Source of the DNA: Macrostomum lignano
Lineage: Eukaryota
Direction of reading: 5' to 3'
Length of the DNA: 64,000 bases
Assembly: GCA_002269645.1 (NCBI GenBank)
Contig: NIVC01000260.1
Coordinates: 679,857-743,856 of the forward strand
A program made the translations under genes and the position numbers. How positions within the stretch are numbered: the stretch's first letter is position 1; each line of letters begins with the position of its first letter. The notes under the pieces were generated by a model. The model saw nothing but the letters and a program-made list of their open reading frames with translations. It was not told where the DNA came from and did not search any database. Positions 1 through 64,000 of the stretch are shown one piece after another.

Positions 1-1130
1 TAGCAATCTGTGTTTCCGTTTTTAATTTTTGACGAGGCTTAGTTACCAGGCTGTATTATGTGTGACGAATAAAGGCGGGAAGACGGTTTGTGTAGCGGTG
101 ATATACAAATAATAAAATAAATACATACGAGGCGACAAAAACAAAGCACTTAACAGTAACATAAGCGCGATAATTAATACGTATAGAATATTGTTAAAAT
201 AAATTAAAGAATACAAGTAGTACGGTATGAATGCGAGATAAGGAAATACGGTACACATATACACATAAAGGGTACACACTTCTACGAACTACACACTGTC
301 ACATATGTTTGCCCACTCGTATGTGTCACAAGGGACCACTTTAGTATAACAGGACGTAAACAACTAGTCTTTTGTGTAGTAGTCCTTGGACGTAAAACTC
401 AAAGATCGTGTAAATTTTTTAATCGATTTCCTGAAAAAATACAGTGGGGAGAAAGGGAAAAATCATTTTTCATTAGAAAATCAATGATTGCATTTGATCT
501 GGCGCATGTGAATATTACCATAATTACTTTAATTTAGCATGCACGTCAACATGTTACACTGTTATATTTTATATAGTTTTTATGCAATGGAAGTTTCACT
601 TTTCACAGAAATATTGATTTCTTTTTATTTCATATATTTAGCCCCAGAAAAATCGAAGTTAGTCAACAGACGTATGACGTCACGTTTTCTAACGAAGATT
701 TCATATAATGTATCAATAGAAGCAGATAGTAGTACGGATATAGGTCGCATTTAATTGACGCGCATTTATCCTTTAGCTCTACCATCTGCTCATTCTCATT
801 GTCATTTGTCAGCTCCTACAGTATTAACTACCATCTCTTCAGCTGGAGTGCTTGTCAGTTACAATGTATTCAGTTTTGCAGTAGACTGACATCTCACTTT
901 CCTCAATAGCTGCTTCTTTCCGGTACCAATCTAGCGATGAACGTTTGAACAGCTGCCTGGCAGGCATGTACATGTGTATGTATGCTTCATACGCGGTTTT
1001 CACAGCAACTAAAAATTTGCTACAGAATTCTTCCAGGGCTTTTGTTTGACAGTAGCAGTGTGTTTCTCAGCTTTCTCAGCATATTGGCAGGATTGTGATT
1101 ATATGGGCTAAATAGTCATCGGGAGTCACT

Positions 1131-1196
1131 ACTTGACCCAGTCGGCGCTCGTCTCGATCTCCGCCTCCACCTGAGCTTCGGTGAACAGCAGCAGGC
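1131..1196 (-). pseudogene. Orphan 66-bp 3' fragment of the C-type lectin-PAN gene family (LLLFTEAQVEAEIETSADWVK*)
   Basis: Nearly identical (one difference seen by eye) to 2242-2307 of the intact copy; no upstream lectin sequence adjoins it. Confidence 0.85.
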
Positions 1197-1318
1197 TATA
1201 TATATAGCATCATGTATGTTTCATATGCTTATGTAGACGGCGTTTACAAATTTTTTTTTCTAATAAAACCATTGTAAGTATTTACATCGTAGATTGTACA
1301 ACGCCCAATTGCTGACGT

Positions 1319-1515
1319 CGTCACGAGCTTGCCTGGGCTGCCTTTCGTTTTGTTGATGCCTTTCGTTTCCCGCAGCCTGACGCTCTACTTGACCTCGTGA
1401 GGACGGCGTTGTAACTTGGAAGCTGAGGAGGCGCACTCTTGGCCTGCTGCCTTCAAGATCGGTGACGACCAACACGGGCCTCTATCGTCGGGCCAAGTTG
1501 TGATTGAGTCAGGGA
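1319..1515 (+). mobile_element. Internally deleted RTE-like LINE fragment
   Basis: Reads RHELAWAAFR, compare RRGIAWAAFH in the RTE fragment at 49270-49600, and shares the 18-mer CCTTCAAGATCGGTGACG (1450-1467 vs 49315-49332 on minus). Confidence 0.5.
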
Positions 1516-2227
1516 TGTGTATAGAAAGCGAACGTACATTAAAGCGATACCATTACTCAGCAAAGTATTTGTCATAGTTCAATGCTACTATACCCGTTCA
1601 ATAACTGCCAATAGAACAAGGAATAAAACCATTACATTACTTTATTTATACTTTATTTATTTACTTTACTTTATTTAACCAGGTGGCATCGAGAATCTCT
1701 CCATCATTGCCAGCAACCAGCCACTCACCGAGTGCCTATCAGAGAAAAACAATTCAGTCACGTCAAATTATTGCCAAAGTCGTTAGTTAAATAAAGAATA
1801 TTACGCAAATTTTAGCAGCCGAAATTCTTTATTCTTGCTCTTCAAGGCATGACTGCATTAATTTTGAGTAATAGCGTCCATTTACCACAGAAAATGAAAC
1901 GTTTATTATGAAACAAAAAATATTTTTAGAATAATAATCAGAACAGTAATAAAAATATAAGGATGCTGGTTCCAACCTCCAGATTTGAGTTCCAAAATAT
2001 AGGTCGCTATATGCTAGTAGACACATACCGGGATACTGGTACATGCACTTATAACTGATGACTATCCGACTATGACTATGTAGATTAAATATTGGCCTAA
2101 AACTAAAGATCTGTCTTCATCACATTTACCACAATTTTATCCAAAGCTTCTGACGTTTTGCGTCATATACAAGCATAAAAGTTAGCATTGTAGGAGTCCT
2201 TAAATAATTGTACTATCCAAGATGTGC

Positions 2228-2947
2228 TCAGTGCACGCTGAACTTGACCCAGTCGGCGCTCGTCTCGATCTCCGCCTCCACCTGAGCGTCGGTGAACAGC
2301 AGCAGGCGGCAGGCTCTCAGCTTGCTGTTGTACAGCATGTGTCTGCAGCTGGCCGCACGCATGCCGGCTGCAGTGCACCTCATGGCGCTGCTCACATTCG
2401 GCACATCGCTGAAGCAGTACACAGAGTGGTGCAGCTCTCGCTTGAAGTCAGCGGCCTTCCAAACTCCGGTAGCAGGGTGCCGGGCTGTCTCACTCACAAA
2501 CTCGCACACGAAGCCGAGAACAGAGTGGCACCTTTTGTCACCAAGAGTGACATCCCTCCTGATGCGCAGGCAGTTTTCTCCTGTTGAGCCAGTAGGATTG
2601 TATGATAAGTACATGGAGTTGTCATCCGGGAGCAGGCCGTTGCCGTTGACCCTCTGCCAGCCGGCCCTGCTGCCGCCTCTCTCATCGGCCAGGTCGCTCA
2701 CTCCGATCCACAGGTCGCAGCCGCAGTTGGCACTGGAAATATTTCGACCGAGTAGCAGCTTGATGGAGTCGTGCGAGTTGACGAGCTCGCCTCCGATAGA
2801 TTTGCACTGCTCATTTGCTGAGCACCAGGTGCGGCTCTGAACTGTGCTCACGAATAGGCACTTGCCGGCCTCGAGGTGGAACGGAGCGGGGCACGGCTGA
2901 GCTGAAGCCCAGAGCAGTTGAGCACTTAAAATCAGAAGCACTTGCAT
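2228..2947 (-). CDS. Secreted C-type lectin domain + C-terminal degenerate PAN/apple-like domain protein (copy A, 239 aa, intronless)
   Basis: Signal peptide; long-form CTLD cysteine spacing (CPAPF..C..W..A..C); WIGVSD motif; C..C-x7-C core; C-terminal YC..C..SCRHxLYN..CRLL module; four close paralogues in the window. Confidence 0.9.
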   Translation of the reverse strand: MQVLLILSAQLLWASAQPCPAPFHLEAGKCLFVSTVQSRTWCSANEQCKSIGGELVNSHDSIKLLLGRNISSANCGCDLWIGVSDLADERGGSRAGWQRVNGNGLLPDDNSMYLSYNPTGSTGENCLRIRRDVTLGDKRCHSVLGFVCEFVSETARHPATGVWKAADFKRELHHSVYCFSDVPNVSSAMRCTAAGMRAASCRHMLYNSKLRACRLLLFTDAQVEAEIETSADWVKFSVH

Positions 2948-3670
2948 TATATTGTCGCTAAATGTTGAGCACAGACAAAGAGCACGCAGTTACCAAAAAA
3001 ACTCTTCCATCGTAGACAGTCGGGAATTTACGAGTATCTGATTTGCGACCAGTCCGTCCGCGTTGCTATGGCATAAAAGTTTTGTTACATCAGCCTTTTA
3101 AAAGCCACTTACAGGTGAGTAAGCAGAAGCCAGCGAACAAATAAATTCCTACGCAAATATCGATGCTTGCAAAACAAGTAAAGACGCTCAAAGCGCTTTT
3201 CTTCCTTTTTATTTACCTTTCTGTTGTTGCTAAAGCTCTCAGTGCATTTGTCATGAAGAGAATGCGATTCTGCAGTACTCCGTGAGCTGTCTAGCAGTCC
3301 TAAAGAGTTGATCATTTTCTGTTGATTTTTATATGTATGAAAAAACTGAAACTTAAATACCCAGTCGACGAGTTTCCAATAGTCTGGCTGGTCTGGATGT
3401 CTAGTGTCTACTGTTTTTTTTTTGTTTAAGCTCGCCATTGACAGCCCTTGGTTTCTACAGTTTAGCAATGGTTCACCAGCACTTTTTTGCGTAATCCCTG
3501 AGCAGATGACCCCTAATCTCCGAGCACTTCTGCAGTCGTCTCTAAGCAGTTTTCACCGATCCAACTGAGACCAAAACAACTCCAAAGTTATATGGCATAT
3601 TTTTCAAAAAATTAAAACCATTTCAATTGTTTCCAACTTTGTAATTTAAGTTTGCTTTACCGTCTTCTTA

Positions 3671-3920
3671 GGTTGTGCGAGTTATACTAGTGGTTAGAGC
3701 GTCGGACTCAACAACTTGAAGGTCGAGGGTTCGATTCCCGACTCCACTGGAACAATTTGCGTCCTTGAGCAAGACACTTAACTCTGCATTGCTTCATTTC
3801 ACCCATTAGCTGGGGTTATTGAGGGTGTGTGTGGCGACTCGACATATTCTATTCCAGTTTAAACAACTTTAAATTTCTCCATCCTGCGTCGTAACTCTGG
3901 CACGACTCCCTCCAGTACGC
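3671..3920 (+). mobile_element. tRNA-derived SINE with a CORE/V/Deu-like central box
   Basis: A-box-like TAGTGGTTAGAGCG and B-box GGGTTCGATTCCC, followed by TCCTTGAGCAAGACACTTAAC (resembles the conserved central box of CORE/V/Deu SINEs); runs into a (GACA)n tract. Confidence 0.65.
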
Positions 3921-4000
<80 letters not shown>

Positions 4001-4049
4001 CACAGACAGACAGATAGACAGACAGACAGACATACTGAAGGACAGACAC

Positions 4050-4100
<51 letters not shown>

Positions 4101-4101
4101 G
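3921..4101 (+). repeat. (GACA)n microsatellite
   Basis: Direct reading; one short interruption near 4030. Confidence 0.97.
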
Positions 4102-4842
4102 TTATACGCAGATACATGTAAGATGGACTGACTGCAAAAACCGACATGGAAATATTCGCAGCCTTTATTGCTAAAATTTGAGCGAATGCTATTAATCCTG
4201 GAGCGGAAAACCCTGGTCAGGCTGCATGAAAATAGGCAGCTGAAACCGGAGCTTAAATGTCAATATATGAACCTGAAATAAGTTAATAACATTCGCATTG
4301 TACGAGCGTATTTCTCCCATCAGTCCATCTGCATAGACAAACAAATCGCCTTCGGAATTCTGAGCAGGCAAGCAGGACCGCCCCAGTTCAGCTCTAAATG
4401 CAAATGGAAAACTGAGCATGCTGCTCACTCACTCTACGTGCCTTGGGAGGTTGGACGCCATTGGCCGAAAGCAGGCACGGCAATCTTCAGTTTTTTATTT
4501 TCTTTCAGACACTTTTTACTAGTAGTTATTATCAATTCTCAGAAAAACAAGCCAAGCAGTTCGCAGATCAAGTGAAGCAAAAGCTTCTGAAACTTGCTTG
4601 CTTGTGGGAGCACCAGAATTTACTAGTAACTCCTCAAGCTGCGACAGACCTCGAATTGAATTGTTGAACTTCCGGTCTTAAACTATTGAACGATGTTCAG
4701 GCATCAGCTTTGTGAGTAGTAGCGTTTACAGGCAATCTGCAAATGTACAGTAACTCTGACTGTCAAATTTATATTGAACAGCTTGCGAATAAGTTTAGCC
4801 ACACAGAAATATTACTGAACAAGCCCATCAACACTGCAGGTG

Positions 4843-5373
4843 ATGATGGGGCACACAAAGGCTGTTCAGTTTCTAATTGTCTGTGCGCTTGTTTTTCTGC
4901 TCGGCTCGCATCTGTACAGTCTGGCATCGGGATCTGGAATAAAATATAGCCCTAGCAACATCCGGGTCTCGAAATCTAAAGCGTTTGGGGCCTCTTCGAT
5001 AATTGTCAAAGCGACTGGCTCCCAAACCTCTGGTGTCAGAGCGACTGGCTCCCAAGCCTCTGGTGTCAGAGCGACTGGCTCCCAAGCCTCTGGTGTCAGA
5101 GCGACTGGCTCCCAAGCCTCTGGTGTCAGAGCGACTGGCTCCCAAGCCTCTGGTGTCAGAGCGACTGGCTCCCAAGCCTCTGGTGTCAAAGCTTCTGCAA
5201 ACCACACCTTTGCCAACAAAGCCTCACTAAAGGCCGCTGAAAGCTCCCAAATCACCCAATTTCCAAAAGCCGCCCAGACCGCAGCAGCGGACAGTCCTTT
5301 ACGATCAGGCGTCCCAACAAAGCGAGCAACGCAAAAAACGACCTGCTTCAAAGTGAAATTTTTGCAAAAGGCG
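4843..5373 (+). CDS. 5' coding exon of a type II membrane protein (TM anchor + 10-aa repeat stem), probably the FkbM-like methyltransferase below
   Basis: ATG after a CTGCAG acceptor; hydrophobic FLIVCALVFLLG; (RATGSQASGV) x6 stem; donor GCG|GTGAGT at 5373 (phase 0). Confidence 0.6.
5008..5190 (+). repeat. 30-bp coding tandem repeat (AGAGCGACTGGCTCCCAAGCCTCTGGTGTC) x6
   Basis: Direct reading. Confidence 0.95.
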
Positions 5374-5737
5374 GTGAGTTTCAGGTGGTGCGTTACTCGT
5401 GGCGAGGACCAATAGACTTTAAAATATGATCGTATTGGTGAAAATATTTAATAGGAACACGTCGTGCTCAAGCGACTCAAAGCTCTTTCATTTCAAAGTG
5501 AAGATTTTCAAAAAGCTTCATGGCTTGCGAGCAGCTTTAAAAGAGCTCCACTTGAAAGATCCATGCTTTTTTAAATTGCAAACTACGAGGTAAACCAGCT
5601 GGCTATGTTGTGGCTAGACACCACAAATTAGGGGTCGAGAGACTTTTTTACGTCAGCGAGCCTGATTGCAATCTTCACAAGGACAACCCAAGTAACATAT
5701 ACAGGACGCAACACTCGAAATCGATGGTAAATGTTTT

Positions 5738-5970
5738 GAAGGCAACTTTTCGCCGAAAAATACACTAGAGAGATGGGAGGTTTTAATTTTCTTCTGCACA
5801 AAAATTGTTATTGCTTTCGATAGGAGGCAGATCCAGTGTTTATCTTTTGATATGTTGTGCCTTTCTTATTGCTCTATCGATATTTATAGAGCTTTTTGTT
5901 CAGAAATAGTTTTAAAGGCAGGTTTCACCGGAAAAATACACTACGGAGATAGGAATTTCACGATTTTCAA
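5738..5970 (+). repeat. Dispersed repeat (second copy at 41761-41925), probable non-autonomous TE fragment
   Basis: Shared AAAATTGTTATTGCTTT.GATAGGAGGCA.ATCCAGTGTT.ATCTTTTGATA.GTTGTGCCTTTCTTATTGCTCTATCGATATT; partial tandem duplication of the head here. Confidence 0.7.
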
Positions 5971-6531
5971 CACTAAAACAGTGATTGGGTCTCTCAACAG
6001 TGTCAGAGAAAGTTCTAATCACACTATTTTGTCCCTCACATGCTGCTCTAACGACGCATTAATCGATTTTTCATGTTAAATTGGTCTGTTCACTTGAAAA
6101 AACGTTTAAAATAATGACAAGACCTGAGATGAATGTCCTTGTATCTTCATAGCAGCATAACCCTGCTCAAGTGAGCTGAAATCTTGCCAATAAAACCGCT
6201 CGAAGCCAGCTCACTCGTCGCGAATGGGCGTTGACACCTTCCGGCTGTATCCGGATGCCCGTAGCACCCTGCGACTGAGTTAAGTCAGTTTTTTTAAGCT
6301 GGCTTTTCTCTGAAAGGTAAAAACATTTTGAAGACGATTAGGTAATTCTTTTGTAGTTCAGCTGTTAGTTACGCATCTCTGTTTTAAACGCATTCAAAAC
6401 AACTCTCGACACAAAGTCAGATTTTGGTGCACAAAGCTTTCAAGCGTAGAAATTCGATCAGATGTGCATCAAGAGTGCACGCGTACCCTTCAGACACCCC
6501 CCTCACCGCAATTCAATTTTGAATTCTGCAG

Positions 6532-7028
6532 CACTCCATCCGCCTCTTCGCCTCGGTGGCAGCGAACGGCTTTCAGGACAGAGTGCGGGTGTACTGGAAC
6601 GCCCTTGATCTGAAGAGCAACCTCAAGATGAACATGCTCCTGCCCAGCGATTGTAACATTGGAGGTGGCGGCCTCGCGAGCAAAGGCGACTCCAGGATAG
6701 CTGATTCGATCGACGTGCGAACGGCTGCTTCTCCGGCGTTAGCGAGCTCGTTGTGAAGGTCGACATGGAATCTCAGGAGTGGCTGGTCAAAGCTACCGGT
6801 GCCAAAGTCTTCAAGCGCTTCAAAGTGTCCGTGCTCATGATGGAGTGGGTGGGCACGCAGCGACACCACTCGGATAAAGCTCCCGGCATCATCGACTTCT
6901 ACAAGTCCCACGGCCTGCGGCCGCATACCCTGAATGGCAACCGGTTGGTGCGACTGGGCGAGGACTTTAAGTCGTGGCCGTGGGACATCTTCTGGGCAAC
7001 GAAGGAGTTCGCAGCCAAGAAAATCTGA
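6532..7028 (+). pseudogene. FkbM-family (Methyltransf_21-like) methyltransferase, C-terminal exon with a frameshift near 6720-6750
   Basis: Acceptor TGCAG|CAC. Frame 1: RLFASVAANGFQDRVRVYWNALD..NIGGG. Next frame: VVKVDMESQEWLV..VLMMEW..WPWDIFW, matching the FkbM KxDxEGxE..E pattern. The SAM-binding DxGAN motif was not found. Confidence 0.65.
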
Positions 7029-7386
7029 AGGTCCTTCTTTGAATGCTCGAACTCTTTGCATTACTATTTTTTACATTGGCTGTTATAGAATATCAACTAA
7101 TACTCATAAAATCTACTTTAGTAAGTGTACTGACTCAGACTACACTTACTAAAGTGAGTGAGTGAGTAATTACTGACTAACAATCTGCGCAATGATCAAT
7201 TCTAAATTGCTCAATCTTCAATTCTCAAATAAAATCGGTTATGGCGTAATTAATTTCTCAGTGAGCCAGTATCGTCTCCAATAAAGTTTAGACTTATTAA
7301 CCTTACATGTAGGATCACCCAAATCTAAAACATAAAAGAATCATAAACCATAAAAACGTCATGTCAAACATAAAGAACCGTCATGT

Positions 7387-7495
7387 CAGTAGTACATGAA
7401 ACTCAGTAGTATATGAAACTCAGTAGTATATGAAACTCAGTAGTATATGAAACTCAGTAGTATATGAAACTCAGTAGTATATGAAACTCAGTAGT
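7387..7495 (+). repeat. 17-bp minisatellite (CAGTAGTATATGAAACT) x6
   Basis: Direct reading. Confidence 0.95.
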
Positions 7496-8096
7496 AGTTA
7501 GGGCATTATTATATTTAAGTTTTATACAAAGACTATTTTACACAAATTAACAAAATTAGCAAGTTTACAAATATTCAGACAGCATTCTTACGTCGCAGAA
7601 CAAAATGACAGGAGTGTCCTCCGTCACACAGGCAGCTCAAAACTTCGTCTGCAGTAGAAGCGATGGAACCGAGTCCCCATTCACAAACACTGCACCAATA
7701 CTGCTCAAGTTTGCATGCTCTCAAGTTACGCGGATTTGTGTCCATGTTACCAGTCGTTGAATGCTTTGTTGCTTACGATTGCCAACAAGTAAAGACATGG
7801 TGACACCACTAGGAAACAAATTTTTGTGCGTGTGACCAGACGATCCTCGGGTATAGTACTGTAAATGTACAAAGGCATTTGCATTAAACTTGCATTGCAT
7901 TGTGAATTGTGAATTTTTAGTCCATGAAGACATTTGCAGGGCACCTGGCGTGAAATCAGGTGATATTTTTCGACATGACATTCTAGATGATTATTCCATC
8001 TTAGCTACTGTTAATAGTCACTGAATTTATAATTTAGTCCTCAGGCTCTAAACAAAGGAGAGCCAATAGGATATGGTGAAAAGAATTGCTAGCAGT

Positions 8097-8803
8097 ATGA
8101 ATCAGAGCTTTGTGCCCTCTGGTATTGCTGCTTCTGGGCTGCTTGAGCAGTTGCGAGTTGCTGTTGGTGCGGACCCAGTCCTGCCCCAGCCCATTCAGCA
8201 TCGAGTTTGGCCAATGCCGTGTTCTTGAGCACAGAGAATCGGCGATGCGCATCGATCGGTGGCGAGCTGCTCAACTCGCACAGCTAGCTGGCTCTGCTAC
8301 TGCCGACACTCGCCTGCGACTGCTGGGTCTGGCTCGGAGTGTCCGACCTGGCCGATGAGCGAAACACGAGCAGGTCTGACTGGCAGCTGGCCAGTTTCAA
8401 CGGCATCCTGCCGCTGGACAATTCGCTGTGGGCATCGGCTGAGCCTGATAACCAAGACGGCAACCAGGACTGCGTTGCTGTGTTGTCTTCTTCAAGTTCT
8501 GAATCTGGCTGGGTTAGTCTGAGAGTTTGTCGATAAAGCAACACTGAGGTCTCCGTCAGGCCAACTGTGGCAGCGGACTCCGTTCAAGCGCAGCGTAACC
8601 CCAGCTCCGAGTTCTGCCACGCTGACCTGCTGCAGGTGAAGAACGCAATGCACTGCGTGACAGCTGGCATGCGTGCGGCCAGCTGCAGACACGTGCTGTA
8701 CAACAGCAAGCTGAGAGCCTGCCGCCTGCTGCTGTTCACCGACGCTCAGGTGGAGGCGGATATCGAGACGAGCGCCGACTGGGTCAAGTTCGGCTTGCAC
8801 TGA
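8097..8803 (+). pseudogene. C-type lectin-PAN pseudogene (copy B)
   Basis: Homologous to copy E. It has a ~25-bp frameshifting deletion in the TWCSAN region, an in-frame TAG, a TAA after VCR and loss of the FACEF segment. The 3' third is nearly identical to copy E. It has EPD at the sugar-binding motif position. Confidence 0.88.
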
Positions 8804-10189
8804 GCAGTCATGAGTCACTTCTGAGTACTGATGGCTGATCTCAGCAATGAAGGACACAGGAAATTTTAAAAAGCAAATTGATAAACAATTGATATCTGAG
8901 TTAGTAGTGGAGCAGTGCCTGATCTTCTTAATTTATTGTTTGTAGGCTAAGGTCAATCATTTACGAGTGCTTAAGAGCTGAGACAGTATCCGTTGGCGAA
9001 GCCTGTTTTTAAAGGTCTGAATCTTCGTTGGAGTAAAACGCATTTTTCATTGCTTTTTGTAAGGCCGTTTCAGTCATCTGGACGCTCTGATATGCCAGCG
9101 GCCCAGGCTCGATTCACGAATTGGAAGAATTGCAAAGCTTAGCAAGCATCTGTTCATCAGCGATTCAATATTTATCCGACTCTTGCTTCAATATCCACCA
9201 AGCAATGCAGTTGTCTTTCCAGTGTAAATACCCGCGAATAGCCGACGAACATGTCTGGGTCTGGTCTACGCTCGTAGTGCTTGTCAGGACTGGCCTTTCC
9301 GGAACAAAATGGTCAAAGCTTTGATGTTCCACTCTAAATGTTAGCAGCTCACAGAGAAAAGGAAGAACAATCTGAATCTTTTAAAATACCAAAAAAGAAG
9401 AGAAAATCATAGCAGTTTTTGCTGCTCTACTTTGGCTGCTCAAACAACGCAGCGATGCCTCAGTCAGGAATGTCCTTTCTATGATTTGACCATGAAAGAT
9501 GTGATTCGAGAGAAAAGGGCCAAATGTATTTTGAATGAAGCTGCTACATCTCGGACTGTTTTTTATACCTTCGATTCACTGCCGAGCAGCATTTTGCCAA
9601 GCAATACTTACCAAGAGGAGTTCAACTCCCACTTTGCACTGCTACAGCCCGAATACCTATGCCTGTGTGAGACAGCTTAATGGTTAGAGTTGGGCTGACA
9701 TTTTTCCTATTCAAAAAGTGGCTAATACATTTTGCTCCCCTCATGAACAGTCAGATATAAGCAATACGAGCTATACTTATTGCTCCTCGATTGCAGCTGC
9801 TCCTTATTTGAACAAGGCTAAGCATTGCAGATGAGAAACGCTAGCAGCTAGCTTCTTGAGACGAGAAATGCTTGTGTAAAACTAACAATCAACAGGTGCG
9901 ATAGTTTAGTGTGGTTATTGGAGGCTGAAGAGAGAGTTTGAAATACTTTGCAAAAAGAAAAATAGCAAACTAGACTTTCTCCAATTGCAGCCGCTGGTGA
10001 TATCATGCAAGAATAAAGGAGGATGAAGCATAATTAAACAAACAATGTGTTGAATGCGATCGCACATAAGGTTTGAGATATATCGCACATAAGTACTGAT
10101 TATTTTACTCATTGATTCAAATGATACGATTTCCCGCAGTTCACTTGACACTAATAGATTTAGACAGCAATTCGTAACACTAATAAGCA

Positions 10190-11620
10190 CTGATTGACAC
10201 CCCCATTCCGCTGGCCCCTGGCGACCAAGGACTTCAATCAAAGCGATGTCGCTCAGGGGAACCCGACGGCCTCGCCTGCAGCGCGGTTCTCCTCACCGGC
10301 GATGAGGAAGATCTCAGCTCGTCCCGTGTCCCCGAGGTACCGGGCGAGCAACGGGATGCTTTCGGGCCTGCAAACGTCGGGGAGAACCAGGGTTTCGGGC
10401 CGAGGTGAGTGAGCAGATAAAGTTTCATTGCCTGAGCGGCAGAAAGGGCACCAGCCTCAGGTACCTGGCCTTGAAGGAAGCGGTGGCGAGAGAAGCAGCC
10501 ATGCCCTGAGAGGGAAATGCAAACTGCTCTGAGGTCTCTGCGGTCAAGCCTAAGGAGGGCTCTGCGCAGGAGGGGAGAGGGACATCCCGGCAGCACGGGA
10601 TTGCCTGCAATTCCGGGTGTCGTGCCACCTGCGGAGAGGCTCGGAATCAGCCCAGCGCTTAACGCGAGAGTTGATCACCGAGGCGGGGATGGGGTCCCTG
10701 GGCCCCGGCCCCAGCAACGCGCCGGCGGAGCCAGCCTTGGCCAGCAAGTCAGCGCGCTCGTTGCCGAGGAAACCAGCGTGACCCGGGATCCATCTGAGCC
10801 CCATCTGATTGCCAAGCGCCAGCCCATTGAACTGGGCATTGTAGTCCAGGACAGATTTTGGGTTGGTGGTGCTGCGGCAGAGGGCCCGAAGGGCTGCTTG
10901 GCTGTCAGAGTGAAAAATCTTTGATGTTCCGCTGAGCGCTGAGCTGCCTTCGGCGCAGCTCTGCCGAACAGGAGCTGGCTCAGGAGAAGGGCGGCTGGGA
11001 TCGACTCCATGAGAATGTTGAGCCCGCCACACTCCTCGAGAGTCTTAAGGCAGAGGTCAGAGTGCGGGATAAGGGACCGTTTCTTAAAGACCCGCACCTT
11101 TTTTAACGCCTTCCCGACATACAGAAGGCGCCGGGTGCTCTTCACCCGCTTCTTCTTTGATATAAATATCCAGAGGAGGGGCACAGAGGAAGGCATTCAT
11201 GCACTCAAAAGGAGCAGAGGGTGGAGCGCCCATAGTCATTTGGCAGGCTCTGCCCTGGATTTTGTAGAGAGCGTCGAGGTTACTCTTGACCCTCAGGCGG
11301 CTAGCCCAACTTGAGAATGAGATCACGAAAGGTCGCTGCAAAGCAACTCATGACCATGTTCCAGAGACCGGGGTATGAACCCCGCCCTGAGGGCCCCTTT
11401 TCTGGACAGGCGAAGTTTGACAGTGCGGTTCCGGGCCATGAACATCATCCACAAGGTGAGGGTGAGTGGCTTTGGAATCCAGTGCTCTGCCAAAGGCCTC
11501 AAAGATGACATTCAGATAAGAAACTTCTCTCGGTCGCGGATAAGAACCGAGCCATCAGGTCTCTTCACCACAGAGAGTTTAGAAAACGCGGTCCGTTCGT
11601 GAGAGCCTTTACCACGCAGG
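10190..11620 (-). mobile_element. Degenerate 3' part of an RNase H-containing non-LTR retrotransposon (LOA/R1/I group)
   Basis: RNase H motifs HSDSQAALRAL and WIPGHAGFLGNERADLLAKAG, then GPGPRDPIP; C-terminal GHGCFSRH..C..C zinc-knuckle region; RT-thumb remnant LYKIQGRAC..GAPPSAP; several frameshifts. Confidence 0.88.
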
Positions 11621-12556
11621 CTACGGGAAGGAGAGGAGAGGGGAGAGGAGAGATCGGAGAGTGATAGAGACAAGGATGGAGACAGTGTTTCGAATTCGAA
11701 GAGTTGTTGATTTGATTTAATAGCCAGAGAAATTTACTTGAGCTGCAGGATTTTCAGCCCACTACGAGTAAAATGGACGCATTGCCAATCCAAATAGCAT
11801 TGTAGACAAACAGCAGCCCACTGACGGATGTGTGTTGACCGTCAATATGCTAGAGTTTAAACCCTGCTGTGGACTCTGGCGTCGACCTGAAACTGCGATA
11901 GACTTGATCGGCTTTAAAAAAAGTCAATAAAAATAAAACTTCATGCTTGGATGCATTAGGTAGTCAAATAAATGTAAAATCAAACCTATTAACAGCGGCT
12001 TATTGACATTGCACACGCAACTCTCTTCCAGAGCTCAGTTCCAGAGCAATTAAGATAGTTTTCCAGCGTTGCCATCCAAAATATCGAAATAAAATGAATG
12101 CAGCAAAGTCGAGAGAAGCAGAAAGCATCGTCACCTGAATTTACCAGACATCACTGCAGTGGAATCGCTAGCGACTTACAGACAGGAAAGCAACGAACAA
12201 CAGAGAAGGCAAGAATTAATGAGATACATGATTTTCAGTTTAAAGCGTAATCATAAACAACTGTCTAAGGACTCTGCACTCGTAATTTTGAGGTTTCTTT
12301 GCATTTATCAATATCTCACCCTCTCTCCATCCGACTGGCAAGAGGGTTATCTATAACATAATCCACATACGTCAGCCGAACGTATATGTAGGTGAATATA
12401 AAAATACCCCTTTGTCAGTCGTAAAGTTGCCGGGGGTTGCCGCTCTCGAAGATACTTTTTCACAAAAATTTTCTCGAAAAAAGGACGCTTACTTGGCTAG
12501 AAATTCTGCAGTTTGAAATTGCTGATTCAGTGCTATCAAATTCAATGCTCAACCTG

Positions 12557-13862
12557 TTAACAGTAGGAATACCAAGCCATTATTCCGCCCGTCGAACTAC
12601 CAAGGGGGGGGGGGAATTTCCCCTAAACAGAGCAACGCAGGCACACGAAATTCAAGAACACGGGCTAACTTTTTGTTGCGCACCTTCTCAAACATGAATC
12701 AAGTCGCCAGCCCTCCGGACCGTCGAGATATTCGACGATTCTGCCAGAAGGTCGGATTTTTCCCATAAGTGCTAGTGTATTCAGTACACCCCTGTGCGCC
12801 AATTAGCACTGCGCCTCAGTGCAGCCTTGCCCAGTCTCCAAATTTCATCAGCACGTCGACCACATGTGTCTGCATCAGTTCTGACTTTGTTGGTCACTGG
12901 CCTGCACCCAGGTGGAGCTTCTGGACCCTCAACAGCTGTGGCACCAGGTGACTATGGACACCCTGATGCGGATTTCTCTACGAGCTAGTTTCGCCGATCA
13001 AGCCTCGACAGTGGGCAAGAATCAACCGTCAGACATTCTCAGCTAGTCTCTCGAGCATTTCGTCATCACCTTGATGCCGTCGGCACCTTCAACAAATGAC
13101 ACCAGATGACTATGGGCACCCTGATGCTGATTTCTCTAGTTTCGCCGATCAAGCCTCGACAGTGGGCAAGCCTCAACTGCTGGACATCCTCAGCTAGTCT
13201 CTCGAGCATTCCGTCATCACCCCGACGCCATCGGCACCTTCAACAGCTGTGGAGCTTCAGAAATGTTAAGCGCATTATGAAAAATCACGCTCAGGTGTCC
13301 TTACTCACCTGGTGTCACCTGTTGAAGGTGCCGACGGCGTCGGGGTGATGGCTGAATGCTTAACTGACTAGCTGAGGATGTCCAGCAGTTAATTTTTGCC
13401 CACTGTCAAGGCTTGATCGGCGAAACTAGCTCGTAGAGAAATCCGCATCAGGGTGTCCATAGTCACCTGGTGCCACAGCTGTTGAGGGTCCAGAAGCTCC
13501 ACCTGGGTGCAGGCCAGTGACCAACGAAGTCAGAACTGATGCAGACACATGTGGTCGACGTGCTGATGAAATTTGGAGACTGGGCAAGGCTGCACTGAGG
13601 CGCAGTGCTAATTGGCGCACAGGGGTGTACTGAATACACTGGCGCTTATGGGAAAAATCCGACCTTCTGGCAGAATCGTCGAATATCTCGACGGTCCGGA
13701 GGGCTGGTGACTTGATTCTTGTTTGAGAAGGTGCGCAACAAAAAGTTAGCCCGTGTTCTTGAATTTCGTGTGCCTGCGTTGCTCCGTTCCGGCGCAGCAA
13801 AAAAAATTGTCAGGGGGGGGGAATTTCCCCACCCCCTTGGTAGTTCTACGAGCTACTGTTAA
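12557..13862. mobile_element. Foldback (head-to-head inverted) pair of the 151-bp-repeat element family
   Basis: About 12620-13030 is the near-perfect reverse complement of about 13390-13790; the junction at ~13252 falls on GAGCTTC microhomology; both outer ends read TTAACAGTAG...GAACTACCAAGGGGG inward. Confidence 0.85.
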
Positions 13863-13944
13863 TGTGCTCTAAGGTGATTCAGTCGGTTCTATATATGAAG
13901 ATAATATTCCAGAGACAATTATTTTAGACTCAAAGCATCGCCAA

Positions 13945-14661
13945 ATGCTTGTGCTGCTGCTGCTGCTGCTGAGCTGCCAGCTGCTGCAGTCGCAGGCCCT
14001 GCCGTGTCCCGCACCGTTCACCATGCAGGCCGGTCTGTGCCTGTTCGTGAGCACAGCTCACAGCCACAGCTGGTGCTCAGCCAATCGGCAGTGCGCATCG
14101 ATCGGAGGCGAGCTCGTTAACTCGCACAGCTCCATCCTGACACTGAATCGCAGCGGCATCAGCTCATCCTGCAGCTGCCAGCTGTGGATCGGACTGAGCG
14201 ACCTGGCCGATGAGAGAGGCAACAAGAGAGCCGGCTGGCAGAGGGTCAACGGAAACGGCTTCGCTGACCCTCCCTTTGATCTGTTTTACGAATACGAGCC
14301 GTCAGGATATGACGAAAACTGCATTCGAATGGACCATCTGGGGCTGCTCAGAGACGCCAACTGCAGCCATAACTATGGATTCGCTTGCGAGTACAAGGAC
14401 CCCTCTGCTTACCGGAAGCTTGCCAATTGGAAGAAGGTGTCGTTCAAGAGAGCCACCTACAACACCGAGTACTGCTTCACCGATGTGCCGAATGTGAGCA
14501 GCGCCATGAGGTGCATTGCAGCCGCTATGAGTGACGCCAGCTGCAGACACGTGCTGTACAACAGCAAGCTGAGAGCCTGCCGCCTGCTGCTGTTCACCGA
14601 CGCTCAGGTGGAGGCGGAGATCGAGACGAGCGCCGACTGGGTCAAGTTCCGACTGCTCTGA
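13945..14661 (+). CDS. Secreted C-type lectin-PAN protein (copy C, 238 aa, intronless)
   Basis: Signal peptide with poly-Leu; CTLD cysteines; WIGLSD; EPS at the EPN position; conserved C-terminal module. Confidence 0.9.
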   Translation: MLVLLLLLLSCQLLQSQALPCPAPFTMQAGLCLFVSTAHSHSWCSANRQCASIGGELVNSHSSILTLNRSGISSSCSCQLWIGLSDLADERGNKRAGWQRVNGNGFADPPFDLFYEYEPSGYDENCIRMDHLGLLRDANCSHNYGFACEYKDPSAYRKLANWKKVSFKRATYNTEYCFTDVPNVSSAMRCIAAAMSDASCRHVLYNSKLRACRLLLFTDAQVEAEIETSADWVKFRLL

Positions 14662-15299
14662 TTCGAATGGAAAGAATAACACAGATTTTAAGAAAATGAA
14701 AGAAAAGTTACGCTAAAGTTTCTAACTCTGTTGTCGCAATTTTTATCCAGAAGGAATTCGCTTTGAATGGAATCTGAGCTTTATAAACTATTTCTGCAAA
14801 ACTTGAGAAACAATTGAGTAAATTTCGAACATCTAAATACACAATGGCATTCCAAAAATGCATATTTTTTAGCGTTGATAAATTCATTTTTGCTAGGAAC
14901 AATAATCATAGCCTAGAAATAAAATTTGCAAGTTGCCCAGACTTGCTTTGCTAGTAGTTACGATCTGGTTTATAGATTTTTTCGAATCCATAATGCTACG
15001 GTAACGAGCTGCAGTTTAGCAGGTAAGGGGGCACAGCTCAGGGAGAAAGCGGTGAGGCAAACCAGCCAACTCCAAGTAAAACGCATCGCATCTTAAAAGC
15101 ATCGCATAAAAATTGTTAAAACGATTATATATAGATATACATGTAGCAAAGATTTAGCAATGAAGAGGCAAAAACAGTCGAGTGAGGCGCAGCAACGAAA
15201 GGCGCCCCCAGATCGGTCGACGTTCTTCCATCGTTTATTGTTGCAACTAATAAACAGTAGAACTAGCAAGAGAGACTGCGCCGGCACACACACACCTAA

Positions 15300-15650
15300 A
15301 GCAAGAATCAAGTCGCAAACCCATGCACCGTCGAGATATTCAACGATTCTGCCAGAAGGTCGGGTTTCTCCCATAGGCGCCAGTGTATTCAGTACACCCC
15401 TGTGCGCCAATCAGTACTGCGTGGCCTCAGTGCAGCCTTGCCAAGCCTCCAAATTTTATCAGCACGTTGACCATATAAGCTACGTGCCTGCATCAGCTCT
15501 GGCTTCGTTGGTCGGAGCTTCTGGACCTTCAGCAGGTGGCACCAGGTGACTATGGACACCCTGTTGCGAATTTCTCTGGTTTCGCTGATCAAGCCACTGG
15601 GCAAAAATCAACTGCTGGACATCCTCAGCCAGTCTCTCAAGAATTCAGTA
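15300..15650 (+). mobile_element. Diverged partial copy of the 151-bp-repeat element family
   Basis: Aligns by eye to 12695-13030 and 24915-25240 (e.g. GTGTATTCAGTACACCCCTGTGCGCCAAT; GGCACCAGGTGACTATGGACACCCTG). Confidence 0.85.
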
Positions 15651-15849
15651 GTCATCCAAGCGTTATAATATTGTTGTTGTTAAACGGGGTGCCATGCGGC
15701 GTGGACCTACCGATCTACCGATGATACGAGAGCGTAATAGGGGTAGGTCAGAAGCGTATGCTAGCTGGGGCCATCTCAACATTGAATTCCTATGGGTTGC
15801 CTCACAAAGATGGCAGACCCATACGGCGGGGTTCAAAGGCGAAAATGTT

Positions 15850-18190
15850 GGGGGTCCTGACTGCGAAGCTGTTTATGATTTGCAAGGCTTGGCACCGCCA
15901 ACCCACCTTGTGGACCTGCTTCGATCTCCTCAGAGACCAACCACAGGCGTAACCTATACCCATCGGGCCAGGTCAGTTTCGCCATGGCGGGGTACCAACT
16001 TCTGGGGCTCATGCCTTCCAGGTGGCCCTTTTTTGGATGCAGCTACTGAGGCACAAGGCCTGACCAGGTGGTCCATTTGCCAGCTCCCATCGCAGGTAGG
16101 ATCCGCTCGCCAACTGGTAGGAGAAAACAGGCTGCCTGTCGCCAAGCTTGCTGATGCAGAGGTGATTCTCTAGCACGGCCACCGGGCAAAGCGGGTGTCC
16201 GACTTTTAGCCTTGGAAGCAACACTCGCTGCAGCATCGCGACAAACTGGTTCGTCTTGCCATAACTGACGGAGAGCACAACCGAAAGTGGCGTTGAAAGG
16301 CTGAGATGGAGATCGATAAAGCGGAGACTGGACCGCCGAAACACCCCCCACCTAGCAATCAGGCTCACAAGCCAGCAGACTCTACCAGGTTACTGCTCAA
16401 ATTAAGCTGGATCCTCACAGACATCTGCAGATTCCGTCTTGGCCGCTGGCCCATTCTGTTTTGTTAGGTCCTCAGCACCACAGGCTTTGACTTAGCTGGA
16501 CAGTGCACTGACGTGGACACGCTGACTGTTAAACGATCTCAGGCGGCATTCAACCAGGTGAGCCAGGTAGTTGGGTAAGCACCGACCAGTCGGATCGAAC
16601 CGGGTTGGTCCCGTTCTCGCTGCAGTAACTGCGCCAGGACCGGACGGCCGCTGAGATCGGCCCTACGCGACTGCGGTGCGTACGGTCTGCTGCGGCGAGG
16701 AGGCCGGAGGCGGCGGTGCCGAGGGTGATCCGAAAATTCTGCAGGGAAAATTTGCACAGAGACATAAAAACTGAAAAAAATGAGCAACTCATTAGCAGCA
16801 TCGGCAAACAGCTGATAGACACCCTGGAACGGGAAACACCGTAAAAATTTTACGTCAAAACACGGACAGAGCAACGCAACAAACTACAGCAACCACATAA
16901 GCCGCGAGTCCTTGGAGACGCCTCGTCTCAGAATCCAACACGCCCTATCATTGTCGCACCTGACCCCCGGCCAAGGATTGGCCCGATCTCAAAACAGCCG
17001 GCAAGATAACCACAGCCTCCTTGAAATCGATGCAGTAATGCTGATAAACACCATTCGCGCCAGTCTGCCAGACAATGAAGCACCAATCGCGAATTCTATC
17101 AACGTCACAGAGCACAGCCGCAGCACCTGAAGACGACGAGTCGGTCTCCATGGTAACACAAGCCCTCCGCGAAGTCTACAGACCAATACCGATGCAATGC
17201 TGCAAAGCCAAACGCCACCAGGAGAGGTGGTGCACCACGGAGGGGCCAACAAGAATCCTGTCATGAGGCCGATTCAGTTTGTCGAAAATGTCGATTAGAG
17301 GTCGGAGGAAAACTCTCCCGTGCCGAACAACTTGCGACGCCCAGTTTAACATGCCAATCAGCTTTTGTAAACTTGACTTTGACAGCCTTTTCTTCGAAGA
17401 GCAGAGAGATAAAACGTGCAAAAAACTTTGGACCTTGTCGACAGGAAGACATCTGACCGCCAGCCACGCTATCGAATAAAATTCCCAGAAAGGTCATCCG
17501 CGTTGTCGGTGGAACAACACTTGCTACGATTCAGTGAATACCAGCCGCTCCAGCAGATCGATGAGATGATTGTAGAACTTCCAGCAGCACTCTCCAGATC
17601 TCCACAAAAGACGAAGTCATCCATGTAGGTCTCTATGGCGTCGAAACCATGTTTCAACATCATAAAACGCACAGTTTGACTCAGCTCATGACAGTACAAA
17701 ACGGAAGCCGAAGCCCAAAAGAGCATACAGGTGCACAGAATCTGCACAGAACAGTAGCCGATCTGTGATTTGCCGTGTGCTTCTTAAAATCCATCACTTT
17801 GAATTGCCGTGTACTTCTGAAGCTGTTCTTTACACCATCGAGCACGAACCTGACTCGGTCCTTCGGCATCTCGGTCCCAGCCAGCTCTTCCCGTCAAACC
17901 ACAAAGACAAGGTCGCTTGGCAATTCCGTTGAGCTCGGGCCCCTTTAGGGAAGTTCCTCCGTGGGGGCACATGGTGACCCGGCGGAGGACTTCGAGTCCT
18001 GTGCCCCCAAGTCGATAAAGTCGCCAAACGACAGCGACTCGGGACTGACGTGCCTTAACCGCACAGGCCTTGTCAGTCGAACAACAGACTTCCTTGTCTC
18101 CTTGTCTCCGCTTCTGCAAGCATTCGTTGTTGGTGTCTTTCTTGTCATCTTGAGTACGAGTGTACATATTATGGCGCCTCTCTAGTGTAC
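15850..18190 (-). mobile_element. Degenerate DIRS/Ngaro-type tyrosine-recombinase retrotransposon
   Basis: Order on minus strand: pol start (FVLDGVKNSF..NHRSA), RT YMDDF, TFLGILFDS, LQKLIGMLNWASQVVRHGRVFLRPLID, RNase H TDSSSSGAAAV..W, then YR-like KTNQF..HPLCPV..P.F; multiple frameshifts and deletions. Confidence 0.85.
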
Positions 18191-19551
18191 ATTCTCTAGA
18201 CTCTAGTGAGAAAGGTATTAAAAAGTATTATGATGCTTTTTTCTCGTATGTAATACATTGTAAACTAACAATTTATGTTGTATTAAAATAGGTATAATTC
18301 TTGCCCCTTATGTTACTTATAATAGCGCCTTAAGTCTTCTTCAAGACAGGAAATGTGAGGGCTGATTGATGCATGGGGTGGCTGGGGACTCAGATAGGAC
18401 TGATAGCAATTATATAAGCAGACTTTTAAACAATGGAATGGAATGCCAGCAGCTTTTACATGTCGTTTTGGATATAGCTGCTGTTTATGGATCTTCAATT
18501 TTAGAAAAAAATAATCCCATGAGAAAGGACTGGCAACGGAGTAAAAAATCTGTTCCAAGAGGACCGAAGGCGGACCCACAAAAACAACACCTGCAGGAGT
18601 TCTTTTGATGGTTTTAAGAGTGCAAACTGTACATTTACAGTCAGAATTTCTGGTTTTAGAAAAATAATAAACAATATTGATTGTCTGCTGGGAAAAAGAC
18701 TTGTCAGAGTCCTATCTGGGTCTTCCGGACTCATCTTTTCACACCGGGATGAGAGGTAAAAACGCGTTGCATGCACAACTAAATCAGAATCGCCAATAAT
18801 GTTTGATTTACTGCGAGCTTGAGAGAAATTAGAAAGGAAGGTTCCGCAATCCACATTTTCATGACGCTGATTTTTAATAGAACTGGTGGACAAGGCAGTT
18901 TCCTCGCACACATGTATAGGGGTGATTCTCGTAATCATCAAACGGGGAACAATGGGGGCATGGGTATGACTCAAACGCACTGGAGGACGCGGTGCGCTAG
19001 CACTGCAAGAGTGCCCGGCACAACAGCAAAAGAACTGCTGGACAAGAAAGTCAAAAAAGGGATATTGCTGCTAATTGAAGTCTCAAAGCCAACCATACCA
19101 AGTTCAGCCTCGGATGCATCAGGTGGCCAAAAGTTTTGGTAAAGTTTACCCTTCCACAGCGGATAATGGACACAGCAAATGCAACTCTTGCCAGCTCACG
19201 ACTGTCAATAAACCCCGGATGTGGCGTCTTCCTACACAAATGTGGAAATAAAACTGTTCCCCAAAATCGACATTGCAAAATGAAGAAGAAAATGGAATAA
19301 GAGAGGAGAGAGGATTGTATCTGCATCGTCAAGGGATTTTCACAGACATTGAGACAGTCAGATCGAGACACCCAACAGTAGAAGAAAGCGACAAGTGACT
19401 GCAGGCGGAATCAAACTCTTGCAGCAAAGAATCGAACAACAACAAAAAGGCAAGAATTAAACTGCCATTAAATCATATAGAAATAATGAGCATTCCTACG
19501 AATTCTCGTGGCCTGAAATTTACGCTTTTTAGGTTCAGAGAGCATCGCCAA

Positions 19552-20271
19552 ATGCATGCGCTGCTGCTGCTGCTGCTGCTGAGCTGCCAGCTGCTACCGA
19601 CGCAGGCCCTGCCGTGTCCCGCACCGTTCACCATGCAGGCCGGTCTGCGCCTGTTCGTGAGCACAGCTCACAGCCACAGCTGGTGCTCAGCCAATCGGCA
19701 GTGCGCATCGATCGGAGGCGAGCTCGTTAACTCGCACAGCTCCATCCTGGCGCTGAGTAGCAGCGGCATCAGCTCATCCTGCAGTTGCCACCTGTGGATC
19801 GGACTCAGCCAGCTGGCAGACTACAGAGGCAAGAGTACGGCTGGATGGCAGAGGGTCAATGGCAACGGCATCTTTCCGGATGACAGCACTCTGCTCAGAG
19901 GGCTGAGTGACAACTATGAAGAATTCTGTCTAAGAATAAAACCTGATGGAAAGATCGCTACAAGAGAATGCTGGAAAAATTATGGATTCATCTGCGAGTT
20001 CGTGAACAAAACTGGACCCCAAGCTGATCGAACCTGGACGGCCGCCCGCTTTGACCCAGCGAATTACAACAACTCCTACTATTGCTTCGAAGATGCAAAA
20101 AACATTGATAGCGTCATCGAGTGTACAGCTGCTGGCATGTGTGCGGCCAGCTGCAGACACGTGCTGTACAACAGCAAGCTGAGAGCCTGCCGCCTGCTGC
20201 TGTTCACCGACGCTCAGATGGAGGCGGAGATCGAGACGAACGCCGACTGGGTCAAGTTCCGCCTGGTCTGA
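19552..20271 (+). CDS. Secreted C-type lectin-PAN protein (copy D, 239 aa, intronless)
   Basis: The ATG at 19552 matches the start of copy C; the first ~65 codons are near-identical to C; the core is divergent (LSDN at the EPN position); the 3' block is conserved. Confidence 0.88.
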   Translation: MHALLLLLLLSCQLLPTQALPCPAPFTMQAGLRLFVSTAHSHSWCSANRQCASIGGELVNSHSSILALSSSGISSSCSCHLWIGLSQLADYRGKSTAGWQRVNGNGIFPDDSTLLRGLSDNYEEFCLRIKPDGKIATRECWKNYGFICEFVNKTGPQADRTWTAARFDPANYNNSYYCFEDAKNIDSVIECTAAGMCAASCRHVLYNSKLRACRLLLFTDAQMEAEIETNADWVKFRLV

Positions 20272-20545
20272 TTCGAAGGGAACAAACACACTACAGAGCA
20301 GATCGTACAGGTTCAATTGCACCTGTTTGTCCCTTATTATTTAAATAACTAAGATTAAATATCAAATTTATCACGAACTGTTGTCTTAATGAGCAAAAAG
20401 TACTAGCAAGTTAAATAAACAATGGCATTCCAAAAAGCAGGTTTTATTTCAGTCTTCCAGTATTTCATTTTTTACGCACAGCAGATTATAGGCTCAGATA
20501 CTAACTACATAGATACTACCAGATTCGTTTTTTTATGCGCACGAC

Positions 20546-20712
20546 TCCTGGGAGGGGCAGGAATCCCAGGAGGGGTGGGAATCCCAGGAGGGTGGGAATC
20601 CCAGGAGGAATGGGAATCCCAGGAGGGGTGGGAATCCCAGGAGGGGTAGGAATCCCAGGAGGGGTGGGAATCCCAGGAGGGGTGGGAATCCCAGGAGGGG
20701 CGGGAATCCTTT
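20546..20712 (+). repeat. 18-bp G-rich minisatellite (CCAGGAGGGGTGGGAATC) x~9
   Basis: Direct reading. Confidence 0.93.
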
Positions 20713-20744
20713 TAGGGGCTTGCGGCATCCATATCGCGCGCTCG

Positions 20745-20930
20745 GGTGCCTACATATCGGTAAATACATATCCGGGCGCTACATATCGATACCTACATAT
20801 CAAAGAGCGTACATATCGGGGCACCTGCGGGGCGCGTACATATCAGGGCGCCTACATTTCGGCGCTTAGCGCCATGCGCCGGCGGGGTGCCTGCGGCATA
20901 CATATCGGGACGACTTTGGGGTACGAAATC
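20745..20930 (+). repeat. Degenerate repeats of a TACATATCGG motif
   Basis: The motif recurs about eight times with variable spacers. Confidence 0.55.
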
Positions 20931-21067
20931 GGCACTTGGCGCCGCGCGCCTGCCGGTGCTTGGCGTCGAGTGCCGACCAGAGGCGAGATGGGTTGAAATC
21001 AACCTCACCTCCAAAAAGGGCCCTTAATAAGTCTCTAGTAGTGCTTTTTAGATCTCAAAAACCTAAA

Positions 21068-23015
21068 AAGATGTGTTTTAGGTCTGCAGGATCTACCTGT
21101 AGGTGTGTTTTAGGTCTGCAGGATCTACCTGTAGGTGTGTTTTAGGTCTGCAGGATCTAAATGTAGTTGTGTTTTAGGTCTGCAGGATCTACATGTAGGT
21201 GTGTTTTAGGTCTGCAGGATCTACATGTAGGTATGTTTTAGGTCTGCAGGATCTACACGTAGGTGTGTTTTAGGTCTGCATGATCTATAGGTGTGTTTTA
21301 GGTCTGCAAGATCTAAATGTAGGTGTGTTTTAGGTTCGCAGGATCTATAGGTGTGTTTTAGGTCTGCAGGATCTATAGGTGTGTTTTAGGTCTGCAGGAT
21401 CTATAGGTGTGTTTTAGGTCTGCAGGATCTACATGCAGGTGTGTTTTAGGTCTCCAGGATCTATAGGTGTGTTTTAGGTCTGCAGGATCTATAGGTGTGT
21501 TTTAGGTCTGCAGGATCTATAGGTGTGTTTTAGGTCTGCAGTATCTACATGTAGGTGTGTTTTAGGTCTGCAGGATCTACATGTAGGTGTGTTTTAGGTC
21601 TGCAGGATCTATAGGTGTGTTTAGGTCTGCAGTATCTACATGTAGGTATGTTTTAGGTCTGCAGGATCTACATGTAGGTGTGTTTTAGGTCTGCAGGATC
21701 TACACGTAGGTGTGTTTTAGGTCTGCAGGATCTATAGGTGTGTTTTAGGTCTGCAGGATCTATAGGTGTGTTTTAGGTCTGCAGGATCTATAGGTGTGTT
21801 TTAGGTCTGCAGTATCTACATGTAGGTGTGTTTTAGGTCTGCAGGATCTACACGTAGGTGTGTTTTAGGTCTGCAGGATCTACACGTAGGTGTGTTTTAG
21901 GTCTGCAGGATCTACATGTAGGTGTGTTTTAGGTCTCCAGGATCTAAATGTAGGTGTGTTTTAGGTCTGTAGGATCTATAGGTGTGTTTTAGGTCTGCAG
22001 GATCTATAGGTGTGTTTTAGGTCTGCAGGATCTACATGTAGGTATGTTTTAGGTCTGCGGGATCTACACGTAGGTGTGTTTTAGGTCTGCAGGATCTATA
22101 GGTGTGTTTTAGGTCTGCAAGATCTACATGTAGGTGTGCTTTAGGTCCGCAAGATCTACGTGTGTTTTAGGTCTGCAGGATCTACCTGTAGGTGTTTTTT
22201 AGGTCTGCAGGATCTACATGTAGGTGTGTTTTAGGTCTCCAGGATCTATAGGTGTGTTTTAGGTCTGCAGGATCTATAGGTGTGTTTTAGGTCTGCAGGA
22301 TCTATATGTGTGTTTTAGGTCTGCAGTATCTACATGTAGGTGTGTTTTAGGTCTGCAGGATCTACACGTAGGTGTGTTTTAGGTCTGCAGGATCTACACG
22401 TAGGTGTGTTTTAGGTCTGCAGGATCTACATGTAGGTGTGTTTTAGGTCTGCAGGATCTACACGTAGGTGTGTTTTAGGTCTGCAGGATCTATAGGTGTG
22501 TTTTAGGTCTGCAGGATCTACATGCAGGTGTGTTTTAGGTCTGCGGGATCTACATGTAGGTGTGTTTAGGTCTGCAGGATCTACATGTAGGTGTGTTTTA
22601 GGTCTGCAGGATCTATAGGTGTGTTTAGGTCTGCAGTATCTACATGTAGGTATGTTTTAGGTCTGCAGGATCTACATGTAGGTGTGTTTTAGGTCTGCAG
22701 GATCTACACGTAGGTGTGTTTTATGTCTGCAGGATCTATAGGTGTGTTTTAGGTCTGCAGGATCTACATGTAGGTGTGTTTTAGGTCTGCAGGATCTACA
22801 TGTAGGTGTGTTTAGGTCTGCAGGATCTACATGTAGGTGTGTTTTAGGTCTGCAGGATCTATAGGTGTGTTTAGGTCTGCAGTATCTACATGTAGGTATG
22901 TTTTAGGTCTGCAGGATCTACATGTAGGTGTGTTTTAGGTCTGCAGGATCTACACGTAGGTGTGTTTTAGGTCTGCAGGATCTATAGGTGTGTTTTAGGT
23001 CTGCATGCAGGTGTG
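21068..23015 (+). repeat. ~1.9-kb satellite of 32-bp (AGGTGTGTTTTAGGTCTGCAGGATCTACATGT) and 28-bp variant units
   Basis: Direct reading; 28- and 32-bp units are interspersed. Confidence 0.97.
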
Positions 23016-23463
23016 TTTTTGTATGGGTAATCCATACAGAATTTTGGCGATGGTTATGCTACTCAACTCGGTGAAGACTTGCTCCTTGTATCAGCAATTT
23101 AGCAACAAACAATTTCTGCAAAATTTAAAAAGAAATTAGAATATCGTGATTTTGTTGGAATTTAGGTATAAGGCAGATCAGATCGGCTGGCTACATTTAT
23201 CAAAAAATCTTAAAATATTATTTAAAAACGATAATAGAGAATTTGAAAATATATATCATATCATAATTGAAAGTTTTTATGATATCCGGATTTTTTAAAC
23301 TAAAACTAAACTAAACTAAAAACTAAACTACTCGTATTTCAAACTAAAAAACAGAAGTTGATACTGTAGGAGCTGGCAAAATAGTTTATTGAAGTTCTGT
23401 TGAAAATTAGCGTATATAGAGTTGCTATCGCATCAGGATCGTCAGCTGTTGCTAGCAGGTGGC

Positions 23464-23941
23464 TCACAGCCGGGAGCTGATGGCAGCCACAGCGGCAGCT
23501 GGCAACAGCAGCAGCCAGAAGAGACTGCCGAGTCGCTCACCGAAGTTGCAGAGGTCAGTGCTGCAGCAATAGACTTCGTTTCCATACCGGTCGATTCCCG
23601 GGTTGCAGTAGCTGGCGCAGAAGCGGTCCACAGTCCCGGTGCCAGTGTATTTGTACTTCTGCAATTAGTCACACCGAATGATGAGGTGAATCATGAGCTG
23701 ATCAAACTGTCTGACAGGTTTAACTCACGGCACAGGCGTTGCAGCCGCTAAAAACCCTGCTTTTGTTGCGATCGAATGTCTCGCTGCAGGATGTGCAGTT
23801 GTAGCAGTCCAGGTTGAAAGCATTGGCGCTGAGCGTCACAGCTGCAAGGACGATTTGGTTTCCATAGAAACTAAGAAGCTAGATCAACCAGTCACTTCAC
23901 TACTCACCTCCGAGCACCAGAAGAAGCAGGGTGAAGCGCAT
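23464..23941 (-). CDS. GPI-anchored Ly6/uPAR (three-finger, CD59-like) protein, 113 aa, 3 exons (23941-23908, 23841-23729, 23658-23464)
   Basis: Signal peptide MRFTLLLLVLG; 10 Cys including CYNC and CCSTDLCN; hydrophobic C-terminal tail; GT-AG introns of 66 and 70 nt with consistent phases. Confidence 0.92.
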
Positions 23942-24824
23942 GGTTGCTCTAGTAGGGGCTTGTATTTTTCTTCTCAACAGAGGGGTTCGCTATGTGGCTT
24001 GTTAACATTTGCTATTTGAGCTATGGACTGCATGGATGGGGCCAGTTTTTATGTTGTGGGTTGGCTGCCATGACAAAGCTGCTTAGAAAATAATTTATTA
24101 GCGGACAGAAAAACTCTTAAGAAGAATAATTAGCAGGTTTGCCGCCTCACCAATCTGTCCACTGACTGCTGCACAAGCGTCAGCTCAAACTGAGTTAAAA
24201 TTGAGCTGCTTGTGCCTTTTGGGTTTCTGCAATTCGCAACTTATTCTTGTAGGCAGGAGTGGGCCGGACGTCAGACCCAAACAGTTAAGCTCGATGCAGA
24301 GGAGAGGAGCCGCAGCGCTACGCTCGCAGACTAAAGTGATACCCATTGTAAGCCGTATGCCCAGGACAAGTAAATGCTCCTGCTCTGAGTTGGAGTAATT
24401 ATGCCCAGAGCTAAGCAACCTTTTGTATGAATAAATATTTATCTCAAACTTCGAGCAAGCTCTCAAGCAACCGAGGCAGACAGAGAATGGATATGAAAAT
24501 TCCTGTAACTTTTTTCAGGGTAAAAATAAGGAACGAAACCTCTCCCCCCTGTCCTCCCCTGTCCTCTCGAATAGACGACCTTCAAATGGAACACCGCCTC
24601 CAAGGCGAGCCATTGCCACCTCTATACTTTTCCAACAATGCGAACTCTCAGCCACTGCATCTTTTTTTGCTTGATGAGGCGCCTGCTATGAGTTTGCTCA
24701 AGTCTCACAGATTTTGTAGACGAGTCCATATCTTAGTTATACGTTCGTACAAGCAAGCGGTTGTGTCAATTTAAAAAAGATAAAATTCCAAGCGATAGGT
24801 AAATTACAGGAAACTTTACAACAG

Positions 24825-26130
24825 AAAAGCCATTTTTCCGCCCGTCGAACTACCAAGAGGGGGGGGGGGAATTCAAGAACACGGGCCAAATTTTTGTTGC
24901 GCACCTTCTCAAACATGAATCAAGTCATCAGCCCTCCGGACCGTCGAGATATTCGATGATTCTGCCAGAAGGTCGGATTTTTCCCATAAGTGCTAGTGTA
25001 TTCAGTACACCCCTGTGCGCCAATCAGCACTGCGCCTCAGTGCAGCCTTGCCAAGTCTCCAAATTTCATCAGCGCGTCGACCACATGTGTCTGCATCAGC
25101 TCTGACTTCGTTGGTCACTAGCCTTCACCCAGGTGGAGCTTCTGGACCCTCAACAGGTGGCACCAGGTGACTATGGACACCCTGATGCGGATTTCTCTAG
25201 TTTCGCCGATCAAGCCTCGACAGTGGGCAAGAATCAACCGCCAGACATTCTCAGCTAGTCTCTCAAGCATTCCGTCATCATCCCGACGCCGTCGGCTCCT
25301 TCAACAGATTACACCAGGTGACTATGGACAGCCCGATAAGTATTTCTCTAGTTTCGCTAATCAAGCCTCGACAGTGGGCAAGAATCAACCGCCAGACATT
25401 CTCAGCTAGTCTCTCAAGCATTCCGTCATCATCCCGACGTCGTCGGCTCCTTCAACAGATTACACCAGGTGACTATGGACAGCCCGATAAGTATTTCTCT
25501 AGTTTCGCTAATCAAGCCTCGACAGTGGGCAAGAATCAACCGCCAGACATTCTCAGCTAGTCTCTCAAGCATTCCGTCATCATCCCGACGTCGTCGGCTC
25601 CTTCAACAGATTACACCAGGTGACTATGGACAGCCCGATAAGTATTTCTCTAGTTTCGCTAATCAAGCCTCGACAGTGGGCAAGAATCAACCGCCAGACA
25701 TTCTCAGCTAGTCTCTCAAGCATTCCGTCATCATCCCGACGCCGTCGGCTCCTTCAACAGATTACACCAGGTGACTATGGACAGCCCGATAAGTATTTCT
25801 CTAGTTTCGCTAATCAAGCCTCGACAGTGGGCAAAAATCAACTGCTGGACATCCTCAGCTAGTCAGTCAAGCATTCAGCCATCACCCGGACGCCGTCGGC
25901 ACCTTCAACAGATTACACCAGGTGACTATGGACATCCTGTTGCAAATATGTCAGGTTTTTCTTATCAAGTTTCAATAATGGGCAAACCTCAACTGCTGGA
26001 CATCCTCAGCTAGTCAGTTAAGCATTTAGCCATCACCCCGACGTCGTCGGCACCTTCAACAGGTGGCACCAGGGGAGTAAGGACACCTGAGCGTGATTTT
26101 TCATCATGTTCTTAACATTTCTGAAGCTCT
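24825..26130 (+). mobile_element. Full-length non-autonomous element carrying six internal 151-bp tandem repeats
   Basis: Same 5' end (AAGCCATT.TTCCGCCCGTCGAACTACCAAG) and 3' end (GGACACCTGAGCGTGATTTTTCAT..CTTAACATTTCTGAAGCTC) as the 12.6-13.9 kb copies; period 151 bp from ~25164 to ~26065. Confidence 0.85.
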
Positions 26131-26649
26131 CAATTTTTTAAGCACGGACATTGCTATGGTTAAGCTTGAACTCATGTTGCTGTATGTTTATATTATTATT
26201 ACACATACTTTTATACATAAAATTATGCATATGCATCATTTAAAAAATGAAAAAACCGATTGAATTTACTGGCTTCTTAAAATAATGTGTGTGTTCGAAA
26301 GTCTTTCTGACTTGTGAGCAGAAGATAACAGGAATAAAAACTGTTATAGGGCACAAAGGTCATGGTACAATAAGTATTTTATGCTCTTTAATTGCCTACA
26401 CTATTCAATGTTTGTGCGTTGTGCTAAAATGTATTCATATGTTGTCTATGGCAAAAACTCACTGTTTCTTTTACATTCCTGCCCGGCAAATCGGATAGAA
26501 ATCCATAATCCTTAAGTCCATGTCTCCTCTAAGCCTCGATCTTGCCGATGCTGCTGATGCGATGCTGTTGATAATCAGAGTCTGATAAGGTTTGCTGATG
26601 AGGCATTACAATTTGCTGCATCGCTTGCTGCATCGGCAGTTGGGAAAGC

Positions 26650-26860
26650 GACTGAACTCTCATCAGGACAGGCTGAAACCCCTGAACTCTCATTAAGACA
26701 ATCTTGAAGTTCTGGGACTCTCATTAGGACAAACTGAAGCCACTGAAGTCTCATTAGGACAATCTGAAGCTCCTGAATTCTTATTAAGACAATCTGAAGT
26801 TCCTGAACTATTAGTAGGACAATCTGAAGCCCCTGAACTCTCATTCGGACTGGCGAACTG
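26650..26860 (+). repeat. Degenerate 30-bp minisatellite (CTGAACTCTCATTAGGACAATCTGAAGCCC) x~7
   Basis: Direct reading. Confidence 0.8.
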
Positions 26861-27363
26861 AAATGATCTTTAAAAAAACAATTTCGATAGTTTATATTAA
26901 TAAAAATATCAACTTGCATAAGACAGACAAACCTCAGAACTTCAAAGGCTAAATAGCTATACATACTTTACTAGCAGGCATTTATAATTTTATTTTAGCA
27001 AAGCGACTATTGCATCCTGTTTGTAATGTAGAGACAGAGAGAAGTACATTTTATGATGGCATCGGATATGATAGATAGAATGTATAATTTACACACAAGA
27101 TGGCAATCAGGTAACAGAAATGTTGCTGAATTATTTATTTAAAAATTAAAGCGCTTGCGGACATTAATATTCTACTGCAGTCTCTGATACACAGTCACAA
27201 AAATCATACACTCGGCGCGCTACTTGCAGTAATACGAGTAACTACTAGCAAAAAACACTGGTGCAATTATCAGATTAATTCATACACACTCAGTGCTTTT
27301 GCAAGTTATAAAACAATAAGGCCAAATATTAATTACAGTAACCTGCGAAGTTAAAACAACATT

Positions 27364-27691
27364 TACTAGAATACAGATAACTAGATGGGCCACTCTGGCA
27401 TATAAGACTTAGCAAAACAGCTCTCTGCTTTCAGTTCAGTAGCAAATAAGAATACATAAGCAATTTTATAAAAATAAAGGCAGGTAATAAAGTACCGAGG
27501 AAGGTAATAAAAAATGGGTAGTGGGGCAGGGGTGGACGTTCTGTGGGGAGTTTGAGGGTTTAAGCTGGGAGGAGAGCCAATAAATGAGCATTGGCTTTAA
27601 AAATACATTAAAATGCTTCAGTTAAACTTACTACTGAACTGAAAGTAGCTTACACGCAAATGTGCTGAGTGGCCCATCTAGTTATTCTAGT
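27364..27691. mobile_element. MITE-like element with terminal and subterminal inverted repeats
   Basis: ACTAGAATA..ATAACTAGATGGGCCCACTC at left vs GAGTGGCCCATCTAGTTATTCTAGT at right; an inner pair TTTCAGTTCAGTAG / CTACTGAACTGAAA. Confidence 0.7.
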
Positions 27692-27924
27692 TTCTGTGGC
27701 TAATGCTGAACACATCAAAATCAGAACACAAAGTCTGGAAAGCACATCTGGCTCTGATTTCTAGGGGGACCCTTTGGCCCCCTGCCTGCCTACACCCAGG
27801 ACTGGCAAACGCCCTGCCAATCAGGCCAGCAAATGAAAAACTACTGATTCATGAACGGAAGACGAAATGAAAGACAAAAGTTATATGAGTTTAGTTTAAA
27901 TTGAATACATGCGAGAGCACAAAC

Positions 27925-27979
<55 letters not shown>

Positions 27980-28038
27980 GGCAGACGGACAGACAGTCGG
28001 ACAGACAGACAGACAGGCAGACAGACGGACAGACAACC

Positions 28039-28070
<32 letters not shown>

Positions 28071-28336
28071 GGACAGACAGACGGACAGAAAGACGGACAG
28101 ACAGACAGACACTAAGACAGACAGACAGACGGACAGACGGACAGAAAGACGGACAGACAGACAGACACTAAGACAGACAGACAGACGGACAGACAGTCGG
28201 ACAGACAGACAGACAGGCAGACAGACGGACAGACAACCAGACAGACAGACAGACAGATAGACATACACACAGACAGACAGACAGACAGACAGACATACAC
28301 ACAGACAGACAGACAGACAAATAGACAGACATACAC

Positions 28337-28391
<55 letters not shown>

Positions 28392-28498
28392 CACAGACAG
28401 ACAGACAGTCACTAAGACAGACAGACAGACAGACAGACAGACATACACACAGACAGACAGACAGACAGATAGACAGACATACACACAGACAGACAGAC

Positions 28499-28561
<63 letters not shown>

Positions 28562-28606
28562 CACACACAGACAGACAGACACACACACAGACAGACAGAT
28601 AGACAC
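27925..28606 (+). repeat. (GACA)n compound microsatellite with higher-order duplications
   Basis: Direct reading. Confidence 0.97.
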
Positions 28607-28821
28607 AGCTCACTCACTTGCCTGTGGGGGGGGGGGGGGTAACTGGCCGGAAGCAGGCACAGCAATACTAAATTTTTCGAAAATTTCTCCAAAATGTGGA
28701 ATATTTCCGGACAGTTATTTAAATCGGGCGCAGCAACAAAAAGCAAACGAAACAAAAGTAAAAAAACAAGTTGTTACTAGTAACTCTTAGAAATTCATAG
28801 AAAAGCACGCCAAGCGGCAGC

Positions 28822-29226
28822 TCACGGGTCAAGCGGCAGACTGTCCGGTTCGATGCTGATAACGCTAGCAAACGGCTCGCCAACCGGAATCCGTTTAGTA
28901 AAATAATATTTCTCAGAGAAGCCCTCAGTGAGCTCTGGATAGTAGCGATAGTTGACCATCATGCCGCAGGACTGGCTCAGCCCGTTCGGACTCTGATCGG
29001 CCTGCCAGCACAGGCGGTACATCACCGCACCGTTGCGGAGGTGAAAATTAGCGATAGGATCCAATGCGTGGCCCCGGTGCTTCAGCGCGAATAGGTAGCG
29101 AGCGCACAGCTTCATCAGGGGCTGCTTCAGCTCCGAGACTAGCACTGGGGAGGTGATCCACTCTTGCGACTCCAGCGTCATTGACAGCTTGGTGTACAGG
29201 TCTTTGTTGTTGTCTACGTCGAATAG
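28822..29226 (-). CDS. MLYCD: Malonyl-CoA decarboxylase, last exon
   Basis: LMKLCARYL..KHRGHALDPIANFHLRNGA..WQAD.S..G..QSCGMMVNYRY matches the MCD catalytic C-terminus; acceptor CTCAG| at 29227. Confidence 0.95.
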   Translation of the reverse strand, partial: LFDVDNNKDLYTKLSMTLESQEWITSPVLVSELKQPLMKLCARYLFALKHRGHALDPIANFHLRNGAVMYRLCWQADQSPNGLSQSCGMMVNYRYYPELTEGFSEKYYFTKRIPVGEPFASVISIEPDSLPLDP

Positions 29227-29254
29227 CTGAGGTTTACAGGGGTGGGTAGACATG

Positions 29255-29835
29255 GGTTATCTAGGTAGATAGACGGATTATCCAGGTAGATAGACATGGA
29301 CTATCCAGGTGGATGGACGTGGATTACTTAGGTAGATAGACGGATTATCCAGGTAGATAGACATGGATTATCTAGGTGGATGGACGTGGATTATTCAGGT
29401 AGATACATGTGGATTATCTAGATAAATAGATGTGGCTAATCGAAGCAGATAGACGTGATTATCCAGGTGAATAGACGTGGATTATCCAGGTAGATAGACG
29501 TGGATTATCCATGTGAATAGACGTGGATTATCCAGGTAGATAGACGTGGATTATCCAGGTAAATAGACGTGAATTATCCATGTGAATAGACGTGGATTAT
29601 CCAGGTAGATAGACGTGGATTATCCAGGTAAATAGACGTGAATTATCCATGTGAATAGACGTGGATTATCCAGGTAGATAGACGTGGATTATCCAGGTAA
29701 ATAGACGTGAATTATCCATGTGAATAGACGTGGATTATCCAGGTAGATAGACGTGGATTATCCAGGTAGATAGACGTGAATTATCCATGTGAATAGACGT
29801 GGATTATCCAGGTAGATAGACGTGGATTATCCGGG
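29255..29835 (+). repeat. Intronic 23-bp minisatellite (GTGGATTATCCAGGTAGATAGAC)
   Basis: Direct reading; fills most of the MLYCD last intron. Confidence 0.93.
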
Positions 29836-29884
29836 GGAGCAGAAGTAGATAATCCAAAGATGACGAGAACGGAAAGCCGCCAAC

Positions 29885-30169
29885 CTGCATCATCTTGACG
29901 TGAGTCTCGTCAGAGAACAACGGCAGCAGGTCGGAGCTCTCAGGTCGAACATCGTCGAGAATTCTGGCGAACACCTCGTGCTGCAGGTGGCGATTGATCT
30001 GGCCAAACAGCCAGTTGTTGAAGCCGGGGATGGGGGACAGAGAGGAGAAGTGCTGCAGCTTGGGGTACTCGGCCTGCAGACGGTGCATGACCCGGCGGAC
30101 AATGTTGCTGCCGAGGTCGATGCCGCTCAAGCCGTCAATGGGCCGGCTGATTGAGTAGAAGTTTGCCAC
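29885..30169 (-). CDS. MLYCD: Malonyl-CoA decarboxylase exon (95 codons)
   Basis: VANFYSIS..GLSGIDLG..IVRRV..LQAEYPKLQHFSSLSPIPGF matches the MCD signature; phase 0 splice sites at both ends. Confidence 0.95.
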
Positions 30170-30204
30170 CTGCGAGAGTAGGGCATGGATGGGCAGAGTA
30201 TTGT

Positions 30205-31750
30205 CACTGATCTGTTCCCTCAAAATCATTCATCTTGTTTCTTCAAAATCATCCATCTGGTTCCCTCAAAATCATTCATCTGGTTCCCTCAAAATCATCC
30301 ATCTGGTTCCCTCAAAATCATCCATCTTGTTGCCTCAAAATCATCCATCTTGTTCCCTTAAAATCATCCATCTTGTTCCCTCAAAATCATCCATCTTGTT
30401 CCCTCAAAATCATCCATCTGTTGCCTCAAAATCATCCATCTGTTGCCTCAAAATCATCCATCTTGTTACCTCAAAATCATCCATCTGTTGCCTCAAAATC
30501 ATCCATCTTGTTCCCTTAAAATCATCCATCTTGTTCCCTCAAAATCATCCATCTTGTTCCCTCAAAATCATCCATCTGTTGCCTCAAAATCATCCATCTG
30601 TTGCCTCAAAATCATCCATCTTGTTACCTCAAAATCATCCATCTTGTTGCCTCAAAATCATCCATCTTGTTCCCTAAAAATCATCCATCTTGTTCCCTCA
30701 AAATCATCCATCTTGTTCCCTCAAAATCATCCATCTGTTGCCTCAAAATCATCCATCTTGTTCCCTAAAAATCATCCATCTTGTTCCCTCAAAATCATCC
30801 ATCTTGTTCCCTCAAAATCATCCATCTGTTGCCTCAAAATCATCCATCTTGTTCCCTTAAAATCATCCATCTTGTTCCCTCAAAATCATCCATCTTGTTC
30901 CCTCAAAATCATCCATCTGTTGCCTCAAAATCATCCATCTGTTGCCTCAAAATCATCCATCTTGTTACCTCAAAATCATCCATCTTGTTCCCTCAAAATC
31001 ATCCATCTTGTTCCCTAAAAATCATCCATCTTGTTCCTTCAAAATCACCCATCTTGTTCCTTCAAAATCATCCATCTTGTTCCCTCAAAATCACCCATCT
31101 TGTTCCCTCAAAATCATCCATCTTGTTCCCTCAAAATCATCCATCTTGTTCCCTCAAAATCATCCATCTTGTAGCCTCAAAATCATCCATCTTGTTCCCT
31201 CAAAATCATCAATCTTGTTCCCTAAAAATCATCCATCTTGTTCCCTCAAAATCATCCATCTTGTTCCCTCAAAATCATCCATCTTGTTCCTTCAAAATCA
31301 CCCATCTTGTTCCTTCAAAATCATCCATCTTGTTCCCTCAAAATCACCCATCTTGTTCCCTCAAAATCATCCATCTTGTTCCCTCAAAATCATCCATCTT
31401 GTTCCCTCAAAATCATCCATCTTATTCCCTCAAAATCATCCATCTTGTTGCCTCAAAATCATCCATCTTGTTGCCTCAAAATCATCCATCTTGTTGCCTC
31501 AAAATCATCCATCTTGTTCCCTCAAAATCATCTATCTTGTTCCCTCAAAATCACCCATCTTGTTCCCTCAAAATCATCCATCTTGTTCCCTAAAAATCAT
31601 CCATCTTATTCCCTCAAAATCATCCATCTTGTTGCCTCAAAATCATCCATCTTGTTGCCTCAAAATCATCCATCTTGTTGCCTCAAAATCATCCATCTTG
31701 TTCCCTCAAAATCATCTATCTTGTTCCCTCAAAATCATCCATCTTGTTCC
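30205..31750 (+). repeat. Intronic 23-bp satellite (CCCTCAAAATCATCCATCTTGTT), left arm
   Basis: Direct reading; the many ORFs here are repeat artefacts. Confidence 0.97.
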
Positions 31751-32614
31751 TGTAGAGTGTTCTACCTCCCGTTAAAAAAGGAAAAAAGAAGATAATCGTA
31801 TAATACTACTATAAGTAAGTAAGTACACGCATGTGCGCCTAAGCTTTGAATGAATCACGCTACCAGAAAAAGATGTTACCAGAATAATACGCCATGAGCC
31901 ATTTTCCCCTTTTAGCGCAACACGTGAATTGTCATGATACTATTTTGGATCAAAAACTTGTCTATAAATACAAGCGATCTGAAGCGGTACCGGAGCCATT
32001 CTCCCCACGGAAGAGGAGCGCTCCGAAGAGGAAGCCTTAGGAGGACTTCCTGATCTACCAAGTCAATCGAGACTCGGTCGAGTTGTTGCGGTAAGCCTTC
32101 CTTATTTGCGCCCGTTGTGTTAGAGACGTCTCGCTCAAGTCTATTGAGACTTGAGTCTAATTGAGTCTGTTGAGACTCTTGAGTCTGTTTAGACTCCATT
32201 GGTTGCAGTCTCCAGAAGGACTGCCCCTGATAGATCTTAGAGGACTATCAGTGGTTTCCGGAGCTATACCTAGAGTGCATAGAGGCACTGCTAGAAGAAG
32301 GAGGCTTAATTTAGACCGCAGTTTGGCGCAGGGTACCCATTGTTGCTACGAGGCCTCTGATTGGTCCTGACGGAAGATACCGGCCGGAAGAACTTATCGG
32401 AAGTACAAGAGGAACCAGGACCAGAGCAACTGAAGAATCAAGGCGCCTGATCTACGAGATCTACTGACAAGTTCCTAGCGAGAACTACTCAAGAAATTCA
32501 AATCCGGATTAAAGGTAATTGAATACCTTCGTTTGACTTACTGGGTTGCCTAGCTGTTGAGCTAGAAGTGATTGTTCCTTGATTATCGAAAGTCGGGTAA
32601 TAAGGAACACATCA
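31751..32614. mobile_element. Solo LTR (864 bp) inserted in the satellite
   Basis: Begins TGTAG and ends CATCA; flanked by a 5-bp target-site duplication GTTCC (31746-31750 and 32615-32619); TATAAATA near 31962. Confidence 0.85.
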
Positions 32615-34575
32615 GTTCCCTCAAAATCATCTATCTTGTTCCCTCAAAATCATCCATCTTGTTCCCTCAAAATCATCCATCTTGTTCCCTCAAAATCATC
32701 CATCTGTTGCCTCAAAATCATCCATCTGTTGCCTCAAAATCATCCATCTTGTTCCCTCAAAATCATCCATCTTGTTGCCTCAAAATCATCCATCTTGTTC
32801 CCTCAAAATCATCCATCTTGTTCCCAAAAATCATCCATCTTGTTGCCTCAAAATCATCCATCTTGTTCCCTCAAAATCATCCATCTTGTTCCCTCAAAAT
32901 CACCCATCTTGTTCCCTCAAAATCATCCATCTTGTTCCCTCAAAATCACCCATCTTGTTCCCTAAAAATCATCCATCTTGTTCCCTCAAAATCATCTATC
33001 TTGTTACCTCAAAATCATCCATCTTGTTGCCTCAAAATCATCCATCTTGTTCCCTCAAAATCATCCATCTTGTTCCCTCAAAATCATCCATCTTGTTCCC
33101 TCAAAATCATCCATCTTGTTGCCTCAAAATCATCCATCTTGTTCCCTCAAAATCATCCATCTGTTGCCTCAAAATCATCCATCTGTTGCCTCAAAATCAT
33201 CCATCTGTTCCCTCAAAATCATCCATCTGTTGCCTCAAAATCATCCATCTTGTTACCTCAAAATCATCCATCTTGTTCCCTCAAAATCATCCATCTTGTT
33301 CCCTAAAAATCATCCATCTTGTTCCCTCAAAATCATCCATCTTGTTCCCTAAAAATCATCCATCTTGTTGCCTCAAAATCATCCATCTTGTTCCCTCAAA
33401 ATCATCTATCTTGTTCCCTCAAAATCATCCATCTTGTTCCCTCAAAATCATCCATCTTGTTCCCTAAAAATCATCCATCTTGTTCCCTAAAAATCATCCA
33501 TCTTATTCCCTCAAAATCATCCATCTTATTCCCTCAAAATCATCCATCTTATTCCCTCAAAATCATCCATCATTTCCTCAAAATCATCCATCTTATTCCC
33601 TCGAAATCATCCATCTTGTTGCCTCAAAATCATCCATCTTGTTGCCTCAAAATCATCCATCTTGTTCCCTCAAAATCATCTATCTTGTTCCCTCAAAATC
33701 ATCCATCTTGTTCCCTCAAAATCATCCATCTTGTTCCCTAAAAATCATCCATCTTGTTGCCTCAAAATCATCCATCTTGTTCCCTCAAAATCATCTATCT
33801 TGTTCCCTCAAAATCATCCATCTTGTTCCCTAAAAATCATCCATCTTGTTGCCTCAAAATCATCCATCTTGTTCCCTCAAAATCATCTATCTTGTTCCCT
33901 CAAAATCATCCATCTTGTTCCCTCAAAATCATCCATCTTGTTCCCTAAAAATCATCCATCTTGTTGCCTCAAAATCATCCATCTTGTTCCCTCAAAATCA
34001 TCTATCTTGTTCCCTCAAAATCATCCATCTTGTTCCCTAAAAATCATCCATCTTGTTGCCTCAAAATCATCCATCTTGTTCCCTCAAAATCATCTATCTT
34101 GTTCCCTCAAAATCATCCATCTTGTTCCCTCAAAATCATCCATCTTGTTCCCTCAAAATCATCCATCTTGTTCCCTCAAAATCATCCATCTTGTTCCCTC
34201 AAAATCATCCATCTTGTTCCCTCAAAATCATCCATCTTGTTCCCTCAAAATCATCCATCTTGTTCCCTCAAAATCATCCATCTTGTTCCCTCAAAATCAT
34301 CCATCTTGTTCCCTCAAAATCATCCATCTTGTAGCCTCAAAATCATCCATCTTGTTCCCTCAAAATCATCCATCTTGTTACCTCAAAATCATCCATCTTG
34401 TAGCCTCAAAATCATCCATCTTGTTCCCTCAAAATCATCCATCTTGTTCCCTCAAAATCATCCATCTTGTTCCCTCAAAATCATCCATCTTATTCCCTCA
34501 AAATCATCCATCTTGTTCCCTCAAAATCATCCATCTTATTCCCTCAAAATCATCCATCTGTTGCCTCAAAATCAC
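32615..34575 (+). repeat. Intronic 23-bp satellite, right arm
   Basis: Direct reading. Confidence 0.97.
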
Positions 34576-34593
34576 TTTCCAGAAAGTGCAAAC

Positions 34594-34821
34594 CTTAACC
34601 CTGGCGGGATCCTCCACACTATCAGGCATGTGCTCAAACAGTGCTGGCACAATTTTCTCCATGGTGTCGGCCACATTCTCCAGCAGTGCGGCGTGAAGAA
34701 TGACCAGCGGTTCGCCGGGCAGGCAGGGATGCGTGAACACGAAGCAGCGTTTGTAGGCGCCAACACGACGTTTGAGATCCTGCCAGCCAAGGATCGGGTG
34801 GACAGCCTCGCTAGCGGCCAC
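34594..34821 (-). CDS. MLYCD: Malonyl-CoA decarboxylase exon (76 codons)
   Basis: SEAVHPILGWQDLKRRVGAYKRCFVFTHPCLPGEPLVILHAAL matches MCD EAVH..W.D.KRR.G..RRC..F.H...P.EPL. Confidence 0.95.
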
Positions 34822-34934
34822 CTGACAGCGAGGTTAGGGTAGGGAATTCAATCGTGCTTAGTAAGTGATTATCTACTAATAAGTAGCAAGGAAGGAATCT
34901 GAAGCGAATCCTTCAAAAATCATTTATTTTCACA

Positions 34935-35120
34935 TCTCACTCCCCAATGTCTCTCATCTCACTTCCCAAAAATCTCAAATCTCATTTTCTGAAAATCTCC
35001 CATCTCACTCGCCAAAAATCTCTCTTATCTCACTCCTCAAAAATCTTCCATCTCACTCTCCAAAAATCTCCCATCTCACTCTCCAAAAATCTCCCATCTT
35101 CAACATTAATTTTAGCGCCA
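34935..35120 (+). repeat. Intronic degenerate ~23-bp repeat (ATCTCACTC..CAAAAATCTCCC)
   Basis: Direct reading; same family as 35625-36195. Confidence 0.75.
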
Positions 35121-35228
35121 AAGTTTAAATTATAAAAAACCTACTGTACATTTTGCGATGCCTACTAAAATAGCCTACCGATATGTAGTGCATAGAAGAA
35201 AATTCTAGAAGAACATAGAAAAATTCAC

Positions 35229-35519
35229 CTTCTCCAACAGCCTACTCGGCGACTCCCAGGTAGCCCGTTGCAGGTGAAACAGACCCGAGCTGAACCACAC
35301 AGACAGCAGCTGTTTGAGCTCGTGGTCGATCACTGGGACAACAGCTGGAGTAGCTTCTACAGTAGATTTGCCAGTGAGTTTGCTCAGATCAGTGCGCATA
35401 TTAACCATGAACTTCACTCCACCTTGGGCTTTGCCGAGCACGCGAAACAGCCCGGCAAACTGCGGCTGGGTGATGTGGCGCAGATTCTGCAGGCGTTGAA
35501 TGCTCTCCACAGGATTTGA
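35229..35519 (-). CDS. MLYCD: Malonyl-CoA decarboxylase exon (97 codons)
   Basis: PQFAGLF..GGVKFMVNMRTDL...LKQLLSVWFSSGLFHLQRATWESPSRLLEK matches the MCD N-terminal helical domain. Confidence 0.95.
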
Positions 35520-35624
35520 CTGCGGGCAAGATGAAAATACGAGTATAATTGGCTGAGATTTAAGTCGATGCGTCATCATACACGCTATAAACTCAGTAAA
35601 TAACCCTTACTCTGTCCGCTTCAC

Positions 35625-36195
35625 AGAAATCTCTCATCTCACTCCCCAAAATCTCTGATCTCACTCCCAAAAAATCTCTTATCTCACCCCCAAATCTCTC
35701 ATCCCACTACCCAAAAATATCTCATCACACTCCCAAAAAAATCTCATCTCACCCCAAATCTCTCATCTCACAACCCCAAAAATATCTCATCTCACCCCCA
35801 AATCTCTCATCCCACTACCCAAAAATATCTCATCTCACTCCCCAAAAATATCTCATCTCACCCCCAAATCTCTCATCTCACAACCCAAAAAATATCTCAT
35901 CTCACCCCCAAATCTCTCATCTCACTCCCTCCAAAAAATCTCTCTTCTCACTCCCCAAAAATCTCCCACATCTCACTCTCCAAAAATCTCTAATCTCACT
36001 CCCTAAAAGATTTCCTATATCACCCCCGAAACCTCTCATCTCACTCCTTAGAAATTTCCCACATCTCAATCCCCAAAAATATTCCATCTCACTCCCCAAA
36101 AATGTCCCACATCTCACTCCCCTAAAATCTCTCATCTCACTCCCCTAAAATCTCTCATCTCACTCCCCAAAAATCTCTCATCTCACTACCCAAAA
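35625..36195 (+). repeat. Intronic 23-bp minisatellite (TCTCTCATCTCACTCCCCAAAAA)
   Basis: Direct reading. Confidence 0.9.
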
Positions 36196-36248
36196 ATGAC
36201 ACATGACACGCGTTGGGGCGTTATAAACCCAATAAATAAGCATCTTAC

Positions 36249-36377
36249 CCTGTCCAATGTAATGCCGATTTTGGTTGTCTCCGCAACGCCATGATCTGAC
36301 ACCAGCATGTTGAAGAATGTCTCCTTCTCAGCCAGACTGAGCTGCTTGTACGAGTCGCAAATTCTTTCGGCTATGCT
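36249..36377 (-). CDS. MLYCD: Malonyl-CoA decarboxylase exon (43 codons, SIAERICDSY..LVSDHGV)
   Basis: Acceptor CCGCAG|AGC and donor AGG|GTAAGA, phase 0; corresponds to the MCD segment ending in the (F/H)GVD turn. Confidence 0.8.
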
Positions 36378-36449
36378 CTGCGGAGTGAGGAACAAAGGAA
36401 ACCAGCATAGACAATGCACACGTACAGGGGGCTCCCTGTTGGGGAGGGG

Positions 36450-36610
36450 GCCGTAGCCCAGTGGTCTGAGTGGTGTCGCGCCGCGCTCTGATGTGCCAGC
36501 GGCCCAGGCTCGATTCCAAGTGCAGTTACATTAATCTGTGGCTAAATTGGAATCTCGGCTTGGCTCTGCTCGTGCAATTAACGGCCTTGAGGGCCAACCC
36601 CCAAGGCACA
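36450..36610 (+). mobile_element. Second tRNA-derived SINE-like family (fragment also at ~9083-9115)
   Basis: GGCCGTAGCCCAGTGGTCTGAG (A-box-like) and GGCTCGATTCC (B-box-like); GCTCTGAT.TGCCAGCGGCCCAGGCTCGATTC is shared with 9083-9115. Confidence 0.5.
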
Positions 36611-37659
36611 GTGAGGTGTACATGCCTAACGATAATATAAAGTTATAGGGCCGCTGTACAATCCTGTGCGAGTGTGTGCCTGTGTGTATGACCTGCGTAC
36701 GTATCCGCGCGCATGTGTGCCCGCTCAGAGTCAGAGAAATGGGCAGTAATGCCTCTCGCCTGTTGTATGACAATGTCTCTTAAAGTGCGCCACACATGTA
36801 GGGGGCACACAACCACACAGCACGAATAATAGGTAGAATATTTGTCACTACAGGTATCAGTGAGCAGATCACTAGACAACAGGTAAAAATCAACATAAAG
36901 TCTCTAGGAATAGAAACTTACACCAGAAACTACTTCGCGACCTCGCTTAATTACTTTCATCAAGTTGTAGGTATCTTCCAGGATAGCTTTTAGAACCATC
37001 TTTTTGAGACTGACATGAATTATGCAAAAAGATTGATTGCATGCTAAACTTATATTTAGGTAAGATCTAGGTTTTAAACTTAAACTTTATTTAACAGTCA
37101 GATGAAAATTTGCATTCTTGGAAATTTTTTGCATGCAATTTTCAAAAATCAAGGTGCACACAGACTAAAAATAAAAATAAACCTCCTGCATAATGACCCA
37201 GACTTTAGGGTTTAAACCTGGTTTAAGGATTAGTTTAATTTGAAATGCTTTTTTGTTTACTGATCAGGTAGCATTAAATAAATAGTTTCATAATACTAAA
37301 TAGCTATTATAAGAAATAAATCATTTCATAATAAAAGTACTAATAATTTATGCTCCAAGAACTAACAGTCCATAATATGTAAATTATAGTAGTGGCAGTG
37401 TTATGCTACTCATAGTAAGCATGTGAGAAAATCACTATACTTTAATTTGCTATCTAAGGCAATGAATGGACTACCATGCTAACAAGTAAGCAACTACTTG
37501 ACTAGGCCCATGGGATTATACTCGTACTATAAAGTTGTCATAGCATGACTTCAATTATATCTTATCTTACAATGGCTTTATAAAATGGGCCCTATGACTT
37601 CATATACCTTCTCTTTGGAATTGCAGACCTTTGCAAATAGAGTAACCTAGTACATACAT

Positions 37660-37817
37660 GTGCAACCTTGCGAATCACTCAGCCGTTTCTATTGGCAAAA
37701 TACACATATAAGTTGCTATTGGCTGAGAGCAGTCACGTGACTACTATTCCATCCAATAGCGACTTACATGTGTGTGTGTTGCCAATAGAAATGGCTGGGT
37801 GAATCCTTAGGTTGCAC
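37660..37817. repeat. 158-bp imperfect palindrome centred on GTCACGTGAC, with paired ATTGG/CCAAT boxes
   Basis: The left arm GTGCAACC..CAGCCGTTTCTATTGGCAA..AAGTTGCTATTGG is the reverse complement of the right arm. Confidence 0.85.
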
Positions 37818-39544
37818 CTAAGCATGACTTAGCAGATTCAATAAGTTCATAGCACATTTTTGGCTTGAAAAGCATAAGCTTATATGCAAGTGGCAGTTTA
37901 AATTTTCAAGACTGCTCCATATCATTGGTATTGAATACTAACAAAACCATAAGGGTAAACCACTCTATCTTATAATATTTAAACATCTAATAGAAATACT
38001 ATTTTAATTTTAACCATTTTTAATCAGTATATTTTAATTTATAATTATATTTTTTAATTAATTAGATAATTTATCTATACATTGAAATATCTAAATAATT
38101 TATTGTTTATTATTTATCTATTAATTGTTTAATCAATGGATAATTGGCAAATAGATTATTAAAATATACAAAAAATAGTCTTAAGGAAGGAAGATTTATA
38201 AAAATTAAATTATTTTAAATATACTTATACTGGTACTTCTGTTGTAGGGCTACTTTTCTTATTCCTACTATTGAATATCTTACTTGCTGCCACCAAGTTG
38301 TACTAGGGGTTATTCCTCTGTCTTTATGAATTGTCCTAAAGCTGTTACTGAGTTGTACTAGGGCTATACTTCTTACTATATTAAATGTCCTAATGTTGGT
38401 AGCTGCCACCAAGACTATTCTATTAAAAAATTATAAGTTTATTAATTTTAGATTAAGTCTGAGAAATGTTTCTTAGAATTACTCTGAATATATATCTGAG
38501 TATTTGTCTGAGTATTTATCTAAGCATTAGTCTGAGTATTTGGTCTATGAATTATTCCTAGAATATTATTTAGCCCTTACATGTCTTGTTCTTCTGTTCT
38601 TCTAGTAGCATTCTACTAGTAATTTGGCCTGAGTAATATATTGGTCTACTAGTGTATATACTTTATGTATTTCTAGTCCTAAACATTACCGAGATCAGAG
38701 GGTCACAGCCTCTAGTTATTCTTGCATGTATCAATTTAGGATCTACTTTGTATTCTCTTACTACTTAACACATCTGCCTTTCAGTAGTATATACTGTATA
38801 TGCCTCAGTCTATTTCACTTCACTTCTACAAATGAATTACTCGGAAGACAACTGCAAATATATTTGCTTATAATACTTCTTTCTTAGTATGATCACTTAT
38901 TAATTTTTTGTTAGGAGCTATGCTCAAGCAAGTTGTTCTCTTCTTGGCTTGGATTGCGTCTATTTATACTAATTCTATGAGTGAGTTTAAACAAAATTTA
39001 ATTTGTCAAGATATTGTAGAAAATATATGCATTTTAACAAAAAGTGCTTCTTAGTTTTGGCACGAATTTAAAATGCAATGTATAGTTATTAAATTTGTAA
39101 AAAGAACTAGGAGCCCTACACATTTCTAATAGCATTAATTATCAAATATCATAATGCCCATTATTAAAAATGAGTTCATTATCTTATCACTTATTATTTT
39201 ATTTTAATATTATAACATAACACTGATATTGAATTTTATATTTTCTAGCAGACAAAATGACTGCCAATTCTATTTTTAGTTAGGATAGCAATCTAATGCC
39301 CCCTTCAGGGCACCTAAAAAGTAAGAAGAAAAAATTATTCATGCAAATCCATTAAAGGCACATTTTAAAGAACCAATTCTTTTTTTAGTTTTATAGGCCC
39401 TAAGTCACCTTCTTTGGGTAAAATTGTAATGGACAAAGATGTTTGCTATGAATCTCTTTTTTTAAAGTAATAAATGCACAAAAAAATCATGCCTTCACAA
39501 AGATAATAGGCATTTCTCCTCAGTCAAAAGCACTACCTAGATGG

Positions 39545-39950
39545 CAAGCATCCTCCAAAAAAGCACCCCCAGATAGCAAGCATTCCCCAATAGCAACAGC
39601 AAGCATCCTCCAATAGCAAGCATCCCTTGATAACAAGCATCCCTCAATAGCAAGCAACCCCCAATAGCAAGCATCTCCCAATAGCAAGCATCTCCCAATA
39701 GCAAACATCCCCTGATAGCAAGCATCCCCAAAGAGCAAGCATCCCCTGATAGCAAGCATCCCCAAAGAGAGCAAGCATCCCCTGATAGCAAGCATCCCCA
39801 AAGAGAGCAAGCATCCCCTAATAGCAAACATCCCCAAAGAGAGCAAGCATCCCTTGATAGCAAATATCCCTAAAGAGAGCAAGCATCCCCTGATAGCAAG
39901 CATCCCCAAAGAGAGAAAGCATCCCCTGATAGCAAGAATCCCCCAAATAC
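39545..39950 (+). repeat. Minisatellite of ATAGCAAGCATCCCC-core modules (~17-21 bp)
   Basis: Direct reading. Confidence 0.9.
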
Positions 39951-40679
39951 TAAGAATAGGCCTACAAGTGAATCAAAGTGCAGTGGAATTAACTTTGGCA
40001 TAAGTGAGAAAGAAGGGTTGTAAACTCTTGGCTTAGCTTGGCTTGCCTCAGCTTTATTTGATTTTAGAGATAGTAAACAAGAAACAGCTTGAAAATATAT
40101 TCTATGGTCAAAATGGGACTTGCTACTAGCTAATTAATGTTACAATGGTTAAGAAATCTTAATCAAGTCTTGTGTGCTTTTCTTCAACACTATTTTCAAC
40201 TTGTGATATAATCTTAATCAGAATAGGAATTCAGTTAGTCAGTTTTTTTCTCTAGCATTCTAACATTCTTATAATGCATTTCAAGTCAAAAATCTGTTTG
40301 ACCTTTGCAAAAAATGTTTTTCGAATATTTAATCCCTTTAACATTGAGCAATTTCTTAGCCAAGATGCAATATGAAATGCAATATGAATATGCAATATGC
40401 AATATGCAATATGAAAGCAGCAATATGAAAAGCTTTTCCAGAATCAGAATCGGTTCGGATCTTCCAAGAAAAACAGCATATAACTATTTAATTCTGTTGA
40501 ATGTTTGACTGCCTTAACAACCTCACTTAGCACAATTTTTCACTTTCTTCTTGGCGATTGTCATTTAATAATAAAAACATTATAGCACGTATCTCCCTCT
40601 AGTTATGGAGACAAAAAGTTATACTTCACAAAATGGTTCTGGTTCTGGAACCAGAACAAGCAATACGAAAAGGCCCTAA

Positions 40680-41240
40680 GTAGGACGGTGAGGTGGGGCG
40701 GAGGAAGAATATTTATGCTTGACTTGGCGGTTGCGGATTTTGAACTCGGGGTTTCTTCGAAACCGGTCGTCGTTGCGTTCGCACGAATTGAAGCCGGAAG
40801 ATCGCGCAGATGAATCACAACGGAAGTTTGCCTCCTGTTTTACTCCGACTGCCGGGGTCCTCAAATTCCGGGGGGATCGGTAGTCTCAGTCGTAGGCGGG
40901 CGGTCTTCGTTAGGCGCGAGCGTTCAGTGCGGGTTCTCAGACACCGTGAATTTATGTACCTCATATGCTTATTTCGTTACTAATAGTAGAGTAGCGCTGC
41001 CACCACCGTAATTTGCGTATTACGGAACGTTGGAGTCTTAGAGCTTGCTTCGAGATGAGACGGGGTTATTTTACGCCCCACGGGCAAATGACTCAAGATA
41101 AGCTATGACTTTTAATTAATTGAACAACGAAATTAAGTTGGCTCGCCTAATTTATTAAAAGGCCGATTAAATTAGAGTTAGCTAATATTATTATAGTTCA
41201 ACGAGTACCACGAGAGATGAGACGGTGGTGCCGCGAGGGC
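40680..41240 (-). promoter_or_regulatory. CpG-rich island-like patch at the presumed MLYCD 5' end
   Basis: Dense CpG here contrasts with the nearly CpG-free 37-40.3 kb block. Confidence 0.4.
40724..40964 (-). CDS. MLYCD: Candidate MLYCD first exon (Arg-rich presequence; needs a 1-nt correction in the C6 run near 40870)
   Basis: ATG at 40964 gives MRYINSRCLRTRTERSRLTKTARLRLRLP. Removing one C joins it to ..RRNPEFKIRNRQ with a weak phase-0 donor (CAA|GTCAAG) compatible with the next exon. It lies in a CpG-rich patch. Confidence 0.35.
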
Positions 41241-41760
41241 GACTACAAATTAGCAACTATTGTAATAAATGAATTCCCTGGTAGTACGCACAGGTAATGA
41301 ATCCAATAATAAGAGTTAAACAAAAGGAAAGGAGGAGAAAAGGAGAAGGAGAAAGAGAAGGGTCCATTTAGCAGCCCTCGCATCATATTATTTATAATAT
41401 TAAACAGAACATTTTGTGGCATCAAATGAACAGAAAAAGGAGAAAAAATAATTAAAATGGACCTTAAAGTCATAGTTATGGGCATACGAAAATTAACACT
41501 GGGGAGATGCAGGGCAAAACTAACAACGAACAGAAAAGGGGCTCAATGGCCAGAACCGGGGAGCAGAGGGTCAGAACCAGGGAGCGGGAGATGACGGAAG
41601 GGTGACGTCAGGGCAGCACCTTAAGGTGGACGGAGGAGGGCCAAACCCAGGACAACGGCAAAAAATAACGACCAGAAAACGGGATCCAAAATAAATTTCA
41701 AACAGTTAGTGTGAGGCTCAACCTACCACAACGGGAAACCTCGTTTCTTAGAAAAAATTA

Positions 41761-41925
41761 GAAGGCAGGTTTTCACGAAAAATACACTACACGGAGATAG
41801 GAAGTTTTCATTTTTTCAGCACAAAAATTGTTATTGCTTTTGATAGGAGGCAAATCCAGTGTTCATCTTTTGATAAGTTGTGCCTTTCTTATTGCTCTAT
41901 CGATATTCATGGAGCTTTTCGTTAA
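41761..41925 (+). repeat. Second copy of the 5738-5970 dispersed repeat
   Basis: Direct alignment by eye. Confidence 0.7.
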
Positions 41926-42904
41926 GAAAATTAGGATTCTATGTGAATTTTTATTCTACGTACATTTGCACGTGTCTTGTGCCTAAAAACCATTGAAATG
42001 GCACAGCGCGGCTCTTTGGTTTTATGAGTCTATTTTATCATTCTTAGCTGACTGTGTAACAAATATTTGTAACAGAGATGATAAGATAGATTCATAAAAA
42101 CCAAAGATTCGAGTTGTGTCATGCATTTTTATGAATTTTAGATACAGGAAATGTAGTTTATATAGTAATAAACTCACTGGTACCCCAGTCGCTCTTGCAG
42201 AAAATCCCTCGTGTCTCACAAGCTTTAAGATGAGGAAGAATATATTCTATACGCATTTGGTGTCAATGCAAATGTCTCACATTGTTTTGTGGCAGACGAA
42301 GCCACGCACAGATGATAAAGGCCGGTTCCTCGGGTTAGACATGCATTCTCTGCTACTGCTGCAGCAATTCATCAGAGCAATCGGGTTTAACTGTAGTTAG
42401 CCACAGCGAATTCGTACCAGGAAAAAATTATGTGTACCTGTGTACCGCCTCAGTGCTTGCATTTGCTATTTTGAAACACTACAGTGCTTTCTATTCTGAA
42501 GAAACAGTGTAAACCATTTGCTGCATTAGCGCGGTCGTAATTCCTACATCTATTGTATTGCATTGCATCCGTAGTAACGGAAAAACCCTGTGGAAATTCT
42601 GACGACTTTCCGTATTTCCGCTTCAGCGCGCTTGATACCGATCTTCCTGCTTGGCTGTAGAAAAACTTCTATTGAATGGAGTACTGATGGAAATAAATTA
42701 TAGCATTCGTGGGGAAACTCTTAAGCGATGACGACGACTTGAGGTATGGATCAATCGACTCAGTGAACCTTATCCTTGGCTGGGTTTTTCAATAAATAGT
42801 GCTTATACTGGGTGGAGCCCGAACGCGAAACAAAATTGCAGTGCCAAATATCGTGGTCGCAAAAATTTAAATATTTTTCTAAGTTAAAGAAGCAAAATGG
42901 CAGT

Positions 42905-43663
42905 ATGCAAAATAAAATCATTATAATTATGCTAACCCTGCTGCACAGCAGGCAGCTGACGCCAGTGCAGGCCCAGCTGACCGCGTGCCCCGCTCCGTTC
43001 AGCCTCGAGGCCGGCAAATGCGTGTTCGTGAGCACAGCTCAGAGCTCCACCTGGTGCTCAGCGAATCGGCACTGCGCATCGATCGGAGGCGAGCTGCTCA
43101 ACTCGCACAGCTCGCTGCAGTTGCTGGGCAGCATGCCGAGTCTCAACTGCAGCTGCAACATCTGGCTCGGAGTGTCCGACCTGGCTGAGGAGAGAGGCAC
43201 GAGCAGGTCGGGCTGGCAGCTGGTGAAAGGCAAGGGCATTCTGCCTCTGAATGACTCCCTGTGGCGAACAGGCGATCCAAACAACAGCGGAGGCAACCAG
43301 GACTGCATCGGGCAGTACAATGACGCGGTCGGGAAGCTGTCTGACAACGTCTGCTCGGAACTGTGCGGCTTCGCCTGCGAGTTCGTTGGGGCAGCTCAGC
43401 CTCGCTCTGCCTCTGGCCAACTGTGGCTGCGGACTCCGTTCAAGCGCACCAGCTACAACCCGAGCTCCGAGTACTGCCACGCTGACCTGCTGCAGGTGAA
43501 GAATGCAATGCACTGCGTGACAGCTGGCATGCGTGCGGCCAGCTGCAGACACGTGCTGTACAACAGCAAGCTGAGAGCCTGCCGCCTGCTGCTGTTCACC
43601 GACGCTCAGGTGGACGAGGAGATCGAGACGAGCGCCGACTGGGTCAAGTTCCGCGTGCACTGA
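42905..43663 (+). CDS. Secreted C-type lectin-PAN protein (copy E, ~252 aa, intronless)
   Basis: Signal-like N-terminus from the ATG at 42905; WLGVSD; GDPNN..NQDC (DPN at the EPN position); conserved C-terminal module. Confidence 0.9.
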   Translation: MQNKIIIIMLTLLHSRQLTPVQAQLTACPAPFSLEAGKCVFVSTAQSSTWCSANRHCASIGGELLNSHSSLQLLGSMPSLNCSCNIWLGVSDLAEERGTSRSGWQLVKGKGILPLNDSLWRTGDPNNSGGNQDCIGQYNDAVGKLSDNVCSELCGFACEFVGAAQPRSASGQLWLRTPFKRTSYNPSSEYCHADLLQVKNAMHCVTAGMRAASCRHVLYNSKLRACRLLLFTDAQVDEEIETSADWVKFRVH

Positions 43664-45707
43664 CTTCTGAGCTGCTATCAAGCTAAAGATAAAAATGAAT
43701 TGCCAGTTAGCTCTCCGGCCAAAAGAAACCCACTTAAAGAGTCCTGTTTGACATGCCAAAAAAACCTGCTTCAAGAGAATTTTTTGCCGAATTGTTGAAA
43801 TGTATTCAGACATTTACGGCGTAGAATTAGAGATATGGGGTCAAATAGATCTGATTTACTACTGTGTATTACGCTCCTTGCATGTGAAATAAGATCTACG
43901 GGCTAGGGCTGCTATTCGATGGAGGTGCGATCAGGAGAACTAGACGAAAAACTAAAATTTTAAAGCTAATCAAAAACTGACGAAATGTCACATATTTCAA
44001 GTGCCAGATTCTAGGAGCTCATATTGCATGAAATATGGCACACTCAGACGCTATTGAACCTTCAGGTTCCTCATGCAGTCCTCACCAGTAGTATCGTTAG
44101 TACAGAAAAGCAAACAGGCCGGCATATAAGCAACTCTAAATTTTCAAGGTTAACACCGCATGCAGTATCTGGCACTGTGGCACCATAGATTGATGACTAG
44201 TTATAATAGCGCTGATGCACATATGAGTACTCGTATACACGTAGAACTCGCCGTTCGTCGAGTCGAATATGACAATCTAAACGATATTTAATCGTCAAAA
44301 TTATTCAAAATTGAGAGACAATAATGACCGGTTTGATTAGCCGGCTTGCATAGCGTGGGCTAACCGGCGTTTGCGATTGGCTGGGAGGGGTTGCTTGACT
44401 CCACCCCTGGGGGTGGGTGTGTGGCGTTGGGGTGGGTGGCGCTGCGCCTTTTTAGGCTTCGTCTTAAACTGAGATCGCTGTTTTCGCGGTGTTTAATTTT
44501 TTTGTCGTACGAGCGTATCACAATAAAATGTACATTGACGGCTCGGGCATCGTTTGCGCCACCTGTAGTCTCACCAAGCGGTTTTCGTTGTTGTCTCCCT
44601 TCCTGCCATAGAGCTAAAGTTTCTTTAGTGAGAATTTTATTATATAGGATTCATTTCCTTAAAAGTGACAGGTAAGTGATCATAAATCAAATCCAGGCCC
44701 AGACAGATTGTCTATAGGGCGTAAACTACTCATCAAAAACATATTCCTACAATGAAGCGCAATATTACCAGCAAAAGAAAACACAAACAAGTTCCAGAAT
44801 TAATGAAAAAGAAAACCCTACAAGCCTACTAAGAGTAATGGAAACGGAGATTAGAACTCGATCAGGTGCAATTTGAAAATGAAAACGTGCCTCATCAAGT
44901 TCATGGTTTTGAACGAAGTTCGAACGAACGAGAGTTGCAAGCTTTTGTCAGTGCGATACCCATCTCCGTCATGCCTATTAGCCAGTTTATTCCTGCTCAT
45001 GAGCACAGTTCAGAGATGTAAATTTGATTTTTTTGAATCTTTCAATGGATCTAAACATCCCTCAACTAAAGTAGGCTAACTGCACAGACTCCTTACTGAT
45101 TAATATTGAAACTTTTTCGTTAATTTATAAGCCTCTGTTAAGGTTAAGAAAACGAAAATATGCATTTTGAAGTCGTGTGTGTCCGAATGATTATTGCATG
45201 TGTATTTATTCGATCTTATTTCCTTCTTGATATCTATACTCATAAGTAAACTATGCAGACTGTGCAATGCTAAGCCTAACTGCTATGCAAAAAAGGTACG
45301 CCTCCGTAACCGTATTTTTTTCTCTGAAAAATCGATATTAACACGCAAGAATAAACAAGACTTTCAATAACTATAGCTCGTACTAATAGCAAAACTATCC
45401 CTAAGTGCTAAATCCTTATATTCGAAACATGGTACAAGGCTATTTAAACTTTATAGGGTGAATTCTGTGCGTGCTTAAATTCTAATAGAGGCCAATTGGC
45501 CGTCAAAATCTTTTACTAAGATATATAGCATCGTGCGTTTTGGGTGCCGAGAGTTTCAAACTTGTGCCCAGCTAATATCCTATGAATTTCTAAAACTATT
45601 TCGATTCAATTACCAAGAGTTTAGGCTACTGTTGCCTTGAAAACTCTCGCAAAAAATCTCCGCTTCGTTAACCCTTTGGTCCCGGTGACTCCGATAGATG
45701 AAGCAGC

Positions 45708-46476
45708 TCAGGATTTTCTCCTCCCATGACAACACGCTGGCAGACGGTTCCGGAACAGGGGCACCCTGGCACAATAGATTATCCAATTCACAGAGCAGTT
45801 CACATAGAACAGAAAGCTCAAATTCGTAGCCAGAGCAAAGAGCAGCGACTCAACTTTGCTCGGTGGCAGGGCGCCGCTGTAAAACAGGAACTGAACGAAG
45901 TAAGTCGTAGCGCGAGGCAGACAGCACACCAGAAAGGCGATGGCGAGAGCCACCAGCGTCACGGATGCTCTGATCTCCGACTTGGAGGGAGTCGATGAGG
46001 AATCCGACGCCCCGGCCAGGCGGCTGCTGTTTCTGCGAATCTTGTGGATTTGGTAGCAGAGAAAGCAGTTGGCCAATACCAGCGCAATGCTCGATAAGAA
46101 GCCGTTCATAACCAAATTCGTGTACGCTTGGACCGCAGTTTGCACCGACTTTTCCGTACTAAGAGACATGTAGCAGTACCAGCTTCCGTAGTACTCAAAC
46201 GCGTCGTACACAACCAAGCCGTGAAGCGAGATGACGGCAAACACTGCGATAAAGAGCGAGAGAACCAGACAATATTTACTCTTTGTCATGTGAACCTTGT
46301 GGTGCAGCGGGTACTGAAGAGCGTATATTCTGTCAGCCGCGAGAAGACAGAGCATATTGGCCGACAGACTGTTGCTGAGTATCCAGAAGTAGGCATAGAG
46401 CCGGCAGGCCCAAGTGTTGCTCACGTGAGGCAGAGTCAGATGAACGCCGTAAGTCAGGAAAACGTTAAAGAATGCT
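45708..46476 (-). CDS. Class A (rhodopsin-like, peptide-receptor-like) GPCR, exon 2 (TM3-TM7)
   Basis: C before TM3; ADRIYAL.YP (DRY variant); FLVCCLP in TM6; NCSVNWIIY in TM7; acceptor CTCAG|A in phase 2 matches exon 1. Confidence 0.9.
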
Positions 46477-46774
46477 CTGAGTGTCAGGTAGAGAAATGCA
46501 AAATAGAAAGTAAGATCATCGAGTTTTCAGATTTGCAAATACAAGTTTAGTAAATTGACATTGGCTGTCCTGATTTCACTATAGCTAAATAGAAGATATA
46601 GCATAGAGTTTAGGGGTTTACGAAAAAAACTCCCAGCAACTCTATATCAGGGAAGCCTCTATGGCCGCAGCGACCATAGAGGCTTCCCTGTCTATATGCT
46701 ACATCTCTCATACATCTCAGAAAAATCCACACCTAATCAGTATCATAGTTGAGTGTATCGAGCAAAAAACTTAC

Positions 46775-47016
46775 GAACAAAAAACTGTCGTGAAGTCGGC
46801 CATTGTTATGACAAGCAGCATCAGATCTTTGCCTTTTATATTTCGCCAGTAACGAATTGCGCAATAAAAGACGAACCCGGCTCCTAGGAAGGCCAGGACA
46901 CTGATTACCGGGGCCGCGTACAAGCGTAAAATACTGTGTGCCTCATTCAGCACCTTTAATATTCTTTCCAACTGATCTGAAAAGTTTAAAATGTGGCTTT
47001 TAGCTTTATCTGTCAT
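46775..47016 (-). CDS. Class A GPCR exon 1 (N-terminus, TM1-TM2); spliced product 336 aa
   Basis: YAAPVISVLAFLG (TM1) and LLVITMAD (TM2); donor TC|GTAAGT, phase 2. Confidence 0.85.
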
Positions 47017-47806
47017 GAATATTTTTTACGTTAAATATTCAGAATAGCAGAATGGAACCTAGAAATAATTACTTACCCGAATCGACAGGAGTTGTATTTG
47101 ACATTTTGATCCTGTCTTAATTTTCAATTTTTTGCCACTAAACTTTGTCGCAGAAGCTCGCATATACTGTATATATAGACAGAGGCTCGAGGTCTGCAAT
47201 CCTTCAAGGTGAAACATTTCTTGACGAAAAAGATAATTTTACTAGTTTATCGCAAGATTCATCGGCACAAAGGGCCATTTCCGCGTAGTGTATATGCTGT
47301 TTAACAAAGGACCGGTCCCGTGTTAAAAGTTGCATACAGGACTTTCCATGTACCAACTCTGTTTTCATCATGTAAATTAGGTCCGTAGCTTTGCTTCGCT
47401 TGTCAAAGACAACACGGCCTGCTCAGACTAAAATTTAAACATGTTGAAGGAAATTTTAACCTTAATGTTGTAATGTAAGGCAGCGTGAGACAAATAACAT
47501 GGATATGCGAGAAGCAACTGTTGGATAGAGAGCTCACAGGGGTCTTGGAAGCCCGGTGCGCACTTATATTTACAATATTTATATTGATTTATATTTTAGA
47601 TTTATATTTTAGTAATATTTTTTTATATTATAGATTTATTTAGATACTTATATTTACAATATTTACAATACTTAGCAAACACACAAACCTCCGCCCAGCC
47701 TAGGCCTGTCTAAACAGACAGACAACCCCCCAGCCAATCAGATAGCGAGAACTATAAGCGGTGTGCAAGTCGAATGCTCAACAACAACCCCCCCCCCCCG
47801 AAGCAT

Positions 47807-48376
47807 GGCACAACTTCTTGGCTCGATGACCGATGCCGTTGAAGATCTTCGAGAACTCTCCGGCGATATCAACGATGTCGCTAATCGCGTTGACTCGGAT
47901 TGAGAACTCCTTGCTGTCCAAATCGAGGATGTTGGCACCCGGGCCGTGTGATGAAGAAGCGGTAGGCAGCACAACGTCCAGCTCTGCCGTCCTGAGCATC
48001 GTAAATTGCAGAGCCTGTGTACGACAACAGCTGCTTCGGAGTCGGCGCGATGACCGGTCTCATTGGCAGGCGCTTCACGGTCTTCTCGTTGATGATGTTG
48101 ACTTTTGAGCCCGTGTTCAATAGGAGGCGGATATCGATGTTGGCGCGATGCTGCAAACCACGAAGCTAAAGGGGCGACGTTTAAAATTGTACTGAAGATA
48201 CTTTGAATGGCTCCTCGTCGTCCTTCTTGACGGTGCGTACCTGGCGTTGTCGGTAGCAGGATTTGAAGTGCACAGGCTTTTTGTTCACTGGACACTCTTA
48301 GGCGTTGGTGGCGTACCCGGCCCTCCCGCAGTTGCCGCATGCACCGCGTCTCCGAGCTGGATTTCTGCGGTTCCAA
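47807..48376 (-). mobile_element. Ty3/Gypsy LTR-retrotransposon fragment (gag zinc knuckle, protease, start of RT)
   Basis: CGNCGRAGY..ECP knuckle; LLNTGSKVNII (DTG motif degenerated to NTG); LLSYTG; EFSKIFNGIG; stops and frameshifts. Confidence 0.75.
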
Positions 48377-49269
48377 ATGCTTAGAAAAGGGAGTGTACGA
48401 GCTACTGAAAGAAGGAGGCAGCGTTCATGTAGACCAAGGCGGAGAGATCGATTCAAATTCAAGACTTAGATTAGACTTAGAAATTCTTTATTATAATTAG
48501 TATATACGCCAAGTTACGGGTAAAAAATTGCTGATTCTACGTGTTACTTACTGATTACTGATGTTATAAGTTATATCTTTAAGCTCGTGCGAGAACCATT
48601 CTATTAACACCTTGACGACACTCCGCTATTTATGTTAATGAATTTATCTTAATAAGAATCTCTCGCAATTGCATACGATTATAAGACCCAGAGCTTTACT
48701 TCGAGTTTGATTTTGGCAACTTTTTTGCTGGGAAGAAATCAAAATTAGAAAATAGTAATGTAATAGATTACTCGTGCAATTAGAGCAGCCTTGAAGAAAT
48801 AGGCGTGCTAATAGTACTGTTGATTGATTCTACATAGGGCACGAATACGGCTTAGAAATAAGAGCTCAATTAGCACTGTAAGTGCAGGCGAAATTCGGCA
48901 CCCAGGAGGGAAAATTCGATCGAGAAGGACAAGAGAAACCCTCTCATCAGTGGGGTAGGCCTCTTCGGGAGAGGCGAGTATATATCCGGTCATGTGGATA
49001 GCCTTTATAAGGCCCTAGGCCTACTAATTCCGCTAAAGTCCACTTAAGTCGATATAGCTTTCGCTTGAAACTCCCTTTTAAATTCTACTTATAATGCTAT
49101 GCATATATGTACGAACTGCGTGCATACGTTTCCATTTCGATCTGAGTCTAATTGAACTGAAAGGCATAATCGCCCAAGGATTGTAGCTACACACAAGCTG
49201 TGTGCAGCACAACTCGGCGCGGATGATGTGTCCCCTGCCAGATGGGGGTCGTCAATGGCGCAAATTAGG

Positions 49270-49600
49270 TCAGGTTGTCGCGCCGATAGAGTGCTGCATT
49301 AGTGACTCACTCGACGTCACCGATCTTGAAGGAGTCCAGGTCTCTGTGTTGTACATCAGGACTGCCTCGACCACCGCCTGGAACAACGCTGCCCTCTGAC
49401 GGTCAGGTTGGGCCTCGGACATCAGGACAGCCCTAACAGAATGAAAAGCAGCCCACGCAATTCCACGGCGACACTTTAGCTCTTCTCGGACGTCGGGAAC
49501 CAGACCAGAGGCCGCTGACGTAGACGAACTGCTGGCATTGTGGAAGTTCCATCGCCTGTCTTTCAGCACCTCGACAGCCTCGATGCCGTCCACAGCACAT
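49270..49600 (-). mobile_element. RTE-clade LINE fragment
   Basis: EELKCRRGIAWAAF..LFQAVVEAVLMYNTETWT matches the RTE post-RT motif RI..AW..F...LLYG.ETW. Confidence 0.75.
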
Positions 49601-51284
49601 CACGACAGCCCTCTATGGCAACGAGCCTGTCCAGCTGTCAAAAACTTCGAAGCCAAAAGTGGACACAACTGCAATAACGAATTTTCTAGGTTCCCCTTGA
49701 AAATTGATCGATGTCATGATCACGACCCCATATTTGCACTGTACCGAATAGCTATTGAATGCAATCGTTACTCTAAGTAAGGTGTGTTAGACACGCCGGG
49801 GGGTGCCGCTGTACACATCGCTGTACTTTGGCAGGGGGTTGAGGTGTGGGGGTGTTGGCCGCGCCGGCCAGCTTAAAGCCTCTGCACGGCCGGTCTGGCT
49901 TGTCTCCGCCGCCATTTCTCAATTTCTCAAGTCTCGTTTGGCTCCTTCCGGCGTGTTTAATCAATTCGTTATCTAACTCGCATCACGTATATGCAAGAGG
50001 TTACAGGTAACATTTACGAAAACTGGTTCATTTATGAAGATATATTAAATTAACTTTAAACGCATTTTGCTTTTTAAAACGGAGCCACGCTTAATTTTCG
50101 TCAAAGATAAACAAAGTTGACTAGGAGTCAAATACAGTCTACGAAAAGGTATAGATAATGGTTGCTAGATAGCAGAAAGTTATGATTCAACGTATATTTA
50201 CTGAAAATCATGCTAGAAAACCACTACTAATGAGCTCATTTAGGGACTCATACTCAACGCGATATTAGTTTTGGCGTTTATTCTTTTGGGTGAAAATGCG
50301 ACAGTGGTCCTATCTTCGAAAATACGAATTCATTGTGACGATGAATTGCTTTGCAATCTAAGCAATGTCTGCTTAATACGTATTAAACTTTAACTTATGG
50401 CCTGTGTGGGTCCCAAAATATTATTTAAACTATTTATCATATACGAGCGTATTAGTCTTAGAAATATATAAATTGATCTGTGCATTTAGCTTAGCTACCA
50501 CCAAAACTTAAGGCAATGTAGTCGAGCTCGATTCCATTGACCATTGCAAACTACAAGAGTAAAATGCAATGAAGACTCTAGGCCTAACTTACTAATTTCT
50601 TTTCTCAAGTAGTCTTTTCTCAAGTAAAGGTATGCTATATATAAGCTTTTTACCTTGGTATTTAAAATAATTTTTTTATTGATGCATGGCCACAGTCTTA
50701 TTTCTCTGTGTATGCTTGACTAACTTAACAAGTTAATAAGACTAGAAAACTTTGAACTAGGCAAAATTTTACAATATTTGCTATTTCTGCCTTACCAAAA
50801 TTTTTGTTGTAAATTATGAAACTTTTCATTATATAAAAGTCAAGTAAAATCATTCATTTCTTAGTTTTCATTATTTTCATTATTTTCATTACGCTTTTTT
50901 CATTTTTTTATACATACTGCTATAACAAAAATTATATGTTTAGGGTTTCTTGAAGCAAAAACTATGAATTAATTTTTCTATTAAAATATGGTCGCCTAAA
51001 ATTTTAATATTCTAGATGCACTAAAGGCCTCTTAAATTTCAGTGGCTATGTATAAAATAAAATCATAAATTCCAAAAATTATCAATAAAGGAAATAAAAT
51101 TCTCAGCCTACTGCTGCCTAGTTTACCTAAGATAAGATATAGAAGATATTTATTTATGTTTTCTGTTTCTAGGAAAGCATTAGTCAAGGTCTTGTACTTT
51201 TATAGAAGTAATTTTGCTTTTACTAAAAAATACAGATTCGAAAAAATTTCTGGTGTACCTGGAATATAAAGCACAATCAATATT

Positions 51285-51958
51285 TCTGAGTATCACCCCT
51301 CCTGACACCCTGAGCATCCCCACTCCTGACACCCTGAGTATCTCCACTCCTGACACCCTGAGTATCTCCACTCCTGACACCCTGAGTATCTCCACACCTG
51401 ACACCCTGAGTATCGCCCCTCCTGACACCCTGAGTATCGCCCCTCCTGACACCCTGATTATCTCCACTCCTGACACCCTGAGTATCGCCCCTCCTGACAC
51501 CCTGAGTATCTCCACTCCTGACACCCTGAGTATCGCCCCTCCTGACACCCTGATTATCTCCACTCCTGACACCCTGAGTATCGCCCCTCCTGACACCCTG
51601 ATTATCTCCACTCCTGACACCCTGAGTATCTCCACTCCTGACACCCTGAGTAGCGCCCCTCCTGACAGCCTGAGTATCTCCACTCCTGACACCCTGAGTA
51701 TCGCCCCTCCTGACACCCTGAGTAGCGCCCCTCCTGACACCCTGAGTATCCCCCTCCTGACACCCTGAGTAGCGCCCCTCCTGACACCCTGAGTAGCGCC
51801 CCTCCTGACACCCTGAGTATCCCCCTCCTGACACCCTGAGTATCGCCCCTCCTGACACCCTGAGTAGCGCCCCTCCTGACACCCTGAGTATCCCCCCTCC
51901 TGACACCCTGAGTAGCGCCCCTCCTGACACCCTGAGCACCACCTCTCCTGACACCCTA
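51285..51958 (+). repeat. 24-bp minisatellite (CCTGACACCCTGAGTATCTCCACT / ..CGCCCCT), ~27 copies
   Basis: Direct reading. Confidence 0.96.
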
Positions 51959-52144
51959 AGCGTCGCCTTTGATACTCATTTTGACGCATTTTTAGGGGCA
52001 ACTAGAAATCATGATATGTGACAGTGCTCAAAGCCCGCTGAAGGCTAAGTAATCCTAACTAATTTACTAACGTCATTGCCCATAACCTTGACCCATTCTA
52101 TAACTATTTTCCTAAATTACCAATTCCATTCATAAATCTTGCAG

Positions 52145-52350
52145 TCAAGCCTCAACACTACCGAGACGGCGACCGAGCGACCGCGCAAGCGTCGACATCC
52201 AAAGCGCCCAATAAAGCTACCGCCGCCTCCAGATGGCTTCCAGGCGTTGCTTGAAGGCTTCGCTCTGGAGGTTGTGCGTCATCGACCAGCGGATATTTAT
52301 AAGTTCGGAGCGACTCACTTCGAAGACCTGCTTCGAAGACGCCAGTCTGG
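52145..52350 (+). CDS. Exon encoding an RIIa-type dimerisation/docking domain (Sp17/CABYR/ropporin-like)
   Basis: PDGFQALLEGFALEVVRHRPADIYKFGATHFEDLL matches the Sp17-type P.GF..LLEGL.RE.LR.QP..I..FAA.YFE.LL; TGCAG| acceptor and |GTGAGG donor. Confidence 0.85.
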
Positions 52351-52395
52351 GTGAGGGATAAAAGTAAAAGTAAAAGTAAAAGCAAATATTTTCAG

Positions 52396-52558
52396 GATGA
52401 CTGCGGGCACCCTGGCGCAACGCCTTCGGCGAAATCATCCCACAACCAGTGCTGAGGCAGTTCTGCCCATTCCACCGACTTTTGAGCTTAGGGTTGTACA
52501 GGGTCACGCGTCACGCGAGAGTCGGTCGCATTTACCGCAGGGCTACTCAGGCTCCTGG
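52396..52558 (+). CDS. Probable next exon of the RIIa-domain gene
   Basis: 45-nt GT-AG intron; phases 2 then 0 keep the frame open; no homology recognised. Confidence 0.45.
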
Positions 52559-53499
52559 GTGAGGGAAGCTGCGGACTGCATCCTGATGAATAATGCATGC
52601 TTACCTCTCAGCTCTGGCACTGAGTGCTCAGCTTTCCCATCGCCTCTAGAGTCCCAGATTTGAACATTTCCGGACATTTTCGATGTCTGTCAAAGCATCT
52701 AGCTGTGCATTTTCTCGCTACTTACCTTAATTTGAACGAGTAGTATGGTGTAGGCGAAAGATTTTGTTTAACTGTTCTTTTTACTGCATTTACGCATGCA
52801 TTTGCAGACTGTATTGATATCTAGGTGAACAGTGTTTTCGCTTTGAAATCGAAAAACAACGTATTTGCCTTACATTGCGCAGCTCCTGCACATTCTAAAT
52901 ACATGCCAGACGTACTTGCCTTCATTCAGGATATTCCCTGGTCATACTGTCTGGCTTTTTACTGCTTCGAAGCTCTAGAAATGTTACACTGCAGCCTTGA
53001 AGAGCCTATGGAATTCGAAAATCCATCTGTTGTCTCTTGATCCCCGCGCCGTAGGGTGTTATAAGCTCCAAGGGTAGAAAATTAGTTCAAAGACATGGTC
53101 CTTGCCCCCAAGCCTAAGATGGGATTGTGGTCCCAAGATTGCACAACAGTCTGGAAATCTCTTCCTATGTATGTCAGTGTGTTCCGCAGCTTCTTTTAGA
53201 AAAAGAAAAATGCGAGGTCCATGGGGAGAGAAGAGTATTGGCTATCCTTGGCACCTGCATTTTTTTCTGATGACGCGGCTTCCAATTCAGACACGAACGT
53301 TGGTTCTTCTTGAAAAAGGAGGTGTCTTAAAAGTGTACTTTTAACTGTAGTAACTTAGAACTGGCTTTAGGGCAATATCTCCTACTGAAATAGTGCTTTT
53401 AGTGCGTGAATATTTTATTGCTATATTTATTTCCTCTGAAGCTCCTGAAAATAAAATTTTAACTTGAAACTTTTGAGTGTCAAAATTCATTATGGAATT

Positions 53500-53785
53500 G
53501 GTTGTGTCTATGGTAACATCTCCCTAGAGTGTAATGATTGGTTATCTCTATGGCAACATCTCCCCAGAGTGTGCATGATTGGTTATGTCTATGGCAACAT
53601 CTCCATAGAGTGTGCATGATTGGTTACGTCTATGGCAACATCTCCCCAGAGTGTACAGGATTGGTTACGTCTATGGCAACATCTCCCCAGAGTGTGCAGG
53701 ATTGGTTATCTCTATGGCAACATCTCCCCAGAGTGTGCAGGATTGGTTATCTCTAAGGCAACATCTCCCCAGAGTGTGCAGGATT
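53500..53785 (+). repeat. 41-bp minisatellite x7, each unit carrying CTATGGCAAC
   Basis: Direct reading. Confidence 0.93.
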
Positions 53786-54013
53786 TGTTAAGCTTATGCG
53801 CTAACTCATACACACAAGTCCTTTCTATAATTTACACGTATCTAGTTACACTCGAATAAAAAACAATGATATTAACGAATCGCACCTTTCTTAATAAATC
53901 ATCCAATAGTTAAATGAGCTAACTATAAATATAGAGGCGCAAAAGTTATACATTATTAAAACTGTCATTCATTTTCATTTCATTGATAATAAACAAGTAA
54001 GTTTCTGTAAAAC

Positions 54014-54958
54014 CCATGCAGTCTCCATCAATAGCACGAGACTAGCAATCAGCGCCCCCCGTTGGGGAGCCTAAAAAATGCAGTACAAGTTGTTTTAACA
54101 AACTACCTGTAGCGTCTCTTCGCATTTTACCCCAGCAGTCCCTTGTAAGCCTTGACATGTCAGCAATTCCCACCACAAGCCTTAACACATCAACTCCACC
54201 CTTGACATCTCAGCGATGCCCCCATAAGCCTTGAAATCTTAAAAAATCTGTCTACTTTCTAACCCTAGCCTAACCCTAACCCTAACCCTAAAGCATTGAA
54301 ATTTCAGTAATTCTCTCCAAGAGTCATAATAGCACTACAGTATTATAGTGATTCCCTGCAAGCCTCGACATCGTAGGGATTCCCAAATAAATCTCTTAAC
54401 TTCGACATGAAGCTTCTTTTATTTTTTACATAACGCTTTTTCTATAAGCGATCCCTCCCGTGAGGAGCCAACAAATAATGTAATAAAAAGTTTTTCATAA
54501 ACTACATGTAGCTTCTGACTTTAGCCTTGACATCTCATTTATACCCCCGTGAGCCTTGACATCTCAGCTATCCCCCCCGTAAGCCTTGACATGTCAGCGA
54601 TGCCCCCATAAACCTTGAAATCTAAAAAATCCCCTCCTGTTAACCTTGAAACCCGCTAAAATCTAACCCTCAACCCAAGCCTGACCTAAACCTAACTTTA
54701 ACCCAACCTAAAGCCTTGAAATCTCAGCAATTCTTCTCCCCTAAGCCTTGGCATTTTAGTGATTCCTCCTTTAAGAATCACAGCACTATAACGATTCCCT
54801 CCAAGCTTTGACATCGTAGCAATTCCCAAATGAATCTTTTACGAGTAACTTCGACATGACTTTTTTATGTATACATAGTGCTTCTTTTCTTTTTTACATG
54901 ACTCTGCTTCTATCAGCGCCCCCCCCATGCAGTCTCCATCAATAGCACGAGATAGCCT
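54014..54958. mobile_element. ~0.95-kb repeat element with terminal direct repeats, internal duplication and (CCCTAA)n tracts
   Basis: CCATGCAGTCTCCATCAATAGCACGAGA at both ends; recurring AGCCTTGACATCTCAGC; CCCTAA runs at ~54260-54290 and a degenerate copy at ~54661-54712. Confidence 0.6.
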
Positions 54959-55896
54959 GTAGTAATTAATTAACAATTGGATAAAAATGGTCTGTAATTA
55001 GCGTACAATATTGGAAAATTATCATTCATATACATCGGGTAATTTATTGCAGTACTCTTGTTTTGCACAGCATTTTACACTAGAGATTTACGACCAACCA
55101 TTACTTTTTATTGTAGCTCATATAGCTGGGGTTACTTTCGATGCTGGTTTAATGCTAATTGGATGGTCACAAGCCGTCAGGCTGTTTATTCTTAAAAGCC
55201 GTCATATTTTTCTGGCGCTTCGGCTTTTACCTGTATGTCGTGGTATAGCAACCCCGCCTAAAAGCAGCAGCTAACTGCGCCACCCACTGACAACGCAACA
55301 ACTATCATAGATAAAATTATTCGATAAGCCAGCAGACAGTCTTGAACAAAGCACTGTTTATTGATCGACAAACTTCCTAAGGAGTTCGAATGCGAGGATA
55401 AAAATCTTTAAGCGTTGGTCAAGCAGAGGCTGAGAGCGAGTGAGAGTGGGTGGCGAGTAAATTCAAGTATTTTGGGATGAAACATCTGCGCAGGGGGATT
55501 CTTGGCTCGAGTCGGAAGGATGGGAGAAGGAAGCCTTGCCCGCCTGTCTTCGCCGTCTTTCAACGCCAAAAAATTGCGGTTGTTTTTTTCTGCTTAAAAT
55601 TCCGCAGCAGCAGAAGCAAAAGCATCTGACTGCATTCCACTTCAGAAATGCTGTATTCTCTATACTGCTCCACTGCTGCTAGGCTAAGATTATTAGACTA
55701 CGTGATGGAATATTGAATTAATATCAATGCCGTGGTAGCACTGCAAGTGCACATACTTGCAGACGCTTCTACGGCCAAAAATGACCGCATGCATTATAAT
55801 GCAAGCAATAATGTTATATTATGCGCGAAGTTCGATGAATTCGTCTGCTTTTAGTATTATTTTATTGCGAGGCAGCAGTGAAGTTGGAACTGTCAG

Positions 55897-56022
55897 GCTG
55901 AAAAACAATTTCTCTCCCCGTCGTACCGCTTCAGAAATGGCCCGACTGTAAATGATGAGGCCAGAGCCGCTGTTGTTGCTGCTGAGGATTCTGCAGCATC
56001 GCCAGAAGCAGCGAACAAAAGG
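55897..56022 (+). CDS. Possible further exon of the RIIa-domain gene (AEKQFLSPSYRFRNG..)
   Basis: GTCAG| acceptor and |GTAAGC donor; open in phase 0; weak support. Confidence 0.35.
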
Positions 56023-57134
56023 GTAAGCCAAATTCGCCCTGATAATCTTTATCTCTTTGCCTGGCATTGTATACACTGCTTTGTGTCAAACTGCAGCGGC
56101 AATCTGAATATGCTCGAGTTTTAGGGCATTGATTTAGTATTCTAGCTAGTCCTTTTGCAGTGCCAGGAGGAATTCAAACCCTCGTGTCAGTCGAATGGAC
56201 TTGAATTCTTAGACTTAAAAAATGGAATTTCTGCCTGACGAGGTGGCTGAAAAGTTATGCACAGAATTAAGACCTCATATTCACACTTCGAATTTTCATC
56301 CTGTGTTTTTCAAAGACCTTGACAGCCCCAAAATGAAGGAGGGAGATGGTGGTCGCTATGCGCTGCCGATCAGGAGGGTCTCCGCAGTTGCTGGGGCGCC
56401 ACCGCTGCATGGAGGCGGGTCCGGAGGATCTGCGCAGCATATGTCGGAGCTGCGCGCCCAGCAGAGCTGACTTTTGCTGGAGCCAAAAAGCTGGCCGGGA
56501 GCGAGTTTCACTGGACAACAGACTGGGCCAGGGTCGGGTCCAGATGGAGAGGGCGAGATGCTGCAAGTATCCTTCATGCGCTTTCCAATCACAACATCCC
56601 CTGCTGAGAGGGCTAGGGCCCCTCCTTCCTCCCCGCATCCACCCGCATTTCCTTCATCCTCTGCTATTCAGCTTCCTTCTCCTGTCGCGTACCTTCCACT
56701 CTCTCCTTTCTGATTGCACCCCAAAACCTGGCTGGCAAAAGCAGGAGAACGAGAGGCTGCTTGGCTAGATCTGAAGCCGCACTAAACCTCTGTCTTTAGG
56801 ACGCAGCTGCTTTAATAGTAGTATAGTACTATACGACTGTAGTAATAAGAGCGGAATTAAAGAAAGCTGTCTGCGCGGTGTAAGCCTTGCCGTCCGCTCC
56901 CTGCAGTGCTCCGGCTAGACGAGCCGCTCTGATCTCTTACCCTGATTAGACTCCACACGCTTTTCGCCCACTCCCATCCAATAAACACGCATTCCGAGTG
57001 GCACCCCAAGGTTTAAAATTTGGATCTTGACGTCAGTCGGGCTCCTAACTTTGGTTGGAACATAACAGTTTAACACCGTCCAGTCGAAAGTCTTTCCCGC
57101 TAGAATCTGTCCCTACACGGCCTGCAGGGCAGAC

Positions 57135-60100
57135 ATGCAGTCTTTCTTCAAAGGCATCGGTAGTCTGCTTGGCATTCGCCGATCAACCTCGCAGCAGAGT
57201 CAGCACCGTCTTTCTCAAAGCCAGCCGTCAGGACCGCCAGACCGACAACAGTTGCAGCGGGCGTCAGACGCGCCAGGCGGCTCAGCTTTGGATCCGCCAG
57301 TTCAGTTGCGTAGGAAGCGAAGAGCCAGCGGCGATGACCCCGGTGTCAGCGACGGCTCCGGCATTCGGTCCAGTTCCTCCGCGCCCGAGCTGCTAGACGC
57401 ATCGGCAGAGGAGTTGGAGCAAGCAGAGACGGCCACACGGCGCTTATCAACAGCAGAGCAGCCAGCCCAGCTTCCGGAGCAAGCCGAAGTCGATGATGAC
57501 TCAGATGACGAAGGCACACTTGGCGGACGTAGCGAAGAGTCCGATTCGTCAGCTTCGCCACTGGACGGTTCGTTGAGCAATCTGATCGATGCCGCTGATT
57601 TATTAGTCGGTCGGAGCGATCAATTTGACACGCTGAGATTCGTCGAAGAATCAAGCATCAGCTCGGAGCTCGACCGCGACTGTCTCGAGGTTGGCGGTCT
57701 AGACCAGCTGCCGGATTCGCTGGACCTGCGCAACATCGACAGCGCTATTGCACCGGCAGGCGGAGAGGAACAGTCATACCGTTCGCTTGACCGCATCTTC
57801 GACGACGTTGTCATGGATCTTCGGCCCCCTGGGAAGCCCAGAAAGAAGGCAGCTGTTGGGCCCGCTAACCGCCTCCAGGTGCCAAGCAGATTCCCCGACA
57901 GGAGATACTATGGCGACGTTGCTCACCATCAGCAGGTGAGCTGCAGTTCAAATTTTGGAAGAACAAATCCGACCAGTTCATCGGTTATCGCATCAGAGAG
58001 CCGTACAAATACAAAAGGGCTCATCACAAAAGACCCAAGTTTTAAGAAGAAGCTACGGCGGGAGCTGCTTAACGACGAGTCCAAATATGCAATCGACTTG
58101 CAGTGGGGCGACGCTACTTCGGCTACATCTTCTCCCTCCAAAGCAGCTGTCAAAGCTACGCCTGGCGCCTTCAGTAAGTCCGACATTCCGCCATCTAATT
58201 ATAGCACCACTAAGAGTGCTATTCAGGCTGTGATACCAGCTACCTCTGCTCATACGATTGCTGAGACGCCTAGGTCACAATTCGGAAGACCCTTGGATGA
58301 GGCTCTACTTGTATTTGCGATAGAGACAGAAACAACAACAGATAATACTTCAGAAGCCCAGGCAGAAGCCACTGAAAGCTCCGATAATAATCAAGTGGAA
58401 CATCCAAGGCCACCCGTGGAAATATCATCTAGAAGTTCCTCGAAAAAACTAGAACTTTCTCAAAGTTCAGACACGAATCGTGACAACGTGTTAGAATGCG
58501 ATGAACTACCAACTCCAACTGGAGATGCTGATAAAACTTCTGAATGTCAAAAAGCTAAAATTGACCCCAATACTACCATGGATACTGTTGATGCAGACGC
58601 CCTGCAGCGAAAAGCCTGCTCTGAAAAAGATGATTTCCCAAAAGTCGTTGCTTGCCCCACAGAAGAAAAGTCTACAACCTCTGAACCGCCCAGCCAAAAC
58701 GAGGATACTTCGAAAAAGCATGATCCCGAAACCGCTGAAATTGTATCTCCTATCTCATCTGAGGATGAATTTGAGATGGTCAGTCCTCTTGAAGTCGATA
58801 CTGTTGCTGATGGAGAAGCATCGGACGCTGAAATAAGCGACTTTCCTGCGCTTCCGCAATCTGACGAAGGCAATTTGGAGCCTGAGGCTGATACTGAAGT
58901 GCATGATCAAGATATGGCTGCTGGTTTAATGCCACATGTAAGAGCTTTGACTTCAGATGTTGTTGAAATCCCTAAAGATAAGAGTCTGACAATTTCGAAC
59001 AGTGATGTGGTCGCAAGTAAAAGCTCTGACGAAGAGCAGCAACCCGTAGCTGACAGCACTGAAGCAGAGCTGCAACCAGTAGCTGACAGCACTGAAGCAG
59101 AGCTGCAACCAGTAGCTGACAGCACTGAAGCAGAGCTGCAACCAGTAGCTGACAGCACTGAAGCAGAGCTGCAACCAGTAGCTGACAGCACTGAAGCAGA
59201 GCTGCAACCAGTAGCTGACAGCACTGAAGCAGAGCTGCAACCAGTAGCTGACAGCACTGAAGCAGAGCTGCAACCAGTAGCTGACAGCACTGAAGCAGAG
59301 CTGCAACCAGTAGCTGACAGCACTGAAGCAGAGCTGCAACCAGTAGCTGACAGCACTGAAGCAGAGCTGCAACCAGTAGCTGACAGCACAGTTGCAGATC
59401 AACAGCCATCAGCTGACAGCACAGCTACAGATCAGCAGCCATCAGCTGACAGCACAGCTACAGATCAGCAGCCATCAGCTGACAGCACAGCTACAGATCA
59501 GCAGCCATCAGCTGACAGCACAGCTACAGATCATCAGCCATCAGCTGACAGCACAGCTACAGGTCATCAGCCATCAGCTGACAGCACAGTTGCAGATCAG
59601 CAGCCATCAGCTGACAGCACAGCTACAGATCAGCAGCCATCAGCTGACAGCACAGCTACAGATCAGCAGCCATCAGCTGACAGCACAGCTACAGATCAGC
59701 AGCCATCAGCTGACAGCACAGCTACAGGTCATCAGCCATCAGCTGACAGCACAGTTGCAGGTCATTTGCCATCAGCTGACAGCACAGCTACAGATCAGCA
59801 GCCATCAGCTGACAGCACAGCTACAGATCAGCAGCCATCAGCTGACAGCACAGCTACAGATCAGCAGCCATCAGCTGACAGCACAGCTACAGATCAGCAG
59901 CCATCAGCTGACAGCACAGCTACAGATCAGCAGCCATCAGCTGACAGCACAGCTACAGGTCATCAGCCATCAGCTGACAGCACAGTTGCAGGTCAGCATA
60001 GCACCGAAGCAGAGCAGCAGTCCGTAGCTGACAGCACAGTTGCAGGTCAGCATAGCACCGAAGCAGAGCAGCAGTCCGTAGCTGACAGCACAGTTGCAGG

Positions 60101-61082
60101 TCAGCATAGCACCGAAGCAGAGCAGCAGTCCGTAGCTGACAGCACAGTTGCAGGTCAGCATAGCACCGAAGCAGAGCAGCAGTCCGTAGCTGACAGCACA
60201 GTTGCAGGTCAGCATAGCACCGAAGCAGAGCAGCAGTCCGTAGCTGACAGCACAGTTGCAGGTCAGCATAGCACCGAAGCAGAGCAGCAGTCCGTAGCTG
60301 ACAGCACAGTTGCAGGTCAGCATAGCACCGAAGCAGAGCAGCAGTCCCTAGCTGACAGCACCGCTGCTGAGCAAACAGAGACTGCCAGCGCGCAAAACAT
60401 TGTGGGAAGCCCCATTGCGAGAAAAACCGAACCAAGAGCTACTGAGGAGAGATCAGAGCTGCATCAAATTTCTGACAACCTGGGGTTACAGCAGCTTGTA
60501 TCCAATAGTACTGAGTTGGATAATGCGTCGACAGTTAACTCGAATACACCAGATTCGGGATTAAAAGACCAAGAAAAACTAGGCAATGAACTTTTGATGG
60601 CGGATGTTTCCAACACAACTCGGTCATCTGAATCAGACTTAAACCGTTGCCAAGGCAGTGATGAAGCATCTGGACCAGACGATACAGCAATAGGACACGA
60701 GCCAACTGACAGATTGGCTGACGTTTCGTCTGCACTTGGCGACGAAAGCTTTTGTGCAGAGAAAGACAAATCGAACATTGCCGCGCACAAGGAAACCTAT
60801 GGACAAATTGACTTGGAGGGAAGTGCAGACAGCGCATGTGCTGGGTCTGATAATTCTGCAGTGAAAGTGTTCCCAGAGGCCCAGGGACCGAGTCCGTCTA
60901 ATGGAGCCAATTTCGTGGCGGAGACAGCTTCGACTGACGAGTTGGAAGGCAACAACATTCCTCTGTCGACGGGGAGCACCGCTGAACTACCGCTGTCTGC
61001 TTCTGACCCAGCCCCAGTCGACACTGATTCTAGCGTTAAAGAAGGGGCCAACTCAGATTCCAGTCTCGCAGCAGATGAAGCG
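57135..61082 (+). CDS. Large acidic, Ser/Thr/Ala/Asp-rich, probably disordered protein with three tandem repeat blocks; ORF runs into a donor at 61082
   Basis: 1365-codon ORF, open in unique as well as repeat sequence; LRRKRR basic patch; GCG|GTAAGT donor; no recognised domain. Confidence 0.8.
59049..60354 (+). repeat. Coding repeats: 33-bp ADSTEAELQPV x10, 33-bp ADSTATDQQPS x~18, 54-bp ADSTVAGQHSTEAEQQSV x7
   Basis: Direct reading of the DNA and translation. Confidence 0.96.
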
Positions 61083-62254
61083 GTAAGTGTTGTTTCCCTA
61101 ATCAGTATCCACTCTGCATCATCACTGTGGGAAATTTTCCGCAATCCTCGTCCCGATGTTTTCGCGTGTTTTAAGGCAAACTTTTTTTTAGCTGCAAAAA
61201 TCTCCGATACGCGTCCAGCAGTGCCTAAGTGAAATTTCCGCGTTTACGGTGTTTGGGGGAGACCGAACGATAATAAGGAAGTGCGCTTGCTTGCTTAGTC
61301 TGTAGCTACATACGCTTTAGTAGTACAGCCGTTGTAGTATGTACTTTTATTACCCTGGCTTACTCGCTGATTTCTATGTGTTTGTGGTTGTGTATTAGGC
61401 ATAAACCGCTGTCTGCTTCCAGCATTCGTTAGCATGGTTTTCTGATTATGGAGACCTAACGTAAAGTCTTATGCTAGAAAACCAAAACAAATGTACTTTT
61501 AGTTAAACAGAACAGTTATAAAAAATAACAAAGTAAATTCAGTCAGTTCAAATTTAATAACCGAAACTCGAAGTTGTTCCTGACCATTCTACTATCATAC
61601 TACTTTTTGTGCATGTTCAATCAGCATTTATTTCTTTATAGGCGCGACAAATCTTGGCCAATTTTAGGGGTCGTGGCGCGAGAATCAGACTACAGTAATG
61701 ATTAGCGACGCACATTCGTAACTGTACAATACGATGTGATTTGTCTCCATTCGCCTTTCTCTCTTCTCGGTGGGTAGCCTTCATAGTGCCTTAGAGTTCG
61801 TCTTTGTTGCCATTTTCATTTTCATTGCACTGGCAATTTCCTATACCCATGGAGGTGCTAATGCTGAGTGACGTGCTGGCTTCAGCCTTGGACTTAGTCG
61901 CAAGTACATGTAGCTGCAGCAGTCTTGGAAAACAAAACTCCACAGAACTATGGGGTTTAGCGTAGCTTTGGATCATTTTGGTCAAGACATGCTGTCATGG
62001 TATCATACCAGGCATTCATTCATTCCCGGGATCCGCATGATTTGGCCTCTAAATCCGGCATTTTGGCAAGATAAATACCAGGATTACTATCGGCAGGGGC
62101 GTAGGCAAGTTGGGGATTTAAGTGAATATGGATGACTTTGCAAATGTATACGAGTGTGGCACCACTTGCAGCAGCTTTGGGGCCCTTGGCGCTAGCGCCC
62201 ATAGTACTGACGCTCCTGACTCTAGCGCCCACTCAAATCAGAAATTCTGGTGCC

Positions 62255-62525
62255 TCTGGTGCTGGCGCCCCTGGTGCTGGCGCCCCTGGTGCTGGCGCCC
62301 CTGGTGCTGGCGCCCCTGGTGCTGGCGCCCCTGGTGCTGGCGCCCCTGGTGCTGGCGCCCCTGGTGCTGGCGCCCCTGGTGCTGGCGCCCTGGTGCTGGC
62401 GCCCCTGGTGCTGGCGCCCCTGGTGCTGGCGCCCCTGGTGCTGGCGCCCCTGGTGCTGGCGCCCCTGGTGCTGGCGCCCCTGGTGCTGGCGCCCCTGGTG
62501 CTGGCGCCCCTGGTGCTGGCGCCCA
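62255..62525 (+). repeat. 15-bp GC-rich minisatellite (GGTGCTGGCGCCCCT) x~17 with one 14-bp unit
   Basis: Direct reading. Confidence 0.95.
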
Positions 62526-64000
62526 TGGAAATGGAAAATAGAAAATCCATGGCTAAGCTCCTGCCTATCAGTCAGGATTAAATCTGTAATTTCAATGGAT
62601 AGGATTTCTGGCTTTTATTACGAGATTACGAGATACTGTTGTCAAATGTTTATATTGAGTTGTCGTACACTACGCACGTTGTTTTTGCAAGTTTACATGT
62701 AGTGCCGTGAAGGAAGTGTGCAGATATTTTGTGTGTCATGCGCTCGTACAGAAAGCAGTATATATCTGACTAATCAGAAGTCTGAACCGGCTATGTTGCG
62801 TTTTCATGCTTTTCATAAAGTGACACGCGTCATCCACACATTCGGCTATTTTTCGGAGCTTAAATGGAGCCTAATGCTTTATGCTACTTTGACTCTTGGT
62901 AACATTGGCGGTCGGTTGGCGGTTGGCTTTACTGCACCAATGCCACTCGAACCTTTGACTCTAGATTTCACCCCCCCCTCTCTTACTGCCCCGATCTCTT
63001 CTTGGTTTTCCATTTGCTTTGCTATCGAACTGCGCGTCGTGTGCAGAAACAGGAAGGCAGAGTCGTGTAACGTTTCTGGTTGAGGGCAAGTGTGCATTGG
63101 GGACTGGCTTGGAGGTTTGGTGAAATAATCAAGTTAAGGAAACACTGAACACCCTGCGGCCCAAGTGCACGACGGAAACGCGTCTGTCTGTCTTAGATTT
63201 CTGTTCGAATTCTTGCGTTTGCGATTGTTTTGTGCGGCCTGTCGAGCGCTGCTGAGACCCCCTCTATCCCACCCTTAACTCTCGCGTCTCTGGAACAGCA
63301 GATGCGTCGTGTTTATCAGGGTTTGAGAGTGGGTGGTGTTTTTGCTTAGCTATTTATTTCTTATCTAATAAATCAGATTAGCCCCGATACCACAATGCTG
63401 CTAAACTGTTTCGCGTGTGAAGAGGTTTTCTGGCGGCGTTTACGACTGGATTTGACTTACAAATTATCTATAGGGCGGGCAGCCCAAGGCCCACTAGACA
63501 CTATATTTTTCTTTATTTCTTTCTAGTTGAGACTTCAGACCTTGTCTCCAAGACTCTTGTTTTTGTGAACTGTTGAATGTTTTACTCAATAATTTTGTAG
63601 ATCTCAGTATTATAGTAGCAGTAACTGAACTTAATAACCACATGTACATGAAGTCTGAGGGGCGAAACAGGAAACACTAAAAAACAGCAGAAAGCATTAG
63701 GATATCAATCACTCTGGAATAATACGAACTAATGAGTTTTATTAAAATGTAAAATATTGGAGTTTAAAAATTAAAACAGTTTTAATTTACGGTTTGAACT
63801 TAGTTAATTTTATGCCTGTTTAACATTAAGTGGTTTGGTTGTGTTAAAGTGAGTTAAACTGACCGTAAAGGAGAGGAATTCTGCTTATTTTAATTGGAGG
63901 GACTGCTGACGTGGAGGCGCTAGAGGCCCCCAGTGTTCATACCCGACCCCCACCCCATTGCACCCATACCCCCACTCTTAGACAAGTTTATTAAGCAATG

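Follow-up and report, generated by a model that had tools for sequence, protein, structure and literature searches.

Five lectin-like genes in the analysed stretch of Macrostomum lignano DNA (64,000 nt; hereafter the window) share a 114-nt coding block that is nearly identical even at synonymous sites, and the second half of their CTLDs is strongly diverged. This pattern very probably reflects interlocus gene conversion, probably biased towards GC, between paralogs of old origin, combined with strong protein constraint. As an instance of conversion it is clear-cut but ordinary, with no sign of a programmed diversity generator.

Gene copies and the shared 3' block

The window contains a cluster of secreted CTLD plus PAN/apple-like genes, four of them intact (A, C, D and E) and one a pseudogene (B). 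All five lie where they had been predicted and carry the predicted EPN-position motifs (Table 1). Each intact gene is a single uninterrupted ORF with a signal-peptide-like N-terminus, and Pfam Lectin_C passes the gathering threshold in each of these four proteins (33.6 bits for copy A). In copy D an ATG at 19486 would lengthen the ORF, yet homology begins only at 19552. Copy B shows five defects: a +1 insertion, deletions of 24 nt and 4 nt, an in-frame TAG, and a TGA in place of a conserved Cys codon. Approximately 22 kb separates E from A–D, and a malonyl-CoA decarboxylase gene lies within this gap. We found no homology between the flanks of the copies, and their UTRs and intergenic DNA could not be aligned with one another. 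Therefore, the cluster did not arise by recent segmental duplication.

Table 1. Positions of gene copies, block copies and mosaic tracts in the window.
Feature	Position	Strand	Description
Copy A	2228-2947	-	intact single ORF, 239 aa; EPN position NPT
Copy B	8097-8803	+	pseudogene; EPN position EPD
Copy C	13945-14661	+	intact single ORF, 238 aa; EPN position EPS
Copy D	19552-20271	+	intact single ORF, 239 aa; EPN position LSD
Copy E	42905-43663	+	intact single ORF, 252 aa; EPN position DPN
Block in A	2240-2353	-	1 nt off consensus (private change GTG>ATG)
Block in B	8678-8791	+	1 nt off consensus
Block in C	14536-14649	+	0 nt off consensus
Block in D	20146-20259	+	2 nt off consensus (private changes)
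Block in E	43538-43651	+	2 nt off consensus (adjacent private changes)
Orphan copy of 3' two-thirds of block	1131-1196	-	66 nt, 65/66 identical to consensus
C-D 5' tract	C 13934-14262; D 19541-19872	+	~330 nt, 90.7% identical
Extended A-C tract	A 2228-2420; C 14469-14661	- (A)	193 nt, 93.8% identical; includes PAN N-half
B 3' part, E-like	8559-8803	+	contains the block

The original prediction had described the last ~115 nt of these genes as almost identical, third codon positions and the pseudogene included. The 114-nt block bears this out. It is common to all five copies, its 3' end lies 12 nt ahead of the stop codon, and it contains six private differences in 570 nt, with 1–4 nt separating any two window copies. 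Within the block, a 51-nt core shows no mismatch in 5/5 copies, where the chance expectation is zero matches. Across the 37 codons of the block, dS (NG86) was 0 in all six intact pairs (0 of ~24 synonymous sites). In the same pairs dS was 0.19–0.51 for the CTLD N-half and 0.67–2.7 for the linker and PAN N-half, and for the CTLD C-half (the core) it ranged from 0.88 to saturation. Synonymous divergence is thus unequal between block and core, and homogenisation is not refuted by this comparison. Among degenerate codon columns with an invariant amino acid, all 31 in the block are identical, whereas outside it 36 are identical and 24 vary (Fisher p = 8e-6).

A sixth copy, absent from the original prediction, was found as an orphan fragment of 66 nt. 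It has sharp edges and lies in a non-coding context, and its surroundings contain no further lectin homology.

Mosaic tracts and the diverged CTLD core

Pairwise mosaic tracts that had previously been overlooked link C with D, A with C and B with E. Permutation tests for runs of concordant sites gave p ≤ 5e-4 for both C–D and A–C, and p = 0.006 for B–E. Identity between C and D is 0.84–1.0 in the 5' half and falls abruptly to ~0.5 after the tract. Directly upstream of the block, identity is 0.91 for A–C and 0.89–0.98 for B–E. The p-distance between B and E is 0.026 in the block and 0.064 in the PAN N-half, but 0.21–0.41 farther 5'. Decay of the pseudogene is heavy at the 5' end, whereas its 3' end matches E at 94–97% identity.

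Nearest neighbours differ by segment, so trees along the gene are incongruent. In the 5' half, the nearest neighbour of C is D in 1000/1000 bootstraps; in the PAN N-half, A and C are mutual nearest neighbours in 993–998 of 1000 (C's neighbour is A in 993). Judged from these segments, copy C is chimeric in ancestry, with a D-like 5' half and an A-like PAN N-half. The gene's 5' half is therefore partly homogenised as well, and the single constant module first envisaged does not describe the family.

The second half of the CTLD is indeed barely alignable, with nucleotide p-distances of 0.40–0.65. However, dN/dS in the core does not exceed 1.03 and dS is saturated or nearly so, which indicates old divergence and no demonstrated diversifying selection. 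The core, whose recognition loops had been supposed to be diversifying, looks anciently diverged rather than actively diversified. In the window copies the EPN/WND residues that canonically bind Ca2+ and sugar are degenerate, so the suggestion that the core determines sugar specificity is unproven. The homogenisation half of the original interpretation stands, and its loop-diversification half is not supported. The former is well supported: dS is 0 in the block but at least 0.19, and up to saturation, outside it; the pseudogene and the orphan share the sequence; neighbours shift along the gene; and the identity is genome-specific.

Proposed gene conversion and alternative explanations

GC3 follows homogenisation, at 0.92 in the block, 0.76–0.85 in the CTLD N-half and 0.47–0.78 in the core. 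Six of seven private changes in block copies are GC>AT, the direction expected if mutations have newly arisen on a GC-rich tract soon after its homogenisation.

We propose that short non-reciprocal transfers between the copies have repeatedly overwritten those parts still similar enough to pair. The genes form an old, lineage-specific cluster (Macrostomum-type flatworms), and each encodes a secreted protein in which a divergent PAN/apple domain comes after the CTLD. Their ancient origin is indicated by saturated synonymous sites in the core and by UTRs and intergenic DNA that show no relationship from copy to copy. The newest and most complete overwriting would be that of the 114-nt stretch, the C-terminal half of the PAN-like domain. 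The CTLD 5' half would have been overwritten less recently, and longer tracts would have passed within single pairs: between C and D in the 5' half, and upstream of the block between A and C and between B and E. Protein constraint may keep the block similar and so preserve it as a conversion substrate, whereas the CTLD loops may have diverged past the reach of conversion, or conversions there may have been selected against. The block would appear in the pseudogene and the orphan because conversion and ectopic repair copy DNA whatever its coding status. Regions of low and high divergence in duplicates under conversion are an established model (PMC3924837). It is from the observed pattern that we infer conversion rather than another kind of transfer, along with its probable direction and timing and the reason the core escapes. 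All five genes share one 3' block edge, and the 3' edge of the orphan falls within 2 nt of it. Such a shared edge is not obviously expected from simple stochastic conversion tracts and may point to a fixed site where transfer starts or stops, or to a discrete donor.

Identity at synonymous sites, in a pseudogene and in a non-coding orphan could also arise without recombination if selection acted on the nucleotides of the block, for instance because small RNAs target it, because it helps to localise or stabilise the mRNA, or because an antisense reading frame overlaps it. Outside comparisons comprised one outgroup contig and one control pair, with M. lignano UniRef paralogs compared as protein. 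The outgroup, relative X (contig L001, another genome), differs from every window copy at 12–14 of 114 nt. Its block dS against the window copies is 0.24, below the ~0.55 of neighbouring segments (0.54–0.58 for E–X), which leaves room for extra synonymous constraint or a gBGC/codon-bias equilibrium. However, the X block carries five synonymous and seven non-synonymous changes, and the control pair P0013/P0015 (L003/L002) has a dS of 1.45 in the block and 1.18 in the rest, with dN of 0.14 and 0.51, respectively. The control values indicate that the block is protein-constrained family-wide and that its synonymous sites are free where homogenisation is absent. Together with the synonymous changes in X, they point to local homogenisation and not a sequence-level functional element. 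Moreover, the block has no stable RNA fold (z = +1.36; 183/200 shuffles as good), and an Rfam search with it returned no match. Long antisense ORFs do span the block in every copy, but these lie in codon register, owing to the absence of sense TTA, CTA and TCA codons, and of the nine block codons that differ in X, eight change the antisense amino acid. Selection on nucleotides also leaves the pairwise mosaic tracts outside the block unexplained, and we consider it improbable.

Programmed germline or somatic diversification, with the 3' block and 5' half as homology arms, swapped cores and the pseudogene as donor, would be analogous to variable/constant receptor families, as well as to FREP, chicken Ig and VSG-type systems. 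The conserved-variable-conserved layout, the chimeric copy C and the participation of pseudogene B in exchange are in keeping with such a system. Yet all detected tracts homogenise conserved parts, there is no case of a transferred variable core (every core p-distance is at least 0.40), and dN/dS is not above 1. Nor is there a cassette architecture: each copy is a full, independently startable gene with its own start, signal peptide and stop, rather than a promoterless cassette. No deaminase or recombinase gene was present among the larger window ORFs scanned. The receptor analogy is therefore only loose, and this explanation is very improbable. Biomphalaria FREP lectins are somatically diversified, and VSG/pilS-type cassette systems have conserved 3' anchors. 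The window genes resemble both as a conserved-variable-conserved, secreted recognition-type family whose 3' stretch could in principle anchor recombination, but they have no silent cassettes, expression site or transferred variable cores, and their CTLD plus PAN architecture is different.

No other protein segment is as conserved throughout the Macrostomum-type family as the block, and in view of its high GC3, purifying selection on the protein with extreme codon bias might suffice without sequence exchange. Outside the block, however, identical residues share the same codon in only 62–82% of cases (P = 1e-3 to 1e-7 per pair for the block), so codon bias alone does not explain block identity. 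Within the block the rate is 65% (17/26) for the control pair, and it is 87% against X. Complete codon agreement among four genes is improbable, and identity in pseudogene B and the orphan, like the segment incongruence, would go unexplained; this reading is exceedingly unlikely.

An assembly or polishing artefact, in which reads from one paralog corrected the others in a similar stretch, has to be weighed because flatworm assemblies rich in repeats are prone to error and the family includes several fused UniRef models. But private substitutions persist inside the block copies, and upstream identity falls off gradually and differently for each pair. In addition, UniRef M. lignano proteins that are elsewhere unlike the window copies have the same block peptide (P0001 matches C at 37/37 residues and P0011 matches E at 34/37), leaving an artefact scarcely credible. 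Recent whole-gene duplication with an adaptive amino-acid burst in the binding loops, the block having not yet diverged, would place the most divergent region at the loops with the EPN/WND positions, as seen, but is barely conceivable given that core dS is at least dN and thus marks old divergence, that flanks and UTRs are unalignable, and that nearest neighbours change between segments.

Related systems and the PAN-like domain

The proposed conversion at this locus resembles the concerted evolution, mosaic in form, by which tandem duplicates come to show a "peak of divergence", as in the human red/green opsins (PMC3924837) and in modelling of tandem HMA4 paralogues (bioRxiv 10.1101/2025.10.29.685298). 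In each, near-zero tracts stand beside strongly diverged ones, dS is depressed and segment ages differ. Unlike the opsin-type cases, the homogenised tract here is only 114 nt and purely coding, ending short of the stop codon, and UTRs and flanks are not homogenised. The diverged part is no small island but about half of the gene, at saturation, and selection for divergence is undemonstrated.

Pseudogenes act as conversion partners in MHC, R-gene and immunoglobulin clusters (PMC3924837), and disabled copy B likewise bears a freshly converted segment. In those clusters variable segments are moved and new haplotypes created, whereas here only conserved segments are seen to move, with B as donor or recipient. 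In the NK-cell C-type lectin-like receptors KLRC/NKG2 (PMC3210942), clustered CTLD paralogs also undergo conversion limited to one part of the gene. There the ligand-binding domains are reported to be homogenised, whereas in the window the CTLD loops escape and the C-terminal PAN-like half-domain is homogenised.

The block encodes the C-terminal half of the PAN-like domain, the core of the PAN/apple fold. Pfam PAN_1 scores remain below the gathering cut-off of 21.4, at 13–16.4 bits for full-length proteins (16.4 for A) and 19.5 bits for the domain alone. For the predicted C-terminal domain (pLDDT 82.6), nearly all structure matches are PAN/apple, and PDB profile matches comprise only 4a5v (TgMIC4) and 2yil (SML-2). 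The predicted fold thus resembles the galactose-binding apple domains of these apicomplexan microneme proteins and the HGF/plasminogen N domains. The window copies share with PAN/apple domains the motif C-x-x-x-(Y/H/F)-N-x5-C-R-(L/M). The second Cys of Cx3C is replaced in the window subfamily but kept in its relatives P0013, P0014 and P0015.

Silent-site identity of the 3' block

The original prediction of five gene copies, one of them disabled, held at the positions where it had placed them. Copies A, C, D and E, which encode CTLD and PAN/apple-like domains, are intact (4/4 uninterrupted) at 238-252 codons, and copy B is a pseudogene with a +1 insertion, a 24-nt deletion, an in-frame TAG, a TGA at a conserved Cys codon and a 4-nt deletion. 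A tblastn search for further degenerate copies (E<=1) turned up a single partial, non-coding copy of the 3' block, which we call the orphan. Window composition is eukaryotic, with ~45% G+C and many satellites. Apart from dispersed repeats, the UTRs and intergenic DNA are unrelated between copies.

All five copies share a 114-nt block, GCCAGCTGCAGACAC to GGGTCAAGTTC, whose end lies 12 nt short of the stop codon. In total, the blocks differ from their consensus at 6/570 nt, every difference being private to a single copy, and a 51-nt block core is exact in 5/5 copies (0 expected by chance). We estimated dS by the Nei-Gojobori method on a codon alignment of the intact pairs (n=6). Across the 37 codons of the block, dS was 0 in 6/6 pairs, compared to 0.19-0.51 in the CTLD N-half, 0.67-2.7 in the linker and PAN N-half, and 0.88 to saturated in the CTLD C-half, the diverged core. 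Silent divergence in the block is far below that in the rest of the same genes, as gene conversion predicts. These values confirm that a 3' stretch is shared almost base for base, third positions and pseudogene included, and the inequality of dS between block and core is the one on which the original prediction hinged.

Codon bias does not account for this identity, because identical residues outside the block use the same codon in just 62-82% of cases. Degenerate codon columns with an invariant amino acid were identical in 31 cases and variable in 0 within the block, versus 36 and 24 elsewhere (Fisher p=8e-6).

Positions of the lectin-like copies, their shared block and neighboring features
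Feature	Position	Strand	Remark
Orphan	1131-1196	-	66 nt, partial block copy
Copy A	2228-2947	-	uninterrupted ORF, hydrophobic N-terminus
Copy B	8097-8803	+	pseudogene
Copy C	13945-14661	+	uninterrupted ORF, hydrophobic N-terminus
Copy D	19552-20271	+	uninterrupted ORF, hydrophobic N-terminus
Copy E	42905-43663	+	uninterrupted ORF, hydrophobic N-terminus
Block in A	2240-2353	-	1 difference from consensus
Block in B	8678-8791	+	1 difference from consensus
Block in C	14536-14649	+	0 differences from consensus
Block in D	20146-20259	+	2 differences from consensus
Block in E	43538-43651	+	2 differences from consensus
T-rich/AG stretch, A	~2948-2975	-	
T-rich/AG stretch, B	8080-8096		
T-rich/AG stretch, C	13915-13944		
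T-rich/AG stretch, D	19520-19551		
T-rich/AG stretch, E	42860-42904		
Antisense ORF over A	2222-2587	+	
Antisense ORF over B	8492-8857	-	
Antisense ORF over C	14302-14682	-	
Antisense ORF over D	19930-20322	-	
Antisense ORF over E	43058-43813	-	
Retroelement RNase H fragment	10550-11032	-	between B and C
Inverted repeat	12626-13136 and 13279-13788		directly upstream of C
Further repeat positions	15296-15657 and 24827-26100		
Tandem array of the 151-nt unit	25150-26085		6 copies
Malonyl-CoA decarboxylase gene	28822-35579	-	between D and E
Exon, MCD_N	35205-35579	-	
Exons, MCD	29804-30229 and 28822-29253	-	
23-nt satellite	30213-34574		4.4 kb
Rhodopsin-family 7TM receptor ORF	45708-46424	-	Pfam 7tm_1, 61 bits; ~2 kb downstream of E
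1365-codon ORF	57135-61232	+	long coding repeats of 33 nt and 54 nt, in frame, 59048-60361

Mosaic tracts and copies outside coding sequence

Sliding-window comparisons revealed further tracts of local identity. C and D are 84-100% identical across the 5' half, then drop abruptly to ~50%; A and C reach 91% in the ~60 nt preceding the block, and B and E 89-98% over the preceding ~140 nt. Permutation of polymorphic columns supported each tract (A-C and C-D, p<=5e-4; B-E, p=0.006). The nearest neighbor of C was D in 1000/1000 bootstraps of the 5' half and A in 993/1000 of the PAN N-half, and B paired with E along the whole gene. The final 12 nt, 3' of the block, return to the grouping (A,B,E) versus (C,D). 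Trees along the gene are thus incongruent, with C-D joined in the 5' half and A-C and B-E in the PAN N-half, and the mosaicism exceeds what the original prediction had described. This patchwork, with the unrelated UTRs and intergenic DNA, indicates that the genes are old paralogs with patchy later exchange rather than recent duplicates. Recent segmental duplication was rejected, the flanks of the copies having no homology.

Between pseudogene B and E, the 5' two-thirds is 21-41% diverged and the last ~245 nt only 3-6%. The orphan lies ~1 kb downstream of A and copies the 3' part of the block, matching the consensus at 65/66 positions. Its edges are sharp, and around it there is neither an ORF that has a start codon nor any further lectin similarity; TATATATATAG precedes it and TAG TGA follows directly. 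Because both the pseudogene and this non-coding fragment carry it, block identity is independent of coding function. The 3' edge of the orphan (...GTCAAGT) falls <=2 nt from the 3' edge that the block has in common across the five genes. This shared edge may point to a fixed site of breakage or termination; the edge positions would be compatible with a recurrent one near ...AAGT/TC or with a discrete donor.

Probable conversion and protein constraint in the block

Function at the level of the nucleotide sequence could also hold a block constant, and we therefore compared the window copies with an E-like relative from another genome (X, contig L001). Over the 114 block positions, X has 12-14 differences from each window copy, 5 synonymous changes included (block dS 0.24), and the window copies differ from one another at 1-4. 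The within-genome paralogs are thus closer in the block to each other than to X, a single outgroup sequence of uncertain orthology. In a distant control pair from one metagenome (P0013 and P0015, contigs L003 and L002), block dS was 1.45 versus 1.18 in the rest, and dN was 0.14 versus 0.51. These values indicate that protein constraint across the family is strongest in the block, whose synonymous sites are free to change without homogenization. The block dS of 0.24 between window and X is lower than the ~0.55 of adjacent E-X segments, and GC-biased conversion, slight additional constraint or codon-bias equilibrium may lie behind this reduction.

GC3 reaches 0.92 in the block, against 0.76-0.85 in the CTLD N-half, which is partly homogenized, and 0.47-0.78 in the core. 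If the orphan is counted, block copies carry seven private substitutions, of which six are GC>AT, the expected look of new mutations on a recently homogenized GC-rich tract. As a compositional signature this is compatible with GC-biased gene conversion, short of proof. Antisense dual coding was rejected: the antisense ORFs lie in the sense codon register, and most of the X differences alter antisense residues. These long ORFs arise from a sense frame without TTA, CTA or TCA codons and are no evidence of genes. RNA structure was rejected at a block fold of z=+1.36, and no Rfam family matched anywhere in the window.

We infer that short non-reciprocal transfers among the paralogs are responsible. 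Such transfers would repeatedly overwrite segments whose similarity still allows pairing. The PAN core, kept similar by protein constraint, would remain a substrate and would be the latest part homogenized; the CTLD loop half would be beyond the reach of conversion through its divergence, or conversions there would be purged by selection. High- and low-divergence regions in duplicates under conversion, with pseudogenes joining the exchange, are established (PMC3924837), and a model of conversion between tandem paralogues is available (bioRxiv 10.1101/2025.10.29.685298). In CTLD-type NK receptors, homogenization restricted to a domain has been described (PMC3210942). The window locus is a real feature and an instance of a known phenomenon, tidy and of little surprise. 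As it stands it opens no new kind of biology, but it is a clean, compact example of segment-restricted concerted evolution that combines ancient paralogs, a tract with dS = 0, a converted pseudogene, an orphan copy and a GC3 gradient. Trees and ages for the CTLD-PAN family in Macrostomum will hinge on the segment chosen.

Domains, core divergence and genomic setting

Copies A, C, D and E scored 27.6-33.6 bits for Pfam Lectin_C (PF00059), above its gathering score of 22.6, and the closest PDB sequence matches of their CTLDs are DC-SIGN CRDs. The Cys framework and the WIGL-type motif are kept in all aligned proteins covering each position, the alignment showing C-PAPF..C, WCS, LWIG(L/V)SDL and C...GF.CE. 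In C-type lectins, an EPN or QPD tripeptide and a WND motif provide the ligands for sugar and for Ca2+ site 2. Copies A-E carry NPT, EPD, EPS, LSD and DPN at the EPN position, and the WND position reads LGD, LRD, IAT or LSD; the canonical EPN occurs in X alone, where the WND position is LFD. No window copy has the EPN/QPD and WND combination of Ca2+-dependent sugar-binding C-type lectins, and with both positions degenerate, sugar binding by these CTLDs is unproven.

PAN_1 (PF00024) scored 13-16.4 bits on full-length proteins and 19.5 on the domain alone, against a gathering score of 21.4; the relative P0013 scored 21.2, and P0020, a distant family-profile match, scored 34.8. The full-length AlphaFold (AF2) model (6-sequence alignment) was unusable at pLDDT 33, and the C-terminal domain was used alone (78 aa, 9-sequence alignment; pLDDT 82.6, pTM 0.73). 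Foldseek against the PDB matched this model mostly to PAN/apple modules (TMq 0.5-0.64, E 8e-3 or weaker), including HGF NK1, plasminogen, SML-2, MIC4, AMA1, leech antiplatelet protein and Eimeria PAN. A PDB profile search with the domain returned only MIC4 and SML-2 apple domains. The predicted model thus supports a PAN/apple fold, at modest E-values, for the C-terminal ~80 residues. The label "CTL-PAN" stands at the level of fold, but does not extend to a functional lectin.

The family is tiny and lineage-specific, with 2 relatives among 5.8 billion protein clusters and 12 found by a C-terminal-domain profile search of 1.84 billion representatives. All named relatives are Macrostomum lignano UniRef entries, and the remainder come from metagenome contigs; these lectin relatives place the window in M. 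lignano or a species close to it. A malonyl-CoA decarboxylase exon from the window matched only 46-58% relatives, and look-ups of the exact proteins C, E, P0001, P0011, P0014 and P0017 gave no record. Entries P0011, P0014, P0016 and P0017 are merged with adjacent genes (symporter-lectin, guanylate cyclase-lectin and globin-lectin), which suggests gene-model fusion errors around small single-ORF lectin genes. Metagenome scans for the block gave no match to the DNA pattern, and 27 matches to a degenerate protein pattern, 0 of them confirmed. Literature searches yielded no account of gene conversion in Macrostomum, nor of the CTLD-PAN family. The CLECT-containing Mlig-tuf2 has an IgV + CLECT architecture, unlike the CTLD + PAN of the window genes.

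The core had been interpreted as hypervariable through diversification. Its divergence is indeed strong, but dN/dS gives no sign of a non-synonymous excess, being 0.29-1.03 where dS could be estimated; the other pairs are saturated, so the power of the test is low. With dS at or near saturation, the core is anciently diverged at silent sites as well. Loop "hypervariability" should not be taken as positive selection, and the locus is a useful warning for selection scans and phylogenetics alike. E and its close relative P0011 show amino-acid differences distributed evenly over the protein; those between C and P0001 are concentrated in the core and linker, a protein comparison in which selection and flank conversion are both possible. 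No transfer of a variable core was seen between window copies. The copies are not donor cassettes, since each of four has a full-length ORF, from start and signal peptide to stop, and the only fragment in the window derives from the constant block rather than the variable part. No deaminase or recombinase domain was present among the larger window ORFs scanned. Neither these observations nor the dN/dS values support a programmed variable/constant receptor system of the kind with which the original prediction drew its analogy. It is very improbable that the common 3' edge is a recombination initiation site at which the block and the semi-constant 5' half act as homology arms to reassort CTLD cores, in the germline or somatically. 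If true, this would amount to FREP-like or VSG-like generation of recognition diversity in this flatworm. An initiation site at the 3' edge would also make the locus tractable for studying the limits of ectopic conversion in a regenerating model flatworm.

A T-rich stretch that ends in AG lies 4-25 nt 5' of the ATG in every copy (TTTTAG in C, TTTTTAG in D and ATTTAG in A, for example). These stretches look like splice or trans-splice acceptor sites, and the lectin genes may therefore be intronless in their coding part only. The inverted repeat beside C is ~510 nt long and 93% identical between its arms; it is built from the 151-nt unit of the tandem array and resembles a foldback or transposon-like element. 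The 23-nt satellite apparently lies within an intron of the malonyl-CoA decarboxylase gene. The repeats of the 1365-codon ORF encode acidic Ser/Thr/Gln-rich units.
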